DNA of 64,000 nt, from the NCBI GenBank assembly GCA_017853575.1, contig JAFMJI010000011.1, positions 220 through 64,219 of the forward strand, read 5' to 3'. The position numbers and the translations under genes were made by a program. Source of the DNA: Chitinophagaceae bacterium (GTDB lineage Bacteria > Bacteroidota > Bacteroidia > Chitinophagales > Chitinophagaceae). Shown one piece after another: positions 1 through 64,000 of this stretch. The notes beneath the pieces are model-generated. The model was not told the origin of the DNA, ran no database searches, and saw only the letters and a list, made by a program, of their open reading frames with translations. The stretch's first letter is position 1. Each line of letters begins with the position of its first letter.

Positions 1-2
1 TG

Positions 3-683
3 TTGACAGATGCTGATGAGAAAGATGAAAATGCTGATACGGTGAAGATGATGACTATACATGCTGCAAAGGGATTGGAATTTTCATGTGTGTTTGCAGT
101 TGGTTTGGAAGAAATGCTTTTCCCCAATGCAATGAGCATTAATACAAGGGAAGAGTTGGAAGAAGAAAGAAGATTATTTTATGTTGTCATCACAAGGGCA
201 AAACAAAAGTTGTGGATCAGCTATGCGAATACAAGATATAAGTTTGGACAAGTAGTGCAAAATGATCCAAGCAGGTTCATCAATGAACTTCCTGAAGATC
301 ATCTCGACAGATCTTATGCAGGAGGTGGATTTAGAAATCAGTCAACTTCATCTGCATCAGAGCGAATGCGCGGTTGGGGTCAATCAAATACCATTCAGCA
401 AAAATCATTTTTTGATCAACCTAAAAAACCAACAGAGCGTCCTTCTTATATGCCGCCCAGCTCTGTGACAAAACCGATCATTCATCAACCATCGACAGAT
501 TTTAAACCCAGTGATACATCAGATTTAAAGGAAGGGCAGAAAGTGGAACATCAGAAATTCGGATTTGGTATGGTATTAAAAATGGAAGGCGCATCCCATA
601 ATCCGATTGCTACCATTAAATTTGATTTGAATGGCGAGAAGAAGATTATGTTGAATTATGCGAAGTTGAGGATTGTGGAGTAG
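3..683 (+). CDS. uvrD: UvrD/PcrA-family ATP-dependent DNA helicase, C-terminal part (gene starts before the window)
   Basis: SF1 motif V TIHAAKGLEF, motif VI EEERRLFYVVITRA, C-terminal Tudor-like domain (VEHQKFGFGMV). Confidence 0.9.
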   Translation: MTDADEKDENADTVKMMTIHAAKGLEFSCVFAVGLEEMLFPNAMSINTREELEEERRLFYVVITRAKQKLWISYANTRYKFGQVVQNDPSRFINELPEDHLDRSYAGGGFRNQSTSSASERMRGWGQSNTIQQKSFFDQPKKPTERPSYMPPSSVTKPIIHQPSTDFKPSDTSDLKEGQKVEHQKFGFGMVLKMEGASHNPIATIKFDLNGEKKIMLNYAKLRIVE

Positions 684-687
684 CAAA

Positions 688-743
688 AGGGACAAGGGAC
701 AAGAGAGAAGGGACAAGGGACAAGGGAGAAGAGATGAGGGGAT
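688..743 (+). repeat. Purine-rich heptamer tandem array (AGGGACA-like x8)
   Basis: AGGGACA AGGGACA AGAGAGA AGGGACA AGGGACA AGGGAGA AGAGATG AGGGGAT, starting 4 nt after the helicase stop. Confidence 0.9.
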
Positions 744-777
744 ATAATTCTGTAAAATAAATTGAAAAATATAGTTT

Positions 778-2100
778 ATGAAAAATGTAATCCAATTTTT
801 ACTATGCTTTCTTGTTGTTGCTTCAACTTATGCCCAAGTTGTATTGCCTGAAAGAGAGCAGGCGCGCGTGATTGATGAGATATTGGAGGAACGCTTCAAT
901 ACGGTTGTTCCTGCATTGATGGAGCGAACAGGAATTGATATGTGGATTATAATTTCTCGCGAGTACAATGAAGATCCACTTTTGAAAACAATGTTGCCTT
1001 CGACTTGGCTATCTGCAAGAAGAACAACCATGATCGTTTTCTATCAGGATGCGAAAAAGAAATCATTGGAGAAAATGGCAATAGCTAGATACAATGTGGG
1101 TGAATCAATCAAGGCTTCTTGGGATATGAAAAAGTTTCCCGATCAATGGGATGCATTGGTGGATATCATCGCTACAAGAAATCCGCAAAAAATTGGATTG
1201 AATATTTCTGAAAATTTTGCGCATGCTGATGGGTTGGATCATACACATTATGATATGCTGATGAAAAAACTTCCATCCACATTGAAATCAAAAGTTGTTA
1301 GTGCAGAACCCTTGGCAGTGGGTTGGATGGAAACCAGAACTGAAAAGGAGATGCAGATCTATCCAAAATTGGTTGCGATTACACATGATATCATCAAAGA
1401 AGGATTTTCAAGCAAGGTAGTAACGCCTGGTGTTACCACTACAGATGATTTGGTTTGGTGGTTTAGACAAAAACTTACTTCGCTTGGGTTGATCACATGG
1501 TTTCATCCTTCTGTTGCCATTCAAAGAAGTGATTCAACCAGCTTTGAACATTTGAGAAGTTTTTCCAATCGTCCAAAAGATGATGTTGTACAACCTGGCG
1601 ATTTATTGCATGTTGATTTTGGTATTACATATTTAAGATTGAACACCGATTGTCAGCAACATGCTTATGTGTTGAAACCGGGTGAAACAGATGCGCCTGC
1701 TTCTATTAAAAAAGCATTTGCCAACAGCAACAGATTACAAGACATTCTTACTTCTAATTTTAAAACAGGAAGAACGGGGAATGAAATATTGTTGGCATCA
1801 CTTCAACAAGCAAAATCTGAGGGGATCAATCCTAGCATTTACACCCATCCTTTAGGGTTCAATGGTCATGCTGCGGGTCCAACCATCGGCATGTGGGACA
1901 TGCAACAGGGGGTTCCAGGAAGCGGTGATTATAAGTTATATCCGAAAACTGTTTATTCTATCGAACTCAATTCCGGCACTTTTATCCCCGAGTGGAAGAA
2001 AGAAATCCGGATCATGCTGGAAGAAGACGGGTATTTTGACGGATCCAGCTTCCGTTATATCGGTGGACGCCAGGAAAACCTACATATCATCAAATACTAA
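778..2100 (+). CDS. Secreted M24-family (Xaa-Pro aminopeptidase-like) metallopeptidase
   Basis: Signal peptide; pita-bread metal ligands HVDFG...TD, YTHPLG, SIE, LEED. Confidence 0.8.
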   Translation: MKNVIQFLLCFLVVASTYAQVVLPEREQARVIDEILEERFNTVVPALMERTGIDMWIIISREYNEDPLLKTMLPSTWLSARRTTMIVFYQDAKKKSLEKMAIARYNVGESIKASWDMKKFPDQWDALVDIIATRNPQKIGLNISENFAHADGLDHTHYDMLMKKLPSTLKSKVVSAEPLAVGWMETRTEKEMQIYPKLVAITHDIIKEGFSSKVVTPGVTTTDDLVWWFRQKLTSLGLITWFHPSVAIQRSDSTSFEHLRSFSNRPKDDVVQPGDLLHVDFGITYLRLNTDCQQHAYVLKPGETDAPASIKKAFANSNRLQDILTSNFKTGRTGNEILLASLQQAKSEGINPSIYTHPLGFNGHAAGPTIGMWDMQQGVPGSGDYKLYPKTVYSIELNSGTFIPEWKKEIRIMLEEDGYFDGSSFRYIGGRQENLHIIKY

Positions 2101-2119
2101 GGTACTGTAAAAAAAATAC

Positions 2120-2159
2120 TACTATGTATTGCATAGTATTATAAATATCCCTATCTTTG
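2120..2159 (+). promoter_or_regulatory. Palindromic operator TACTATG-N5-CATAGTA (2120-2138) and Bacteroidota -7 box TATCTTTG (2152-2159) upstream of padR
   Basis: Perfect 7-bp inverted repeat over the expected -33 region; box matches TAnnTTTG. Confidence 0.65.
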
Positions 2160-2195
2160 TCCTGTTGATCGATCATTTTCGGTCAGAAACAGGAT

Positions 2196-2600
2196 ATGAA
2201 TATTGAGAATACACAGAGTCAAATGAAGAAGGGGGTGCTGGAATTCTGCATCCTGTCTATCATTCGCAGGGGGGAAGCCTATCCGTCGGATATCATCGAA
2301 GAGATGAAAAAGGCCGACTTGAATATTTTGGAAGGAACCCTTTATCCATTATTAACAAGATTGAAGAATGCTGATTTACTCAGCTACCGTTGGGTGGAGA
2401 GTCCGAGTGGACCTCCAAGGAAATATTTTTCCCTGACTGATAAAGGTTTGGCTTTTTATGCAGAACTGGATGCAACTTGGAAAACAATGACTGCTGCTGT
2501 GGAGAGGGTGATAAATACAAAGGGAGAAGGCCTGCCTGCCGGTCAGGCAGGGACAAGGGACGAGGGACGAGAGGAACAGCCGTTCACGGTTGACAGTTAA
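2196..2600 (+). CDS. PadR-family transcriptional regulator with a repeat-derived C-terminal tail
   Basis: MKKGVLEFCIL, EGTLYPLLTRL, GPPRKYF motifs; directly upstream of a PspC-domain gene. Confidence 0.9.
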   Translation: MNIENTQSQMKKGVLEFCILSIIRRGEAYPSDIIEEMKKADLNILEGTLYPLLTRLKNADLLSYRWVESPSGPPRKYFSLTDKGLAFYAELDATWKTMTAAVERVINTKGEGLPAGQAGTRDEGREEQPFTVDS

Positions 2601-2623
2601 CTGTTAACCGTCAACTGTCAACC
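2521..2623 (+). repeat. Composite repeat: AGGGACA-type heptamers + CCTGCCTG-N5-CAGGCAGG palindrome + GTTGACA/GTTAACC heptamer palindrome
   Basis: CCTGCCTG 2531-2538 / CAGGCAGG 2544-2551; GGTTGACAGTT 2588-2598 / AACTGTCAACC 2613-2623. Confidence 0.85.
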
Positions 2624-2674
2624 GACAACAATGACAACAACTAAAACAACTAGAACCATTACAACTCAGATACA

Positions 2675-4819
2675 ATGAAAAAAGTCATCAACATCAATTT
2701 TCAAGGCAGGGTGATTCCAATTGAGGAACCGGCTTATGAGAATTTGAAAAAATATGTAGACAGTCTTCGTATTTATTTTTCAAATGAAGAAGGAAAGGAT
2801 GAAATCGTAAATGATATTGAGAACAGAATTGCAGAACTCTTTAATGAGAAGATGAAAGCAGGTGCTTCATTTATTACTGAAGAACATGTTGAAGCAATTG
2901 TTTCAAGTATTGGGAGACCAGAGCAGTTTGATGAAATTTCTATGAAAGAAGAAAGTTCATCTACTTCAAATAATTATACTGGTTATACAGATGCGCCTCG
3001 TGGCAATTTGTTCAGAAATTCCAAAGACAAATTAATTGGTGGAGTATGCAGTGGGATGGGGGCATATTTTAGAATTGATACTTCTATTATTCGCGTATTA
3101 TTTGTGCTAATTGCTTTCGGCTCATTTGGTACTATGTTTTTATTGTACATTATTCTTTGGGCAATTCTACCTTCAAAAGATATTGCTGAAACCGTGGTAA
3201 GAAGAAAACTGTATCGTGATCCTGATCATAAAGTAATTGGTGGTGTATTAAGTGGAATTGCACAATATTTTAATATTCAGGTATGGATACCAAGATTGAT
3301 TTTTTTATTGCCAGTGGTATTTGGAGTGTTTAAGAATTTAGAATGGTTTTTCTTTTTTCCATTGTTTAATTTATTCTCAGGTTCATTGGTGTTGACTTAT
3401 ATCATTCTCTGGGCAGTGATTCCGAAGGCTGTTACTGCATCAGAGAAAATGGAAATGAAAGGAGAGAAAGTTGATTTAGAATCCATCAAAAATAAAATTC
3501 AGGATGAGTTGCAAGGGGTGAAAAAAAATATTGATGCAAACAAAGATCAATGGAAACAAGACTTTAAAGAAAGAGCAACTTCATTTTCTCAAGAAGTGAA
3601 AGAAACTGCACGCCCTGCTGGCAGGGGATTTTTTCGATTCATCGCTGCTGTTTTCAAAGTATTTGTATTTTTCATCCTCGGGATTGTTGCATTGGTTTTA
3701 TTTGCTCTAGGTACCAGTGCCATCTTGGTCGGTTCTGCATTGATGCCTCTTAAATATTTTATAGTAAATAGTGTACTGGTTCAATTCTATGGTTGGGGCA
3801 CACTCTTGCTATTTATCATTGTTCCAATAGTTGCCTTGTTGGTGTATCTGATCAGAAAAATTATTGGTGTAAATTCAAGATCAGCTTGGTTGGGATGGAC
3901 GTTTAGTGGATTATGGATACTTGGGTGGTTTTCTGTGGTGATGTTGTTTGTTACCATTTCAAAAGAATTTAAAAGATCTGGCCAGGTGAAGGAGTCTGTT
4001 CAATTACAACAGCCTGTATCTGGTAAATTGAAATTAATGTTCAATAAAACAGCCGGGAAATTTTATTCTATTGATTTTGATTTCTTTGAAGACAACGATG
4101 ATGATTTGAATGCAAGAGTGGAGGGATTAAAATTATCCAAACAGGAAGACAGTTTGTTGTTGAATAACATGCGTATTCGTCTGGAAAAGAGTATGGATGA
4201 TAGTTTTCATGTGTATATTATTAAACGTGCCAGAGCATCCAGTACTTCAGATGCAGAATCATTTGCAGAGCAAATCAATTTCCCGGTTCAACAGGTAGAT
4301 AGTATACTGGACTTGCCATCGGGCTTTGTGGTGAATGATAAAACCAAGTTCAGAAATCAACAAGTTATTGTGTTGGTTGAAGTACCTGTTGGCAAAGAGA
4401 TTTATATTGATCGCTTAGCAAATAATTTCAATTGGTATAATATTCGCGGAGGAGTTAGGGGATTATCCGTTGACATTGATGATGATTATGATGAAGTTTC
4501 CTGGCGCCCTGGTCGTTGGTATAAAATGACGGAATCAGGTATTGAAAGAATTGGGGGTGAAGATGAAATAGAATTGAATACGGATGATTTGGAAGACAGG
4601 ATCGATCGTTTAAAAGATGAAATCAGAAAAAAAGAAATTGATTTGAAATCCATTGATATCAAAATCAAAGACAAGGATACAACAGTAGATATGCATATCA
4701 AATCAAATGCATCCAATCATAAAGCAGTATCCACTGAAATGGACGCTGAAGATCCTTCACGAAGTGCCAATGTTCAGATTTTATTCAGAGCACTCAATCT
4801 GTTGAAATTGGCGCGATGA
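2675..4819 (+). CDS. PspC-domain membrane protein (envelope stress response)
   Basis: [12 protein letters not shown]-terminus; two PspC repeats ([32 protein letters not shown]); several TM segments. Confidence 0.85.
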
Positions 4820-4826
4820 TTTGATT

Positions 4827-4834
4827 TATCTTTG
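4827..4834 (+). promoter_or_regulatory. -7 promoter box TATCTTTG, 4 nt before the gcvT ATG
   Basis: Matches the TAnnTTTG consensus. Confidence 0.65.
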
Positions 4835-4838
4835 CGTC

Positions 4839-5927
4839 ATGAAATCTACTCCATTTACCGCTCTGCATGAGGCTTTGGGTGCGAAGATGGCAGCCTTTGC
4901 CGGATACAATATGCCTATTTCCTATTCAGGCATCAACGATGAACATCATGCCGTTAGAAACAATGCTGGTGTGTTTGATGTAAGCCATATGGGAGAATTT
5001 ATTCTCAAAGGCGAACAGGCGTTAGATCTCATTCAAAGAGTAAGTACCAATGATGCATCTGTATTAGAAAATGGTCAGGCTCAATATACATGTATGACCA
5101 ATGAAAATGCAGGCATTGTAGATGATATGCTTGTATACTGCATTGAAAAAAATAAGGTATACATGTTGGTCGTGAATGCATCCAATATTGAAAAAGATTG
5201 GGAATGGATTCAGCAGTTCAATCAGGGAAATGTAGAAATGCACAATATTTCCGATAAAACTTGTTTGTTGGCAGTGCAGGGTCCGAACGCATGCAAGATG
5301 CTTCAACCGCTTACATCAATGAATATCGTTGATCTGAAATATTACACTTTTGTTAAAGGAGTTTTTGCAGGAGTTGAAAATGTATTGGTGAGTGCAACGG
5401 GTTATACAGGTGCCGGTGGTGTGGAAATATACTTTGAAAACAAAGGCGATGATGCCATCAACATTTGGAACGCCATTTTTGAAGCCGGTAAAGAAGCAGG
5501 CATCAAGCCAGTTGGATTAGGAGCAAGAGATACCCTTAGATTAGAAAAGGGATTTTGTTTGTACGGGAATGATATAGACGATTATACTACTCCATTAGAA
5601 GCAGGACTGGGATGGATCACAAAATTCAATAAAGAATTTACTTCATCTGCATTTCTGCAAAAGCAGAAGACATCAGGAGTTGAGAAGAAATTGGTTGGAT
5701 TTGAAATGATCGATAGAGGGATTCCCCGTCATGATTATTTCATACGTGATGAAGAAGGAAACATGATTGGAAAAGTTACTTCTGGAACACAATCACCCAC
5801 ATTGAATAAAGGTATTGGTATGGGGTATGTGTTGAGTGATCATGCAAAGCCAGGTTCAACGATCTATATAGATATCCGCGATAAACAGTTAAAGGCAGCT
5901 GTTGTAAAATTCCCATTTGTAAAATAG
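4839..5927 (+). CDS. gcvT: Glycine cleavage system aminomethyltransferase T
   Basis: [38 protein letters not shown]; ATG 4839 preferred over TTG 4821. Confidence 0.95.
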
Positions 5928-5935
5928 CATAGCGC

Positions 5936-6661
5936 GTGGCATCCCGTAATTTATATACATGTCTCTCTCCTGCCCTGCTCGATCTGTATGATATCAGCAA
6001 TTCAGTGGTTGTAATCATCGATGTATTGCGAGCAACTTCCACCATAGCAACTGCATTGCACAATGGAGCAGCATCGGTGATTCCTGTTGCAACTGTTCCT
6101 CAATGCATTGAATTGGGAGAAGCGGTCGGAGGAATTACAGCAGGTGAACGCGATGGCAAGGTTGCTGAAGGACTTAAATATGGTAATTCACCTTTTGAAT
6201 ATCCAAGATCATTCATTGAAAACAAAGTATTGGTGTTGACTACCACAAATGGCACCAAGCTTTTGCACATGGCGCTCGACAGGGGTGCACCTGAAATCAT
6301 TACCGGTTCTTTCCCAAATCTTTCCGCAGTTTGTGATCACTTGATCGCCTCAGATAAAGATGTATTGTTGGGTTGTGCTGCATGGAAAGACCGCGTCAAT
6401 TTGGAAGACAGTCTCTTTGCAGGAGCTGTTATCAATCGTGTCAAATCTCATTTTAATATTCTTTGTGATTCATCCAGTATTGCATCAACCATGTTTCAGG
6501 AGGCAGGAAGTGACCGTTTTGAATTCATGAAAAATAAAAATGCAACACACTATCATCGCTTGATGAAATATGGACTGGAAAAGGACATTCGTTATTGCCT
6601 GACAGAAGACGGCGCGAATGTTTTGCCTATTTTTAAAGGCGATCGATTGGTAATCTCCTAA
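5936..6661 (+). CDS. comB: 2-phosphosulfolactate phosphatase family protein
   Basis: VVIIDVLRATSTI, GER, GNSP, LTTTNGT, LED motifs. Confidence 0.85.
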   Translation: MASRNLYTCLSPALLDLYDISNSVVVIIDVLRATSTIATALHNGAASVIPVATVPQCIELGEAVGGITAGERDGKVAEGLKYGNSPFEYPRSFIENKVLVLTTTNGTKLLHMALDRGAPEIITGSFPNLSAVCDHLIASDKDVLLGCAAWKDRVNLEDSLFAGAVINRVKSHFNILCDSSSIASTMFQEAGSDRFEFMKNKNATHYHRLMKYGLEKDIRYCLTEDGANVLPIFKGDRLVIS

Positions 6662-6685
6662 TTCGTAAATTGTAAAAAAAATTTC

Positions 6686-8401
6686 ATGAGCAATGCTTCG
6701 CTGAGAAGTCAAGGCTGGTTCGGCCGTACAGGTAAAGACGGATTTATTTATCGTGCCTGGATGAAAAACCAAGGAATACCGGACGAAGAATTTCGTGGCA
6801 AACCCGTGATTGGTATTTGTAATACCTGGAGTGAATTGACACCTTGCAATGCGCATTTTCGTGAACTTGCAGAATCTGTAAAAAGAGGTGTAATTGCTGC
6901 AGGCGGCTTCCCACTTGAATTTCCTGTGATGTCTTTGGGTGAAACATTGATCAAACCCACAGCCATGCTCTATAGAAATCTTGCCAGTATGGATGTAGAA
7001 GAATCCATCAGAGCAAATCCGCTAGATGGTGTTGTATTGCTTTGTGGTTGTGATAAAACAACTCCATCGTTGGTCATGGGTGCATGTAGTGTGAACATTC
7101 CAACCATTGTTGTTTCAGGCGGGCCCATGTTAACAGGCAGATACGAAGGGAAAAATATTGGCACATCAGATATTTGGCGTTTTGCAGATGCAGTGAGAAG
7201 CGGCGACATGTCGCAAGAGCAACTCACTGTTGCAGAAGCATGCATGTGTAGAAGCAGGGGACATTGTGCTGTGATGGGGACAGCATCTACCATGGCTTGT
7301 ATGGTGGAATCATTGGGATTGACCTTGCCTTCGAATGCAGCAATCCCTGCAGCTGATAGCAGACGAAAAGTATTGGCTCAATATTCCGGAAGCAGAATCG
7401 TTGAAATGGTAAAAGAAGATTTGAAGCCTTCTGATATTTTGACGAGAGAAGCATTTGAAAATGCCATCAGAGTAAATGCTGCAATTGGAGGATCCACCAA
7501 TTTTGTTATTCATCTTTTGGCGATAGCACGAAGAATCGGAATTGAATTATCCTTGGAAGATTTTCATGTCAACTCTGAAGGCATTCCTCTGTTGGCAAAC
7601 CTTCAACCTTCCGGAGAATATTTCATGGAAGACTTTTATTATGCAGGAGGTTTACCTGTTGTGATGAAAGCCATGCATGATCGATTGCATGCAGACTGCA
7701 TTACTGCAAATGGGAAAACGTTGAAAGAAAATTATAAGAATGCAACATCCTTTAACGATGATGTCATCAGAGATCTTGGTAATCCATTTAAAAAAGAAAC
7801 AGGATTGGCTGTTCTCAGCGGAAACCTTTGTGAGAATGGTGCAGTTATCAAACCCAGTGCTGCGAGTCCCCATCTGATGCGGCATACAGGCCGTGCTGTT
7901 GTTTTTGAAAACATCGAAGACTATCACACACGCATCGATGATCCTTCATTGGAAATTGATGAAACCTCTGTAATGGTGCTTAAAAATGTGGGCCCCGTTG
8001 GTTATCCAGGCATGCCTGAAGTTGGCAACATGGGCATCCCAAAGAAATTATTGGAGAAAGGAATTAAAGACATGGTGAGGGTATCTGATGGAAGGATGAG
8101 TGGAACTGGATTTGGAACAGTTGTATTGCATGTTTCACCTGAGGCAGCAAAAGGCGGAACCTTGGCATTGGTTAAAACAGGTGATATGATTGCATTGGAT
8201 GTGTACGATCGAACTTTGCGTTTATTGGTTGATGACGAAGAGTTAGAAAAAAGAAGAGCAGCTTGGAAACCCACACATGTTGAAGCTACAAGGGGATACG
8301 TTCAATTGTATCAACAACATGTTGAGCAGGCGCATTTGGGAGCAGATATGGATTTTTTGAAAGGTTGCTCAGGAAGCAAGGTTACGCGAGACTCTCATTA
8401 A
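6686..8401 (+). CDS. IlvD/Edd-family dehydratase, sugar-acid (L-arabinonate dehydratase-like) clade
   Basis: LRSQGWFG...FIYRAWMKNQG, NTWSELTPCN, GCDKT, CAVMGTASTM, GGSTN, DGRMSGT; ends DSH as in AraC-type enzymes. Confidence 0.8.
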   Translation: MSNASLRSQGWFGRTGKDGFIYRAWMKNQGIPDEEFRGKPVIGICNTWSELTPCNAHFRELAESVKRGVIAAGGFPLEFPVMSLGETLIKPTAMLYRNLASMDVEESIRANPLDGVVLLCGCDKTTPSLVMGACSVNIPTIVVSGGPMLTGRYEGKNIGTSDIWRFADAVRSGDMSQEQLTVAEACMCRSRGHCAVMGTASTMACMVESLGLTLPSNAAIPAADSRRKVLAQYSGSRIVEMVKEDLKPSDILTREAFENAIRVNAAIGGSTNFVIHLLAIARRIGIELSLEDFHVNSEGIPLLANLQPSGEYFMEDFYYAGGLPVVMKAMHDRLHADCITANGKTLKENYKNATSFNDDVIRDLGNPFKKETGLAVLSGNLCENGAVIKPSAASPHLMRHTGRAVVFENIEDYHTRIDDPSLEIDETSVMVLKNVGPVGYPGMPEVGNMGIPKKLLEKGIKDMVRVSDGRMSGTGFGTVVLHVSPEAAKGGTLALVKTGDMIALDVYDRTLRLLVDDEELEKRRAAWKPTHVEATRGYVQLYQQHVEQAHLGADMDFLKGCSGSKVTRDSH

Positions 8402-8531
8402 AAGACAAATCTTTAAAGATAAGGGATTTATTGCTATTTATCGATAGTAAAACAGGTTGATTATTTTAATCAAATCTTTCATGTCATGCGAAATGTTTTC
8501 ATTTATTTTCGCAGATTAACCTGTCTGAATC

Positions 8532-11500
8532 ATGTCTCTTTCGCATCTCTTGAAATTTGTGTACAACAATGGAACGGATGAAGTTATTCGTCGTGGTAAA
8601 AAAATCCATGCCATTGGGTTTGTAGAGTTTGTTGAAACAGATGATTTATTAGGGTCGGTTACGTTTCGCGTGAAAGACGATAACTATAGTACGTTTTATA
8701 AAGTCCATATCCAGAAATATAAAGATCCGCGTGCTTTGTCACTGAGATGTACCTGTCCGTATAACTTGGGAGATATTTGCCGTCATGAAGCAGCGTCATT
8801 GTTACAGTTACAGGATTTGATTGATAAAAATATCATTGGAGACAATACGATCCGTTACGATCAGAAGCATACGATTGTGAAAATGAAACAAATCGATCTG
8901 AAGACAATCAGAATGCTTGCTACAGCTGAAGTGTGTGAGAAAGCAGAAATATTTTTAAGAACCAACAAGGCGAATATTTTAAGTGCGAAAGAGGAACGTG
9001 TTGAAGCACGCTTGGATTTAAATGGTGAATCATTTCCGATGGTCATTCAAAGAAATGAGGAACGGAATTTTGATACTTCATGTAAGTGTAGAGAAGATAC
9101 ACACCCTATTTGTATTCATAAAGCCATTCTGTTTTTACAGTTATTGAATGCATATGGTTCTCAATATTTTGATGCCATCAGAAACTGGGACAAAGAAAAA
9201 AATAAACTTTTAGGAATTTATGGGTACAGTTTGAATGACCCTGATTGGGAGCAGAAATTTGAGTTTACATATAAAGACGGTAAACCCTTTTTAAGGGTAT
9301 TAGACACATCGGTTAAAAGAGTCAACCAGGTTGTTGAAGAAGTTAGGCCTGTCATCAGAAAAGAAGTTGTTGTAGAGGAAGAGCAGGTAGCTGATGTGAA
9401 AATTGAATCTTCCAAACGGCTTGGTATAGTATTTAAAGAGACTCCTGGTAAATATCCTGGATTTGTTGTTGAGTTGGTGATGGGAGAATTTGATGCAGCT
9501 TCAGTAAAATATGTTGGGAAGGTTGAACAAATTGATTTGACAAAATATGTTCCTGTAAATGAAATTTCTGAAGAAGATGTTGCGATGCTCAATGCGGTTA
9601 GAAAACTACAGCGCAATGAAATTGATAAATATGTAAGCCGAAATTCTCCCTTTTCGGGAATTTGGGAAAATATCATTTATTCAGAAGAGGAAGGACTTCC
9701 TGCAGAGACAACTGCATTGATTGATGAATTTCTCTATCCCAAAATAGTAAAACTTTTCACTGAAAATGAGGGTAGAACTGCATTCTTGAAGCTACCTGCT
9801 GGCAAGATGTTTACTACTTCAAATCTTGTTCCCTTAAGTATAGGTGAGGGAAGAATGAAACCTGCACTGCGTGTAGAGATGAACAAGAAACATGTAGCCA
9901 TTACACCTTTGATTATAGTCGAAGAGTGGGATGTTGAAATGCATTCAAATGAATGGAGCTCAAATCTTTTGCCCATTTTTAATAATCAATTGTATTGCTG
10001 GAGTTCCTTGGAAGATGTTGAAGCCATTGGACATTTTATATCAGAAAAAAATACCCAGATACCCATTGATCAATGGCCAACGTTCTTAAAAGACGAAGTA
10101 CTTCCTTTTGCAAGAAAATATAAAGTTGATTTCGATAAATCAATCATGTCGGATGTTTTTGAAGGTGAGCCAACACTTCGTTTGCTGCTTCAGGAAAAAA
10201 ATGACTACTTGATATTTACACCCATCTTCGATTATCATGGATATGAAGTAAAATACAGCGATAAAGAAACAGTATATATTTCTGAGGCTGGTAAGATAAA
10301 GTTGATCAAAAGAAATGCAGAAGTTGAATCAGGGTTTATTCACCGCATCATTTCATTGCACTCTAATTTTATTAGGGCAGAAAACAGTTTTAATCTGATT
10401 TTAAAAGGTTCTGAGGTTTTGAAAAATAACTGGTTCTTTCTTTTTGTTGATGCAATGAGAGAGGCCAATGTGCCAATTGTTGGTTTTGAAATACTTAAAA
10501 ACTTCCGTTTCAATACTGCAAAACCTGAAACCAGAATTTATATTTCCAACGGTATCGATTGGTTTGATGCAAAAGTGGATATAGTTTTTGGCAATCAAAA
10601 AGTTACAGTTGCAGATATTAAAAAAGCTTTGCAAAACAAGCAACAGTATGTTCAATTGAACGATGGGAGTCTTGGTATCCTACCTGAAGAATGGTTGAAA
10701 AAGTATTCTTTACTGTTTAAAGTGGGAGAAGGAAAACTTGATCAGTTGCGGCTTTCAAAGTATCATTTGAGTGTGATTGACGAGTTGTACAATGGAATCG
10801 ATGAAGAGGAAGTGATGATCAAGTTGGAAGAAAAGTATGATCGGCTCAGGTCATTCAATCGAATTAATGAGGTAAATCCTCCAAAAGCACTTGCTCATGT
10901 ATTAAGACCCTATCAGGTTGCAGGTTATCATTGGCTGAATTATTTGAATGAAGTTGGATGGGGCGGCATTTTAGCAGATGACATGGGTTTGGGTAAAACA
11001 GTTCAGGCGCTTTCATTTATACAATTGTATAAAGAGAAATTTGGGAAGATGACGACCTTGGTGGTTTGTCCAACTTCTCTCATGTTCAACTGGGAAAATG
11101 AAATCAAAAAATTTACTCCGAATCTTAGTTATATCATTCATCATGGAGGCGAGCGAATCAGAAACAACAAAAGATTTGAAGACCATGATGTGATCATCAC
11201 AACCTACGGAACATTGAGAAGTGATATCAAATTTATGGTTGAGATTGAATTTGATTATGTGGTGCTGGATGAATCGCAGGCTATTAAAAATCCACAAAGC
11301 AAGGTAACAAAAGCTGCTTCACTGCTCAATGCAAAGAATAAACTTTGCATGAGTGGTACGCCTTTGCAGAACAATACATTTGATATTTATGCCCAGATGA
11401 ATTTTTTAAACCCGGGTATGTTGGGTTCAGTTGAATATTTCAGAAATGAGTTTGCAACCCCCATTGATAAATTCGGTGAGAAGGAAAACAAGGATCATTT

Positions 11501-12290
11501 GAGAAAACTACTGTTCCCATTCATTTTGCGCAGAACCAAGGAACAGGTTGCAAAAGATCTTCCTGAAAAAATTGAAACTGTATTGTTTTGTGAAATGGAG
11601 GAGGAACAAAGAAATATTTATGATGCCTATCGCAATGATTACAGAGATAAAATTATGGGAGTGATCAGTGAACAGGGTATTGATAAATCACAACTCACCA
11701 TTTTACAGGGGTTGATGAAGCTTCGCCAGATTTGCGATTCACCTGCAATCATGAACGAAGAGGAAAAGATGCCAAATGTATCAGTGAAGCTTGATGAAAT
11801 AGGAAGAGAAATCACAGAAAATATCGGCAACCACAAAGCATTGATATTCTCTCAGTTCCTTGGAATGTTGGCGTTGATCAAAGAAAAGCTTGTTGAACTG
11901 GGAGTGAAGTTTGAATATTTTGATGGAAGTACAACTGCTACCGAACGAGAACGTGCTATTCAAAGTTTTCAGAACAATGATGAAGTAAGGGTATTTCTCA
12001 TTTCACTCAAAGCTGGTGGTGTGGGTTTGAACCTGACTGCAGCTGATTATGTTTACATTGTTGACCCATGGTGGAATCCGGCTGTAGAACAGCAGGCGAT
12101 TGATAGAACACATCGCATAGGGCAAACAAAAAATATTTTTGCATATCGTATGATTTGCAAGGATACCATTGAAGATAAAATCATTCAACTTCAGGAAAAG
12201 AAAAGAAACCTCGCCAGAGACCTTGTTACTGATGACAGCGGATTCGTTAAGAGTCTGACCAAAGAAGATGTTGAATACCTTTTCAGCTAA
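8532..12290 (+). CDS. SWIM zinc-finger SNF2-family helicase/ATPase
   Basis: Two SWIM motifs (CTC...CRH, CKC...CIH); LADDMGLGKT, DESQ, SGTP, QAIDRTHRIGQ. Confidence 0.9.
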   Translation: MSLSHLLKFVYNNGTDEVIRRGKKIHAIGFVEFVETDDLLGSVTFRVKDDNYSTFYKVHIQKYKDPRALSLRCTCPYNLGDICRHEAASLLQLQDLIDKNIIGDNTIRYDQKHTIVKMKQIDLKTIRMLATAEVCEKAEIFLRTNKANILSAKEERVEARLDLNGESFPMVIQRNEERNFDTSCKCREDTHPICIHKAILFLQLLNAYGSQYFDAIRNWDKEKNKLLGIYGYSLNDPDWEQKFEFTYKDGKPFLRVLDTSVKRVNQVVEEVRPVIRKEVVVEEEQVADVKIESSKRLGIVFKETPGKYPGFVVELVMGEFDAASVKYVGKVEQIDLTKYVPVNEISEEDVAMLNAVRKLQRNEIDKYVSRNSPFSGIWENIIYSEEEGLPAETTALIDEFLYPKIVKLFTENEGRTAFLKLPAGKMFTTSNLVPLSIGEGRMKPALRVEMNKKHVAITPLIIVEEWDVEMHSNEWSSNLLPIFNNQLYCWSSLEDVEAIGHFISEKNTQIPIDQWPTFLKDEVLPFARKYKVDFDKSIMSDVFEGEPTLRLLLQEKNDYLIFTPIFDYHGYEVKYSDKETVYISEAGKIKLIKRNAEVESGFIHRIISLHSNFIRAENSFNLILKGSEVLKNNWFFLFVDAMREANVPIVGFEILKNFRFNTAKPETRIYISNGIDWFDAKVDIVFGNQKVTVADIKKALQNKQQYVQLNDGSLGILPEEWLKKYSLLFKVGEGKLDQLRLSKYHLSVIDELYNGIDEEEVMIKLEEKYDRLRSFNRINEVNPPKALAHVLRPYQVAGYHWLNYLNEVGWGGILADDMGLGKTVQALSFIQLYKEKFGKMTTLVVCPTSLMFNWENEIKKFTPNLSYIIHHGGERIRNNKRFEDHDVIITTYGTLRSDIKFMVEIEFDYVVLDESQAIKNPQSKVTKAASLLNAKNKLCMSGTPLQNNTFDIYAQMNFLNPGMLGSVEYFRNEFATPIDKFGEKENKDHLRKLLFPFILRRTKEQVAKDLPEKIETVLFCEMEEEQRNIYDAYRNDYRDKIMGVISEQGIDKSQLTILQGLMKLRQICDSPAIMNEEEKMPNVSVKLDEIGREITENIGNHKALIFSQFLGMLALIKEKLVELGVKFEYFDGSTTATERERAIQSFQNNDEVRVFLISLKAGGVGLNLTAADYVYIVDPWWNPAVEQQAIDRTHRIGQTKNIFAYRMICKDTIEDKIIQLQEKKRNLARDLVTDDSGFVKSLTKEDVEYLFS

Positions 12291-12293
12291 TAC

Positions 12294-13460
12294 TCAGAGA
12301 AAAGATTTTACACTTAAAAAGATTGTTGCTGCAACAACTATCCATCCAAACATTTTAAGCCAGGTTGGATGAAAATAAGTACCAACAATTTTTTTATTTC
12401 CGGATCCTACAATAATCAACATCAATGCAACCGGTAAAATAAATCCATTCAATGCTCCGACTGCAACCAATATTTTAACAGGTTGACCAACGATGATGAA
12501 TACCATCAATGAAATCAATACAAAAAGAGTGAGTATGAGTGATTCTTTTTTATTGATTGATGTATGCATGGATTTTAAAAATGAAACTGAAGTGTAAGCG
12601 GATCCTACTACTGATGTGATTGCAGCGCTCCACATTACGATGCCAAAAATCTTATAGCCAATCATTCCAGCTGCCTGTTGAAAAACATCTGCTGCTGGGT
12701 TGGCTTGATTCAGCGCTATTCCTTTCGCAACAACTCCCAATGCAGCCAAGAACAGCAATACTCTCATCGTGGATGCGAGTAAAATAGCTGAAACAGCTGA
12801 CTTGCTGACTGATCGAATATTATCAGTACCTGTTTTGCCAGCATCAATCAACCGGTGTGCTCCCGCAAAACTGATGTATCCACCTACCGTTCCACCAACC
12901 AATGTAATGATGGCCATGAAATCAATTTTTTGTGGAATAATACTGTCATGCAATGCATTCGCATAAGGTGGATTGGAAGCGGTCACTACATAGATGGTTA
13001 ACATGATCATTACGATTCCCAAGACCTTTGCGAAGAGATCCATCCATTTCAAAGATTCTTTGTTGATGAAAATAAATATTGCAATTACTCCACTGATTGC
13101 TGCACCAATTTTTGTATCTAATCCCGTAAGCACATTCATCCCCAATCCCGCTCCGGCGAGGTTTCCACAGTTGAAAGCGAGTCCACCTATTACAACAAGG
13201 ATGGTTAAGAAATGCCCTGCTCCAGGTAATACTTCATTTGCAAAATCCTGTGCTCTTTTACCACTCGCACAGAGTATGCGCCATATATTTAACTGTGCAC
13301 CAATGTCCAATAATATCGATATGAGAATTACGAAACCAAAACTGGCGAATAGTGAATTGGTGAAGATGGCTGTTTGAGTTAGAAAGCCCGGGCCAATGGC
13401 CGAGGTTGCCATTAAAAAAGCTGCTGCGATCAGGGGCGATGAAAATTTATTTTTTTTCAA
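12294..13460 (-). CDS. NRAMP-like YcsG transporter (putative 5-oxoproline permease)
   Basis: ATSAIGPGFLTQT signature, multiple TMs, 9 nt downstream of pxpA. Confidence 0.8.
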   Translation of the reverse strand: MKKNKFSSPLIAAAFLMATSAIGPGFLTQTAIFTNSLFASFGFVILISILLDIGAQLNIWRILCASGKRAQDFANEVLPGAGHFLTILVVIGGLAFNCGNLAGAGLGMNVLTGLDTKIGAAISGVIAIFIFINKESLKWMDLFAKVLGIVMIMLTIYVVTASNPPYANALHDSIIPQKIDFMAIITLVGGTVGGYISFAGAHRLIDAGKTGTDNIRSVSKSAVSAILLASTMRVLLFLAALGVVAKGIALNQANPAADVFQQAAGMIGYKIFGIVMWSAAITSVVGSAYTSVSFLKSMHTSINKKESLILTLFVLISLMVFIIVGQPVKILVAVGALNGFILPVALMLIIVGSGNKKIVGTYFHPTWLKMFGWIVVAATIFLSVKSFL

Positions 13461-13469
13461 TGCATTCGT

Positions 13470-14204
13470 TTAATGATGAATATCAATGTTGTTTTCTTTC
13501 AACGCTTGATGAATGGTTTTTGCAAAATCAACAGCATGTTTTCCATCCCCATGTATACATATTGTTTTCACTGGCATTTTTATCCAGTTATCAGAAGTTG
13601 ATTTTACTTCTTGTTTTTCTACCATTTTGATTACCTGCTGAATTGCAGTTTTTGTTTCAGTAATCATTGCATCTGCAGAAGTTCTTGGTGTAAGGGTTCC
13701 TTGATCCGTATAAGTTCTGTCTGCAAATCCTTCTCCTACAAATTGTAGTTTACTTTTTATGCAAACACTTTCAAATATACTCAATGGCAATCCATATACT
13801 TTTAATGTTGGGTCAATATCAATGATTGCATGAACAATCGCATTTGAAACTGATTCGTTTTTCGCGGCAGTATTATACAATGCCCCATGGGGTTTTACAT
13901 GATGCAGTTTGATTCCTTGTGCTGAGGCAATATCCCTTATCACTTGAATTTGTTGATATACTTCTTGGTATATCTCGCCTTCTGATAAATGCATTTCAAT
14001 CCTTCCAAAATTCTTTCGATCAGGATAGGATGGGTGAGCGCCAACTGCAACCTGGTATTTTTTTGCCAGAAGAATTGTTTTCTGCATCATGGATTCATCC
14101 CCAGCATGTCCACCACATGCAATATTTGCAGAACTGATATAGGGCATGATCAGTTCATCTGTGCCGATTCCCTCCCCCATGTCACAATTTAAATCTATGC
14201 TCAT
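13470..14204 (-). CDS. pxpA: 5-oxoprolinase subunit A (LamB/YcsF family)
   Basis: IDLNCDMGEG, SANIACGGHAGD, GAHPSYPD, HVKPHGALYN, EGFADRTY, TICIHGD. Confidence 0.92.
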   Translation of the reverse strand: MSIDLNCDMGEGIGTDELIMPYISSANIACGGHAGDESMMQKTILLAKKYQVAVGAHPSYPDRKNFGRIEMHLSEGEIYQEVYQQIQVIRDIASAQGIKLHHVKPHGALYNTAAKNESVSNAIVHAIIDIDPTLKVYGLPLSIFESVCIKSKLQFVGEGFADRTYTDQGTLTPRTSADAMITETKTAIQQVIKMVEKQEVKSTSDNWIKMPVKTICIHGDGKHAVDFAKTIHQALKENNIDIHH

Positions 14205-14250
14205 CTCCAAATGTATAGATAATCAGCGCAAAATTTTTTATATTCATTCT

Positions 14251-15354
14251 ATGAAAAATAGAAGAACTTTTATACAGTCAGCCACCCTGGCTTCTGCAGG
14301 ATTGCTTGCCAGCAAATCTTTTGCATTTAATATTCTGCATAAAGATATCCAAGATGAACTCGTCATTGGTCATAACAGTATGCGATATAAAGTTGATAAG
14401 TCTTGGGCCAAGATCAGTTCTTCCACCAATCCTTTGATCAATTGCCATGAAATGGTGCAGGACAGCAAGGGCCGCTTGTTTATGGTGGGTGATGATGTAC
14501 ATAATAATATATTGGTCTTTGATAAATCTGGTAAGTTGTTGGATTCTTGGGGTCATTCATTTCCCGCTGGACATGGATTGACTATTAGCAAGGAGAATGA
14601 TGAAGATTTTTTGTTGATCGTTGACAATGGTTTTTACAGCGATGCTTCCGGAAAGGGAAAGTCACAACATGGAAATGTTGTTAAGACTGATTTGAATGGG
14701 AGAATTATTTTTTCACTGGCTCAGCCGCATACCATTGGGGTCTATAAAGATGAGGACAAGTATTTCCCAACTGAAACCGCTGTTGCACCCAATGGCGATA
14801 TTTATGTTGCAGATGGGTATGGATCAGATTACATACTTCAGTTTGATAGCAGGGGAAGGTTTATAAGAAAGTTCGGAGGACATAACAATGAAAATCCAGC
14901 ACATAATTTAAAGAATGCGCATGGTGTGGTGGTTGATACACGAGATAAGAACAATCCTGTGCTTATTTGTACTTCCAGAGAAGAATGCTGTTTTAAAATA
15001 TTCACCATGGATGGAAAATATTTGAGAACAATTGATCTGCCTGGGATGTATGTTTGTCGCCCTGTTATACATGGACAAAATTTATATGCAGGAGTTTGCT
15101 GGTCGAAAGACAAAGAGGGCAAACGCAACGCCAATACAGGGTTTCTAACAATCCTTGATTCAAAAAATAAAGTTATTTCAAGTCCGGGAGGCAACGCTCC
15201 CGTATATCAAAATGGCATGCTGCAACCCACACTACAAGATGCATCACGTGTTTTCATGCATGGGCATGATGTTTGTGTTGATGATGATGAAAACTTGTAT
15301 GTATGTCAGTGGAATGCCAATCAAACACCTCCTATTAAATTGACGAGGGTTTAA
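14251..15354 (+). CDS. Tat-exported NHL-repeat 6-bladed beta-propeller protein
   Basis: Twin-arginine signal RRTFIQ; NHL repeats (PTETAVAPNGDIYVADGYG, HGHDVCVDDDENLYVCQW); ATG 14251 preferred. Confidence 0.75.
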   Translation: MKNRRTFIQSATLASAGLLASKSFAFNILHKDIQDELVIGHNSMRYKVDKSWAKISSSTNPLINCHEMVQDSKGRLFMVGDDVHNNILVFDKSGKLLDSWGHSFPAGHGLTISKENDEDFLLIVDNGFYSDASGKGKSQHGNVVKTDLNGRIIFSLAQPHTIGVYKDEDKYFPTETAVAPNGDIYVADGYGSDYILQFDSRGRFIRKFGGHNNENPAHNLKNAHGVVVDTRDKNNPVLICTSREECCFKIFTMDGKYLRTIDLPGMYVCRPVIHGQNLYAGVCWSKDKEGKRNANTGFLTILDSKNKVISSPGGNAPVYQNGMLQPTLQDASRVFMHGHDVCVDDDENLYVCQWNANQTPPIKLTRV

Positions 15355-15390
15355 AATTTTTAAAAAGGCCCTTTACTAAGTTTTACTTGA

Positions 15391-16299
15391 TTAAATAGAG
15401 ACAAATTTAATTTTTGTTCCAGGGCGACATTGAGCAAGTAGGTTGATGTCATCGTTAAAAATTCTTCCAATTCTCGGATAACCTCCGATGGTTTGAGCAT
15501 CTGCCATTAATACAATTGGAGTTCCATGGTTAGTAACTTGCACAATGCCTTTTGTAACTGCAGTAGAAATCATTTCTTTTTTCTCTTTTTTCTCCAGTTG
15601 TGCACCTTCGAGTTGAAATCCCATTCTATTTGCATGTTGACTAATGATAAATATTGAATTGAACCATGCAGATGTAGATCTTTCCTCAAATAGATCCCAC
15701 TCAGGACCTTTATGACATTTTATTTCAACTAGATCATTGACATGTGGGAGTTGAGGTACTGTTGATTTCCAATTGCTGATTCCAAATCCATGTTCATTTA
15801 TTACAATATTCGCATGCTGAATATTAGGTTTTGAATTTTTTAATTCAATTCGATCATTTTGCTCTAATGGTTTTCCATTTTTACCGCCTAAAGCAGCCAG
15901 GTTATAGGTTGAACTGCTGCCCAAGTCTAATGATGTTTTTAAGCCACCTGCAAAAGCTAGATATGCATAAAAACCAATTGGACTTGGTAATAATTTGATG
16001 ATGGAACCTGCAATGGCTTTTATTTGTTTGTTAAATGGAATTTTTTGTCCATTCAATATTGCTGTTGAACCGCCTCCCGTTATTGAAAAGACAGTTGTAT
16101 CCTGTATTAGGATTTCAGTTCCATGTAAAGTACACTCTAATAATGCATCTTCATCTTCGTTTCCACAAATTCTATTTGCTGTTTTAGCAGCCTGCATGTC
16201 CATTGCTCCAGATATCGGGATACCATACTGCTGAAAACCTCTTCTTCCAAGGTCTTGTATGCTACACATGAATCCAGGTTTTAAAATGGTGATGCTCAT
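15391..16299 (-). CDS. pxpC: 5-oxoprolinase subunit C
   Basis: SIQDLGR, GAMD, GSSST, NRMGFQL, LMADAQTIGGYPRI. Confidence 0.9.
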   Translation of the reverse strand: MSITILKPGFMCSIQDLGRRGFQQYGIPISGAMDMQAAKTANRICGNEDEDALLECTLHGTEILIQDTTVFSITGGGSTAILNGQKIPFNKQIKAIAGSIIKLLPSPIGFYAYLAFAGGLKTSLDLGSSSTYNLAALGGKNGKPLEQNDRIELKNSKPNIQHANIVINEHGFGISNWKSTVPQLPHVNDLVEIKCHKGPEWDLFEERSTSAWFNSIFIISQHANRMGFQLEGAQLEKKEKKEMISTAVTKGIVQVTNHGTPIVLMADAQTIGGYPRIGRIFNDDINLLAQCRPGTKIKFVSI

Positions 16300-16967
16300 A
16301 GATATTGTTCAAACGCTCTTTTAGTTATTGGTTTGAATTGTACAATGTCGCCTGCTTGAAGAAAACATGCAGGAGTTCTTTTTTTATCAAACATGTTTAC
16401 GGGTGTTCTTCCAATTACATGCCACCCACCTGGCGAGTTGGTTGGGTAAATTCCTGTTTGTTTTCCTGCAATTGCAACACTTCCAGATTGTATATTCAAT
16501 GATGGTGTTTTTTTTCTTTCCATCTCCAAGACTTTGGGAAGTGTTCCCATATAAGGGAAACCTGGAGTGAAGCCTATCATAAACACTCGATAGGATTGTT
16601 CGCTGTGCAAACGAATAACTTCCTCTTCACTTAAATTTAATTGCGATGTTACAATTGATAGGTCCTCACCCATTTCATAACAAACGGGGATGGTGATTAT
16701 TTTGTTATTCGATGTTGAGTTGTTGGTGTTGAGTTTTGAGTTATAACTATTGACAATTTTAATCACTTCATTTTTATCCATATTGTTATGGAAATAAACC
16801 GTTAAACTGCTATATGCGGGTACACACTCTATAAAACCATTGAATGGATGATCTTCAATCGCATTCTTCAGTGAAATAATATGAAGATTAATTTCTTCGC
16901 TGATGATTTCAGCAAATTCAAAAGTGATGGCCTGATCGTGAATGGAATAAATACGGGTACATTCCAT
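16296..16967 (-). CDS. pxpB: 5-oxoprolinase subunit B
   Basis: VPAYSSL, IPVCY, MIGFTPGFPYMG, GSVAIAGKQTGIYP, SPGGWHVIGRT. Confidence 0.9.
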   Translation of the reverse strand: MECTRIYSIHDQAITFEFAEIISEEINLHIISLKNAIEDHPFNGFIECVPAYSSLTVYFHNNMDKNEVIKIVNSYNSKLNTNNSTSNNKIITIPVCYEMGEDLSIVTSQLNLSEEEVIRLHSEQSYRVFMIGFTPGFPYMGTLPKVLEMERKKTPSLNIQSGSVAIAGKQTGIYPTNSPGGWHVIGRTPVNMFDKKRTPACFLQAGDIVQFKPITKRAFEQYL

Positions 16968-16978
16968 TTACCAATATA

Positions 16979-18106
16979 TTAATATGTAATTACTTGCTCT
17001 TCGATTGTAGCGGGCAATTCTCTCCAATCATATTCCTGATTTCTCAATTGCGGTTCAAATCCACCTTCTTTGATTGCTTCCTGGATGGTTTTGTATGTGA
17101 ACCTATGGGGAGCGCCTGCAGCACTTACTACATTTTCTTCCAGCATAATGCTTCCAAAATCATTCGCACCTGCATGCAAACAAATTTGTGCAATCTTTTT
17201 ACCAACAGTCAGCCACGATGCCTGAATATTTTTAACATTGGGCAACATGATTCTGCTGATAGAAATCATGCGAATATATTCTTCTGGAGTAGTCATATTT
17301 TGTACTCCTCTAATTTTTGCTAGCAAGGTATCTACATCTTGAAAGGTCCAAGGAATAAATGCCAAGAATCCTTTTGCATTTGCTGGTTTGCGAGATTGAA
17401 CTTCTCTAATCTTGATCAAGTGTTCAAATCTTTCTTCCAGGGTTTCAACATGTCCGAACATCATGGTGGCAGATGTTGTGATATTTAGTTGATGTGCAGC
17501 CGCCATTACATCCAACCATTCCTGAGCACCACATTTTCCATTGCTCACCAATCTTCTTACTCTGTCAACCAATATTTCTGCACCTGCACCCGGCAATGAA
17601 TCCATGCCTGCTTCTTTCAATGCTTTCAGTACTTCTGTGTGCGTAGATTTTTCCAACTTTGTGATATGTGCCACTTCAGGGGGGCCTAATGCATGTAATC
17701 TGATGTCTGGGAATTCAGCTTTGATTGCACGAAAAGTATCTACATAATATTTGAGTCCTAATGCTGGATGATGACCACCTTGAAGCAACAATTGATCTCC
17801 ACCCCATTTCAATGTTTCACGGATTTTTTTTCTGTAGGTATCCATGTCGGTGATATATGCTTCAGCATGTCCGGGTATTCTATAGAAGTTGCAAAACTTG
17901 CAATTCGCAATACAAACGTTGGTGGTATTTACATTTCTATCAATCTGCCATGTTACTTTGCCATGAGGTACCTGCTTGATGCGTAGTTGATTTGCAACAT
18001 GCATTAATTCAGTAAGGGGTGCTTCTTTGAAAAGAAGTAGGCCTTCTTCGGCACTTAGAAATTCAAGATTCAATGCTCTTTCGTACAAATGCTTCAGGTC
18101 ACTCAT
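16979..18106 (-). CDS. mqnC: Cyclic dehypoxanthinyl futalosine synthase (CofH/MqnC radical SAM)
   Basis: CxxxCxxC (CIANCKFC), LLQGG, SLPGAGAEIL, ATMMFGHVE, GANDFGS...EENVVSAAG; -7 box TAACTTTG at 18128-18135 on the minus strand. Confidence 0.8.
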   Translation of the reverse strand: MSDLKHLYERALNLEFLSAEEGLLLFKEAPLTELMHVANQLRIKQVPHGKVTWQIDRNVNTTNVCIANCKFCNFYRIPGHAEAYITDMDTYRKKIRETLKWGGDQLLLQGGHHPALGLKYYVDTFRAIKAEFPDIRLHALGPPEVAHITKLEKSTHTEVLKALKEAGMDSLPGAGAEILVDRVRRLVSNGKCGAQEWLDVMAAAHQLNITTSATMMFGHVETLEERFEHLIKIREVQSRKPANAKGFLAFIPWTFQDVDTLLAKIRGVQNMTTPEEYIRMISISRIMLPNVKNIQASWLTVGKKIAQICLHAGANDFGSIMLEENVVSAAGAPHRFTYKTIQEAIKEGGFEPQLRNQEYDWRELPATIEEQVITY

Positions 18107-18193
18107 TATTTATTGTTAATCGTTGTGCAAAGTTACTATATCGTTTAAACAATCCTCCTTCATTTGTTGTAAATTAGATAGAGCACCACAAAC

Positions 18194-19402
18194 ATGAATG
18201 GAATGAGGATTTTGTTGAAGTGTATATGGATTTGCATGATTTTTCTTGGCACAAGGGGTGTATCAGCACAGGAACAATTCATTGAACCCCAGTCAAAGAA
18301 AATTACAAGTTTTCGATTTCAATTGTTAACCGGGGGTATCATTATTGTCAAAGCCAAATTGAACAATTATCCGGACAGCCTTCAATTTTTATTAGATACC
18401 GGAAGCGGTGGAATTTCATTGGATTCCATGGCGGTTGAAAAATATGCCATGCCAGTTGTTCCATCGGATAAAAAAATAAAGGGAATCGGGGGGATTAAGA
18501 CGGTATCTTTTTTAAATGATGCCACACTTTATTTCCCCGGACTGCAGGTAGACCATCTCAATTTTCATGTCAATGATTATGAAATACTGTCAAGTGTTTA
18601 TGGGATAAAGATTGATGGTATTATCGGCTATACTTTTTTTAGTAGATATATTATACATATAGATTACGACCATACAGTTCTCACCGTATTTACACAAGGG
18701 GAATATAAATATCCAAAGGGTGGCTATATGTTGAATCCTATCTTTACTGCGATCCCCATTCAGCAAACGAGTTTTAAAGATGCCAAAGAATTTTTCCAAC
18801 GATTTTATTTTGATACAGGCGCAGGATTGAATTTTTTATTATCAGAAAACTATGCAAGCGACAGTGCAGTATTGCACCACAAAAGAAAGGCGCCTGTTGT
18901 AACACAGGCGGAAGGATTGGGCGGAAAGATGACAATGAGGTATACAACTGTGAAGTGGATAAAAGTTGGTCCATATAAATTTCGAAAAGTGCCTACACAT
19001 ATTTTTGATGATCAGGTTAATGTTACCAACTATCCATTGGTTGGTGGACTCATAGGCAATGATTTGTTGAGAAGGTTCAACACTACTTTTAATTATGTCA
19101 AGCAGGAAGTACATATTATTCCCAACGCTCAGTTCAGGGATTTTTTTGATTATGCATACACCGGGCTTGCCATTTATTATGTAGATGGCCAAATTTTAAT
19201 TGATGGTGTAGCACCTGATTCACCAGCAGAAAGAGCAGGGTTTAAAAAAGATGATTATATCCTGGCTATCAACAATGATTTTTCTAAAAGTATTCAGGCT
19301 TACCGCGCAAAGCTTCAATCAATCAGAGAAAAATTAACATTTCTCATTTTAAGAGATGGTGAGATCATTACATTAAATCTGAAACCAGTCAGCATATTAT
19401 AA
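18194..19402 (+). CDS. Secreted retropepsin-like aspartyl protease (two domains) with C-terminal PDZ
   Basis: LLDTGSG and FDTGAG motifs; GLIGNDLL; PDZ segment VAPDSPAERAGFKKDD. Confidence 0.8.
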   Translation: MNGMRILLKCIWICMIFLGTRGVSAQEQFIEPQSKKITSFRFQLLTGGIIIVKAKLNNYPDSLQFLLDTGSGGISLDSMAVEKYAMPVVPSDKKIKGIGGIKTVSFLNDATLYFPGLQVDHLNFHVNDYEILSSVYGIKIDGIIGYTFFSRYIIHIDYDHTVLTVFTQGEYKYPKGGYMLNPIFTAIPIQQTSFKDAKEFFQRFYFDTGAGLNFLLSENYASDSAVLHHKRKAPVVTQAEGLGGKMTMRYTTVKWIKVGPYKFRKVPTHIFDDQVNVTNYPLVGGLIGNDLLRRFNTTFNYVKQEVHIIPNAQFRDFFDYAYTGLAIYYVDGQILIDGVAPDSPAERAGFKKDDYILAINNDFSKSIQAYRAKLQSIREKLTFLILRDGEIITLNLKPVSIL

Positions 19403-19415
19403 GTAATTTCGCGCC

Positions 19416-20651
19416 ATGGTAAATTTTGATCGATTCGAATTGAGCAATGGGCTAAAAGTATTGGTGCATCAAGATTTGAGTACACCCATGGCAGTTGTCA
19501 ACGTTTTATATGATGTTGGAGCAAGGGATGAAGTGGAAGCTCAAACTGGTTTTGCTCATTTGTTTGAACATTTGATGTTTGGAGGGTCTGTCAACATACC
19601 TGATTATGATGAACCGTTGCAATTGTCGGGTGGCGAAAACAATGCATATACAACCAATGATCTTACCAATTATTATTGTCAATTGCCTGCCGAAAATCTT
19701 GAAACTGCTTTTTGGCTTGAAAGTGATCGCATGCTGAGCTTGGCATTCAGCAAGAAAAGTTTGGATGTACAACGAAAGGTTGTTTGTGAGGAATTCAAAG
19801 AACATTACATCAACAAGCCTTTTGGAGATGTATGGCATATGATGAGGGACCTTGCTTACAAGGTTCATCCATATAAATGGATGACGATTGGCAAAGAACT
19901 TTCACATATAGAAAATGCAAAACTGGAAGACGTAAAAAACTTCTTCTCAAAACATTATAATCCATCCAATGCAATCTTGGTAGTAGCAGGAAATGTGCAA
20001 ACAGCGCAAGTGCAACTATTGGCTGAAAAATGGTTTGGTTCTATTCCATCTGGTATAAAATACCACAGAAATATTCTGCAGGAACCTGCTCAGCAGGATG
20101 CAAGGAGAATGACAGTCAAGCGCAATGTGCCCATGGATGCGATTTATAAAACATGGCATATGGCTTCCAGGTTAGATCAGGATTATTATACAACTGATTT
20201 GCTTACAGATATTTTAGGAGGTGGAGCTTCCTCGAGGTTGTATCAGGCACTTGTAAAAGAAAAACAATTGTTTGCACATATCAATTGTTATCATTTTGGA
20301 AGTTTGGACAGAGGACTTCTCACCATAGAAGGTCAGTTGGTAAAAGGAGTTGATATGAAACAGGCCGAGGATGCAATTGAAGAAGAGTTGACCAAAGCGA
20401 GAGAACATCTGATCGATGATCGTGAATTGCAAAAAGTAAAAAATAAAACAGAAAGTGTCATGGCTTTTGAAGATATGAGTGTGATGAACAGAGCCGGCAG
20501 CCTCGCTTTCTATGAATTGCTTGGAGATGGAAATTTGATGAATGATGAATTTCAAAGATATCAGCAAGTCACTACATCTGATCTTCAGCGTGTTGCGAAG
20601 GAGGTCTTGAGAGAAAGCAACAGCAACACCATTTGGTATATGGCGAATTAA
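19416..20651 (+). CDS. M16 (pitrilysin-like) zinc peptidase, catalytic subunit
   Basis: GFAHLFEHLMF (HxxEH), NAYT, ESDRM. Confidence 0.9.
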   Translation: MVNFDRFELSNGLKVLVHQDLSTPMAVVNVLYDVGARDEVEAQTGFAHLFEHLMFGGSVNIPDYDEPLQLSGGENNAYTTNDLTNYYCQLPAENLETAFWLESDRMLSLAFSKKSLDVQRKVVCEEFKEHYINKPFGDVWHMMRDLAYKVHPYKWMTIGKELSHIENAKLEDVKNFFSKHYNPSNAILVVAGNVQTAQVQLLAEKWFGSIPSGIKYHRNILQEPAQQDARRMTVKRNVPMDAIYKTWHMASRLDQDYYTTDLLTDILGGGASSRLYQALVKEKQLFAHINCYHFGSLDRGLLTIEGQLVKGVDMKQAEDAIEEELTKAREHLIDDRELQKVKNKTESVMAFEDMSVMNRAGSLAFYELLGDGNLMNDEFQRYQQVTTSDLQRVAKEVLRESNSNTIWYMAN

Positions 20652-20661
20652 AAAACTAAAC

Positions 20662-21942
20662 ATGTTGAACCGATCAGAAGCCCCACATATTAAAGATGCC
20701 GTTGAATATAAAATAGGTTTGAAAAAACCAGATCAATTCAAATTAGACAATGGTGTAGAGGTATACAATGTTCAAGCAGGCACAGAAGAAGTAGTGCAGA
20801 TTGAATGGGTGTTTAAAGCAGGAAACTGGTTCGAAGAAAAAAAACTTATTGCATCAGCAGCAAATTTTTTGATCAAGAATGGTACTTCCAATAAATCAGC
20901 ATTTGAGATCAATGAGTTTGTTGATTTCTATGGTGCATATCTCAACAGGAGTTGTTACAATGAAACAGCTGTTGTTTCACTTCATTGTCTTACAAAGCAA
21001 TTGGAACATATTCTTCCACTTGTTCAAGAAATATTTTTAGATGCAACCATGCCTGAAGATGAATTGCTTATTTATAAGCAAAACATGAAACAACGCTTGG
21101 CTGTTAATTTGAAAAAATGTGACTTTATTGCAGGAAGAAAAATTGATGCATTACTCTTTGGTGAAAAGCATCCTTATGGCGTTTACAGTGAAATGGATGA
21201 TTACGATGCAATTCAACAAGACGAACTCATCCGATATTATCAATCATATTATAAAAACGGACACTGTACTATTTTTTCAGCAGGCATATTGCCTGCCAAA
21301 TATCAGCAATTGTTGAACAAATATTTTGGACAACTCCCGTTCAATAAAAATCAGGTGACCAACGTATCGCATCCAATGTTTCCATCCACACAAAAAAAAT
21401 GGAATATCCTAAATGATCCTGATGGTGTACAAGGCGCAATTCGAATCGCACGTCCCTGCCCGCTTCCAAGCGATCCTGTTTTTCCTAAGTTGCAAGTGTT
21501 GAATGTGTTGTTTGGGGGATTTTTCGGATCAAGACTCATGGCCAATATTCGTGAGGACAAAGGTTATACGTATGGGATATATAGTTACCTTATGAATCAT
21601 ATCCATGCAAGTGCTATCCTCATTAGTACAGAAGCAGGTCGTGATGTATGTGAGGCAACTGTCAAAGAAGTATATCATGAAATGGAGCAGCTTCGCAACA
21701 AAGAGGTTGGAAAAGACGAATTGCTGTTGGTAAAAAATTATTTGATTGGCACTTTGTTAGGAGATCTTGATGGACCTTTTCATATCATAGGCCGTTGGAA
21801 AAATCTCATTTTACATGGTATGGATGAAAGTCATTTCAATTATTATGTAAATACAATCAAAACAATTGAAGCGAAAGAATTAAAAAATTTGGCAGAAAAA
21901 TACCTGAATCCTGAAGAATTCTATGAATTGGTTGTAGTTTAA
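20662..21942 (+). CDS. M16 peptidase, non-catalytic partner subunit
   Basis: M16 fold without HxxEH; SRLMANIREDKGYTYGI. Confidence 0.85.
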   Translation: MLNRSEAPHIKDAVEYKIGLKKPDQFKLDNGVEVYNVQAGTEEVVQIEWVFKAGNWFEEKKLIASAANFLIKNGTSNKSAFEINEFVDFYGAYLNRSCYNETAVVSLHCLTKQLEHILPLVQEIFLDATMPEDELLIYKQNMKQRLAVNLKKCDFIAGRKIDALLFGEKHPYGVYSEMDDYDAIQQDELIRYYQSYYKNGHCTIFSAGILPAKYQQLLNKYFGQLPFNKNQVTNVSHPMFPSTQKKWNILNDPDGVQGAIRIARPCPLPSDPVFPKLQVLNVLFGGFFGSRLMANIREDKGYTYGIYSYLMNHIHASAILISTEAGRDVCEATVKEVYHEMEQLRNKEVGKDELLLVKNYLIGTLLGDLDGPFHIIGRWKNLILHGMDESHFNYYVNTIKTIEAKELKNLAEKYLNPEEFYELVVV

Positions 21943-21956
21943 AGAAAAATTTTCGC

Positions 21957-23156
21957 ATGAAAAGCTATTCAATACTCTTATTCATTTTCATGCTGAGCTC
22001 TTGTATGAATTCAAGCAATATGCAAAAAGGAAGTTTTGGTTATGACTTGGCATTTCTTAAAAAGTATCATAACGATCTTGTTCTTTTAGAAGATAGCAGT
22101 TCAGATGCAAAACTGATTGTTCTGCCCGCTTACCAGGGGAGAATCATGACAAGTACCTCGAATGGAATGGCGGGGATGAGTTTTGGATGGATCAACCATG
22201 AGTTGATTTCAAGCAAAGAAATTACTCCTCATATATATGCGGTTGGTGGTGAAGAGCGTTTTTGGTTGGGCCCAGAAGGCGGTCAATTTTCTATTTATTT
22301 CAAAAAAGACAGTGCATTTGATTTTGAACATTGGCAAGTGCCTAAAGAAATTGACACAGAGCCATTTGAACTTGTTTCCAGTACTACATTAGAAGCATTT
22401 TTTAAAAAAACGATGCATCTGAAAAATTATACTGGTTCAACATTTGATATTGGAGTAAACAGAAATATACATTTATTGAAGCGTGAAAGCATCCAACAAC
22501 TCATTGGACAATTTGATAGTTCTGTTGATGTAGTAGGATTTTCATCAGATAATACAATCACCAATCTCAGCAACCATCCATGGGGTGAACAATATGGCAT
22601 GTTGTCTGTCTGGATTTTGAGCATGCTCAATGCTGGTGATCAAACTGCTATTGCAATCCCTTTTAATAATGGTGATTCGAGTAAGTTGGGTAAGATTGTT
22701 ACAGATGATTATTTTGGTAAAGTGCCTGCAGAAAGATTAAAAGTTGGGAGTCAGCTTATGCTGATGAAGGCTGATGCGAATTTTCGCAGTAAAGTGGGGA
22801 TTTCTCCAAAGAGAGCAAAACCATTTGTAGGTAGTTATGATGCAAAGAACAATGTATTAACCATTGCATATTTTTCTTTGCCGGGAGGAGAAAATAAATA
22901 TGTCAATTCACTTTGGAAGATTCAGGAAGATCCTTTTAGCGGGGATGCTGTGAATGCATACAATGATGGCCCGATTAATGGAAAACAAATGGGAAAATTT
23001 TATGAAATTGAAAGTTCATCTCCTGCCGCAGATTTGGGTCCTGGGGAATCTCTAACACATAACCATACTACCATTCATCTGAAAGGAGAAAGAATACATT
23101 TGGACAAAATTGCCAAACACGTATTTGGTGTTTCCCTTGAGGAGTTGGTATTTTGA
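21957..23156 (+). CDS. DUF6786-like lipoprotein
   Basis: Lipobox LSSC; YQGRIMTST, GGEERFWLGPEGG, FYEIESSSPA. Confidence 0.65.
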   Translation: MKSYSILLFIFMLSSCMNSSNMQKGSFGYDLAFLKKYHNDLVLLEDSSSDAKLIVLPAYQGRIMTSTSNGMAGMSFGWINHELISSKEITPHIYAVGGEERFWLGPEGGQFSIYFKKDSAFDFEHWQVPKEIDTEPFELVSSTTLEAFFKKTMHLKNYTGSTFDIGVNRNIHLLKRESIQQLIGQFDSSVDVVGFSSDNTITNLSNHPWGEQYGMLSVWILSMLNAGDQTAIAIPFNNGDSSKLGKIVTDDYFGKVPAERLKVGSQLMLMKADANFRSKVGISPKRAKPFVGSYDAKNNVLTIAYFSLPGGENKYVNSLWKIQEDPFSGDAVNAYNDGPINGKQMGKFYEIESSSPAADLGPGESLTHNHTTIHLKGERIHLDKIAKHVFGVSLEELVF

Positions 23157-23157
23157 T

Positions 23158-23979
23158 TTATTTTAAAGATTTCAAATAAGAAATGCTTTCTGGCAATTGA
23201 TTCATTACACGAGAAGATTCATCCTCAATAAAATAATGTTTTACACCGGCTTTCTTTGCAGCTTTCATTACATCGCTGATGTTTATATCTCCCTTTCCTA
23301 AAACTACATTGGTCTCTTCATCTGCAGAACCTTTGTTATTGCAAATAGTTCCATGTTGCCTGTCTTTTAGATGTAACATTCTTATTCGAGACGGGTATTT
23401 ATTGATAATTGATACAGGGTCTGCACAACCTTGCTTTGCCCAGAATACGTCCAATTCAATATTCACCCATTTGGGATTCGTTTTTGCCATGAGGTCATCG
23501 AACAATGTACCATTGGCTGATGGACGAAATTCATATCCATGGACATGATAGCTAAAATCCAATCCAGCATCTTTAAAGATTTTTCCTGCTCTGTTGAATC
23601 TTTTAGCAGCTTCTTCAACATCTGCTGTGCCGAATTCATCTCCATTGTGACCAATCCAAAAGCAAATGACATTTTGAGCACCCATTTTTTTGGCTTGTTC
23701 AATAGCTGGTGTTAGGTCTTTTGTTAATGCATCATAATCCACTCCTATTCCAATCATCTTAAATCCCATTTCATGTATCATGGATGTATAAGCATCCACC
23801 CCCATGCCATAGGTATCACCTCCTTCCAATTCTTTGATACCCATCGCTTTTACTTTCATCAAAGTTCCCTTAAGATCCTCTTTAACCTGGTTTCTGACTG
23901 AGTAAAGTTGCAGTCCGATTTCCTGTGAAATCCCAGTAAATGAAATGATTGATAATAAAAGTGTGAAATAAGTTTTCAT
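23158..23979 (-). CDS. Secreted sugar-phosphate isomerase/epimerase (xylose-isomerase-like TIM barrel)
   Basis: GLQLYSVR, YHVH, ELD, LHLKD, FIEDE. Confidence 0.8.
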   Translation of the reverse strand: MKTYFTLLLSIISFTGISQEIGLQLYSVRNQVKEDLKGTLMKVKAMGIKELEGGDTYGMGVDAYTSMIHEMGFKMIGIGVDYDALTKDLTPAIEQAKKMGAQNVICFWIGHNGDEFGTADVEEAAKRFNRAGKIFKDAGLDFSYHVHGYEFRPSANGTLFDDLMAKTNPKWVNIELDVFWAKQGCADPVSIINKYPSRIRMLHLKDRQHGTICNNKGSADEETNVVLGKGDINISDVMKAAKKAGVKHYFIEDESSRVMNQLPESISYLKSLK

Positions 23980-23989
23980 ATGCAATTGT

Positions 23990-26170
23990 TTATTTTCTTT
24001 TTTCTCCTGGATGGTATTGCTCTTCTGTATACTTCAAAATATCTTCTTTGTAGAAAAGAACATCTTTGAATTGTCCACTTGTATACATTTCAGCCTGATC
24101 TTTGAAATGTTTTGAATTCACATCACCGCTTTCGCCTCCTGCCAAAAGCGATTTAGCCTTTATTTTCTTTCCAAATTCAACTGCACAAATAAAACTATTT
24201 CCTCCGTAGCCGTATCTTTTTTTCGTGTTGTCGAATGTTCTACTATTATATGAAGGCAGACTGCCCCACATTGAAGATGCAAACGGAGAAGGGATGCTCG
24301 GTTGCGCATCGTCATAATGTGGGGTCAATTTATTTTCGATTCTTTGAAAGCGATTGATGTCTCCCCATTTCACTTCCCAGGTACCAAAATCAGCTTTCAA
24401 TTTCTTTAGTACTTCATTTAAGAAATTAATTTTTTCGTTGTCCGGCATTTCTTTTAACAAGCGGGATAACTCAAGTGTAAGATCAATATCACCCTTATTG
24501 TTTCTCATTAAATAGGGTAATACTCTTTCAGCCCAGAGAATTGCAATGGTCGTTGCTACTGAATTTGCTGCAGATCTTCTGTCCCACTCGTTCAAAATTT
24601 GAATCGCTTTCATAATATCTGGTTTAATATTATCTGCGATCTGTGTTCTTGTTGATGAAAACAATGAAGGAAGTAAAATATCAAATGCAGTCAGGTAAGT
24701 ATCGTAACCAGCTTTGATGAGTCCGTTGATATCTAATTTCCCAGTATTACTTAGAACCCTTACAGCATTGATCCCTCTGAAGTTTTCAGCATCTGGCGCC
24801 ATATATGTTGGATATTTCTTTTTTGATATTACACCCGGACCAGCAGCGGTAAATGGATTAGAATTGCAATTTTGCAACCAGCCATTGCTTGGGTTGTAGA
24901 GATGAACAGTTTCATCTACAGTGTGTAATCCTTTCCAATCTGTTGCAGAGGTGGAACCATCTACTTTATCATTCCAATCAAATCGGATATCTCTTTTTGG
25001 CATAAAGTTTCCGTGCCAGTATGCAATATTTCCCTGATCATCTGCATAGACAGTATTGTTGGAAACATTTTCTCTAAGATCCATGGTGGATTTGAATTCA
25101 GAAAAAGTTTTTGCTTTTGTTCTGCTCCAGGATTGAATCAATCCATTTAAAGATCTGTTGTTGGATTGCATTGAAATCCACTTTTCATCTTCTTTCGCCA
25201 TGACAGGACCATGATGTGTAGAATATATCTTGAATTCTTTTTTAGCAATACCAGTAGTTGTTTTGTATTTAATTTCTACGGCTTGTATGCTAACAGACTT
25301 TAATGAATTGTCATATTTATAAAAAATACCGTCCTTGTTTTTGATGATTGTTTCTTCATATAAATCAGCAACATCTGCTTCGCTTGAAGTATGCATCCAA
25401 CCACAATGTTCGTTGAATCCCTGGTATACAAAAAATTGTCCCCAGGTAACAGCGCCGTAGGTATTTAGACCCTCTTCGCTGATCATGTGCACTTCGGGTC
25501 TGAAGTAAAAAGTAACGTGCGGGTTGATGTAAAGCATTGAATTTCCTGAGATGCTTTTTGATGGTGCAATAGCAAATCCGTTTGATCCGATCAACTGTTC
25601 ATTATCTCTTTGTTTGATATGACTAAGATCTGATGAGATATCAGCATAAAAATTTTTAATATCCTTTGCTGTCAGATTACTCGTTTGTATTGCTGAGATA
25701 CTTCCATCTGTATATGTAAGCGGATACCAAGGTTTAAATTCTTTTAGCAATGCAGGTTTTATTTGGGGATGAGTGTAGAGAAAATAGTTGACACCATCGG
25801 CAAATGCGTTCAATAATTTTTTCATCCACTCAGGACTCCTGTTGTAATCCTCCACTGAAGCGGCAGAGTCGATGACCATTTTCACCAACAGGTCTTCATA
25901 GATATGCTCCTCTCCTTTTACTTCACTTGTTCTTCCAAGCATGGTGATATAATTCATTTCCACCCTTTGAAAATCATCTTCACATTGCGCGTATAATAAT
26001 CCGAATACACAATCAGCATCTGTTTTACCGAAGATGTGTGGTATCCCCCATTTATCACGAACGATGTTTACTTTTTTTGCAGTTGATTCCCATCGTGCAA
26101 TATCTGCTTTGTTTTGTGCAAAAGATATTTGAACAAAAAAGAGGAATGTGATGATCAGAACTTTTCTCAT
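23990..26170 (-). CDS. Penicillin acylase family (S45 Ntn-hydrolase)
   Basis: IVRDKWGIPHI, YAQCED, nucleophile SNGFAIAP, INPH. Confidence 0.9.
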   Translation of the reverse strand: MRKVLIITFLFFVQISFAQNKADIARWESTAKKVNIVRDKWGIPHIFGKTDADCVFGLLYAQCEDDFQRVEMNYITMLGRTSEVKGEEHIYEDLLVKMVIDSAASVEDYNRSPEWMKKLLNAFADGVNYFLYTHPQIKPALLKEFKPWYPLTYTDGSISAIQTSNLTAKDIKNFYADISSDLSHIKQRDNEQLIGSNGFAIAPSKSISGNSMLYINPHVTFYFRPEVHMISEEGLNTYGAVTWGQFFVYQGFNEHCGWMHTSSEADVADLYEETIIKNKDGIFYKYDNSLKSVSIQAVEIKYKTTTGIAKKEFKIYSTHHGPVMAKEDEKWISMQSNNRSLNGLIQSWSRTKAKTFSEFKSTMDLRENVSNNTVYADDQGNIAYWHGNFMPKRDIRFDWNDKVDGSTSATDWKGLHTVDETVHLYNPSNGWLQNCNSNPFTAAGPGVISKKKYPTYMAPDAENFRGINAVRVLSNTGKLDINGLIKAGYDTYLTAFDILLPSLFSSTRTQIADNIKPDIMKAIQILNEWDRRSAANSVATTIAILWAERVLPYLMRNNKGDIDLTLELSRLLKEMPDNEKINFLNEVLKKLKADFGTWEVKWGDINRFQRIENKLTPHYDDAQPSIPSPFASSMWGSLPSYNSRTFDNTKKRYGYGGNSFICAVEFGKKIKAKSLLAGGESGDVNSKHFKDQAEMYTSGQFKDVLFYKEDILKYTEEQYHPGEKRK

Positions 26171-27345
26171 TGTTGATTCTCTTTAAAGACGCGGATGAAA
26201 TTTCCACCTAATATTTTTTGGATGTCTGTCTTATTGTAACCTCTTTGTATCAATGCTTTTGTAATCAATGGCATATCTGCAACATCAGTTAATTCTCTTG
26301 GCGATGAATTGATCCCATCAAAATCTGATCCGAGTCCAACGTGATCAACACCAATTAATTTAACGATATGATCAAGATGATCTAACAGTTGTGAAAGTGT
26401 TGGGCGGGCATCATCAATTTCATTTTTGTATTTTTCATTGATGCGCATGTTGGCAAAGAAATCACTTGGATTCGTTTTTAACAATGAATCTTTTTCTGCC
26501 TGATGGTTTTTGATGAATGCACGATTTTTTGCGTTGAAGCTGCTGTCTACAAATCCTGAATTAAAATTCAGGTGAATCACTCCCCCATTTTTACCCAATG
26601 TCTTTATTTGATCGTCTGTCATGTTTCTTGGAACAGGACAGAGGCTGTATGTGCAACTGTGTGAAGCGATCACAGGTTTTTTAGAAACACGCACTGCGTC
26701 ATAAAAAGTTTTTTCACCTACGTGTGAAATATCAACAATCATTCCAAGTTCATTCATGTGTTGTACAATCTTTTCACCAAATGCATTGAGTCCGTATGGA
26801 TGCCCAAGATTGGTTTTTGCTCTTTCATCTGCAGCGGAGCTGGCCCAATCTGTGCTGTTGTTCCAAGTGAGCGTCATATAGCGTGCTCCTCGTTTGTATA
26901 AACTATCGAGGTAATCCAACCTGTCTTCCATCATATGTCCACCTTCGACACCCATCATGCAGCCAAGCTTTCCTGCTTTGACAGCAGCTTCCAGGTCTTG
27001 AGGCGTTTTCACCAGCATGGTTTTCTTTGGATTTCTTTGGATGATGGCATACATGGAATCCATCTCCTGGTTTGCAAATGCATACGCTGTTCCCTTGCCA
27101 TAATTCTCATCACAAAAAATGGAAAAAATCTGGATATCAATTCCACCTTCTTTCATTCGTTTCAAGTCGGAATGTGTTACACCTTTCAGTGATTGCTCGA
27201 AACTTACTTTTTTATCGATGCTTGTACTAATGAAATCATTGTGTGTGTCAATGACAATTGCATCTGCATGTATTTTTTTATAAGATTGTGCATTTGAAAG
27301 GAGTGCTGCAGATAGAAACACATTCAGGTATAAAATCTTTCTCAT
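26167..27345 (-). CDS. Secreted membrane dipeptidase (M19)
   Basis: IDTHND, GVEGGH, TLTWN, VDISH, ASHS, GLGSDFDG. Confidence 0.9.
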   Translation of the reverse strand: MRKILYLNVFLSAALLSNAQSYKKIHADAIVIDTHNDFISTSIDKKVSFEQSLKGVTHSDLKRMKEGGIDIQIFSIFCDENYGKGTAYAFANQEMDSMYAIIQRNPKKTMLVKTPQDLEAAVKAGKLGCMMGVEGGHMMEDRLDYLDSLYKRGARYMTLTWNNSTDWASSAADERAKTNLGHPYGLNAFGEKIVQHMNELGMIVDISHVGEKTFYDAVRVSKKPVIASHSCTYSLCPVPRNMTDDQIKTLGKNGGVIHLNFNSGFVDSSFNAKNRAFIKNHQAEKDSLLKTNPSDFFANMRINEKYKNEIDDARPTLSQLLDHLDHIVKLIGVDHVGLGSDFDGINSSPRELTDVADMPLITKALIQRGYNKTDIQKILGGNFIRVFKENQQ

Positions 27346-27398
27346 TGTTTACTTCAATATTTTTTCAATTGTTATTGAAGTTAACAAAAAGCAGCAAC

Positions 27399-28148
27399 TT
27401 ATTTCAAAGCCGGTTTGGGCATTACACCTGATTTAAAATAACGGGATGCGTCCAAAATGTATTGATAGAACTGATATTCTTCGGCATAAGCTACAACTTC
27501 ATACGGAGGGCGGTAAGCGATCATAAATTTATCCAAGTTGGTTCCGTTGAGTCCTGTGATTTGTTTTACAAGTTGTTTGGTGAAACGGCTGTCAACAAAC
27601 TTCTGCTGCTCTTCTTCAATCAATCTGTTTTGAAGTGTTCGAAGAGATTTATTTCTTTTGAACCTGAATAAATTGATTAAACTTGTAAGATCGAGTCCTG
27701 GCGTACCTCCCATGGTACCTGTTTCAGAAAGTTGTAATCCCCCTCTTTCAAATTCAAATACTTTTCTGTAGCGTTCTCTGTTTTCAAGTGAATCTTCTCT
27801 GTATGTTTTTTTGATGACTACAATTTCTTTCAATGTCTTGTATTTGTCTTGCACTGTTACTTGTAATGCAATATCAAATCCTGCAGGGTAATTGATTTCT
27901 TTTACCGGGAAGAAGATGGTTGATTTTCCCAGATAGGTGAATGAAATTGAATCGGTTTTATCAACGTTTAGTCCATATCTCCCAATCGAGTCTGTGTATG
28001 TAACGATTCCTTTTTTTGTTGAAATTTTTACTGCTGGAACAGTTACCATTCTGGTGGAGTCATACACCCTGCCTGTCAACCAAATTTGTGATTGCGCTTG
28101 AAAGCTGAATAGGATCAGAAGGGACGATATGATGATTTTTGGAAACAA
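27399..28148 (-). CDS. Secreted hypothetical protein with N-terminal carboxypeptidase-regulatory-like domain
   Basis: Signal peptide, LTGRVYD...TDSIGRY, ISFTYLG. Confidence 0.6.
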   Translation of the reverse strand: MFPKIIISSLLILFSFQAQSQIWLTGRVYDSTRMVTVPAVKISTKKGIVTYTDSIGRYGLNVDKTDSISFTYLGKSTIFFPVKEINYPAGFDIALQVTVQDKYKTLKEIVVIKKTYREDSLENRERYRKVFEFERGGLQLSETGTMGGTPGLDLTSLINLFRFKRNKSLRTLQNRLIEEEQQKFVDSRFTKQLVKQITGLNGTNLDKFMIAYRPPYEVVAYAEEYQFYQYILDASRYFKSGVMPKPALK

Positions 28149-28152
28149 TTAC

Positions 28153-29016
28153 TTATTGCTGATTGATCCATTTTTCAATTTGAGGGGGGAAGTGTTGATG
28201 CTCCAATGCATGAATTTTTTCAGCCAGTGAATTGGGAGTATCTGACGAAGTAACCGGAATCCTAGCCTGGAAAAATGTTTTTCCATGGTCGTATTCTTCA
28301 TCAACCAAGTGGATCGTGATGCCGCTTTCAGTATCTCCTGCTTTCAATACTGATTTGTGAACGTTTTCTCCGTACATCCCCTTTCCTCCATAATTGGGCA
28401 ACAATGCAGGATGTATATTAATAATGCGTCCAGAGAATGTCTTCACCATGTTTTCGGGTATTTTCCATAGAAAACCAGCCAGTACAATATGTGTAATATT
28501 TTGATTTACAAACTCTTGTACATATTTTTCAGTTTCATAGAAGCTGTTTTTTTCGAGCATCAAGGTTGGAATTCCATTGTTGGCTGCAATGTCTAGCACC
28601 CCAGCTCCCGCTTTGTTACATACAACCAGTTTAATATGTATATATCTATGATATTCAAAGTATTGTATAATTTTTTCTGCATTACCTCCCTTTCCTGAAG
28701 CAAAAATGGCGATGTTGGCAGATGCAGGAGGCATAAACTTCATTCTACGGAGTATTTTCTTCTCATAGTTCCAGAAAAATTTGAATTGTCCAAAGAAAAA
28801 AGAGACAATCAAAATGATGACTTGGTAGCCGAAGATGAGAACGATCAAACGCAATACCAATCTGAGTTCCCAGTCGTTTTTGGGGTCTAGATTCAACCAT
28901 TCTGTTATGCTTCTGGAGATGTATGCCGTAAGGGTACCTGTGGTGGCGAAGGTGCAAAGAATGAGAACCAATTGGGAGGCACTCACTTTCCATTTCTTCT
29001 GGAGGCTTTTAAACAT
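28153..29016 (-). CDS. purN: Fusion of a DUF6787-like 2-TM membrane domain and phosphoribosylglycinamide formyltransferase
   Basis: From about residue 100: IAIFASGKGGN, LAGF, INIHPALLP, GITIHLVDEEYDHG; N-terminal ~95 aa hydrophobic (LQKKWKVS...FGQFKFFWNYEKK). Confidence 0.85.
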   Translation of the reverse strand: MFKSLQKKWKVSASQLVLILCTFATTGTLTAYISRSITEWLNLDPKNDWELRLVLRLIVLIFGYQVIILIVSFFFGQFKFFWNYEKKILRRMKFMPPASANIAIFASGKGGNAEKIIQYFEYHRYIHIKLVVCNKAGAGVLDIAANNGIPTLMLEKNSFYETEKYVQEFVNQNITHIVLAGFLWKIPENMVKTFSGRIINIHPALLPNYGGKGMYGENVHKSVLKAGDTESGITIHLVDEEYDHGKTFFQARIPVTSSDTPNSLAEKIHALEHQHFPPQIEKWINQQ

Positions 29017-29074
29017 GCTGCAAAGAGAAGAAAAAAATCAACTGCAGCCCTTAATTTTATACTGTTAAATCTTT

Positions 29075-29090
29075 TATGACCAACGTCATA
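29075..29090. promoter_or_regulatory. TATGAC-N4-GTCATA palindrome, candidate Crp/Fnr-family site
   Basis: Perfect 6-4-6 inverted repeat in the purN/actA divergent intergenic region. Confidence 0.4.
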
Positions 29091-29199
29091 CATTCTTATG
29101 ACAATTTGTGGTTCTTTAGCGGCATAAATCATTGAAAAGCAGACCCAATCTGCATCAAAAAAAAGTTAACAATGTTGATATATTGTTGAATTCATACTG

Positions 29200-29207
29200 T
29201 AAATTTG
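29200..29207 (+). promoter_or_regulatory. -7 promoter box TAAATTTG for the act-cox operon
   Basis: Consensus match 47 nt upstream of the actA ATG. Confidence 0.6.
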
Positions 29208-29254
29208 CGACCAATTAAAGGTGCCCAACAATTTCAACACAATTTACCGAGGGT

Positions 29255-30511
29255 ATGAATAAGAAAACAAGCTGTTTTAGAAAACTATTTTCCGCAACTA
29301 TTTTATTGACTTTCTTGACTTTATCACTTGGTGCAAATGCACAGGATGGAAAAGCTTTGTTCAATCAAAAATGTGCTTCTTGTCATGCTATTGACAAGCA
29401 ATTGGTTGGTCCTGCTTTGAAGGGAGTAGAAGATCGTTGGGATGATAAGAAAATGATTTACGAGTGGGTTCGCAACAGTGCTGCAGTCATCAAAAAAGGG
29501 TATCCCCGCGCAGTAACGGTTTACAATGAATTCAATAAAATTCAAATGACTGCATTTCCTGAATTGAAGGATGCAGACATCGATGCTATCTTAACATATA
29601 TCAATGAAGGCGGTTCAAAAGCAGCGGCAGCTGCAACTCCTGCAGATGGCGCCACACCTGCATCTCAATCAAGTGAATCAGATTCAAATTTGTTGTATGG
29701 TATTTTGACCATCATACTTGCTGTGATTGCTTTGATCCTCTTGCAGGTGAACAGCAATCTTAGAAAAATGTCGGATGAGGCAGAAGGAACTTCTGCTGCA
29801 GAACCTGTTCCTTTCTACCGCAATAAAGTGTATATCGCAGTATTTGCCATTTTACTTTTCCTCGGTGGAGGATATATGTTGTTCCAAGGTGCGCAAGGAT
29901 TGGGTCGCTCACAGAATTATCAACCTGAGCAACCTATTTATTATTCACACAAAGTGCATGCCGGTATCAATCAAATCAATTGTTTGTATTGCCATGGTGG
30001 TGCGCAGGAAAGCAAACATGCGAACATTCCATCTGTGAATGTTTGTATGAATTGTCACATGGGTATCAATGAATATGCAAAGGGTCCAAAAATATACCGT
30101 GAAGATGGAACCGAAGTTGATGGAACTGCAGAAATTCAGAAACTATACAAGTTTGCAGGATGGAATCCCACCACCAAACAATATACTGGTGAAGGAAAGC
30201 CGATTGAATGGATTCGCATCCACAATCTTCCTGACCACGTTTATTTCAATCACGCACAACACGTGAATGCAGGAAAGCAACAATGCCAAACCTGTCATGG
30301 TGAAATCCAGAAAATGGGTGAAGTGTATCAGTATGCAGATTTAAGCATGGGCTGGTGTGTGAACTGTCACAGAGAAACAAAAGTTCAGTTCACTGACAAT
30401 AAATTCTACAGTATTTATGAGAAGTTCCATGAGGACTTGAAGAACAAGAAAATGGATAGTGTGACTGTAGAAAAAATTGGAGGAACAGAATGTCAGAAGT
30501 GTCACTATTAA
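29255..30511 (+). CDS. actA: Alternative complex III multiheme cytochrome c subunit (monoheme + pentaheme)
   Basis: Six CxxCH motifs (CASCH, CLYCH, CMNCH, CQTCH, CVNCH, CQKCH) with TM segments after the first. Confidence 0.9.
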   Translation: MNKKTSCFRKLFSATILLTFLTLSLGANAQDGKALFNQKCASCHAIDKQLVGPALKGVEDRWDDKKMIYEWVRNSAAVIKKGYPRAVTVYNEFNKIQMTAFPELKDADIDAILTYINEGGSKAAAAATPADGATPASQSSESDSNLLYGILTIILAVIALILLQVNSNLRKMSDEAEGTSAAEPVPFYRNKVYIAVFAILLFLGGGYMLFQGAQGLGRSQNYQPEQPIYYSHKVHAGINQINCLYCHGGAQESKHANIPSVNVCMNCHMGINEYAKGPKIYREDGTEVDGTAEIQKLYKFAGWNPTTKQYTGEGKPIEWIRIHNLPDHVYFNHAQHVNAGKQQCQTCHGEIQKMGEVYQYADLSMGWCVNCHRETKVQFTDNKFYSIYEKFHEDLKNKKMDSVTVEKIGGTECQKCHY

Positions 30512-30556
30512 AATATACGCAAACAACTCATCCCTAAGTTCAACCCAACCATAGTT

Positions 30557-33500
30557 ATGAAGCAAAAAAAATACTGGCAGAGTTTTGGTGAATTGAAGAG
30601 CAGTGAAAATTACCAGGAAAGGGTACAAGATGAATTCAATGAATTATTGGATGCAACATCCCCACGCAGAGACTTTTTAAAATATCTCGGATTCAGTACT
30701 GCCGCTGCTGCTGCAGCTGCAAGCTGTGAGATGCCTGTAAAGAAGAGCATTCCTTATTTGAACAAACCAGATACCATCATCCCTGGTGTTGCAAATTATT
30801 ATGCAACTACATATACATTGGACGGTGATGCAGTACCTGTTGTTGCAAAAGTGCGTGATGGAAGGCCGATCAAGATTGAAGGAAATGATCTTTCAAGCAT
30901 TACTAAAGGTGGTACTTCAGCACGTGTGCAGGCTTCGGTATTAGGCTTATATGATACAGCACGTTTGCGCTTCCCTCTTGCCAATGGCAAAGAAGTGAGC
31001 ACATTCGATGCATTTGATAAAATGGTGGCTGAAGGAATGAGTGGTATTGCAGGTAAGCAAGTGGTGTTGTTGACTGAAACCATTTCATCACCAACAACCA
31101 AAAGTGTAATTGCATCTTTCCTTGCAAAATATCCTGGCGCACGTCATATTCAATACGACGCACTTTCAGCAAGTGGATTATTAAATGCCAACCAAGCTTC
31201 ATTTGGTAAAAGAGCTATTCCTTCTTATCAATTTGATAAAGCAAAAACAATCGTTGGTCTGGAAGCTGATTTCTTAGGAACATGGTTGAGTCCAGTTGAA
31301 TATGCGCGTCAGTATGCTGCCGGAAGAAAAATCGACCAGAAGAATCCAGCAATGAGCAAGCATATTCAATTTGAGGGTATGTTGAGTCTCACTGGTGCAA
31401 ATGCTGATGATCGTTTTGTTCATCGTCCATCTGAGGCCGCTGCAGTTGCATTGAATTTGTATGCTGCGATTGGAGGTTCAGTAAGTGCTCCAGCATTGAG
31501 TGATGATAGATTGAAAAAAGGAATTAAGTTGGCAGCCGATGCATTGAAAGCATCTGGATCTGCTTCTTTGGTTGTTAGTGGGAGCAACGATGTTACCGTA
31601 CAATTGATTGTAAATGCAATCAACCAGCAATTGGGTGCTTATGGCAATACCATTGATTGGGGAACAACGTTGAATACACGTCAGGGTGATGATGCTGCCA
31701 TGGTACAGTTGGTGAAAGACATGAATGATGGTGCAGTTGGTGCTTTGTTGATCCACGGAGTAAATCCTGTTTACGATTATTTTGATGCGAAGAAATTTGA
31801 AAGCGGATTGGCGAAAGTGGCCGTATCTGTTTCATTCAATGATAGAGAAGACGAAACAAGTGTATTGTGTAAATTTCAAATTGCGGATCATCACTTCCTC
31901 GAAAGTTGGGGAGATGCAGAAATGAAATCTGGCTATTTGAGTTTCATTCAACCGACCATTGCTCCTTTATTTAAAACAAGAGCATTTCAAACTTCATTGT
32001 TGAAGTGGAGTGGAAATGATACTTCATACGGGGATTATTTCAAGCAATACTGGAGCAGCAAGTTTGGCTCACAGGATGCTTGGGATAAAGCATTGCGTGA
32101 TGGTGTTGTTGAAACACCAGCATCTACAAGTGCAGGTTCATACAGTGGATCAGCTTTTGCAAGTGCTGCATCTACAGTAACTGCTGGAAAGAATTCCGGA
32201 AAAGAAATTGTGCTTTATTCAAAAGTTGCATTGGGTGCTGGTAAAGAAGCCAACAACCCATGGTTGCAGGAAATGCCCGATCCAATTACAAAAGCAACTT
32301 GGGACAACTATGCTGTGATTTCATTTGCAACTGCAAAAGAATTGGGTATTGCAGTTGATGATAACTATGAAGTAGAAGTGAAAAAGCCAGTGGTTAAAAT
32401 AACTGTTGGTAAAAATGAATTGACCCTTCCAGTATTGGTTGTACCCGGCATGCACAAAGATGTCATTGCAATCGCAGTAGGTTACGGAAGATCAGAGAAG
32501 ACAGGTAAAGCTGCTGCCAATGTTGGACAAAATGTTTTCAATTTGGTAAGCTTCAACAATACTTTTAGTTACTCAGTTGCTAATGCTGCAGTTGAAAAAA
32601 CAAAAGAGACTTTCAAACTTGCTTACACGCAAACACATAACCAGTATGAAGGTCGTGATGAAGTGATTCGTGAATTTGCATTGAATGAGTTCAAGAAAAA
32701 TCCAACCATTCTGAAAGACAAGCGTGATGAGTTGGTGGAAACATTTGCAAAAGAGACAGGTGACTACCGTGCAGAAGGAACACTTTATCCAAATCATCCT
32801 TATCCAGGTGCTAAATGGGGTATGAGCATTGACCTCAATTCATGTATTGGTTGTGGTGCTTGTACGGTTGCATGTACTTCAGAAAACAACGTTGCAGTTG
32901 TTGGTAAATCTGAAGTATTGCGTTCTCATGAAATGCATTGGTTGAGAATTGATCGTTATTATGCTACTTACAGAGATGAATCTGGAAATGATAATCTGGA
33001 TGATTTGAACGTGGTGTTCATGCCAATGCTTTGTCAGCATTGCGACAATGCACCTTGTGAAAACGTTTGTCCTGTTAATGCAACCAACCACAGCAGCGAA
33101 GGGTTGAACCAAATGACTTACAACCGTTGTATTGGTACTCGTTATTGTGCCAACAACTGTCCTTATAAAGTTCGTCGCTTTAACTGGGCTGATTATTATG
33201 GAGCAGACAGCTTCCCAGATAATCAGCGTGGTAAATTGGATGATTCTGTGATGATGATGAATGAAGATCTCACAAGAATGGTATTGAATCCAGATGTTAC
33301 TGTCAGATCTCGAGGTGTGATTGAAAAATGTTCTTTCTGTGTACAGCGTTTACAAGAAGGAAAGTTGAAAGCGAAAAAAGAAAACAGGCCGCTTGAAACT
33401 GGTGCTGATGGTAAGTGGGATATCAAAACTGCTTGTCAGCAAGCTTGTCCTACCAACGCCATCGTATTTGGTAATGTAAATGATAAGAACAGTCCAGTTA

Positions 33501-33694
33501 GCAAAATCCGCAATGAAGAGCAAACAAACAGGTTGTTCTATTCATTGGAGCAACTTCACGTGTTGCCAAGTGTGAGCTACCTCGCAAAGATCAGAAATAC
33601 AGATCGCCAGGTTGGCATTGTAGAAGAGGAGCATGCTGCAGAAGCAGAACATGCAGAACACAAGGAAGAGAAAAAAGAAGCTGCGGCACATTAA
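30557..33694 (+). CDS. actB: ACIII subunit B (molybdopterin-oxidoreductase-like + Fe-S)
   Basis: Long Tat-variant signal (KKYWQS...RRDFLK); CIGCGAC, CQHCDNAPC, CIGTRYC, KCSFC. Confidence 0.92.
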   Translation: MKQKKYWQSFGELKSSENYQERVQDEFNELLDATSPRRDFLKYLGFSTAAAAAAASCEMPVKKSIPYLNKPDTIIPGVANYYATTYTLDGDAVPVVAKVRDGRPIKIEGNDLSSITKGGTSARVQASVLGLYDTARLRFPLANGKEVSTFDAFDKMVAEGMSGIAGKQVVLLTETISSPTTKSVIASFLAKYPGARHIQYDALSASGLLNANQASFGKRAIPSYQFDKAKTIVGLEADFLGTWLSPVEYARQYAAGRKIDQKNPAMSKHIQFEGMLSLTGANADDRFVHRPSEAAAVALNLYAAIGGSVSAPALSDDRLKKGIKLAADALKASGSASLVVSGSNDVTVQLIVNAINQQLGAYGNTIDWGTTLNTRQGDDAAMVQLVKDMNDGAVGALLIHGVNPVYDYFDAKKFESGLAKVAVSVSFNDREDETSVLCKFQIADHHFLESWGDAEMKSGYLSFIQPTIAPLFKTRAFQTSLLKWSGNDTSYGDYFKQYWSSKFGSQDAWDKALRDGVVETPASTSAGSYSGSAFASAASTVTAGKNSGKEIVLYSKVALGAGKEANNPWLQEMPDPITKATWDNYAVISFATAKELGIAVDDNYEVEVKKPVVKITVGKNELTLPVLVVPGMHKDVIAIAVGYGRSEKTGKAAANVGQNVFNLVSFNNTFSYSVANAAVEKTKETFKLAYTQTHNQYEGRDEVIREFALNEFKKNPTILKDKRDELVETFAKETGDYRAEGTLYPNHPYPGAKWGMSIDLNSCIGCGACTVACTSENNVAVVGKSEVLRSHEMHWLRIDRYYATYRDESGNDNLDDLNVVFMPMLCQHCDNAPCENVCPVNATNHSSEGLNQMTYNRCIGTRYCANNCPYKVRRFNWADYYGADSFPDNQRGKLDDSVMMMNEDLTRMVLNPDVTVRSRGVIEKCSFCVQRLQEGKLKAKKENRPLETGADGKWDIKTACQQACPTNAIVFGNVNDKNSPVSKIRNEEQTNRLFYSLEQLHVLPSVSYLAKIRNTDRQVGIVEEEHAAEAEHAEHKEEKKEAAAH

Positions 33695-33730
33695 TATAAT
33701 TAGAGAGTATTATCTCATAAACGACCAAGC

Positions 33731-35206
33731 ATGAGTCTAACAAAGTACGAATCACAGTTAAGAGAACCATTGGTAAATGGTAATAAAACCTATGGTCAGG
33801 TTACGAATGACATTGTGCATACCATCGAAGTGAAGCCCACTCGTTTGTGGTACATAGGCTTCTATGTATCTGTTGCATTTTTGTTGTTCGGTGTTTATTC
33901 CGTTTATCGTGAGGTAACTTATGGTATCGGACAGTGGAATGTAAACAGAACCATTGGATGGGGTTGGGATATCACCAACTTCGTTTGGTGGGTTGGTATC
34001 GGTCACGCTGGTACGTTGATTTCAGCGATCTTGTTGCTGTTCCGCCAAGGCTGGAGAACCGGTGTAAACAGAGCAGCTGAAGCGATGACCATCTTTGCGG
34101 TAATGTGTGCTGGTCAGTTTCCCATTTTCCACATGGGAAGGGTTTGGATGGCGTTCTTCACGTTGCCTTATCCAAATACACGCGGACCATTGTGGCCTAA
34201 CTTTAACTCACCATTGCTGTGGGACGTATTTGCGATCTCAACTTATTTCACCGTTTCACTTTTGTTCTGGTATTCTGGTTTATTGCCTGACTTGGCAACT
34301 GTGAGAGACAGAGCAAAAACAAAATTGCGTAAGCATTTATATGGACTCGCTTCTTTTGGATGGAGCGGAAGCACAAAACATTGGCAGCGTCATGAAAGTT
34401 TATCGCTTGTACTAGCAGGACTTTCAACTCCGCTTGTATTGTCGGTGCACACCATCGTATCGTTCGACTTCGCAACTTCAGTTGTTCCAGGTTGGCATAC
34501 TACCATCTTCCCACCTTACTTCGTTGCTGGTGCGATCTTCTCTGGATTTGCAATGGTGCAAACATTGATGTTGATCACAAGAAAAGTAATGAATCTACAA
34601 GACTACATTACACTTGGACACATTGAGGCGATGAACAAGGTAATTGTATTAACCGGATCGATCGTAGGTTGCGCATACTTAACAGAATTGTTCATGGCAT
34701 GGTACAGCATGGTGCCATTTGAACAGGATATATTCTTTAAATACAGAATTGCTGGTCCTTATGGATGGAGCTATTGGTTGATGATGACATGTAACGTGAT
34801 TTCTCCTCAGTTGTTCTGGTTCAGAAAGTTGAGAAGAAATGTAACATTCACCTTTATCATGAGTATCGTGGTGAACATCGGTATGTGGTTTGAGCGTTTT
34901 GTGATCATCGTATCATCCTTGTACCGTGATTATCTTCCATCTTCTTGGTCTGTTTATTACAGACCAACTATTTGGGAAGTTGGTTTCTATCTCGGAACAT
35001 TTGGATTGTTCTTCACTTGTTATTTCCTTTTCTCTAAATATTTCCCTGTAATCGCTATTGCTGAAATCAAGCACGTGTTGAAGACAACAGGTGAAAGCTT
35101 TAAAAATGAAATGACTGCATTGGAGCAAAAAGAAGCGGATAGCTTCTATGATGAGATGCACCATGATCATCATGAAGAGGGCAATGTAAAAGTGGCACAT
35201 CACTAA
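33731..35206 (+). CDS. actC: ACIII subunit C (NrfD family)
   Basis: WGWDITNFVWWVGIGHAGT, NRAAEAMT, WFERF. Confidence 0.92.
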   Translation: MSLTKYESQLREPLVNGNKTYGQVTNDIVHTIEVKPTRLWYIGFYVSVAFLLFGVYSVYREVTYGIGQWNVNRTIGWGWDITNFVWWVGIGHAGTLISAILLLFRQGWRTGVNRAAEAMTIFAVMCAGQFPIFHMGRVWMAFFTLPYPNTRGPLWPNFNSPLLWDVFAISTYFTVSLLFWYSGLLPDLATVRDRAKTKLRKHLYGLASFGWSGSTKHWQRHESLSLVLAGLSTPLVLSVHTIVSFDFATSVVPGWHTTIFPPYFVAGAIFSGFAMVQTLMLITRKVMNLQDYITLGHIEAMNKVIVLTGSIVGCAYLTELFMAWYSMVPFEQDIFFKYRIAGPYGWSYWLMMTCNVISPQLFWFRKLRRNVTFTFIMSIVVNIGMWFERFVIIVSSLYRDYLPSSWSVYYRPTIWEVGFYLGTFGLFFTCYFLFSKYFPVIAIAEIKHVLKTTGESFKNEMTALEQKEADSFYDEMHHDHHEEGNVKVAHH

Positions 35207-35227
35207 TTAAAAAGTAAAAATTATACA

Positions 35228-35812
35228 ATGGCGTTGAAAAAATTTGTGGTAGGATGTTTTGAGGATGAAAAAGTTCTCTTTCCTGCTGTTGCCAAAGTAA
35301 GAAAAGCTGGATATAAAATCCATGATGTATATACTCCATTTCCTGTACATGGATTGGACAAGGCAATGGGATTGAGAGATACCAGTTTGCATACTGCAGG
35401 ATTTTTGTTTGGATTGATAGGAACAACCACTGCAGTTACTTTCATGACTTGGGTGTTCACAAAAGATTGGCCAGTAAATATTGGCGGTAAACCAAATTTT
35501 GCTTTGCCGGCCTGGATTCCCATCACATTTGAAATGACAGTTCTTTGTGCAGCGGTTGGTATGGTGCTTTCATTCTTATATATATGTCAGCTCGCACCGT
35601 TTGTAAAAAGACATCATTTTCATGCGCGAGCTACAGACGATTTGTTTGTAATGGTCATTGAGTGTGGTGATAAGACAAATGAAAAAGAACTCAGTTCTTT
35701 TTTGAGCAGCACCGGTGCAACGGAAGTGAATACACAAGTTGCAGAAGAAGGTTGGTGGATTGGAAGATATGACAAGGAGCAGGAATTGTATAAGGAAACA
35801 AATATTGCATAA
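35228..35812 (+). CDS. actD: ACIII subunit D (DUF3341)
   Basis: VYTPFPVHGLD, IGGKP, PITFEMTVL. Confidence 0.88.
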   Translation: MALKKFVVGCFEDEKVLFPAVAKVRKAGYKIHDVYTPFPVHGLDKAMGLRDTSLHTAGFLFGLIGTTTAVTFMTWVFTKDWPVNIGGKPNFALPAWIPITFEMTVLCAAVGMVLSFLYICQLAPFVKRHHFHARATDDLFVMVIECGDKTNEKELSSFLSSTGATEVNTQVAEEGWWIGRYDKEQELYKETNIA

Positions 35813-35856
35813 TTAAAGAAGCGAAGGGTTCGAAGAGATCATAAAACGACAAAGCG

Positions 35857-36489
35857 ATGAAAAGATCAACACTTGTTTTTTTTGGAATGATTGCACTGGT
35901 GGTGATGGCTGTAAGTTGCAGCGATGTAAAAAGAAAACCAGGTAAGGTATACATGCCGGATATGGCATACAGCCGTGCGTATGAAACCTATTCTACAAAT
36001 CCTGTATTTGCAGACGGAAGAACAAGTCAGGGTCCTGTTGCAGGAACTGTAAAACGTGGAGACGAATATCCAGTGCATATCCAACAGGATGCAGTGGGTG
36101 ATACTGCAAATTATTTTGCATCCCGTCAGATGCCCAATCCAATTGCTTCTTTGAGTGAAGCAGAATTAAAAGAAACCGAGCGTTTGTATCTTATTAATTG
36201 TGGAATTTGTCATGGTCCAAAACTCGATGGCAATGGTCCTTTGTGGAACAATGGTGATGGTCCTTATCCATCTAAGCCAGCAACATTGGTTGGAGATTCA
36301 AAATATGAATCTATGCCAGAGGGGCAAATGTTCTATTCAATAACATTTGGAAAGAATTTGATGGGAAGTTATGCATCACAACTTTCGGCAAAGCAACGCT
36401 GGCAGGTGATTCATTACATTAAAGTGAAACAAGGTAAAATCAAAGCTGCTGCAGCTGCTACCGATAGTACTGCTGTTGCTGCAAAATAA
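35857..36489 (+). CDS. actE: ACIII monoheme cytochrome c lipoprotein
   Basis: Lipobox VSC; YMPDM; CGICH. Confidence 0.88.
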   Translation: MKRSTLVFFGMIALVVMAVSCSDVKRKPGKVYMPDMAYSRAYETYSTNPVFADGRTSQGPVAGTVKRGDEYPVHIQQDAVGDTANYFASRQMPNPIASLSEAELKETERLYLINCGICHGPKLDGNGPLWNNGDGPYPSKPATLVGDSKYESMPEGQMFYSITFGKNLMGSYASQLSAKQRWQVIHYIKVKQGKIKAAAAATDSTAVAAK

Positions 36490-36516
36490 TATCAACAACG
36501 TATTAAATAATCAGGG

Positions 36517-37737
36517 ATGATCAAGCAACAATTTGAGATTTCAGCGGGATACAAGAAGTGGACCAACATATTATTAGGTGTTGGCGGATTGGCGTTTGTG
36601 TTAGGAGTTGTATTTCTCGGCATGAGCAAAGACGAATTGGCACAAACAAGGTTCTGGTCTGTATTGTTGCAAAACAGTACGTTCTTCCTGTTGGTTGTGA
36701 ATGCCAGCATGTTCTTCATTGGTGTAACAACGCTTGCAATGGGCGGATGGCAAATGGCATTTCGCAGAGTACCCGAAGCCATTTCAAGTGTAGTGCCTGT
36801 CTTTTCTGTACTTGCATTGTTGGTATTTGTTGGACTCATCTTTGGGAACAGACACGATATATATCATTGGTTGGATAAGGAACATGTAGCTCATGATCCT
36901 ATTCTAAAGGGCAAGACTGCTTTTTTGAATCCAACTTTTTTCATGGTGTGGACAGTTGTCACACTTTCACTCTGGTCTTTTGTGGGTGCCAAGATGCGAA
37001 AACTTTCTTCTCAGGCAGATGAAAACATGGATCAGGAAACATCAAAAAAATTCATTTGGAACAATACAGTTTGGGCAGCTGTTTTCATTGTGTTCTTTGC
37101 ATTGACAGTTGCTTCTACCATTCCTTGGTTGTGGTTGATGAGTATTGATGCTCACTGGTATTCAACCATGTACAGCTGGTACACATTTGCAAGTACGTTT
37201 GTGGCGGGTATGTCATTGGTAGCATTGTTTGTAGTGTACTTGAAGAACCAGGATTATTTGGAATATGTAACTGAAGAGCACTTGCATGATTTAGGAAAGT
37301 TCATGTTCGCGTTTTCAGTGTTCTGGACATACTTGTGGTATTCACAGTTTATGTTGATCTGGTATGCAAACATTCCGGAAGAGACTATTTATTTCAAGCC
37401 ACGTTTACAAGGTGCTTATAGAGGAATCTTCTTCTTGAATCTTATCATCAATTTCGTATTGCCTTTCTTGTTGTTGATGAAAAGAGGTTCAAAAAGAAAT
37501 TATACATCCATGACGTTTGTAGCAGTGTTGATCATTCTTGGGCATTGGGTAGATTTCTATCAGATGGTGATGCCTGGAACCATGCATGAACATTACAGTC
37601 TTGGTTGGTTTGAGTTTGGCATGTTGATATTCTATGCAGGACTCATCATGTATTTTGTGGGAAGAGGCTTGAGCAAGAAACCATTGTTGGCAGTACATCA
37701 TCCTTTTGTAAAAGAAAGTTTGATTCATCATACTTAA
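36517..37737 (+). CDS. actF: ACIII subunit F
   Basis: WLMSIDAHWYST, HDLGKFMFAFSVFWTYLWYSQFMLIWYANIPEE. Confidence 0.9.
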   Translation: MIKQQFEISAGYKKWTNILLGVGGLAFVLGVVFLGMSKDELAQTRFWSVLLQNSTFFLLVVNASMFFIGVTTLAMGGWQMAFRRVPEAISSVVPVFSVLALLVFVGLIFGNRHDIYHWLDKEHVAHDPILKGKTAFLNPTFFMVWTVVTLSLWSFVGAKMRKLSSQADENMDQETSKKFIWNNTVWAAVFIVFFALTVASTIPWLWLMSIDAHWYSTMYSWYTFASTFVAGMSLVALFVVYLKNQDYLEYVTEEHLHDLGKFMFAFSVFWTYLWYSQFMLIWYANIPEETIYFKPRLQGAYRGIFFLNLIINFVLPFLLLMKRGSKRNYTSMTFVAVLIILGHWVDFYQMVMPGTMHEHYSLGWFEFGMLIFYAGLIMYFVGRGLSKKPLLAVHHPFVKESLIHHT

Positions 37738-37775
37738 ACGAAAATTCAATTCATTAACAAAACATACGTACGATC

Positions 37776-38819
37776 ATGTCGGGTTATTTCATCTTAGCAA
37801 TCTTGACGCTCGCCTTTGTGGTCACTTTTCAGATCGCGAAAGCAAGTGAATATGTTTCTGTGTTGAAAGGCGAAGAGAAAGCATTCAGGCAGAACAACCG
37901 CATCAATGCGTTTCTATTCATTGCATTTTTAGTGTTGGGATTAGCCGCTGCATGGTGGTGCAATGAAGAATATTATAAGAAGACATTGATGGCCCAGCCT
38001 TCTGCATCTGATCAGGGAGAGAAAGTTGATTTCATGTTGATGTTGACTTTTGCTGTGACAGGGTTGGTGTTTCTTATTACACAAATCCTTCTTTTCTGGT
38101 TTGCATTCAAATACCAATACAGAGAAAAACGCCAAGCGTTTTATTTCCCACATAACAATAAGTTGGAGTTGATTTGGACAGTGGTTCCAGCGATTTTCTT
38201 GACAGTATTGGTGGGATTGGGTATGTTCTATTGGTTCAAGATGACAGGAGATGCTCCGAAAGATGCTCAATTGGTAGAAATTACTGGTAAGCAGTTTAAC
38301 TGGATGGTAAGATATCCTGGCAAAGACAATGTTTTTGGAAGAAAGAATTATAGACTCACAGATGCATCCAATGGGAACGCATTGGGAGTTGATTGGGAAG
38401 ATGCAGCAAGCCATGATGATGTTGAAGCAACTGAAGTTCATCTTGTTGTAGGCAAGCCAGTGAAATTGGTGATTGGTGCACAGGACGTTATTCATGATGT
38501 TGGATTGGTTCACTTCAGAATGAAAATGGATGCAGTACCAGGTATTCCAACTACCATGTGGTTTACACCAAAGTATACCACAGCTCAAATGAAAGAGATT
38601 ACTGGCAACAAGGATTTCGTTTATGAAATTTCTTGTGATCAAATGTGTGGAAGCGGGCACTATTCTATGCGCGGCGTGATTGTTGTGGAAACACAAGAAG
38701 AGTTTGATGCATGGATGACTTCGAAGAAACCACAATATGTTACTGTAAAAGAAGCTGCTGCTCCAGCACCTGTTGCTGATAGCACTGCAACTTCAAAACC
38801 ACTTGCACAATTGAATTAA
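37776..38819 (+). CDS. coxB: Cytochrome c oxidase subunit II
   Basis: LELIWTVVP, QFNW, DVIH, CuA motif CDQMCGSGHYSM; no fused cytochrome c. Confidence 0.92.
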   Translation: MSGYFILAILTLAFVVTFQIAKASEYVSVLKGEEKAFRQNNRINAFLFIAFLVLGLAAAWWCNEEYYKKTLMAQPSASDQGEKVDFMLMLTFAVTGLVFLITQILLFWFAFKYQYREKRQAFYFPHNNKLELIWTVVPAIFLTVLVGLGMFYWFKMTGDAPKDAQLVEITGKQFNWMVRYPGKDNVFGRKNYRLTDASNGNALGVDWEDAASHDDVEATEVHLVVGKPVKLVIGAQDVIHDVGLVHFRMKMDAVPGIPTTMWFTPKYTTAQMKEITGNKDFVYEISCDQMCGSGHYSMRGVIVVETQEEFDAWMTSKKPQYVTVKEAAAPAPVADSTATSKPLAQLN

Positions 38820-38842
38820 AGAGGTAAAGAAAAAAAATTACA

Positions 38843-40657
38843 ATGAGTAGCGAAACAATTACACACGGACACGCAGTACAAGCCACTGCACATGCGCATG
38901 ATGAGCACGGACACGATCATCATCACGAAGAGTCGTTTCTTACCAAGTACATTTTCAGTACCGATCATAAGATGATCGGGAAGCAGTTTTTGATTACAGG
39001 AATGATCTGGGCGATTATCGGCGGATTGTTCTCTGTGCTTTTCCGTTTACAATTGGGGTATCCTGAAATGAGTTTTCCATTTTTGGAAGATCTGTTTGGT
39101 AAATGGGCAGCAGGTGGACGCATCACCAATGAATTTTATTATGCATTGGTAACCATGCACGGAACCATCCTGGTATTCTTTGTATTGACAGCAGGTTTGA
39201 GTGGAACATTTGCGAATATTTTGATTCCTCTTCAGATCGGCGCACGTGATATGGCTTCTGGATTCTTGAACATGCTGAGCTATTGGTTTTTCTTCCTTGC
39301 AAGTGTTGTCATGTTTGCATCATTGTTTATTCAAACAGGACCTGCATCAGGTGGTTGGACAATTTATCCTCCGCTCAGTGCATTGGGACAAGCAAGTGAA
39401 GGTTCAAAACTCGGAATGGATTTCTGGTTGATATCAATGGCATTGTTCATTGTATCTTCTTTGTTGGGTGGATTGAACTATATCTCTACCATATTAAACT
39501 TGCGTACGAAAGGAATGAGCATGACAAGAATGCCGCTCACGATCTGGGCAATCTTCTTCACTGCTGTTCTTGGTGTATTGTCATTCCCGGTATTGCTTTC
39601 AGGAGCTGTGCTGTTGTTGTTTGACCGCAACTTGGGAACAAGTTTTTATCTTTCTGAGATTGTAGTAAAAGGGGAGATTCTACCAAATGAAGGTGGATCT
39701 GCTATTTTATTCCAGCACTTGTTCTGGTTCTTGGGTCACCCTGAAGTATATATCATCTTGTTGCCAGCGATGGGAATGGTTTCTGAAATTCTTTCTGTGA
39801 ACTCTCGTAAGCCCATCTTCGGATACCTCGCCATGGTTGGATCTTTGTTTGCAATTTGTATTCTTGCCTTCCTCGTATGGGCACACCATATGTTTGTAAC
39901 CGGATTGAATCCATTCCTTGGTGCATTCTTTGTATTGTTGACATTATTGATTGCAGTGCCTTCTGCAATCAAAGTATTTAACTGGTTAACCACCATTTGG
40001 AGAGGTAATATCAGATTTACACCAGGAATGTTGTTTGCAATTGGATTTGTGAGCTTGTTCATCTCTGGTGGTTTGACTGGAATTTTCTTGGGTAACTCAA
40101 CATTGGATATTCATTTGCACGATACATATTTTGTAGTTGCACACTTCCATATTGTAATGGGTGTTGCATCATTCTTTGGAATGTTTGCAGGTGTATATCA
40201 TTGGTTCCCTAAAATGTATGGCCGTTATTTAAATACAACAATGGCGTACATCCACTTCTGGGTAACTTTTGTTGGTGCATATTTGATTTTCTGGCCAATG
40301 CACTATCAAGGACTTGCTGGTATGCCACGCAGGTACTCTGATTTCAGCAACTGGCAATCATTCAATCAGTTCGCTGATATGAATAGGTTCATCAGTACTG
40401 TTGCGATGGTGGTATTTGCTGTTCAGTTGTTATTTGTTTTCAATTTCTTCTATTCTATATTCAAAGGCAGAAAAGTAAAATCTCAAAACCCATGGGGTGC
40501 AAATACATTGGAGTGGACAACTCCAATCAATCCTGGTCATGGTAACTGGCCTGGCGACATCCCTGAGGTACACAGATGGGCATATGATTATGGAAAAGAC
40601 GGAAGAGAATTCATCCCACAGACAGAACCTGTTGGTGCGAATGAGTCAGCTCATTGA
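38843..40657 (+). CDS. coxA: Cytochrome c oxidase subunit I (A1 type)
   Basis: TMHG, WFLGHPEVY, WAHH, AHFH. Confidence 0.95.
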   Translation: MSSETITHGHAVQATAHAHDEHGHDHHHEESFLTKYIFSTDHKMIGKQFLITGMIWAIIGGLFSVLFRLQLGYPEMSFPFLEDLFGKWAAGGRITNEFYYALVTMHGTILVFFVLTAGLSGTFANILIPLQIGARDMASGFLNMLSYWFFFLASVVMFASLFIQTGPASGGWTIYPPLSALGQASEGSKLGMDFWLISMALFIVSSLLGGLNYISTILNLRTKGMSMTRMPLTIWAIFFTAVLGVLSFPVLLSGAVLLLFDRNLGTSFYLSEIVVKGEILPNEGGSAILFQHLFWFLGHPEVYIILLPAMGMVSEILSVNSRKPIFGYLAMVGSLFAICILAFLVWAHHMFVTGLNPFLGAFFVLLTLLIAVPSAIKVFNWLTTIWRGNIRFTPGMLFAIGFVSLFISGGLTGIFLGNSTLDIHLHDTYFVVAHFHIVMGVASFFGMFAGVYHWFPKMYGRYLNTTMAYIHFWVTFVGAYLIFWPMHYQGLAGMPRRYSDFSNWQSFNQFADMNRFISTVAMVVFAVQLLFVFNFFYSIFKGRKVKSQNPWGANTLEWTTPINPGHGNWPGDIPEVHRWAYDYGKDGREFIPQTEPVGANESAH

Positions 40658-40704
40658 TAATTTGATTATTCAATCGGTTGCACAACAACTGATTAAAAAA
40701 TATT

Positions 40705-41604
40705 GTGATGCAAACCAATGAAGTGAAGAGCGGGGCGGCATCCATCTTGAAAGCAAAGCTGAAAGATTATCAGCAGCTGATGAAGTTCACCTTGAGCTTC
40801 ACAGTTGTTTTCTCTTCAGTTGTTTCCTATCTGATGGTTCCCGATACAACGTTTGACATCCTTTCAGTTCTTTTACTTTTTGCTGGTGGTATGCTCGTAA
40901 CAGGAGCAGCAAATGCCATCAACCAGATTGTTGAAAAAGATACCGATGCAAAAATGAAGCGTACAGCATCAAGACCTGTTGCTTCAGGAAGAATGCATAT
41001 TGATGAAGCGGCTACCTTTTCGGTGCTTGCTGCTGTCTTTGGCATTTTCATCATCGGACTTTGGTTCAACTGGGTGGCAGCAGGAATTGCTGCGTTCAGT
41101 CTTTTTTTATATGGATTTATTTATACTCCATTAAAAAAGATTCATTCCATTTCTGTGTTGGTAGGCGCCATTCCGGGTGCTCTTCCATGTTTGATTGGAT
41201 GGGCAGCAGGCGATCCTTTGTTGGGCGCTGGCGGATGGATTTTGTTTGCGTTGCAGTTTTTTTGGCAGTTTCCACATTTTTGGGCCATCGCCTGGGTAGC
41301 ACATGAAGATTACAGCAGTGCTGGATTCAAATTGTTGCCCGATGTTGGCGGTCCAACCAAATATGCTGCAGTTCAAGCAATCCTGTATTCAGTGTTGCTG
41401 ATTCCAATTGGTGTAATGCCATATATATTTGGAATGAGTGGAATGGTGAGCTTGGTAATTGTAGCCATTGCAAATCTTGCAATGTTTTGGCAATGTGTGA
41501 GATTGTTTAGAGAGATGAATGTGAAGGCTGCAAGACGTGTGATGTTCGGGTCTTATTTTTATTTACCGATTGTATTGCTTTCGTTATTGGCTGATAAATT
41601 GTAA
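40705..41604 (+). CDS. cyoE: Heme o synthase (protoheme IX farnesyltransferase)
   Basis: DAKMKRTASRP, YTPLKK, GAIPG, WQFPHF. Confidence 0.92.
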   Translation: MMQTNEVKSGAASILKAKLKDYQQLMKFTLSFTVVFSSVVSYLMVPDTTFDILSVLLLFAGGMLVTGAANAINQIVEKDTDAKMKRTASRPVASGRMHIDEAATFSVLAAVFGIFIIGLWFNWVAAGIAAFSLFLYGFIYTPLKKIHSISVLVGAIPGALPCLIGWAAGDPLLGAGGWILFALQFFWQFPHFWAIAWVAHEDYSSAGFKLLPDVGGPTKYAAVQAILYSVLLIPIGVMPYIFGMSGMVSLVIVAIANLAMFWQCVRLFREMNVKAARRVMFGSYFYLPIVLLSLLADKL

Positions 41605-42170
41605 TGATGAACGAGCAGAGAAAAAAAATTCACCCACATAAGTTTACGTTGTGGGTCGCAATAGGAAGTATCCTGATGATGTTTGCCGGATTAACTTCAG
41701 CATATATCGTCAAAAGAAACCAGGCCAGTTGGATGATGTTGGAAATACCAGTGATCTTTTGGTATTCTACTTTCACCATCTTGACAAGCAGCGCAACAGT
41801 ACAGCTGGCGTTGCAAAAATTGAAACAGAGAGAAATGATTGCTTACCGAAGGTGGTTGGTGATCACAGCAGTGTTGGGAGTTCTTTTTTTAGTGTTGCAA
41901 ATAGCAGGATTTATGAAATTTGGTGAGTTGGATATCAGACTTATCGGAGCTGGTTCCAATGCATCTTATTCTTTTCTCCTTGCGATTTCCGGATTACATG
42001 GACTGCATGTATTGGGTGGTGTGATTGCCTTGGTCGTTATTGCATTGAGGGCATTGAGCACAACCAATAGAAACTACAGCACCATTCCTTTGGAAATTGC
42101 AGCAACCTATTGGCATTTTGTAGATATCCTTTGGATATACTTATTTATATTTTTCAATTGGATGAAATAA
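41604..42170 (+). CDS. Cytochrome c oxidase subunit III-like protein (first)
   Basis: MMFAGLTSAY, GLHGLHV, YWHFVDILW. Confidence 0.85.
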   Translation: MMNEQRKKIHPHKFTLWVAIGSILMMFAGLTSAYIVKRNQASWMMLEIPVIFWYSTFTILTSSATVQLALQKLKQREMIAYRRWLVITAVLGVLFLVLQIAGFMKFGELDIRLIGAGSNASYSFLLAISGLHGLHVLGGVIALVVIALRALSTTNRNYSTIPLEIAATYWHFVDILWIYLFIFFNWMK

Positions 42171-42204
42171 CGCTGATTGAATTGAACCTTTAAAAAGATA
42201 AAGC

Positions 42205-42951
42205 ATGGCAACAGCCGGAGCACAAATGGAAACCAAATGGTGGAGTGGCGGTAAAAGTCCCTTCAATGTTGAGTACGGGAAATTGATGATGTGGTACTTC
42301 CTCATGAGTGATGCCTTCACTTTTGGCGCATTCCTCATTTCATACGGAACCATTCGTTTCAGCCAAAACTATTGGCCTGATCCAAACGTAGTTTTCAATG
42401 CATTCCCTTTTGCAGGACATGCAAACCTTCCATTGGCATTCGTGAGCTTGATGACATTCATTCTCATCGTGAGTTCTGTAACCATGGTATTGGCAGTGCA
42501 TGCAGGACATAAAAATGATAAAGCCGGGGTTATCAAATGGATGATATGGACAATCATTGGCGGTATTGCGTTCTTGAGCTGTCAGGCTTGGGAATGGACA
42601 CACTTGATTACAGGCGATCATGCAGTATTGATCAATGGTCAAATCGAAGAAATCGGAACAACTGTTACCAGAAATCCATGGGGACCTGCAGCAAATGTTG
42701 CTGCACATGATGGCCACCATGTTGGTACTACTGGCCCTGTTGCATTCGGTGGTTATTTCTTTGGGATTACAGGGTTTCACGGTTTTCACGTATTCTCTGG
42801 AGTTGTGATCAATATCGTAATGTTGCTTATGACCATGAATGGTGTTTTTGAAAGAAAAGGACATTATCTGATGATCGAAAAGGCTGGTTTGTACTGGCAC
42901 TTTGTAGATTTGGTTTGGGTATTTGTATTCCTTTGTTTTTATCTTATTTAA
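42205..42951 (+). CDS. Cytochrome c oxidase subunit III-like protein (second)
   Basis: MWYFLMSD, TGFHGFHV, YWHFVDLVW. Confidence 0.85.
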   Translation: MATAGAQMETKWWSGGKSPFNVEYGKLMMWYFLMSDAFTFGAFLISYGTIRFSQNYWPDPNVVFNAFPFAGHANLPLAFVSLMTFILIVSSVTMVLAVHAGHKNDKAGVIKWMIWTIIGGIAFLSCQAWEWTHLITGDHAVLINGQIEEIGTTVTRNPWGPAANVAAHDGHHVGTTGPVAFGGYFFGITGFHGFHVFSGVVINIVMLLMTMNGVFERKGHYLMIEKAGLYWHFVDLVWVFVFLCFYLI

Positions 42952-42972
42952 TCAATCAAGTAATTCAAGTAT

Positions 42973-43368
42973 ATGGAACATTCAGTACAAGAAGTAAGCT
43001 TTCACCACGAGCCGGAAGGAGATGTTGTAAAGAAGATTATCAAGACAACCATCATACTTTCAGTCATCACAGTGATTGAATTGGGATTGGGTTTAACCAT
43101 GTATGCTTTCCCAATGGCTGCGGGTTTGAAGCTTTTTATCAAAGGTGTGATTGTGATTCTCTCGCTGCTTAAAGCATTTTACATTGTTGGTGTATTCATG
43201 CATTTGGGTGACGAGGTTAAGAACCTGATCATGACAATCATCGTTCCATTGTTGCTGTTCATTTGGTTCATAGCTGCCTTTTTGTGGGATGGAAATTCCT
43301 GGAAAGTGTTGAGGAATACATATCATCCTCAAGCAGTTGAGGTACATGAAGGCGGGGAGCATCATTAA
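42973..43368 (+). CDS. Cytochrome c oxidase subunit IV family
   Basis: LSVITVIE, KAFYIVGVFMHL; position in the cox operon. Confidence 0.75.
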   Translation: MEHSVQEVSFHHEPEGDVVKKIIKTTIILSVITVIELGLGLTMYAFPMAAGLKLFIKGVIVILSLLKAFYIVGVFMHLGDEVKNLIMTIIVPLLLFIWFIAAFLWDGNSWKVLRNTYHPQAVEVHEGGEHH

Positions 43369-43377
43369 TTAAGAGCT

Positions 43378-43404
43378 GTTCACGGTTAACCGTTAACAGT
43401 TAAC
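43378..43404. repeat. GTTCACG/GTTAACC/GTTAACA heptamer palindrome
   Basis: GTTCACG GTTAACC GTTAACA GTTAAC; perfect core ACGGTTAACCGT. Confidence 0.8.
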
Positions 43405-43412
43405 TATACATG

Positions 43413-43450
43413 AAAGCATCATAGGAATTGAACCCTTAGATGCTTTTTTT
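43413..43450 (+). terminator. Putative intrinsic terminator after the act-cox operon
   Basis: AAAGCATC...GATGCTTT stem followed by a T tract. Confidence 0.55.
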
Positions 43451-43467
43451 GTTTATATAAATATATC

Positions 43468-44166
43468 ATGAAAGGAAGGGTTTTAATAGCATTGATTGTG
43501 GTGGTTATCATACCAGTTGTCAGCTACTTGATCGTTGACCACTATAGCAGAGGTGCCGTTGAAATGCCTCGAAGGTATTTCTATGACACCGTGCTTGTAA
43601 AAAGAGAAAAAGGCAGAGATGTGTATGATACTGTGTGGCATAAAATCAAACCATTCAAATTGAAAAATCAATTTGGGAATGAAGTAGGATTGGATGATTG
43701 GGGAGAGAAAATTATTGTAGTTGATTTTTTCTTTACTTCTTGCCCATCTATTTGTCCTACACTTACACGCAATATGAAAAGGCTCCAAACAGCTTTTAAA
43801 AAAACTGATACTATTGTACGTTTTGTTTCATTTTCAATTGACCCTGAGAGAGACAGTGTTGCGAAGCTGAAAGCATATGGCGATAAATTTCAAATTGATC
43901 ACGACAGTTGGTGGATGTTAACCGGCCCCAAGAAAGAGATCTACGATATTGCCTTGAATGAATTCAAAGCATCAGTTGCATCCAATGGAAATATTGATAC
44001 CGGATTTATTCATACAGAGAAAATTTTCTTGTTGGATAAAGAGCATGTCGTTAGGGCATGGTACAATGGCCTAGACAGTGTACACTTGGATCAGGTAATC
44101 AAAGATGTTGTGTTGTTGAACATGGAAAGAGATAAAAAGAAAAAAAGAAACCTTTTTAGAAAATAA
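43468..44166 (+). CDS. SCO family copper chaperone
   Basis: FFFTSCPSICP (CxxxC), SIDPERD, HTE. Confidence 0.9.
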   Translation: MKGRVLIALIVVVIIPVVSYLIVDHYSRGAVEMPRRYFYDTVLVKREKGRDVYDTVWHKIKPFKLKNQFGNEVGLDDWGEKIIVVDFFFTSCPSICPTLTRNMKRLQTAFKKTDTIVRFVSFSIDPERDSVAKLKAYGDKFQIDHDSWWMLTGPKKEIYDIALNEFKASVASNGNIDTGFIHTEKIFLLDKEHVVRAWYNGLDSVHLDQVIKDVVLLNMERDKKKKRNLFRK

Positions 44167-44177
44167 AAATAAATATT

Positions 44178-44720
44178 ATGTTAGAGGCCAGCATCCAAAA
44201 GAATGATAAAAGAGCCAATGTTCTGATTATTCTTTTTTCAATCATTGTTTTTGTTGCAGTTGTTTTTCTGTCAAAAATAAAATTGGAAGTTTCTCTCCCT
44301 TTTAATGTACACTTGTTTGCAAAAATAAATGCAGTGATAAATTCTGCTGTAACCTTTCTGCTGTTGGTGGGCTTGTTGTCTGTGAAAAGAGGCAGATATG
44401 CATTGCACAAAAAAGTAATGATGAGTGCAATGGTGCTTTCACTGTTGTTTTTGGTGTCTTATATCTGTCATCACCTTTTTTCTGAATCTACTTCATATGG
44501 TGGTAATGATACAGCAAAATATATTTATTATTTTATTTTGATTACACATATCTTTCTAGCGGGTATTATTCTACCATTCATTCTATATACTTCTTATCGT
44601 GCATTGATTGCGGAATGGCCTCAACACAAAAAGCTTGCAAAAATTACATGGCCGATTTGGTTGTATGTTTCTGTAACTGGGGTAGTGGTTTATTTGATGA
44701 TTAGTCCTTTTTACAGTTGA
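44178..44720 (+). CDS. DUF420 membrane protein
   Basis: HKKVM, FLVSYICHH, LITHI, HKKLAKITWPIWLYVSVTGV. Confidence 0.85.
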   Translation: MLEASIQKNDKRANVLIILFSIIVFVAVVFLSKIKLEVSLPFNVHLFAKINAVINSAVTFLLLVGLLSVKRGRYALHKKVMMSAMVLSLLFLVSYICHHLFSESTSYGGNDTAKYIYYFILITHIFLAGIILPFILYTSYRALIAEWPQHKKLAKITWPIWLYVSVTGVVVYLMISPFYS

Positions 44721-44757
44721 CGGTTGACAGTTAACGGTTAGCAGACAACTGTTACCG
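44714..44757. repeat. CAGTTGA/CGGTTGA heptamer array overlapping the DUF420 stop codon
   Basis: CAGTTGA CGGTTGA CAGTTAA CGGTTAG CAGACAA CTGTTAC. Confidence 0.8.
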
Positions 44758-44835
44758 GATGTACAAAGTAATTGTTGACGTGGTTGTCAGAGTTGTCTTT
44801 TTTTAATTTATCTGAAACCATTTATTTCTAAAATT

Positions 44836-45171
44836 TTGAAAGAAAGAAATTTTTTTGAAGACGTTTTTGAAGTTGTCCGCCTCATACCAAAAGGCAGGGT
44901 TACGAATTACGGCAGTATTGCAAAATATCTCGGATCAGGACTATCTTCTAGAATGGTTGGTTGGGCAATGAATGCATCTCATGGTGTAAAACCTAAAGTC
45001 CCAGCACAGCGTGTAGTAAATAGAAATGGGCTATTGACAGGAAAATTTCATTTTAAAACCCCTACTACCATGCAGGAATTATTAGCGAAAGAAGGTGTAA
45101 AAGTGAAGAATGATAAGGTGGTAAACTTCAAACAAGTCTTCTGGGATCCGAATGTAGAATTAGAATTTTAA
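44836..45171 (+). CDS. Alkyltransferase-like (ATL/MGMT-family) DNA-binding protein
   Basis: IPKGRVTNYGSIA, RMVGWAM, PAQRVV (no catalytic Cys); TTG start. Confidence 0.85.
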   Translation: MKERNFFEDVFEVVRLIPKGRVTNYGSIAKYLGSGLSSRMVGWAMNASHGVKPKVPAQRVVNRNGLLTGKFHFKTPTTMQELLAKEGVKVKNDKVVNFKQVFWDPNVELEF

Positions 45172-45190
45172 AGCGATTAACATACTATCA

Positions 45191-45280
45191 GTTAACCGTT
45201 GACAGTTAACTGTCAACGGTTAACCGTCAACTGTATTTTCTCTCCCCCTCACCCTTCTCTCTCCTCCCTTTCCCAGGAAC
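45191..45280. repeat. Composite repeat: 34-bp perfect palindrome plus purine heptamers on the minus strand
   Basis: GTTAACCGTTGACAGTTAACTGTCAACGGTTAAC (45191-45224) is self-complementary; adjacent AAGGGAG/GAGAGAG/AAGGGTG units. Confidence 0.9.
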
Positions 45281-45436
45281 ATTCACATGATCATACGGGC
45301 AATTCACACATTCATTCCCGCAGCATCTTCCATTTTCCAAATGGTATTTTGCGGTCAGCACCATGAACCCTCTTTCATTGTAGTAGAAGTCTTCCCCTTC
45401 AATCAGCTTTCTTTTCTTCTTCGGTTTCTCTTGCAT
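45227..45436 (-). CDS. DUF5522-like small Cys-rich protein
   Basis: EGEDFYY...YHLENGRCCGNECVNCPY; probable ATG 45436 lies inside the trmB 3' end. Confidence 0.7.
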   Translation of the reverse strand: MQEKPKKKRKLIEGEDFYYNERGFMVLTAKYHLENGRCCGNECVNCPYDHVNVPGKGRREKGEGERKYS

Positions 45437-46142
45437 CTTGCGTTGATTCAATTTCTCTGGTTCTATTTGCCAGTTCATCATCCAGATCAGTGGGGAGCTC
45501 TTTGTTGATCTTGAACTTGAGGTAATGAACTGTTTTGCTTTTTGCAATATCGAGAGATTCGTAGTGGGTCTTGATTTGAAGTTCTTTGTTTTGTGGAAGA
45601 TCTACGGCGATATTCGCACTATCTTCAAACAAATCCAAGTGATACATCTCAATCACCAATTTTGTGAATTGGTAGAGCACCGGCGAATCTGTCTTTAGAT
45701 GTATATAACCATCGGGCTTTAGAAATTGTTTATACTTCCTAAGAAAAACAGGATGAGTTAATCGCTTTGTTGATTTTGAAATTCTGAGTTGTGGGTCCGG
45801 GAACGGCAGCCAGATTTCATCAATTTCATTTTCATTGAAATATTTCTCAATCATTCCGATTTGGGTGCGCAGAAAAAAGGCATTCTTCAAGTTCCGCTCC
45901 AGCGCTTGTTTTGCACCTACCCAAATTCTGTTTCCTTTTACATCTACTCCGATATAATTTTTTTCTGGATACAGTGATGCGAGTGCGATGGTATATTCTC
46001 CTTTTCCGCAAGCGAGCTCAAGGGAAATGGGATGGTTGTTTTGAAAAAAGCCATTCCACTTTCCTCCAGTATTTTCGGGATATTCCAATACATGTTCAAA
46101 GGTTGCTATTTCAGCAAATCGCTTTAATTTCTTTTGACCCAT
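45399..46142 (-). CDS. trmB: tRNA (guanine-N7)-methyltransferase
   Basis: LELACGKGEY, GVDVKGNR, IWLPFPDPQ, HLKTD; -7 box TACCTTTG at 46153-46160. Confidence 0.93.
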   Translation of the reverse strand: MGQKKLKRFAEIATFEHVLEYPENTGGKWNGFFQNNHPISLELACGKGEYTIALASLYPEKNYIGVDVKGNRIWVGAKQALERNLKNAFFLRTQIGMIEKYFNENEIDEIWLPFPDPQLRISKSTKRLTHPVFLRKYKQFLKPDGYIHLKTDSPVLYQFTKLVIEMYHLDLFEDSANIAVDLPQNKELQIKTHYESLDIAKSKTVHYLKFKINKELPTDLDDELANRTREIESTQDARETEEEKKAD

Positions 46143-46172
46143 AGAATTGGCGCAAAGGTAATGAGGGCGTGA

Positions 46173-47393
46173 TTATTCTTCCCATTTTTTAAATGCGAGT
46201 ACAGCATTTAAACCACCAAATGCAAATGCATTTGATAATGCATATTGTATCTTTTTTTCTTTGGATGCATTTGGAACGATATCTATATCGCAGGTTTCGT
46301 CTTTTTCTTGAAAGTTTGCAGTAGGTGGAAGAATACCGTTTTTTAATGCAAGCACAGTTGCAATGGCTTCAAAGGAACTTGTTGCACCAAGTGCATGTCC
46401 ATGCAACGATTTGGTTGAACTAATGGAAAGTTCATTTGCGTGGTTGCCGAAAACATTTTTTACAGCAGCAACTTCCATGGTATCATTGACCAAGGTGCCG
46501 GTGCCATGTGCATTGATATAACCAATTTGAGAAGGATTGATCGATCCATCCTGCATAGCCATTTGCATTGCTTTTTCAGCGCCCTTTTGATCTGGTTTGG
46601 TAATATGACTTGCATCTGATGTCATTCCAAATCCAACAATTTCACCTAAAATATTTGCTCCACGTTTTTTTGCGTTGTCCAATGTTTCCAATACTAGCAT
46701 ACCACTTCCTTCACCCAAAATCATTCCCTGCCTGTTTTTTGAAAACGGTCGACAGGTGTCTGGGGCTACCACGCGGATAGCTTCCCATGCTTTCAGAAAA
46801 GTATAGGTGAAGGGAGTTTCGCTTCCACCACATATAGCTTGATCACATACTCCGTTTCTTATCAACCAAAATGCATTTCCGATGGCATGATTGGAAGAAG
46901 CACATGCTGTAGAAATTGCATACACCGGTCCTTTGATTCCCATTTGCATGCTGATATTGCTGGCAGCACCATTGGGCATGGTTTTAGGGATAGAGAGGGG
47001 ATGAACCCTGGTTTTATTTTCTCTATACAAATCAATGTATGACTGCTCTTGTGTTTGCACACCACCAATGGAAGTTCCGCAAATTACAGCAGTGTTATAT
47101 GCATTCTCGTCATTAAAAATGATTCCTGCATTTTTTACGGCTTCTTTTGCAGCAACAACAGCAAGCTGTGTAAACCGGTCCATCAGATCAAGATCATCTT
47201 TTTCAATGATGCCAGTTGCGTCAAAATGTTTGATGTCTGCACCATTTTTGAATCTGATTTGATCAGAGAAGGAAGCGCTGTATGGACCAATACCTGAATT
47301 ACAGGTAATGACATTGTTCCAAAATTCTCCAGTGTTCATGCCAATGGCAGAGACTATTCCAGTACCAGTAACAACTACTCTTCTGTTCTGCAT
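46173..47393 (-). CDS. Beta-ketoacyl-ACP synthase (FabF/NodE-like)
   Basis: RRVVVTG, catalytic Cys-His-His (TACASS, NAHGTGT, SLHGHALG), SNAFAFGG; ATG 47393 preferred. Confidence 0.9.
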   Translation of the reverse strand: MQNRRVVVTGTGIVSAIGMNTGEFWNNVITCNSGIGPYSASFSDQIRFKNGADIKHFDATGIIEKDDLDLMDRFTQLAVVAAKEAVKNAGIIFNDENAYNTAVICGTSIGGVQTQEQSYIDLYRENKTRVHPLSIPKTMPNGAASNISMQMGIKGPVYAISTACASSNHAIGNAFWLIRNGVCDQAICGGSETPFTYTFLKAWEAIRVVAPDTCRPFSKNRQGMILGEGSGMLVLETLDNAKKRGANILGEIVGFGMTSDASHITKPDQKGAEKAMQMAMQDGSINPSQIGYINAHGTGTLVNDTMEVAAVKNVFGNHANELSISSTKSLHGHALGATSSFEAIATVLALKNGILPPTANFQEKDETCDIDIVPNASKEKKIQYALSNAFAFGGLNAVLAFKKWEE

Positions 47394-47400
47394 GAATAAA

Positions 47401-47637
47401 CTATTGCATGGCCTTTGATAAACCATCAACGGCTTGGCGGATGGTTTTGATTCCTTGTAATTCAGTATTTGGGATGTTTACATTGAATTCATCTTCCAGA
47501 TCAGCTATCAATTCGATAGAGTCGAGTGAATCCAATCCCAGTTCTTCAAAACTGCTGTCAATTGAAATGAGTTCTTTGTTGATTCCTTTTTTGGAAGAAA
47601 GCAACGTAGCCATTTTTTCAAATACTGCTTCGCTCAT
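47401..47637 (-). CDS. Acyl carrier protein
   Basis: 78 aa acidic protein with phosphopantetheine site LGLDSLD. Confidence 0.9.
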   Translation of the reverse strand: MSEAVFEKMATLLSSKKGINKELISIDSSFEELGLDSLDSIELIADLEDEFNVNIPNTELQGIKTIRQAVDGLSKAMQ

Positions 47638-47829
47638 GTGTAATGGTTTGTGGTAAAATTATGCAATTTGAATGATCTGTTGAAAAACACGTCCATACTT
47701 TGTTATAATCCTTCTATTTCATGTCTTTTCTCACTTTTTAGCGGTTTTAGCTGAGGTTAGTTTTACATCATCATAGAAAATAGAATGAAAAAGACACCCG
47801 CCTATTTAATTACCTTAAAAAACAAGAAC

Positions 47830-48099
47830 ATGAAGAAAATGATTTTGATGATGGCAATCATGCTGACAGGGTTCATCAGTTTTGCCAATGGGAAGGAGGC
47901 CAGGTTGACCTCAAGAGCATTCAACCAGATTCACACAAATTTTGACTGTACAGTTACATTGAAGGGATATGTATCTGTTGGGGCCGCTGGCTTTGAAGTT
48001 ACCTGTTCTGCAACAGCCAGCACCTGCGAGTTGGCTACACAGCAAGCTTCTACTTGCTTATCTGCTGCAATTAAAACAATTAAGAAAACTTATTTATAA
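47830..48099 (+). CDS. Small secreted Cys-rich peptide (89 aa, about 70 aa mature)
   Basis: Sec-type signal MKKMILMMAIMLTGFISFA; Cys at 40, 59, 66, 76; A-rich translation initiation region. Confidence 0.75.
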   Translation: MKKMILMMAIMLTGFISFANGKEARLTSRAFNQIHTNFDCTVTLKGYVSVGAAGFEVTCSATASTCELATQQASTCLSAAIKTIKKTYL

Positions 48100-48118
48100 A
48101 AAACCGGCGGGTGTTTAC

Positions 48119-48883
48119 ATGAAGCGTATGAAAAATATATTATTTGTTTTATTAACGATTGGAACCATAACTGTTCAGGCACAGGATCATATTGAGTCGC
48201 AAGTTGTTCATTACAATATTGTTTATAATCATTTGTTTGATCGGGAAAAAGATTTCAAACAGTATGATGCAATCTTATACATGCAAGGAGATCGATCATT
48301 GTTTACCATGAAACGCAATGATAAAATTGAAGATGCCTATCAAACAAATTATTTCGATGCGAGTCCGGATAGTTTGTTTACAGTCTTCAAAGATTTTGAA
48401 TCCAATTCACTGTTGTTTGATTTTTATCATTTGCAACAGGGTAATATAATATATGCAGATACACTGCATCCAATGGAGTGGAAGTTGGAAAGTGAGGAGA
48501 CAATAGTGGGCGGCATACCATGCAAGAAAGCGACGGTTAGATTTAAAGGGAGGGATTATGTTGCTTGGTATGCCCCTTCCATCCCCATTTCGAATGGGCC
48601 TTGGAAATTAGGTGGACTTCCCGGTTTGATTTTAGAGGCATATGATGAGAGACGGGAATGGCATGCGGTATATAATAACATGAAAGATATTGCGTTTATT
48701 GATTTTAGCTATTATGAAAGGCTTGTCAATAAAGGAGTATCGAGTTTTACAGATTTTATCAATGACTTAAAGATTTTACTCAAAAGAATGAGTGGCTCAT
48801 TGTCGAATAAAGGCAGTGATGATTGTTTAACCTGTATGAGCACATCACTTGTTACCATGTATATGTGGGAAAAGATTGATTGA
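48119..48883 (+). CDS. GLPGLI family protein
   Basis: Signal peptide; CKKATVRFKGRDYVAWYAPSIPISNGPWKLGGLPGLILEA. Confidence 0.92.
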   Translation: MKRMKNILFVLLTIGTITVQAQDHIESQVVHYNIVYNHLFDREKDFKQYDAILYMQGDRSLFTMKRNDKIEDAYQTNYFDASPDSLFTVFKDFESNSLLFDFYHLQQGNIIYADTLHPMEWKLESEETIVGGIPCKKATVRFKGRDYVAWYAPSIPISNGPWKLGGLPGLILEAYDERREWHAVYNNMKDIAFIDFSYYERLVNKGVSSFTDFINDLKILLKRMSGSLSNKGSDDCLTCMSTSLVTMYMWEKID

Positions 48884-51168
48884 TGCGTTTGATTTTATTG
48901 GCAGTTACCATCACGTTTCAAATGGCGTTGAAAGCTCAACCAAATCATGCAGAGCTGCCTGTGATCAAAAATATTCCGGAAATCCTTGTGAAACCTACAT
49001 TGGGCGTAATGAGGATTTCACGGGATACCATTGAATACAAGGTAGGCAATACGCTGAGTCCGGAGATTGTTAAACTGGAAGATTTATTCAGAAATTTTCT
49101 AGGGTTTCATATCACAGATAACGGACGAATATTTTATAATGGGAAAGAGGTATCTTTTTTATTGATTGATGGAGATCCAGTTTCAATTTCAGATTACAAT
49201 ATTATTTCTCAACATCTCAATGCAAACATGTTTAGTAGCATTGAAGTGATACAGCAATATCAATCAAATAGATTTATTGGTGTTTCACCTACTAAAAATG
49301 AGCTTGCCATCAATCTAAAAATGAAGAAGGAGTTTCGAGGGAGATTCAATACGGATTTAACAGTACAGGTGGCATCTCCAAAGGGGTTATATGGGATGAT
49401 TGATGCGAATCGAATTGTAGGAAAAGTCAAGTCGATTGCGGTAGTTGAGAAAAATATATATGGGAACCAATGGGAAATGAGAAGTACTTCAAATGTAAAC
49501 AATCAAGAGTATAAAGTTCCTTTAATCTCTTTATTACAGCATCCATTTTTACTCCAAACCAATTTATTTAAGCAATCCTATCTATTTAATAATGTCGGGA
49601 ATCATATAAAAATGTTAGATGCATTCAAATTGAGGTCCTACGCGACATTTCGGGTTGAGGCTGGAAAAGAAAAAGTGTATCTCGATTTTAACGAGCATCA
49701 GCAAAACAATTATTTTATCGGGGTAAATAATATTTTGAATGAAAAACGAAATTCGAAATTGAATCTATCGAATGAAAACAGTTATCTGAAACTGATGTTT
49801 GATCATGATCATTTAAAAAGCAATCGAGGAGAGTATAAACTATATATTAATTATCAAGCATTAACACAGCAATTACAAGATTCAATTGAGCGTGGTATGA
49901 AACGCTTCAATTATTCATGGGATGACCAGCGAAGAAAATTGGTTATGTTTCAAGGTCTTGAAAAATACTTGATCGGGAAGAAGTATTTATTGGAGATAGG
50001 GTTTCAGTACGGTTTCAATAATTTATACAGACTGATGAAACAAGATGATATCGAAAAAAATGAGTTCGATATTTTACAGCAATATTTATCAACTGAGATT
50101 GGGTTGTCTTTTCAAAAAGTAAAACATTCTTTTCATATTGGGCACCGCTTTGTAAATGAGCAGCGAGAGATTTCCACTCAGTTTTTGAAACAATATGTAT
50201 TTGTTGAGCACCAATTTCGTTTGAATAAAAAAATGTTGTTTAACACTGATTTGTCAGTAGGAAATGGGAAAATATCAACTAAGGGTAACCAAATTTCAAA
50301 GACTATTTTTCTATTGGAGGGCGAAATGATTTATAAGAAATCCATGTTTAATCATACTTATTTAAAATATTTCCTTAGTCAGCGAATACCAATAATTGAA
50401 GCATGGATGGTAAACCCATTATTACATTTATCCGGTTATATACAATATCAATATTTGCCTGATCGGTTTTCTTTGATAAAGAATGTTGAATTGGGGAAGT
50501 CTTATCAGCATTTGTTTCGTGGATTTGGGTTTAATTATTCAGTGATTGCCAATTATGTAAAAAATGATGCGTTTCATTCAATAGGATTCCATTCGTTTAA
50601 CATTGTCGATACTATTTGTTATGGGAATAATTCTCGAAATATTCAATGTAGGGCCGAAGCAGATCAATTTATATTTCCACTAAAAATTCGGCTCTCCACC
50701 TCTTTTCAATTTACTTCTGCCAGAATGATTCAGGGTATAATGGGTCAATCAACTCCAATGCTATTGAATCTTCATTCGATTAGACTGGCTTGTAAAAGTT
50801 CCTGGGAAAAATCATTTCAATGGGAGTACTCTGGTAGTCTTCAACGAAATTATACAAGAGCTGGAGGTAAAGGGGCGAATGTTAATTTCTTGATTCATCA
50901 ATTGAATGCAAAATATAAACTAGGTAGAAAACTTTATACTGCTGTTCAAACAAATTATATCGATTATCAACAGCAAAAGAATTATATGTTCTTGGATGTA
51001 TTGCTTCAATTTAGGTCTTCTGAGAAATCTAGTCTGAATATATCTATGATGAATGCATCAAATGTTCAAAGCTTTGAACAATCATTTGTTTCGGGCTATG
51101 GACTGCAATCTATTTCAACTCCCTTGGCAGGAAGAAAGTTTCAAATTGAATTCAGAAGGAGTTTTTGA
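48883..51168 (+). CDS. TonB-dependent-receptor-like outer-membrane beta-barrel (GLPGLI-associated type)
   Basis: Signal peptide; plug-like DTIEY...LEDLFRNFLGFHITDNGRIFYNGKEVSFLLIDG; alternating beta pattern; C-terminal FQIEFRRSF; TGATG overlap with the upstream stop. Confidence 0.7.
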   Translation: MRLILLAVTITFQMALKAQPNHAELPVIKNIPEILVKPTLGVMRISRDTIEYKVGNTLSPEIVKLEDLFRNFLGFHITDNGRIFYNGKEVSFLLIDGDPVSISDYNIISQHLNANMFSSIEVIQQYQSNRFIGVSPTKNELAINLKMKKEFRGRFNTDLTVQVASPKGLYGMIDANRIVGKVKSIAVVEKNIYGNQWEMRSTSNVNNQEYKVPLISLLQHPFLLQTNLFKQSYLFNNVGNHIKMLDAFKLRSYATFRVEAGKEKVYLDFNEHQQNNYFIGVNNILNEKRNSKLNLSNENSYLKLMFDHDHLKSNRGEYKLYINYQALTQQLQDSIERGMKRFNYSWDDQRRKLVMFQGLEKYLIGKKYLLEIGFQYGFNNLYRLMKQDDIEKNEFDILQQYLSTEIGLSFQKVKHSFHIGHRFVNEQREISTQFLKQYVFVEHQFRLNKKMLFNTDLSVGNGKISTKGNQISKTIFLLEGEMIYKKSMFNHTYLKYFLSQRIPIIEAWMVNPLLHLSGYIQYQYLPDRFSLIKNVELGKSYQHLFRGFGFNYSVIANYVKNDAFHSIGFHSFNIVDTICYGNNSRNIQCRAEADQFIFPLKIRLSTSFQFTSARMIQGIMGQSTPMLLNLHSIRLACKSSWEKSFQWEYSGSLQRNYTRAGGKGANVNFLIHQLNAKYKLGRKLYTAVQTNYIDYQQQKNYMFLDVLLQFRSSEKSSLNISMMNASNVQSFEQSFVSGYGLQSISTPLAGRKFQIEFRRSF

Positions 51169-52974
51169 TTATTCGATGTTTAAAACTTTTTGATCGCTTT
51201 CATTTCCTGCTCTATCGATAGCGCTGATGACCACTTTTTTCAATTCAACTTTTTTCCCATCTATAAATTTAAATTTATTGATAGCAGTTTTCGTTTCAGT
51301 TTTAGGCAGTATTTGATAATCCCATTGGTTTTCAAAATTTGTATAGAGTACATACTGGAATACATCATCATCTTTTGCTTTCCAATTTATTTCAATGGAT
51401 GCTCCAAGTTTTTTGATACTGCTCAAAGGAGCATTTGGTGGAATTGAGTCGAGCCATTTGCTTGCAGGGATCAGTGCGGGATTTTTATAGGGGCCTTCTA
51501 TCAGGTTTTTGGTAAGGGATGGATTTTTGGTGAGCATAGAAATATTCCAGTGAACCACTCCATTGCTTTTTGGAATCAGTGTTCTTCCAAATTCAATTTC
51601 CTGTGTGATTTCTGTATTGTCGGCTCTGCCATACTTGTCAGTATTGATATTGATACCTGGCCATAGATGTCGTTGTTGGGTATTTTCTTCCTGCCACCAA
51701 CCGAGCAGTACTGGGAAGCTTTGTTCTGTTTTACTGGTTGGCCAGTAAAGTTGGGGAGTGAAATAGTCTATCCATCCTTTGTTCAACCAAAGTTTTGCAT
51801 CGGCATATAATTTTTCATATTGATCAAATCCTTTGATGGTAGATGGAAATCCTGGTCGCCATATACCAAAAGGACTGATTCCAAATTTCACGAAGGGCTT
51901 GGATGATTTGATTTCGTTGTATACTCTTTCAATGAGGTTATTGACAGAAGATCTTCGCCAATCACCTTTTGAAAGTGTCCCGTTATTACTTACATATTGC
52001 TGATATGATTTTTCATCTGGGAAATCTTGGTCGCCATTATAGGATGGGTAAGGATAAAAATAATCATCGAAATGAATTCCATCGATATCATATCTGTTTA
52101 CAATATCCATCACTACTTTAGTTGTGAGGTCTTGTGTTTCTTTTTTGGAAGGGTCCATCCAGTAAAATCCTTCTTTGAGTTTATATACCATTTCAGGATT
52201 TTTTTTGACGATGGATTCATTGCTGATATCTTTTGAGCTTGTATGGTGAGCGCGATAGGGATTCAGCCATGCGTGCAGTTCCATTCCTCTTTTATGTGAT
52301 TCATCGATCCAGAATTGAAGAGGATCATAGTAAGGGTATGGTGCTTGATTTTGTTTTCCTGTTAGAAAATAAGACCAAGGTTCGAAGTTGCTTTTATAGA
52401 GTGCATCAGCTTGTGGGCGAACTTGAAAGATAACTGCATTAAAATTATTTTTTTGGAGATAGTTGAGCAGTTGAATGGCTTCTTCTTTTTGTTCTGCAGT
52501 TGAAAGTCCAGGTTTACTTGGCCAATTGATGTTAGCAACTGTTGCTATCCATGCAGCGCGGAATTCGCGGGGAACGATGTTTAGTTGACTGTTGACGGTT
52601 GGCGGTTGACGGTTGGCGGTTGACGGTTGACTGTTGTCAGTTGACTGTTCGCGGTTATCCGTTGGAGCTGTGTAAGTTGTAGGTTGTAAGTTGTAGGTTG
52701 AGTCTTTTGTGGGGAGTGGGTTCTGCGTTGGGAGTTGATGGTTGACAGTTGAATCAGTTGTGGCTTTTGGGTTCTGGGTTGCGGGTTGGGAGTTAACAGT
52801 TGACGGTTGACGGTTAACTGTCAACTGTGAACTGTCAACTGTATTTCCCTTCTCTACCACTTCTCTCCTGGTTGTAAACGGCGAATGTTTAGCCGTAAAT
52901 TCTTTAACAGCTGTACAGCTGCTGATCAGGGTTATGAAGAAAATGTATTGGATAATCTTTTCACGCAGGTTCAT
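51169..52974 (-). CDS. Glycoside hydrolase-like family 10 (YddW/DigH-like) lipoprotein with repeat-derived linker
   Basis: Lipobox SSC; EFRAAWIATVANINWPS, FQVRP, HAWLNPYR, DGIHFDDYFYPY; -7 box TAATTTTG at 52989-52996. Confidence 0.88.
   Translation of the reverse strand: MNLREKIIQYIFFITLISSCTAVKEFTAKHSPFTTRREVVEKGNTVDSSQLTVNRQPSTVNSQPATQNPKATTDSTVNHQLPTQNPLPTKDSTYNLQPTTYTAPTDNREQSTDNSQPSTANRQPPTVNSQLNIVPREFRAAWIATVANINWPSKPGLSTAEQKEEAIQLLNYLQKNNFNAVIFQVRPQADALYKSNFEPWSYFLTGKQNQAPYPYYDPLQFWIDESHKRGMELHAWLNPYRAHHTSSKDISNESIVKKNPEMVYKLKEGFYWMDPSKKETQDLTTKVVMDIVNRYDIDGIHFDDYFYPYPSYNGDQDFPDEKSYQQYVSNNGTLSKGDWRRSSVNNLIERVYNEIKSSKPFVKFGISPFGIWRPGFPSTIKGFDQYEKLYADAKLWLNKGWIDYFTPQLYWPTSKTEQSFPVLLGWWQEENTQQRHLWPGININTDKYGRADNTEITQEIEFGRTLIPKSNGVVHWNISMLTKNPSLTKNLIEGPYKNPALIPASKWLDSIPPNAPLSSIKKLGASIEINWKAKDDDVFQYVLYTNFENQWDYQILPKTETKTAINKFKFIDGKKVELKKVVISAIDRAGNESDQKVLNIE
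52584..52870. repeat. Intragenic heptamer mosaic (GTTGACG, GTTGTAG, GGGTTGC types)
   Basis: 12 consecutive GTTnnnn units at 52584-52667, further arrays up to 52870. Confidence 0.9.
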
Positions 52975-53096
52975 TCAGCAAGTTTTGGCAAAATTAGGGC
53001 GTGTGGCGGTAATACATATTTTAAAAATGTGTAAAAAACGTTTATATACGAGGAATTGCATTAGTCGTATAATCAAATAGTGGTAACTTTATTGAT

Positions 53097-53315
53097 ATGA
53101 CTTATAGAGTGAACATATTGGATCCAAAGGCAAAGAAATTATTACTCGAGATGGAGGCCAAGAAACTCATATCGATATCCAAGATGGATGAAAAAAATTT
53201 TCTAAATATTGTAAAGCGAATAAGAAGGAAGGCAATTAAATTTCCTATTGATAAAGAGGAAATTACGCGTGAGGTAGAGATTGTTAGAGCACAGCGTCAT
53301 TCAAGTAATAACTGA
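53097..53315 (+). CDS. Small basic hypothetical protein, antitoxin-like
   Basis: MTYRVNILDPKAKKLL...EEITREVEIVRAQR resembles Bacteroidota ORFs I recall upstream of PIN toxins; TATACGA-N13-TCGTATA palindrome at 53045-53071. Confidence 0.45.
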   Translation: MTYRVNILDPKAKKLLLEMEAKKLISISKMDEKNFLNIVKRIRRKAIKFPIDKEEITREVEIVRAQRHSSNN

Positions 53316-53344
53316 AAAAGATTTTCAGCACTAATTTTTAGGTT

Positions 53345-53575
53345 ATGTGGAAAGAAGAAAACAACAGTTTATATAGAAAATTTCAATTCAAAGATTTCAA
53401 GGAGGCTTTTGCGTTTTTGACAAAGGTTGCAATGGCTGCTGAGCAGGTAAATCATCATCCTGCCATTAAGAATACATGGAATACAGTCGAACTTTGGTTA
53501 TCAACGCATGATGCTGGAAATGTTGTCACCGATAAGGACAGAAAGTTAGCTGAGATGATTGACCAATTGGTATGA
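53345..53575 (+). CDS. Pterin-4-alpha-carbinolamine dehydratase
   Basis: LYRKFQFKDFKEAFAF, NHHP, LSTHDAG, TDKD. Confidence 0.9.
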   Translation: MWKEENNSLYRKFQFKDFKEAFAFLTKVAMAAEQVNHHPAIKNTWNTVELWLSTHDAGNVVTDKDRKLAEMIDQLV

Positions 53576-53588
53576 GCATCTTAGCGAA

Positions 53589-53900
53589 CTAATTTTTAAT
53601 TTTTATATCAAATACAATTTCCGCATTCAATGCATCTAATACATTTAGTATTGTATCAAACCTTGCGCTTTTAGGTGAATTTTCCAATTTAGAAATTTGT
53701 GCTTTTTGAACGCCTACCAATTTTCCTAATTGCTCCTGTGTGAGCTTGCGTTCTTTGCGGAGCATCTTGATGTAGTCTCTTATAATTTCCATCTGAAGTT
53801 TTTTTTCGAATCGATCTCTGTTAGGAGTACCTTTCCTGCCGATATGCTTGTCTACAACTTCTTCTAAAGTATAAATTTTCAATTTGTTATTTCTTTTCAT
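53589..53900 (-). CDS. XRE-family HTH antitoxin (HigA-like)
   Basis: IKMLRKERKLTQEQLGKLVGVQKAQISKLE. Confidence 0.85.
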   Translation of the reverse strand: MKRNNKLKIYTLEEVVDKHIGRKGTPNRDRFEKKLQMEIIRDYIKMLRKERKLTQEQLGKLVGVQKAQISKLENSPKSARFDTILNVLDALNAEIVFDIKIKN

Positions 53901-54232
53901 GAATATTTTTTTAAATAGTCAGACTTTATTTTCAAAGATTTATTGATTTCTTGCAGGGATAGTTTATCTGATTTTTTTATCAATCCATGTGTAATAATAA
54001 CTTTTACAGAGTGTTGGCTCTGGTGCCAAAATGCTAAAAGTCTATAGTGTCTTCTTAGATGTATCGTTCTAAATTCCCATATTCCATGTTGCAATTTTTT
54101 AAATAGGCTCGCATCAACTAGATACTTTGCCTTATACATATTGCTTATGATTTTTTTCTTCGATCGATCATCCAGCTGATTCAAAAATTCTTCTGCCTCT
54201 TTTAATAGCTCAATCTCAAACCTCTTTATCAT
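53897..54232 (-). CDS. RelE/ParE-superfamily (Gp49/HigB-like) toxin
   Basis: LFKKL...IWEFR...YRLLAFW...ITHGLIKKS; 4-nt overlap with the antitoxin; toxin-first order. Confidence 0.8.
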   Translation of the reverse strand: MIKRFEIELLKEAEEFLNQLDDRSKKKIISNMYKAKYLVDASLFKKLQHGIWEFRTIHLRRHYRLLAFWHQSQHSVKVIITHGLIKKSDKLSLQEINKSLKIKSDYLKKYS

Positions 54233-54243
54233 GCTCCACATTG

Positions 54244-54272
54244 TAAAATTACAAGTTTCCAAATTAGGAAAC
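54244..54272 (-). promoter_or_regulatory. TA promoter/operator: GTTTCC-N6-GGAAAC (54255-54272) and -7-like TAATTTTA (54244-54251)
   Basis: Perfect 6-bp inverted repeat just upstream of the box. Confidence 0.55.
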
Positions 54273-54358
54273 AATTAAAATCGTATCCAATCTGAAATTG
54301 GTTTGAAAAGGAGATTGTAAAAAGTGAAAAGCAACTGGAAAAAGAGGTATTTAAAACT

Positions 54359-54387
54359 AAAAAGCCCGTAAGAAAACTTACAGGCTT
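54359..54387 (-). terminator. Minus-strand intrinsic terminator
   Basis: As RNA: AAGCCUGUAAG-UUUU-CUUACGGGCUU then U tract; fully paired only on the minus strand (U-G wobble). Confidence 0.65.
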
Positions 54388-54409
54388 AAAATCAAATCTA
54401 AAAAAGAGC

Positions 54410-54434
54410 TGGCTGTAGGGGGAGAACACGAACC
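54410..54434 (-). other. tRNA-3'-end-like fragment, candidate att core
   Basis: GGTTCGTGTTCTCCCCCTACAGCCA has exact tRNA position 52-76 spacing and ends in CCA; two T-arm mismatches. Confidence 0.35.
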
Positions 54435-54594
54435 TTTTGATTTTAGCTGTAATTTAAAATATCAGAAAAAATTATAAATAATTGAAAATCAATTTTAAAT
54501 GAATTTATCTGTTATTTTCGTTATCAAAGAATAACAGACGTAGTGAAACTTTAAGTGAAACCTCGTAACTTGGTGTACAAATCCTACACCAACC

Positions 54595-55872
54595 ATGCCA
54601 CGCAAGCCCGTTGTTCATTTTAGACTGAAACCAGAAGACGCTACAGGTTATTCTTTGATCTATCTCCAATTTGTTTACCAGGGAAGGAGATTGTTCTTTT
54701 CATTTGGTCAGGCCATAAAGCCATCCGACTGGAATGAGAAAAAGCAGCGTGTAAAAAACAAGCAGACCACCACAGAGGATGGCAAGTTCGCATTGAATGA
54801 CCTGTTGGATAACCTCGAAAGGATTTGTTACAAGACATATAGTGAATCCTTAAAAGATGGTATTCCTGAACCAGTGGTGTTGAAAGAGGCGATGCTTCAG
54901 TTTGTAGATAAGAATCATCACCCGGAAAAAGAAAAGTCAAGTAAGCCTACTCTTTTTTCATTGGGACAAAGATTTGTGGATGGAGAGATTAAATTCCGTG
55001 GTAGGGACAAAAGCAAGAGCAGTTTAAAAAACTATCATGCTGTTTTGAAGCATCTTAAGGATTATGCAACATACAGTAAATCGAAGGTTGACTTTGAAAC
55101 CATAAATCTGGACTTTTACTATTCGTATGTTTCCTATCTAAAGAAAATAAAAAAACTTGCTGCTAATACTATAGCAAAAGATATTTCTATTTTAAAGGTT
55201 TTTATGGGGGAAGCAATTGATCTGGGTTATACGGATAATATACAGTTCCGTCATAAGAAATTTTTTTACCAGGAGGAAGAGACTGAGCATGTTTACCTCA
55301 CGGAACAGGAACTGCATAAGATCTACAGCGTGCAAATAGATAACAAAAAGTTAGACCAGGTAAGAGATCTTTTCATTTTTGGTGCATGGGTTGGATTGAG
55401 GTTTTCAGATTTCAGCAATATCAAACCAGAGAATATTGTCAAAATTGATGATGATTATTTTATCAAGGTAATTACACAGAAAACAAAGGAGTTGGTAATC
55501 ATTCCCTGCAATCCGGTGATCATTGAAATATTTGAGAAGTATAAGCACAATAGCAATATGCTTCCAAGGACGATTAGTAATCAGAAATTCAATGAGTACA
55601 TTAAAGAGGTATGCAAGCTGGCTGAACTGAATGAGTTGGGTCGACTCAGCTCCAGGCCCAAGGACAAACTCTGGCAATTGGTATCAAGTCACACCGCAAG
55701 GCGATCATTTGCCACCAATTTCTATCTTCAGGGATTTCCGACTATCGATCTCATGCGCGTAACAGGTCACAAAACTGAGACGTCATTTTTGAAGTACATC
55801 CGTGTGACTAAACTTGATACAGCCAAAAGGCTCAGTCAACACATTAAGGAAAATTGGGAAACAAAATCATAG
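54595..55872 (+). CDS. Tyrosine recombinase/site-specific integrase
   Basis: N-terminal arm-binding domain; GLRFSD, HTARRSFAT, TGH...FLKY catalytic residues. Confidence 0.95.
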   Translation: MPRKPVVHFRLKPEDATGYSLIYLQFVYQGRRLFFSFGQAIKPSDWNEKKQRVKNKQTTTEDGKFALNDLLDNLERICYKTYSESLKDGIPEPVVLKEAMLQFVDKNHHPEKEKSSKPTLFSLGQRFVDGEIKFRGRDKSKSSLKNYHAVLKHLKDYATYSKSKVDFETINLDFYYSYVSYLKKIKKLAANTIAKDISILKVFMGEAIDLGYTDNIQFRHKKFFYQEEETEHVYLTEQELHKIYSVQIDNKKLDQVRDLFIFGAWVGLRFSDFSNIKPENIVKIDDDYFIKVITQKTKELVIIPCNPVIIEIFEKYKHNSNMLPRTISNQKFNEYIKEVCKLAELNELGRLSSRPKDKLWQLVSSHTARRSFATNFYLQGFPTIDLMRVTGHKTETSFLKYIRVTKLDTAKRLSQHIKENWETKS

Positions 55873-55958
55873 AAAAAGAATTAATTTAATAAAGTGAGTG
55901 AGAAGTTAAAATAGGCTAGACCCAATTATTTATATTATGATAGTTATAAATAATACAT

Positions 55959-57014
55959 ATGAAAGCAAGTTCAATCGACCTTCATATAGAAATAAGCGGT
56001 CTTAGAAATTTTGTAAACGACCAGATTAATTCGGGTAATCCTTATGCTTTTGATGGGAAGGATTTTTACGAGGTTTTGAAAAGAGTTGTCATTGACGCGG
56101 AGGTCAAACCTTTTTTGACTCCCCCTAAAAGTGAAAGTGAGCAGAATTATTATGAAAAGTACCGAAGCCAGAGTCGGGAGGGATTCTATAAACTTATTCC
56201 CGATTTTTTTGAATATGAGGGAGATTTCTATGATTTGGATAGGGTACAGTATGCGCATAAAGATTTTACAATAGCTGAAGATTTCGAAAAGCTCTTTATG
56301 ATAAAGCTACTTGAGCTAAAGTCGATTAACTATCCTATAGGTGAATTTCTCTCTTTCCAGCAATTTGATAGTTTCTATGGACAAAAGGAATCAATAGACA
56401 GCTTTATATATCAATTGACAGAAAAAGACAGCAATTGCCATCTTTTACAAGACTTATGTGAGGCTCTTAGAGATTGGATAGATAGTAAGAATCTTGAATT
56501 ATTAATGCAATCTTCAGTAGAAATTCAAGACTCGGAGGTAGATAATGATTTAAATGAAAAATTTGATTCGCAAGCACAATGGGAAAAAGATATCGAATCA
56601 CTCAGCGGTAAACAAGTTAAGTGTAAATGGAGTATAGAGCAGATTGTACATTATTTTTCTTTTCTCTATGAGGAAAAGTCTGATAAAGGTGAGCCGTACC
56701 TTAAAAAAGAACAGGTTGAACAAATATTCAAAAATGGATTTCGGATACCTGAAAAACCAATTGAGCCTCTTTTTAAATTAAATTATAGTTTGAGATTTCC
56801 TGTAAAAAATGTTACCTATGCTATCTATTACTTTTACGATCGAGCTAATGAAAGATCACATGATAAGTTAGCCTACATATTATTTTTTGCTTCATATATC
56901 GAGGATTATAGTAAGTGTATTTCTACAAAAAAGGATTATAAAACTTTCTCAAATAATTCATATAAAGCGCCATCAAGAAATAAAATAAACTGGGATAAAT
57001 ACCGTCCTAATTGA
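55959..57014 (+). CDS. Hypothetical cargo protein (351 aa)
   Basis: Long open frame after the integrase; no recognised motif. Confidence 0.7.
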   Translation: MKASSIDLHIEISGLRNFVNDQINSGNPYAFDGKDFYEVLKRVVIDAEVKPFLTPPKSESEQNYYEKYRSQSREGFYKLIPDFFEYEGDFYDLDRVQYAHKDFTIAEDFEKLFMIKLLELKSINYPIGEFLSFQQFDSFYGQKESIDSFIYQLTEKDSNCHLLQDLCEALRDWIDSKNLELLMQSSVEIQDSEVDNDLNEKFDSQAQWEKDIESLSGKQVKCKWSIEQIVHYFSFLYEEKSDKGEPYLKKEQVEQIFKNGFRIPEKPIEPLFKLNYSLRFPVKNVTYAIYYFYDRANERSHDKLAYILFFASYIEDYSKCISTKKDYKTFSNNSYKAPSRNKINWDKYRPN

Positions 57015-57178
57015 CAGCTGCTAGGTACAAGCCAATTCAAATAAACAAATTGTATTGTATGTTTTTTTGGAAAAACCATACAGTTTTTTGTATGTTTTTT
57101 CAACTTTGATAAATCATACAATAATATATCTGCACTGAATTCTATCAGTATAATTTCGTGGTATTAAACCTTGAAATA

Positions 57179-57538
57179 ATGGAAGAAAAAATACGTTTAT
57201 GTTTTATCTGTGGAGGGATAATACCTACCACAAGGAATGGGAATTCTAAATTCTGCAGTTCAGATTGCTACAACCAGAACAAAGCAAAATTGGCAAAAAT
57301 TGCAGGACAACAAAATGCTATGGAAAGGGTTCTTTTATACAATGAGGAAATTTTAGCAGAACTATACCAATCTTATGGGTCAATTTATTATTTCTCGGCC
57401 AAGCTCCTTATTGAGAAAGACTTCAATTGGGCCATCTACTCTGGGGAAGTAACTGTCAACGGATTAATTGCCAAGAAACTTATTACACATGGTTATACCT
57501 TATTTACTAATCAAAATGTACAATTATGGAAATTCTAA
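57179..57538 (+). CDS. Hypothetical protein with N-terminal CxxC...CxxxC zinc finger
   Basis: CFICGG...FCSSDC; -7-like TAATTTCG at 57151-57158 favours ATG 57179. Confidence 0.7.
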   Translation: MEEKIRLCFICGGIIPTTRNGNSKFCSSDCYNQNKAKLAKIAGQQNAMERVLLYNEEILAELYQSYGSIYYFSAKLLIEKDFNWAIYSGEVTVNGLIAKKLITHGYTLFTNQNVQLWKF

Positions 57539-57750
57539 ATCAACTTTTATCAAGTCAAATTGATTATTTAAATGCACTACGTCATGCACAAGAAATGCCA
57601 CCAGCTTCACCACCAGACTCTGGTAATGGGATTAAATTTAAGATTAACGGAAAATTCTTAGTCAGAGTACTAACTGTAGTGGGCATTATTTATTTCGGTT
57701 TTCAAATTTATAAGTTTCATATAAGGGAATCCATAGAAGAAGAGGGGTAA
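57526..57750 (+). CDS. Small single-TM hypothetical protein
   Basis: Hydrophobic FLVRVLTVVGIIYFGFQIY segment; overlaps the previous stop. Confidence 0.6.
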   Translation: MEILNQLLSSQIDYLNALRHAQEMPPASPPDSGNGIKFKINGKFLVRVLTVVGIIYFGFQIYKFHIRESIEEEG

Positions 57751-57756
57751 GCAAAA

Positions 57757-58065
57757 ATGAAAGGAGGACAAATTATATTGAATACTTTCAGTCCTGAGGA
57801 GATTGTTGAGATGATTAAACCATTAATCTTTGATGCAGTCAGGGAAGCTTTACAGGAGAAGGAAGAGAAACTCTTATCTCCTGCGGAGGTATGCAAGTTA
57901 TTTGTTCCTACTATTTCTAAGACTACTCTAGCTGCATGGACAAAGAAAGGCTTTCTGACAGAGTATAGAATTGGAGGGAGGGTATATTATAAATTTTCAG
58001 AGCTTTTAAAAAAGAGAGATAAATTATCTCGTTATAAAATTAACTCGACTTTAAACATCTTATAA
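57757..58065 (+). CDS. MerR-like HTH (HTH_17, excisionase-like) DNA-binding protein
   Basis: LLSPAEVCKLF...ISKTTLAAWTKKG...YRIGGRVYYK. Confidence 0.85.
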   Translation: MKGGQIILNTFSPEEIVEMIKPLIFDAVREALQEKEEKLLSPAEVCKLFVPTISKTTLAAWTKKGFLTEYRIGGRVYYKFSELLKKRDKLSRYKINSTLNIL

Positions 58066-58091
58066 TATTGGTATATAATAATATTTTATAT

Positions 58092-58316
58092 ATGAAGTTG
58101 CTAAGACTATATTCAAATACTCTTAAGGTATCCAATATAGAGTTTTGTATTTCTTAATTATTTAATAGAATTGCTTTAAATCAGATTAATATGCCCTTAG
58201 ATTCAAGCAGTTTAGGAAAATCAACAATCATCTTATTAAACATCTTTATGCATGCTCAGTTCGTAAATCCCGTAGATGAAATATTAATAATAGATTATGT
58301 TTCTATCAAATTCTAG
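58092..58316 (+). pseudogene. Possible remnant of the N-terminus of a DUF2326/SMC-like ATPase
   Basis: One frame MKLLRLYSN...*...DSSSLGKSTII with an internal TAA at 58155. Confidence 0.3.
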
Positions 58317-58487
58317 ATTTGGAATTCAAGATGCAAATTGAGGGTAAAGTAAATCCAATAGTTTTGTTTCATGTGATGATTTTATTCATTTAGTTTCATT
58401 TAATCCGATTAAATTCGGAATTCTATGACAATTATTTTTTGGGTTGGATCTTAATAAACGTAATAAAAAGGTTTATTTAGTTTATTT

Positions 58488-58527
58488 TCTACTAAACTTC
58501 CTCCCAACAGTTGGGAAGTTTAGTAGA
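58488..58527. repeat. 14-bp perfect inverted repeat
   Basis: TCTACTAAACTTCC-N12-GGAAGTTTAGTAGA. Confidence 0.85.
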
Positions 58528-58576
58528 CGATAAATTTAGAGTGTGTATCTTTAGTTATTAACAACCAGCTTATACT

Positions 58577-60313
58577 ATGATTCGTAGTATTCTCTTTGCA
58601 TTTATATTTTTTTTATTCGTTGAGACTTATGCGCAACAAAAAACATACTGTAATCCAATAAATATAGATTACGGGTACACGCCGATACCTAATTTCTCTA
58701 CCTGGGGTAGACATCGTGCGACCGCTGACCCAGTTATAGTAAATTACAAGGGGCAGTATTATCTTTTTAGTACCAATCAATGGGGATATTGGTGGAGCAA
58801 AGACATGAGCAATTGGAATTTTATCTCCAAAAAATTTTTACGTCCCTGGCACAATGTGTACGACGAACTATGTGCACCTGCAGTAGGGATCATCGGAGAT
58901 ACCATGGTCGTAATGGGATCAACCTATTCAACCAATTTTACCATTTGGATGAGCACCAATCCCAAAGCAAACGATTGGAAACCACTAGTAGATTCATTCA
59001 GTATTGGTGGATGGGATCCTGCATTTTTTACAGACGACGATGGAAAATTCTATATGTACAATGGAAGCAGCAACAGATGGCCTTTGTATGGAATTGAACT
59101 GAATAGAAAAACATTTCAACCCATTGGAACCCGAAAGGAATTATTTTTCTTAGACAGCTGGCGATATGGGTGGCACCGGTTTGGTGAAAACATGGACGAT
59201 ACTTTTTTAGATGGATTTATTGAAGGTGCATGGATGACCAAGCACAACGGGAAATATTATTTTCAATATGCTGCACCAGGAACCGAGTTCAGTGGTTACG
59301 CAGATGGTGTGGCAGTGGGAAATGGTCCACTCGATTTTTTTCAGAACCAATCTGATCCACTGAGTATGAAGGCAGGTGGTTTTGCGAGAGGTGCTGGGCA
59401 TGGTGCAACTTTCCAAGACAATCAACAAAAATATTGGCATGTGTCTACGCAGGTGATTGCTGTGAAAAATAATTTTGAAAGAAGATTGGGAATTTGGCCA
59501 GCAGGATTTGACAGAGATGGTGTGATGTACACCAATACTGCATTTGGCGACTATCCGCATTATCTCCCCGGCGATACGATCGATCACTTAAAAAGCAGGT
59601 TTACAGGATGGATGTTGTTGAACTACAAGAAACCTGTTACTGTTTCTTCCACCTATGGAAACTATGCAGCGAACAATGCTGTAGACGAGAGCATCAAAAC
59701 ATATTGGTCTGCTGCAACTTCATCCAAAGGAGAATGGATTCAAACAGACCTAGGAAATATTTCTACTGTAAACGCAGTTCAGATTAACTATGCAGATCAA
59801 GATGCTGTATTTCTTGGCAAGACCACCGATCAATTTCATCAATATAAATTGTATTCCTCCACGGATGGAGTAAAGTGGAATGTATTGGTTGATAAATCAT
59901 CCAATAAAACCGATGTGCCACATGATTATATTGAATTGTCCAAACCGGTGCAGGCGCGTTTTATCAAAATGGAAAATATTCATATTCCCTCCGGCAAGTT
60001 TGCGATCAGCGGCCTCCGGGTATTTGGCAATGGAAATGCAATAAAACCCGATCCTGTCAAAGATTTCGTGGTGTTGAGGACAGAAAAAGACAAACGCAGT
60101 GCATGGTTGAAATGGAGTCCGGTTGACAATGCCTATGCCTACAATATTTATTTGGGAACGGCACCCGACAAATTATATACATGTATCATGGTGCACGATG
60201 CCAATGATTATTATTACAAAGGCATGGATTTGAAAAAAACCTATTATTATAGAATTGAAGCCATCAATGAAAATGGAATTTCTTCATCTTCGAATACTAT
60301 AAAAGTTGATTAA
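58577..60313 (+). CDS. Secreted GH43-family glycoside hydrolase with F5/8 (CBM32-like) and Fn3 domains
   Basis: ADPVIV, WDPAFF, FIEGAWM; NAVDESIKTYWS discoidin; C-terminal Fn3. Confidence 0.85.
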   Translation: MIRSILFAFIFFLFVETYAQQKTYCNPINIDYGYTPIPNFSTWGRHRATADPVIVNYKGQYYLFSTNQWGYWWSKDMSNWNFISKKFLRPWHNVYDELCAPAVGIIGDTMVVMGSTYSTNFTIWMSTNPKANDWKPLVDSFSIGGWDPAFFTDDDGKFYMYNGSSNRWPLYGIELNRKTFQPIGTRKELFFLDSWRYGWHRFGENMDDTFLDGFIEGAWMTKHNGKYYFQYAAPGTEFSGYADGVAVGNGPLDFFQNQSDPLSMKAGGFARGAGHGATFQDNQQKYWHVSTQVIAVKNNFERRLGIWPAGFDRDGVMYTNTAFGDYPHYLPGDTIDHLKSRFTGWMLLNYKKPVTVSSTYGNYAANNAVDESIKTYWSAATSSKGEWIQTDLGNISTVNAVQINYADQDAVFLGKTTDQFHQYKLYSSTDGVKWNVLVDKSSNKTDVPHDYIELSKPVQARFIKMENIHIPSGKFAISGLRVFGNGNAIKPDPVKDFVVLRTEKDKRSAWLKWSPVDNAYAYNIYLGTAPDKLYTCIMVHDANDYYYKGMDLKKTYYYRIEAINENGISSSSNTIKVD

Positions 60314-60314
60314 T

Positions 60315-62582
60315 ATGAAAAAAACGATTGCTAGTTTCTTCATCTCTTGTTGCGTTTTAATTCAGTTGCATGCACAAGATCAGAAAATGAACTCCTTCAT
60401 CAACGCGCTCATGTCTAAAATGACGATTGATGAAAAAATTGGTCAGTTGAATTTAATTACACCTGGATCAGATATTCCGACAGGTTCTGTTGTGAGTTCC
60501 AACGTGGAGAAAAAAATTGCTGAAGGAAATGTCGGTGGCTTGTTTGGAGTGATTGGAACTGAGAAAGTAAAGCAGGCACAGGATATTGCCATCCAAAAAT
60601 CAAGATTAAAAATTCCGCTTCTTTTTGGATCGGATGTAATACATGGACATAAAACAACTTTTCCCATTCCCCTGGGTATTAGTTGTTCTTGGGATACAGC
60701 ATTGATCCGATTTGGAGCCAGTGTTGCTGCCAATGAAGCAACTGCAGATGGATTGAACTGGGCATTTTCTCCAATGGTGGATATTGCACGCGATCCACGC
60801 TGGGGAAGAGTTTCAGAAGGTTCAGGCGAGGACCCTTTTTTAGGATCAGCCATTGCAACTGCAATGGTAAAGGGCTATCAGGGAAATTCCTTGGCAGATA
60901 AGAATACCTTGCTTGCATGCGTCAAACATTTTGCATTGTATGGTGCAGCTGAAGGAGGAAGAGACTACAATTCAGTTGACATGACCAAGATGAAAATGTA
61001 CAATGAATATCTGCCTCCTTACAAAGCAGCTGTTGATGCAGGTGTAGCAACCATCATGAGTTCATTCAATGATATTGATGGTGTACCAGCTTCAGGCAAC
61101 AAATGGTTGTTGACGGATTTATTAAGATCGCAGTGGGGATTCAAAGGGATGGTAGTAAGTGATTATACATCTGTAGGCGAAATGGTCAATCATAGACAAG
61201 GAGATATCAGCCAAGTGAGTGCACAGGCCATCAAAGCTGGGCTGGACATGGATATGGTGACGGAAGGTTTTCTTGGAACATTGAAGAAATCTTTGCAAGA
61301 AAAAAAGGTTTCCATCTCTGACATCGATCGTGCATGCAGATTGGTGCTCGAGGCGAAATATAAATTGGGATTGTTTGAAGATCCTTATCGATACATCGAC
61401 CCTTCGCGCGCTGCGAAAGAAGTTTTGAGTGAAAGCAATCGTGCAGTTGCAAGAAAAATTGCAAGAGAGTCTTTTGTCTTGTTGAAGAGCGACTATAAAA
61501 CCTTGCCCCTGAAAAAAACGACCAGCGTTGCATTGGTTGGACCACTTGCAAATGATAAAAACAATATGCTTGGCACATGGGCTGTGAGCGGGGATCCACA
61601 AAAATCCATTCCTGTGTTAGATGGTATGAAAAATGTGGCAGGTGCCGGACTTAAAATACAATACGCTAAAGGTGCCAATATCACAGATGATCCAAATTTA
61701 GCAAGACAAGCCAATGTGTTCGGTTTGAGAGTGGATATAGATAAAAGAAGTCCGGATGAAATGTTGCAGGAAGCATTGAGCATTGCAAAGAATGCAGATG
61801 TGGTTATAGCTGTTGTCGGCGAAGCTTCAGAAATGAGTGGAGAAGCAGCCAGCAGAAGTGATATCACATTGCCAGCAAGTGAACAGAAATTATTGAAGGC
61901 ACTGTATACAACGGGCAAGCCAGTTGTAGTGGTGATCATGAGTGGAAGACCATTGGTCTTGACAGGTTCGATCGAAGGAGCTACTGCAGTTTTACAAACT
62001 TGGCATGCAGGAATTGAAGCAGGTAATGCGATCGCTGATGTTTTATTTGGCGATGTGAATCCATCTGGTAAATTGACCATGTCATTCCCATACAGTGTCG
62101 GCCAAATTCCAGTTTATTATTCTCAGAAAAGAACAGGAAGACCTATTGATCCCAATAACAAATTCAGCACAAAATATTTAGATGCTCCAAACGAGGCTTT
62201 GTTTCCGTTTGGATACGGACTTAGCTATACAAAGTTTGTTTACAGTGATTTGAAATTGAGCAGCAATACATTGATAAAGGGGCAAATTATTGAAGCAGAA
62301 GTTACCTTAACCAACAACGGTCCTTTTGATGGAGCTGAAGTTGTTCAGTTGTATACCTTGGATCAGGTGAGAAGTGTGACTCCGCCAGAGAAAGAGTTGA
62401 AAGGATTTCAAAAAGTAATCTTGAAATCTGGTGAATCGAAGAAGATCAAATTTACTCTATCAGAGCCTATGCTTCGTTTCTACAATGCCGATTTAAAATA
62501 TATTTCAGAGCCAGGAGCCTTTACTGTAATGGTTGGAGGAAATAGCAAAGAGTTGTTATTAAAGGATATTATCTTAAAATAA
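60315..62582 (+). CDS. bglX: GH3 beta-glucosidase
   Basis: SDVIHG, RDPRWGR, KHF, VSDY nucleophile, GEAASRS, Fn3-like C-terminus. Confidence 0.9.
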   Translation: MKKTIASFFISCCVLIQLHAQDQKMNSFINALMSKMTIDEKIGQLNLITPGSDIPTGSVVSSNVEKKIAEGNVGGLFGVIGTEKVKQAQDIAIQKSRLKIPLLFGSDVIHGHKTTFPIPLGISCSWDTALIRFGASVAANEATADGLNWAFSPMVDIARDPRWGRVSEGSGEDPFLGSAIATAMVKGYQGNSLADKNTLLACVKHFALYGAAEGGRDYNSVDMTKMKMYNEYLPPYKAAVDAGVATIMSSFNDIDGVPASGNKWLLTDLLRSQWGFKGMVVSDYTSVGEMVNHRQGDISQVSAQAIKAGLDMDMVTEGFLGTLKKSLQEKKVSISDIDRACRLVLEAKYKLGLFEDPYRYIDPSRAAKEVLSESNRAVARKIARESFVLLKSDYKTLPLKKTTSVALVGPLANDKNNMLGTWAVSGDPQKSIPVLDGMKNVAGAGLKIQYAKGANITDDPNLARQANVFGLRVDIDKRSPDEMLQEALSIAKNADVVIAVVGEASEMSGEAASRSDITLPASEQKLLKALYTTGKPVVVVIMSGRPLVLTGSIEGATAVLQTWHAGIEAGNAIADVLFGDVNPSGKLTMSFPYSVGQIPVYYSQKRTGRPIDPNNKFSTKYLDAPNEALFPFGYGLSYTKFVYSDLKLSSNTLIKGQIIEAEVTLTNNGPFDGAEVVQLYTLDQVRSVTPPEKELKGFQKVILKSGESKKIKFTLSEPMLRFYNADLKYISEPGAFTVMVGGNSKELLLKDIILK

Positions 62583-62643
62583 CATGCGATTGCTTTTATA
62601 ATATTGCTAGTTCTACGGAAAAAAACATCGAAAGCTATCCTAT

Positions 62644-62738
62644 ATAATTCTCTTATTTACATTTGAATCATTATTCGATGTTTATATTAAATAAAATATT
62701 TGAATAATTAATTTTTCAAATGTAAATAAGAGAATTAT
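62644..62738. repeat. 24-bp perfect inverted repeat with 47-bp spacer
   Basis: ATAATTCTCTTATTTACATTTGAA (62644-62667) / TTCAAATGTAAATAAGAGAATTAT (62715-62738). Confidence 0.9.
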
Positions 62739-62858
62739 TTATTAATCATAACTATTACCCCATTTAATATCAAAATCTCATTTCTTTTTTGCCAATAAAT
62801 CTTTTAAATAAATATTTTAAAAAAGGAAATCAACTATAACAAAACCAATTGTAATTTT

Positions 62859-64000
62859 TTAAGCATTGCTTGTAGGCCAAGTGATTTCGAGTCCTTGTGC
62901 TTGAATAAACTTTTGAAAAGATCGCAGGGTCTCTTTATTGACAGCAACTTTTCTTGGTGTCGTTTTAAGGCTTAGACAATAACTCAACAAGGATCCAACA
63001 GCTTCACCAATGCTCCATTCTACAGGATGCAATCTGAAACACCCATTCGTGATATGTGTGGTGCCAATATTTTTGCAAGCTGGCAAAAGATTTTCTTTTT
63101 CAATGGGGATCAATGCTCCAAGAGGAATCTGAAAGGGGATCGAATCAAAATCAATATAATTGTCGCCTGAACTGCTTGGATGCAAATCAATGTGGTAGTA
63201 ACCCACACCAACACTGTCTTCAAACGGAAACTGCTTCATTCCATTTCTACCGTATGTTTTATCAAATTGTTCTTTTCCAACGTGTTCTTCTTTTACGGTG
63301 AAGATTGTTTTCATTCTTCTCGATTCTCGGATGTATGGAAATTTTGCCAAGCCATCTGAAGTGCCCATGATATCTTTTCTCAAACGCAATCCAGGCCAGC
63401 CCATTCCTCCATCTGGTCTTTTGGCCTCTGTTTGTAACCAGTAGAGTAAACTCAAGCTGAGTTGTTTTGCGCGACCAACATGTTGATGGAATTCGCTTTC
63501 GCTCACATCCACAAGATTTCCCAGCATATAATCATTCATTGGCCAATTGATAAGGGTGATGTCACTTTTATATACACCCGACAGAAAATTTTTATGATGG
63601 ATAATTCTTCTGTAATTCCACAAGTTCAATACATCCTTCACCGAACTTCCATCCGGGTTGAAGTCCAGCGTTCTTGGTTGAAGCGTAGCTGGATTCGAAT
63701 AGGTGAGGCTTAGTAATTTTCCGGGCCAAGATGGTTGAAGGGTTGGAACATGGTTTTTCCAAAAATCATATTCGGATGGTTTTTCAATCACATTGTTCTT
63801 GCCTTCCTCATGATCAATGGCAAAGCAACAGGTAAAGGATTGTTGGTTGGAAGGATTGGAAATTTCAGCGGCATGCAGTTCTCCTGTTTCTTTTTTCGAC
63901 ACTGCGCCTACAACATAGCTCGTTTTAGTTAACGGAAGCAAATCGCCCAGTTCTGTTGCATCCACAAAAAAATCAGCTGTTGCTTTGAAGAAACTATTTG
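62859..64000 (-). CDS. FAD-dependent oxidoreductase, C-terminal part (gene starts beyond the window)
   Basis: Frame stays open to the window edge (FFVDATELGDLL); PYIRESRR, IPLGALIP, KNIGTTHITNGCFRLHPVEWSIGEA. Confidence 0.85.
   Translation of the reverse strand, partial: NSFFKATADFFVDATELGDLLPLTKTSYVVGAVSKKETGELHAAEISNPSNQQSFTCCFAIDHEEGKNNVIEKPSEYDFWKNHVPTLQPSWPGKLLSLTYSNPATLQPRTLDFNPDGSSVKDVLNLWNYRRIIHHKNFLSGVYKSDITLINWPMNDYMLGNLVDVSESEFHQHVGRAKQLSLSLLYWLQTEAKRPDGGMGWPGLRLRKDIMGTSDGLAKFPYIRESRRMKTIFTVKEEHVGKEQFDKTYGRNGMKQFPFEDSVGVGYYHIDLHPSSSGDNYIDFDSIPFQIPLGALIPIEKENLLPACKNIGTTHITNGCFRLHPVEWSIGEAVGSLLSYCLSLKTTPRKVAVNKETLRSFQKFIQAQGLEITWPTSNA

Follow-up and report, generated by a model that had tools for sequence, protein, structure and literature searches.

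Results

Heptamer arrays at the gene ends of the window

The window, a 64,000-nucleotide stretch of a freshwater Chitinophagaceae genome, carries arrays of GTTRACN heptamers and of other short tandem units in and around the ends of its genes (Table 1; genes are longest-ORF calls, hence the distances to start and stop codons are approximate). All heptamer arrays of the original prediction were found in their places, together with its perfect 34-bp hairpin and both of the junctions it had described as shared, AAATACAGTTGAC, which is common to the two minus-strand copies, and GTTCACGGTT, common to 2585 and 43380. The purine heptamers expected beside the GTTRACN units are clear AGGGACR-type arrays at 687-731 and 2549-2571 and degenerate on the minus strand at 45236-45280 and 52843-52870, two tracts for which TRF made no call. 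The GTARGTT units at 52671-52700 and the ACAACNNNN 9-mers at 2620-2672 are additions to that inventory. A search of the window against Rfam gave no match.

Table 1. Arrays of the window, and the two PF05635 loci of the same genome outside it
Feature	Position	Strand	Remarks
AGGGACR heptamer array, 6.4 units	687..731	+	Canonical G4 motif, G-rich strand is the sense strand; 4 nt past the stop of helicase-like ORF 3..683, 47 nt ahead of gene 778..2100
Purine module: AAAGGGAGAAGG, then hairpin GGCCTGCCTGCCGGTCAGGCAGG (2529-2551), then AGGGACR units (2549-2571)	2521..2575	+	Translated C-terminal tail of PadR-like ORF 2196..2600
GTTRACN palindrome type I, GTTGAC-GTTAAC-GTTAAC-GTCAAC-GTCAAC	2582..2629	+	RNA fold -21.5 kcal/mol, z -5.4
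ACAACNNNN 9-mer array, A/C-rich	2620..2672	+	Reaches the start codon (2675) of the PspC-domain gene
One GTTCACG, then three GTTAACN units	43378..43404	+	Behind the stop of ORF 42973..43368 and ahead of a conserved intrinsic terminator (~43413-43449)
GTTGACN/GTTAACN array, some units degenerate	44713..44757	+	Followed by a stem with T-run, end near 44806
Palindrome, perfect 34-bp core 45191-45224	45189..45234	.	Fills the convergent gap between ORFs 44836..45171 (+) and 45227..45547 (-); RNA folds -23.7 (plus strand) and -27.3 kcal/mol (minus strand), z ~-6.8
AGGGAGR-type purine tract, degenerate	45236..45280	-	C-terminal tail GKGRREKGEGERKYS of ORF 45227..45547; linked to the neighbouring palindrome via AAATACA
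Direct array, ~9-11 GTTGACN/GTTGGCG units (plus-strand spelling)	52584..52664	-	Stop-free GTCAAC units on the minus strand; part of the GHL10 lipoprotein linker (ORF 51169..52974)
GTAAGTT/GTAGGTT heptamer array, 4.3 units	52671..52700	-	Within the GHL10 lipoprotein linker
Purine tract, AAATACA, GTTRAC palindrome (minus-strand order)	52790..52870	-	In-frame in the GHL10 linker; GTTRACN units 52790-52842, degenerate purine tract 52843-52870; RNA fold -26.1 kcal/mol, z -5.2
PF05635 gene C4:16190-16501	C4:16070-16665		Between AGGGAC and CCCCTGT arrays
PF05635 gene C3:5208-5528	C3:5084-5600		Between GTTGTAA and AACTTAC arrays

Three genes of the window terminate inside an array: the stop of the PadR-like ORF (TAA 2598-2600) comes from the second unit of the adjoining palindrome, the array at 44713..44757 provides that of the DUF420-like ORF 44178..44720 (TGA 44718-44720), and the palindrome at 45189..45234 gives the minus-strand ORF its TGA. 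GTTGAC contains TGA and GTTAAC contains TAA, and with a 7-nt period all three frames are covered; any reading frame is therefore closed within about 20 nt, and an array can extend over a stop codon harmlessly. The opposite-strand units are without stops, so that their co-option as a protein linker becomes possible, as in the GHL10 lipoprotein, where in the 52790..52870 locus GTTCAC stands at the place at which a unit would create an in-frame TGA. ORF-internal arrays were always found in the stop-free orientation. The independent metagenome contig Ga0075473_10013627 is identical to the window across 45120-45320, hence the palindrome in the convergent gap is not an assembly artefact.

Abundance and unit families in the genome

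The host genome is small (2.3 Mb) and 93% coding. The genome-wide enrichment foreseen for the repeats was borne out: 101 GTTRACN arrays have at least two units and 69 have at least three, against none in a Markov-5 simulated genome. The 101 loci of the family add up to 4.6 kb on 24 contigs, among which they are strongly clustered (chi-square P = 5e-34). TRF returned 231 rows at period 7, whereas periods 6 and 8 gave 78 and 103, respectively; the enrichment of 7-mers over the Markov-5 expectation was uninformative for tandem repeats, because 6-mers rise along with the 7-mers.

Beside GTTRACN, the units comprise AGGGACR, GTARGTT and 9-mers with a GTTR core. The AGGGACR arrays are G3-N4 repeats which also occur as inverted pairs, and they hold 19 of the 26 canonical G4 motifs of the genome (counted at the motif level). 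A 26-nt hairpin module, GGCCTGCCTGCCGGNNAGGCAGGGAC, is nested in AGGGAC arrays at no fewer than eight loci with unrelated flanks, and the ATACA junction likewise recurs at eight or more loci amid unrelated flanks. The conservation of the module and of the junction at many loci implies some copying between loci; plain slippage does not account for it.

Each unit contains a palindromic or nearly palindromic hexamer. GTTAAC is the HpaI site, and the HincII site GTYRAC covers GTTGAC and GTCAAC. The arrays could in principle be protein-binding sites at the DNA level, either periodic sites of a nucleoid protein, for which three units would correspond to two helical turns, or targets of restriction-modification; CARTTGN arrays of other Bacteroidota families have palindromic cores too. 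We consider such a role very improbable, since AGGGACR or GTAAGTT units stand in for GTTRAC at the same sites, an exchange that speaks against a protein recognising one specific DNA sequence. Outside the arrays GTTAAC, GTTGAC and GTCGAC showed observed-to-expected ratios of 1.26, 1.07 and 1.07, respectively; the hexamers are not depleted there, thus no sign of restriction avoidance was seen.

Position relative to the genes

A bias relative to stop codons had been proposed, and it proved to be strong and directed toward the 3' ends of genes. Of 50 GTTRAC loci, 44 lie between genes or overlap with the end of one. The 42 intergenic ones are distributed over 14 convergent, 26 tandem and 2 divergent gaps, where the intergenic base pairs would predict 5.2, 22.1 and 14.7 (chi-square P = 2e-6), and in 8-9 convergent gaps the palindrome is the sole occupant. 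Purine arrays lie in the sense rather than the antisense orientation (28:7); in tandem gene pairs no strand asymmetry of GTTGAC arrays with respect to transcription was observed (5 vs 5). By itself, the positional bias could reflect purifying selection, given that 93% of the genome is coding.

Folding, polarity and the terminator slot

Most of the arrays fold, in accordance with the hairpin formation proposed originally. The mean folding energy was -17 kcal/mol compared with -6.5 kcal/mol for shuffled sequences, 33 of the 50 loci reached -15 kcal/mol or lower, and the z values of the window examples were between -5 and -7. The spacer (N) positions of mirrored units were complementary in 24 of 47 pairs, where 28% would be expected. 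The palindromes are also polar: the GTTGAC-first order prevails by 28:3 in the host genome (our own count) and by 11:0 elsewhere, and G exceeds C in the 5' arm in 29 of 30 pairs of the host genome, in 25 of 25 informative pairs of cyanobacterial loci and in all nine PF05635 brackets (see below).

At one convergent site the palindrome stands in place of an ancestral bidirectional terminator. In the IscA-SecDF gap seven relatives carry a terminator made of A-tract, GC-stem and T-tract, and the relatives designated G003 and G024 have the GTTRAC palindrome only. U-tracts behind the stems are weak (TGTATT in 8 of 100 flanks), and a simple terminator scan did not call the arrays, a scan that likewise misses the conserved terminator at 43413-43449. 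Two arrays of the window have a canonical terminator behind them and are therefore dispensable for termination at these sites, and a palindrome of -26 kcal/mol inside the GHL10 coding region means that it is no efficient terminator if the GHL10 gene is expressed.

Inheritance of the sites among relatives

The nearest relatives of the window genes are found in freshwater Chitinophagaceae MAGs. Within the genus the arrays were detected in 5 of 25 species, all in one subclade, and any match at all was present in 11 of 401 Bacteroidota genomes. The host genome, G024 and G003 have arrays at common sites with different unit orders: the array at 43378..43404 has orthologues in both relatives and none in 8 other species of the genus, and that at 44713..44757 has one in G024. 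When 24 sites were compared with relatives of 76-84% identity, most had an array in both genomes, often of another unit family. Unit number, unit order and even the unit family thus shift fast at a given site, and the site itself is inherited across species. Since occupied sites are common to species that have diverged by about 20%, most arrays are old residents changing in place, not recent transpositions. Our metagenome scan, which found a single, identical contig, gave no population polymorphism.

The original prediction had envisaged a self-propagating system with a RAYT/TnpA(REP)-like gene. Part of this survives, as some copying between loci is implied, but we found no target duplications, and no RAYT-like gene in the host genome or its repeat-rich relatives: PF01797 (Y1_Tnp) is absent from the host genome, G003 and G024, in a search that scored in six control genomes and two repeat-free relatives. 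The proposed comparison with sister genomes did yield empty sites in outgroups, but no target-site duplication distinguishes filled from empty sites. Short intergenic palindromes, with junctions and a 26-nt module recurring amid unrelated flanks, would suit REP/REPIN-like or MITE-like elements mobilised by a transposase, be it a RAYT or a different one; yet array lengths step by 7 nt, the occupied sites are orthologous across species, and target-site duplications are lacking, and we take this reading to be largely refuted. The number of 7-nt units in the arms varies and every locus has a length of its own, contrary to the fixed palindrome of ~20-25 nt of a REP; as for a MITE, the filled sites have no flanking duplication, and the array replaces the stop region at one site and the terminator at another. 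Writing by a retroelement or a telomerase-like enzyme was rejected as well, the reverse transcriptase family PF00078 being absent from the host genome, G003, G024 and the further genome G198. No recent gene transfer from cyanobacteria was visible either: the host proteome matched ~700 kb of cyanobacterial loci at 59% amino-acid identity or less, and all matches were housekeeping genes.

It is possible, although we would not favour it, that the arrays are a functionless by-product, neutral or slightly selfish slippage DNA which survives only where it is harmless, that is, behind genes and, within genes, in the stop-free orientation. The restriction of ORF-internal arrays to that orientation agrees with such an origin, and so do the patchy presence (5 of 25 species, 11 of 401 genomes), the relatives that do without arrays at the same sites, the clustering among contigs and the quick replacement of unit families. 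Against it, units have remained near consensus at sites of species about 20% diverged, though the adjacent spacer DNA has diverged; the palindrome is the sole structure remaining where relatives have a terminator; and the palindromic build with its G-first polarity is too regular for drift.

Arrays bracketing PF05635 genes

The window contains no PF05635 gene; the genome has two, and both are bracketed by inverted heptamer arrays (Table 1). The same arrangement was seen at 7-8 of 8 PF05635 loci of relatives and around a copy on a Nostoc carneum plasmid, and a copy on a high-GC contig labelled Gemmatimonadetes is flanked by GTTRAC units. At 33 Bacteroidota PF05635 loci, the density of period-7 arrays is 2.8 per kb up to 170 bp from the gene ends and 0.30 per kb in the remainder of the same loci. 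Inverted array pairs that enclose no gene, with spacers of 50-110 bp, exist as well. These observations would suit a cross-phylum cassette in which a heptamer-hairpin shell encloses an Avd-like four-helix-bundle PF05635 cargo, whose protein would bind or maintain the hairpins, the gene-less palindromes being empty or non-autonomous derivatives. We hold this to be unlikely. Of 401 Bacteroidota genomes, 323 contain PF05635, and its copy number was rejected as a predictor of GTTRAC abundance, with which it shows no correlation (none in G003, one in G024, two in the repeat-free G010); a reverse transcriptase partner is absent, and the gene might merely insert into pre-existing hairpins. No nuclease or recombinase activity is known for the family, and the PF05635 proteins of 23S rRNA intervening sequences are homologous to Avd of diversity-generating retroelements (PMC10053308). 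Those intervening sequences likewise place a small PF05635 gene within a long inverted-repeat stem, but they reside in rRNA, whereas the cassettes described here lie between protein-coding genes, have heptamer arrays as stems and are without a reverse transcriptase.

Discussion

Judged by sequence, the arrays are an already known kind of element, the STRR (short tandemly repeated repetitive) class, in a new host. STRRs are heptanucleotides of heterocystous cyanobacteria, reportedly described by Mazel et al. in 1990 as STRR1 (CCCCAGT), STRR2 (TTGGTCA) and STRR3 (CAACAGT). GTTRACN is a rotation or complement of the last, and GTCAACA a rotation of CAACAGT. Both the cyanobacterial repeats and the Chitinophagaceae arrays are dispersed intergenic tandem 7-nt units. 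The likeness to STRRs had been noticed from the outset, and it turned out to be closer than claimed: the identical palindrome is present in many Nostocales and Oscillatoriales. The exact 34-nt pattern of five units, GTTGACN-GTTRACN-GTTAACN-GTYAACN-GTCAAC, has at least 114 matching stretches, mostly from these two orders, and was found in Nostoc, Tolypothrix, Calothrix, Komarekiella, Scytonema, Microcoleus, Tychonema and Moorena. The cyanobacterial palindromes also lie directly past stop codons, and period-7 arrays dominate those loci. The differences concern the host, originally a filamentous or heterocystous cyanobacterium and here a member of the Bacteroidota, and the companion units. AGGGACR does no more than resemble STRR1, and neither it nor GTAAGTT was found in the sampled cyanobacterial loci, which hold GGGGATT, GGGGCAT, AATGACT and others; the ATACA junction and the 26-nt module belong to the present Chitinophagaceae lineage alone. 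By its placement in heptamer arrays, on which the comparison is based, this module may be likened to the small dispersed repeats (SDR) of Nostoc punctiforme, which according to Elhai et al. 2008 reportedly insert into heptamer arrays, but its sequence and host differ.

Heptamer repeats have been encountered in other lineages too. Direct repeats of TAACTGA are known from Beggiatoaceae, Cyanobacteria and five Bacteroidetes, and other heptamers from Gramella, Aequorivita and Elizabethkingia, with contigs breaking within the repeats (MacGregor 2015, PMC4679880). Their patchy distribution across phyla, including Bacteroidetes, is like that of our arrays, but they are mostly direct and just upstream of start codons, whereas the present ones are mostly palindromic and behind stop codons, and no TAACTGA tandems of two or more units occur here. 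G-quadruplex-forming heptamers are represented by GGGAATC in Xanthomonas, where they also form inverted pairs, and by GGGGA(C/T)T in Nostoc PCC 7120 (Rehm et al. 2015, PMC4692102). AGGGACR, considered here as a sequence motif alone, shares the G3-tract spacing and the inverted pairs with them, but its unit is different, and GTTRAC palindromes as well as a nested hairpin module are attached to it. REP/BIME elements and the REPINs with their RAYT transposases (Bertels & Rainey 2011, PMC3116915) are also short intergenic 3'-end palindromes and possible mRNA 3' stabilisers or terminators, but they have a fixed sequence of ~20-25 nt and a RAYT, where our arrays have variable tandem heptamer arms and none.

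It was demonstrated that the arrays lie in transcribed spacers behind genes, fold into stable hairpins and are inherited at the same sites. On balance, and by a narrow preference, we regard them as STRR-type heptanucleotide palindromes whose evolution proceeds at fixed sites through slippage and fold-back and which are tolerated or used as 3'-end RNA hairpins. From the observed patterns, slipped-strand mispairing would lengthen and shorten the arrays, and fold-back (template-switch) copying of the G/T-rich strand would make them palindromic; this strand is capable of self-pairing by G.T wobble, and the nearly constant 5' position of the G-rich arm would follow from that. Small composite pieces might occasionally be copied between loci by recombination, without a dedicated transposase. 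In the mRNA the palindromes would act as 3'-end hairpins, either weak or bidirectional terminators or exonuclease blocks, and here and there they may have moved into the position of a classical terminator.

It is rather doubtful, in our opinion, that a PF05635 cassette moves between genomes and has brought GTTRACN-like units from cyanobacteria into Chitinophagaceae and Gemmatimonadota, with a protein that recognises or maintains the hairpins and with gene-less palindromes as its non-autonomous offspring. If such a cross-phylum cassette did exist, the universal G-rich 5' arm would be a signature of its mechanism and not of chance slippage.

Heptamer repeats have been unexplained in cyanobacteria since 1990, and the same units with the same palindromic build are now found at about 100 loci of a small, streamlined Bacteroidota genome. 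Close relatives free of arrays allow filled sites to be compared one by one with empty, classical-terminator or cassette sites, and three regularities can be tested: arrays occupy a slot that separates stop codon from terminator, the 5' arm is rich in G, and PF05635 genes are linked with arrays. In this organism the arrays rewrite gene ends, to which they contribute stop codons and C-terminal tails, and they also form a lipoprotein linker of 107 residues.

Results

Arrays in the window and in the genome

The heptamer arrays are real and non-random. Every GTTRACN array that the original prediction had placed in the window was recovered by direct reading and by Tandem Repeats Finder. The common junctions AAATACAGTTGAC and GTTCACGGTT were present as well, and so was the perfect 34-bp palindrome, which is no assembly artefact since 45120-45320 is identical in an independently assembled metagenome contig. 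The accompanying purine heptamers stood in part: AGGGACR units were found at two places, and the other two proved to be degenerate tracts. GTARGTT units and A/C-rich 9-mers had been missing from the list.

Features of the heptamer repeats (window positions unless a contig, C, of the same assembly is named)
Feature	Position	Remark
GTTRACN units	2582-2629	direct reading and Tandem Repeats Finder
GTTRACN units	43378-43404	direct reading and Tandem Repeats Finder
GTTRACN units	44713-44757	direct reading and Tandem Repeats Finder
GTTRACN units	45189-45234	direct reading and Tandem Repeats Finder
GTTRACN units	52584-52664	direct reading and Tandem Repeats Finder
GTTRACN units	52790-52842	direct reading and Tandem Repeats Finder
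AGGGACR units	687-731	
AGGGACR units	2549-2571	
Degenerate purine tract	45236-45280	minus strand
Degenerate purine tract	52843-52870	minus strand
GTARGTT units	52671-52700	newly listed
A/C-rich 9-mers ACAACNNNN	2620-2672	newly listed
Perfect 34-bp palindrome	45191-45224	
PadR stop TAA	2598-2600	inside heptamer unit
DUF420-like gene stop TGA	44718-44720	inside heptamer unit
ORF	45227..45547	minus strand; terminates inside heptamer unit
GHL10 lipoprotein gene	51169..52974	minus strand
26-nt module GGCCTGCCTGCCGGNNAGGCAGGGAC	2529-2554; C8:1065, C15:258003 and 258031, C20:8554, C29:35510, C39:1419, C14:8	
PF05635 gene with bracketing arrays	C4:16070-16665	outside window
PF05635 gene with bracketing arrays	C3:5084-5600	outside window

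The enrichment extends over the whole genome of the host, a freshwater Chitinophagaceae MAG (2.32 Mb, 40 contigs, 38% G+C) in which the window corresponds to C7:220-64219. Tandem Repeats Finder returned 231 rows of period 7 against 78 of period 6 and 103 of period 8, and GTTRACN arrays of at least two, three and four units numbered 101, 69 and 35, as against none in a simulated Markov-5 genome. The three families GTTRACN, AGGGACR and GTARGTT together account for about 101 loci, or 4.6 kb of sequence, which are spread highly unevenly among the contigs (chi-square P = 5e-34), with 15 loci in the 43 kb of C29 and none in the 380 kb of C14, C22 and C36 combined. With few exceptions the contigs are alike in composition, thus mixed bins do not explain the uneven spread. 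C9 (5.9 kb, 65% G+C) is probably a contaminant in the bin, C31 (49% G+C, almost no ORFs) may be an rRNA fragment, and C26 has an odd tetranucleotide profile and a composition unlike the rest of the genome.

Anatomy and folding

GTTRAC loci are compact palindromes, and the order GTTGAC..GTTAAC..GTCAAC was kept in 28 of the 31 loci of this genome with both arm types (hand count from the locus list; binomial P ~5e-6 by our own arithmetic) and by 11:0 among unselected arrays of other genomes. The precedence of GTTGAC over GTCAAC is the GTTRAC case of a wider pattern, an almost invariably G-rich 5' arm: G exceeded C there in 29/30 inverted pairs genome-wide, in 25/25 informative pairs of cyanobacterial loci and in 9/9 brackets around PF05635 genes (loci L091-L204 and L213-L241 in addition to the host genome). 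The AGGGACR and GTARGTT arrays mostly form inverted pairs 10-110 bp apart, several of them surrounding a classical stem with a T-run, and the purine arrays supply 19 of the 26 canonical G4 motifs of the genome. One composite recurs in which, along the reading direction of the upstream gene, the gene 3' end is followed by (AGGGACR)n, ATACA, a GTTRAC palindrome, A/C-rich 9-mers and the next start codon. A conserved GC-rich hairpin module of 26 nt, GGCCTGCCTGCCGGNNAGGCAGGGAC, lies inside AGGGAC arrays at at least eight loci with unrelated left flanks, which resembles Nostoc punctiforme, where small dispersed repeats insert into heptamer arrays.

The hairpins that had been proposed fold stably, averaging -17 kcal/mol where shuffled sequences give -6.5 kcal/mol; examples in the window reached -21 to -27 kcal/mol (z -5 to -7). 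Of 47 mirrored pairs of spacer (N) positions in the two arms, 24 were complementary, where 28% was expected. Rfam gave no family match within the window.

Position relative to genes

According to crude longest-ORF gene calls made for this analysis, the 42 intergenic GTTRAC loci with a called gene on both sides showed the suspected bias towards gene ends: 14 lay in convergent gaps (5.2 expected by intergenic bp), 26 in tandem gaps (22.1) and 2 in divergent gaps (14.7; chi-square P = 2e-6). Many arrays start 0-11 nt from a stop codon and nine contain one; purine arrays were in sense orientation by 28:7. Array units end genes because GTTGAC and GTTAAC contain TGA and TAA and period 7 runs through three frames. 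The opposite strand of the GTTRAC units is free of stop codons, and all arrays within ORFs are read in that orientation. This is clearest in the GHL10 lipoprotein, whose lipobox and catalytic domain are joined by a repeat-encoded linker of some 107 residues (many of them S, T, Q, P or N), where orthologues have only 10-30 residues; the sole unit that would yield an in-frame TGA is GTTCAC instead. Arrays can provide genes with stop codons, tails and, in one case, a linker. The closest GHL10 orthologue in our collection (L011) has a PST repeat with a 9-bp unit at the linker place. A GHL10 protein encoded on a contig labelled Bordetella parapertussis MAG (L013, CALRSN020000067.1) is 61% identical to that of the window over the best matching segment and stands among Chitinophagaceae matches, so the label looks wrong.

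Relatives

Four-unit GTTRAC arrays occurred in 5 of 25 species of the genus, namely G024 (98), G003 (60), the host genome G000 (44), G016 (6) and G009 (5). G003, G024 and G016 are the closest to the host by SCO1 protein identity, G009 being the exception (74% over a partial match). Of the 16 other families sampled in the order, one had such arrays (G028, five matches; a reversed control pattern matched there too), and in an even phylum-wide sample 11/401 genomes had any match, with many only in the host and G198. A heptamer with another palindromic core, CARTTGN (CAATTG/CAGTTG), forms many arrays in other Bacteroidota families (e.g. G153, G376, G061, G175), hence blooms of near-palindromic-hexamer heptamers recur within the phylum. 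In G013 and G010 (L003, L007), species of the genus without GTTRAC arrays, AGGGAAT heptamers stand right after the DUF420 stop, orthologous to window 44720-44836; purine heptamers therefore reach further across the genus than GTTRAC units do.

Three window sites (coxIV-like/SCO1, DUF420/MGMT-like and MGMT-like/DUF5522-like) carry arrays in both the host and G024, with a larger composite in G003 at one of them. Unit order varies by species, and in another eight species these spacers are short and plain. At coxIV-like/SCO1 the array follows the stop codon and precedes a terminator that the whole genus shares. When 24 sites were compared with 18 loci from relatives (76-84% nucleotide identity), most had an array in both genomes, often of a different family (GTTRAC, GTAAGTT, AGGGAC or 9-mers), that is, sites persist and contents turn over. 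No target-site duplications were visible at the sites compared between the host and its relatives. It was demonstrated that the arrays sit behind genes, are inherited at fixed sites and are quickly remodelled.

Mobility enzymes and PF05635

Neither a RAYT nor a reverse transcriptase serves the arrays. The RAYT/TnpA(REP)-like gene suspected in the original prediction was not found: PF01797 (Y1/RAYT) was absent from G000, G003 and G024, while control genomes scored, and PF00078 reverse transcriptase was absent from these three and G198. GTTAAC, GTTGAC and GTCGAC showed no depletion outside the arrays in the host, which gives no hint of a restriction system that targets these hexamers.

The association of heptamer arrays with PF05635 genes is real. 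Their products are small four-helix bundles that belong to the 23S rRNA intervening-sequence family and share homology with DGR Avd (PMC10053308). Both PF05635 genes of the host lie between inverted heptamer arrays, as do 7-8 of 8 PF05635 loci of relatives, GTTRAC-free species included, and a copy on a Nostoc carneum plasmid; on a high-GC contig labelled Gemmatimonadetes, GTTRAC units flank a further copy (PF05635 loci beyond the host: L205-L241, L110 and L139). In 33 Bacteroidota loci, the density of period-7 arrays within 170 bp of PF05635 gene ends was nine times that elsewhere in the same loci. However, PF05635 occurs in 323/401 Bacteroidota genomes, in copy numbers that do not track GTTRAC abundance, which counts against a causal role.

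The convergent gap between IscA and SecDF has three states: in seven relatives a bidirectional terminator (A-tract, GC stem, T-tract), in G003 and G024 a GTTRAC palindrome only (gap 50-60 bp), and in the host a PF05635 gene with an AGGGAC array on one side and an inverted CCCCTGT array on the other. No other comparison speaks as strongly for the ability of the palindromes to replace a terminator.

Discussion

The hairpin-forming heptamer palindromes belong to an already known kind of repeat, the STRR class, of which they are new members. The supposed likeness to cyanobacterial STRR was borne out by scanning one genome per species for GTTGACN-GTTRACN-GTTAACN-GTYAACN-GTCAAC, which yielded at least 114 stretches; among the matches listed most came from Nostoc, Tolypothrix, Calothrix, Komarekiella, Scytonema, Microcoleus, Tychonema and Moorena, and the others from MAGs of freshwater Bacteroidota and a few contigs labelled otherwise. 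At least one of the latter, L126 (JBJTIX010000149.1, labelled Opitutia), has 80% nucleotide identity to host contigs and is probably mis-binned. The cyanobacterial palindromes likewise stand directly after stop codons amid other heptamers. AGGGACR and GTAAGTT were found in the Chitinophagaceae loci only. GTCAACA is a rotation of STRR3, reported as CAACAGT by Mazel and co-workers in 1990.

The literature agrees that such heptamer repeats are known and unexplained. TAACTGA heptamers were described in Beggiatoaceae, Cyanobacteria and five Bacteroidetes, with further heptamers mentioned for Gramella, Aequorivita and Elizabethkingia (MacGregor 2015, PMC4679880), and G4-forming GGGAATC and GGGGA(C/T)T repeats, inverted pairs included, have a role that remains to be found (Rehm et al. 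2015, PMC4692102).

The arrays probably grow by slippage, and palindromes probably arise when the G/T-rich strand folds back and is copied; as an idea only, the self-pairing of GTTGAC via two G.T wobbles, of which GTCAAC is incapable, would explain the G-first rule. In RNA the arrays may act as 3'-end hairpins. A strong terminator role is opposed by the weak U-tracts, the canonical terminators downstream of two window arrays and the palindrome within the GHL10 ORF, and purely neutral arrays are a serious rival to any role in RNA. The value of the system lies in a small set of comparable genomes and in three testable regularities, namely the placement of arrays after the stop codon and ahead of the terminator, the G-richness of the 5' arm and the bracketing of PF05635 genes.
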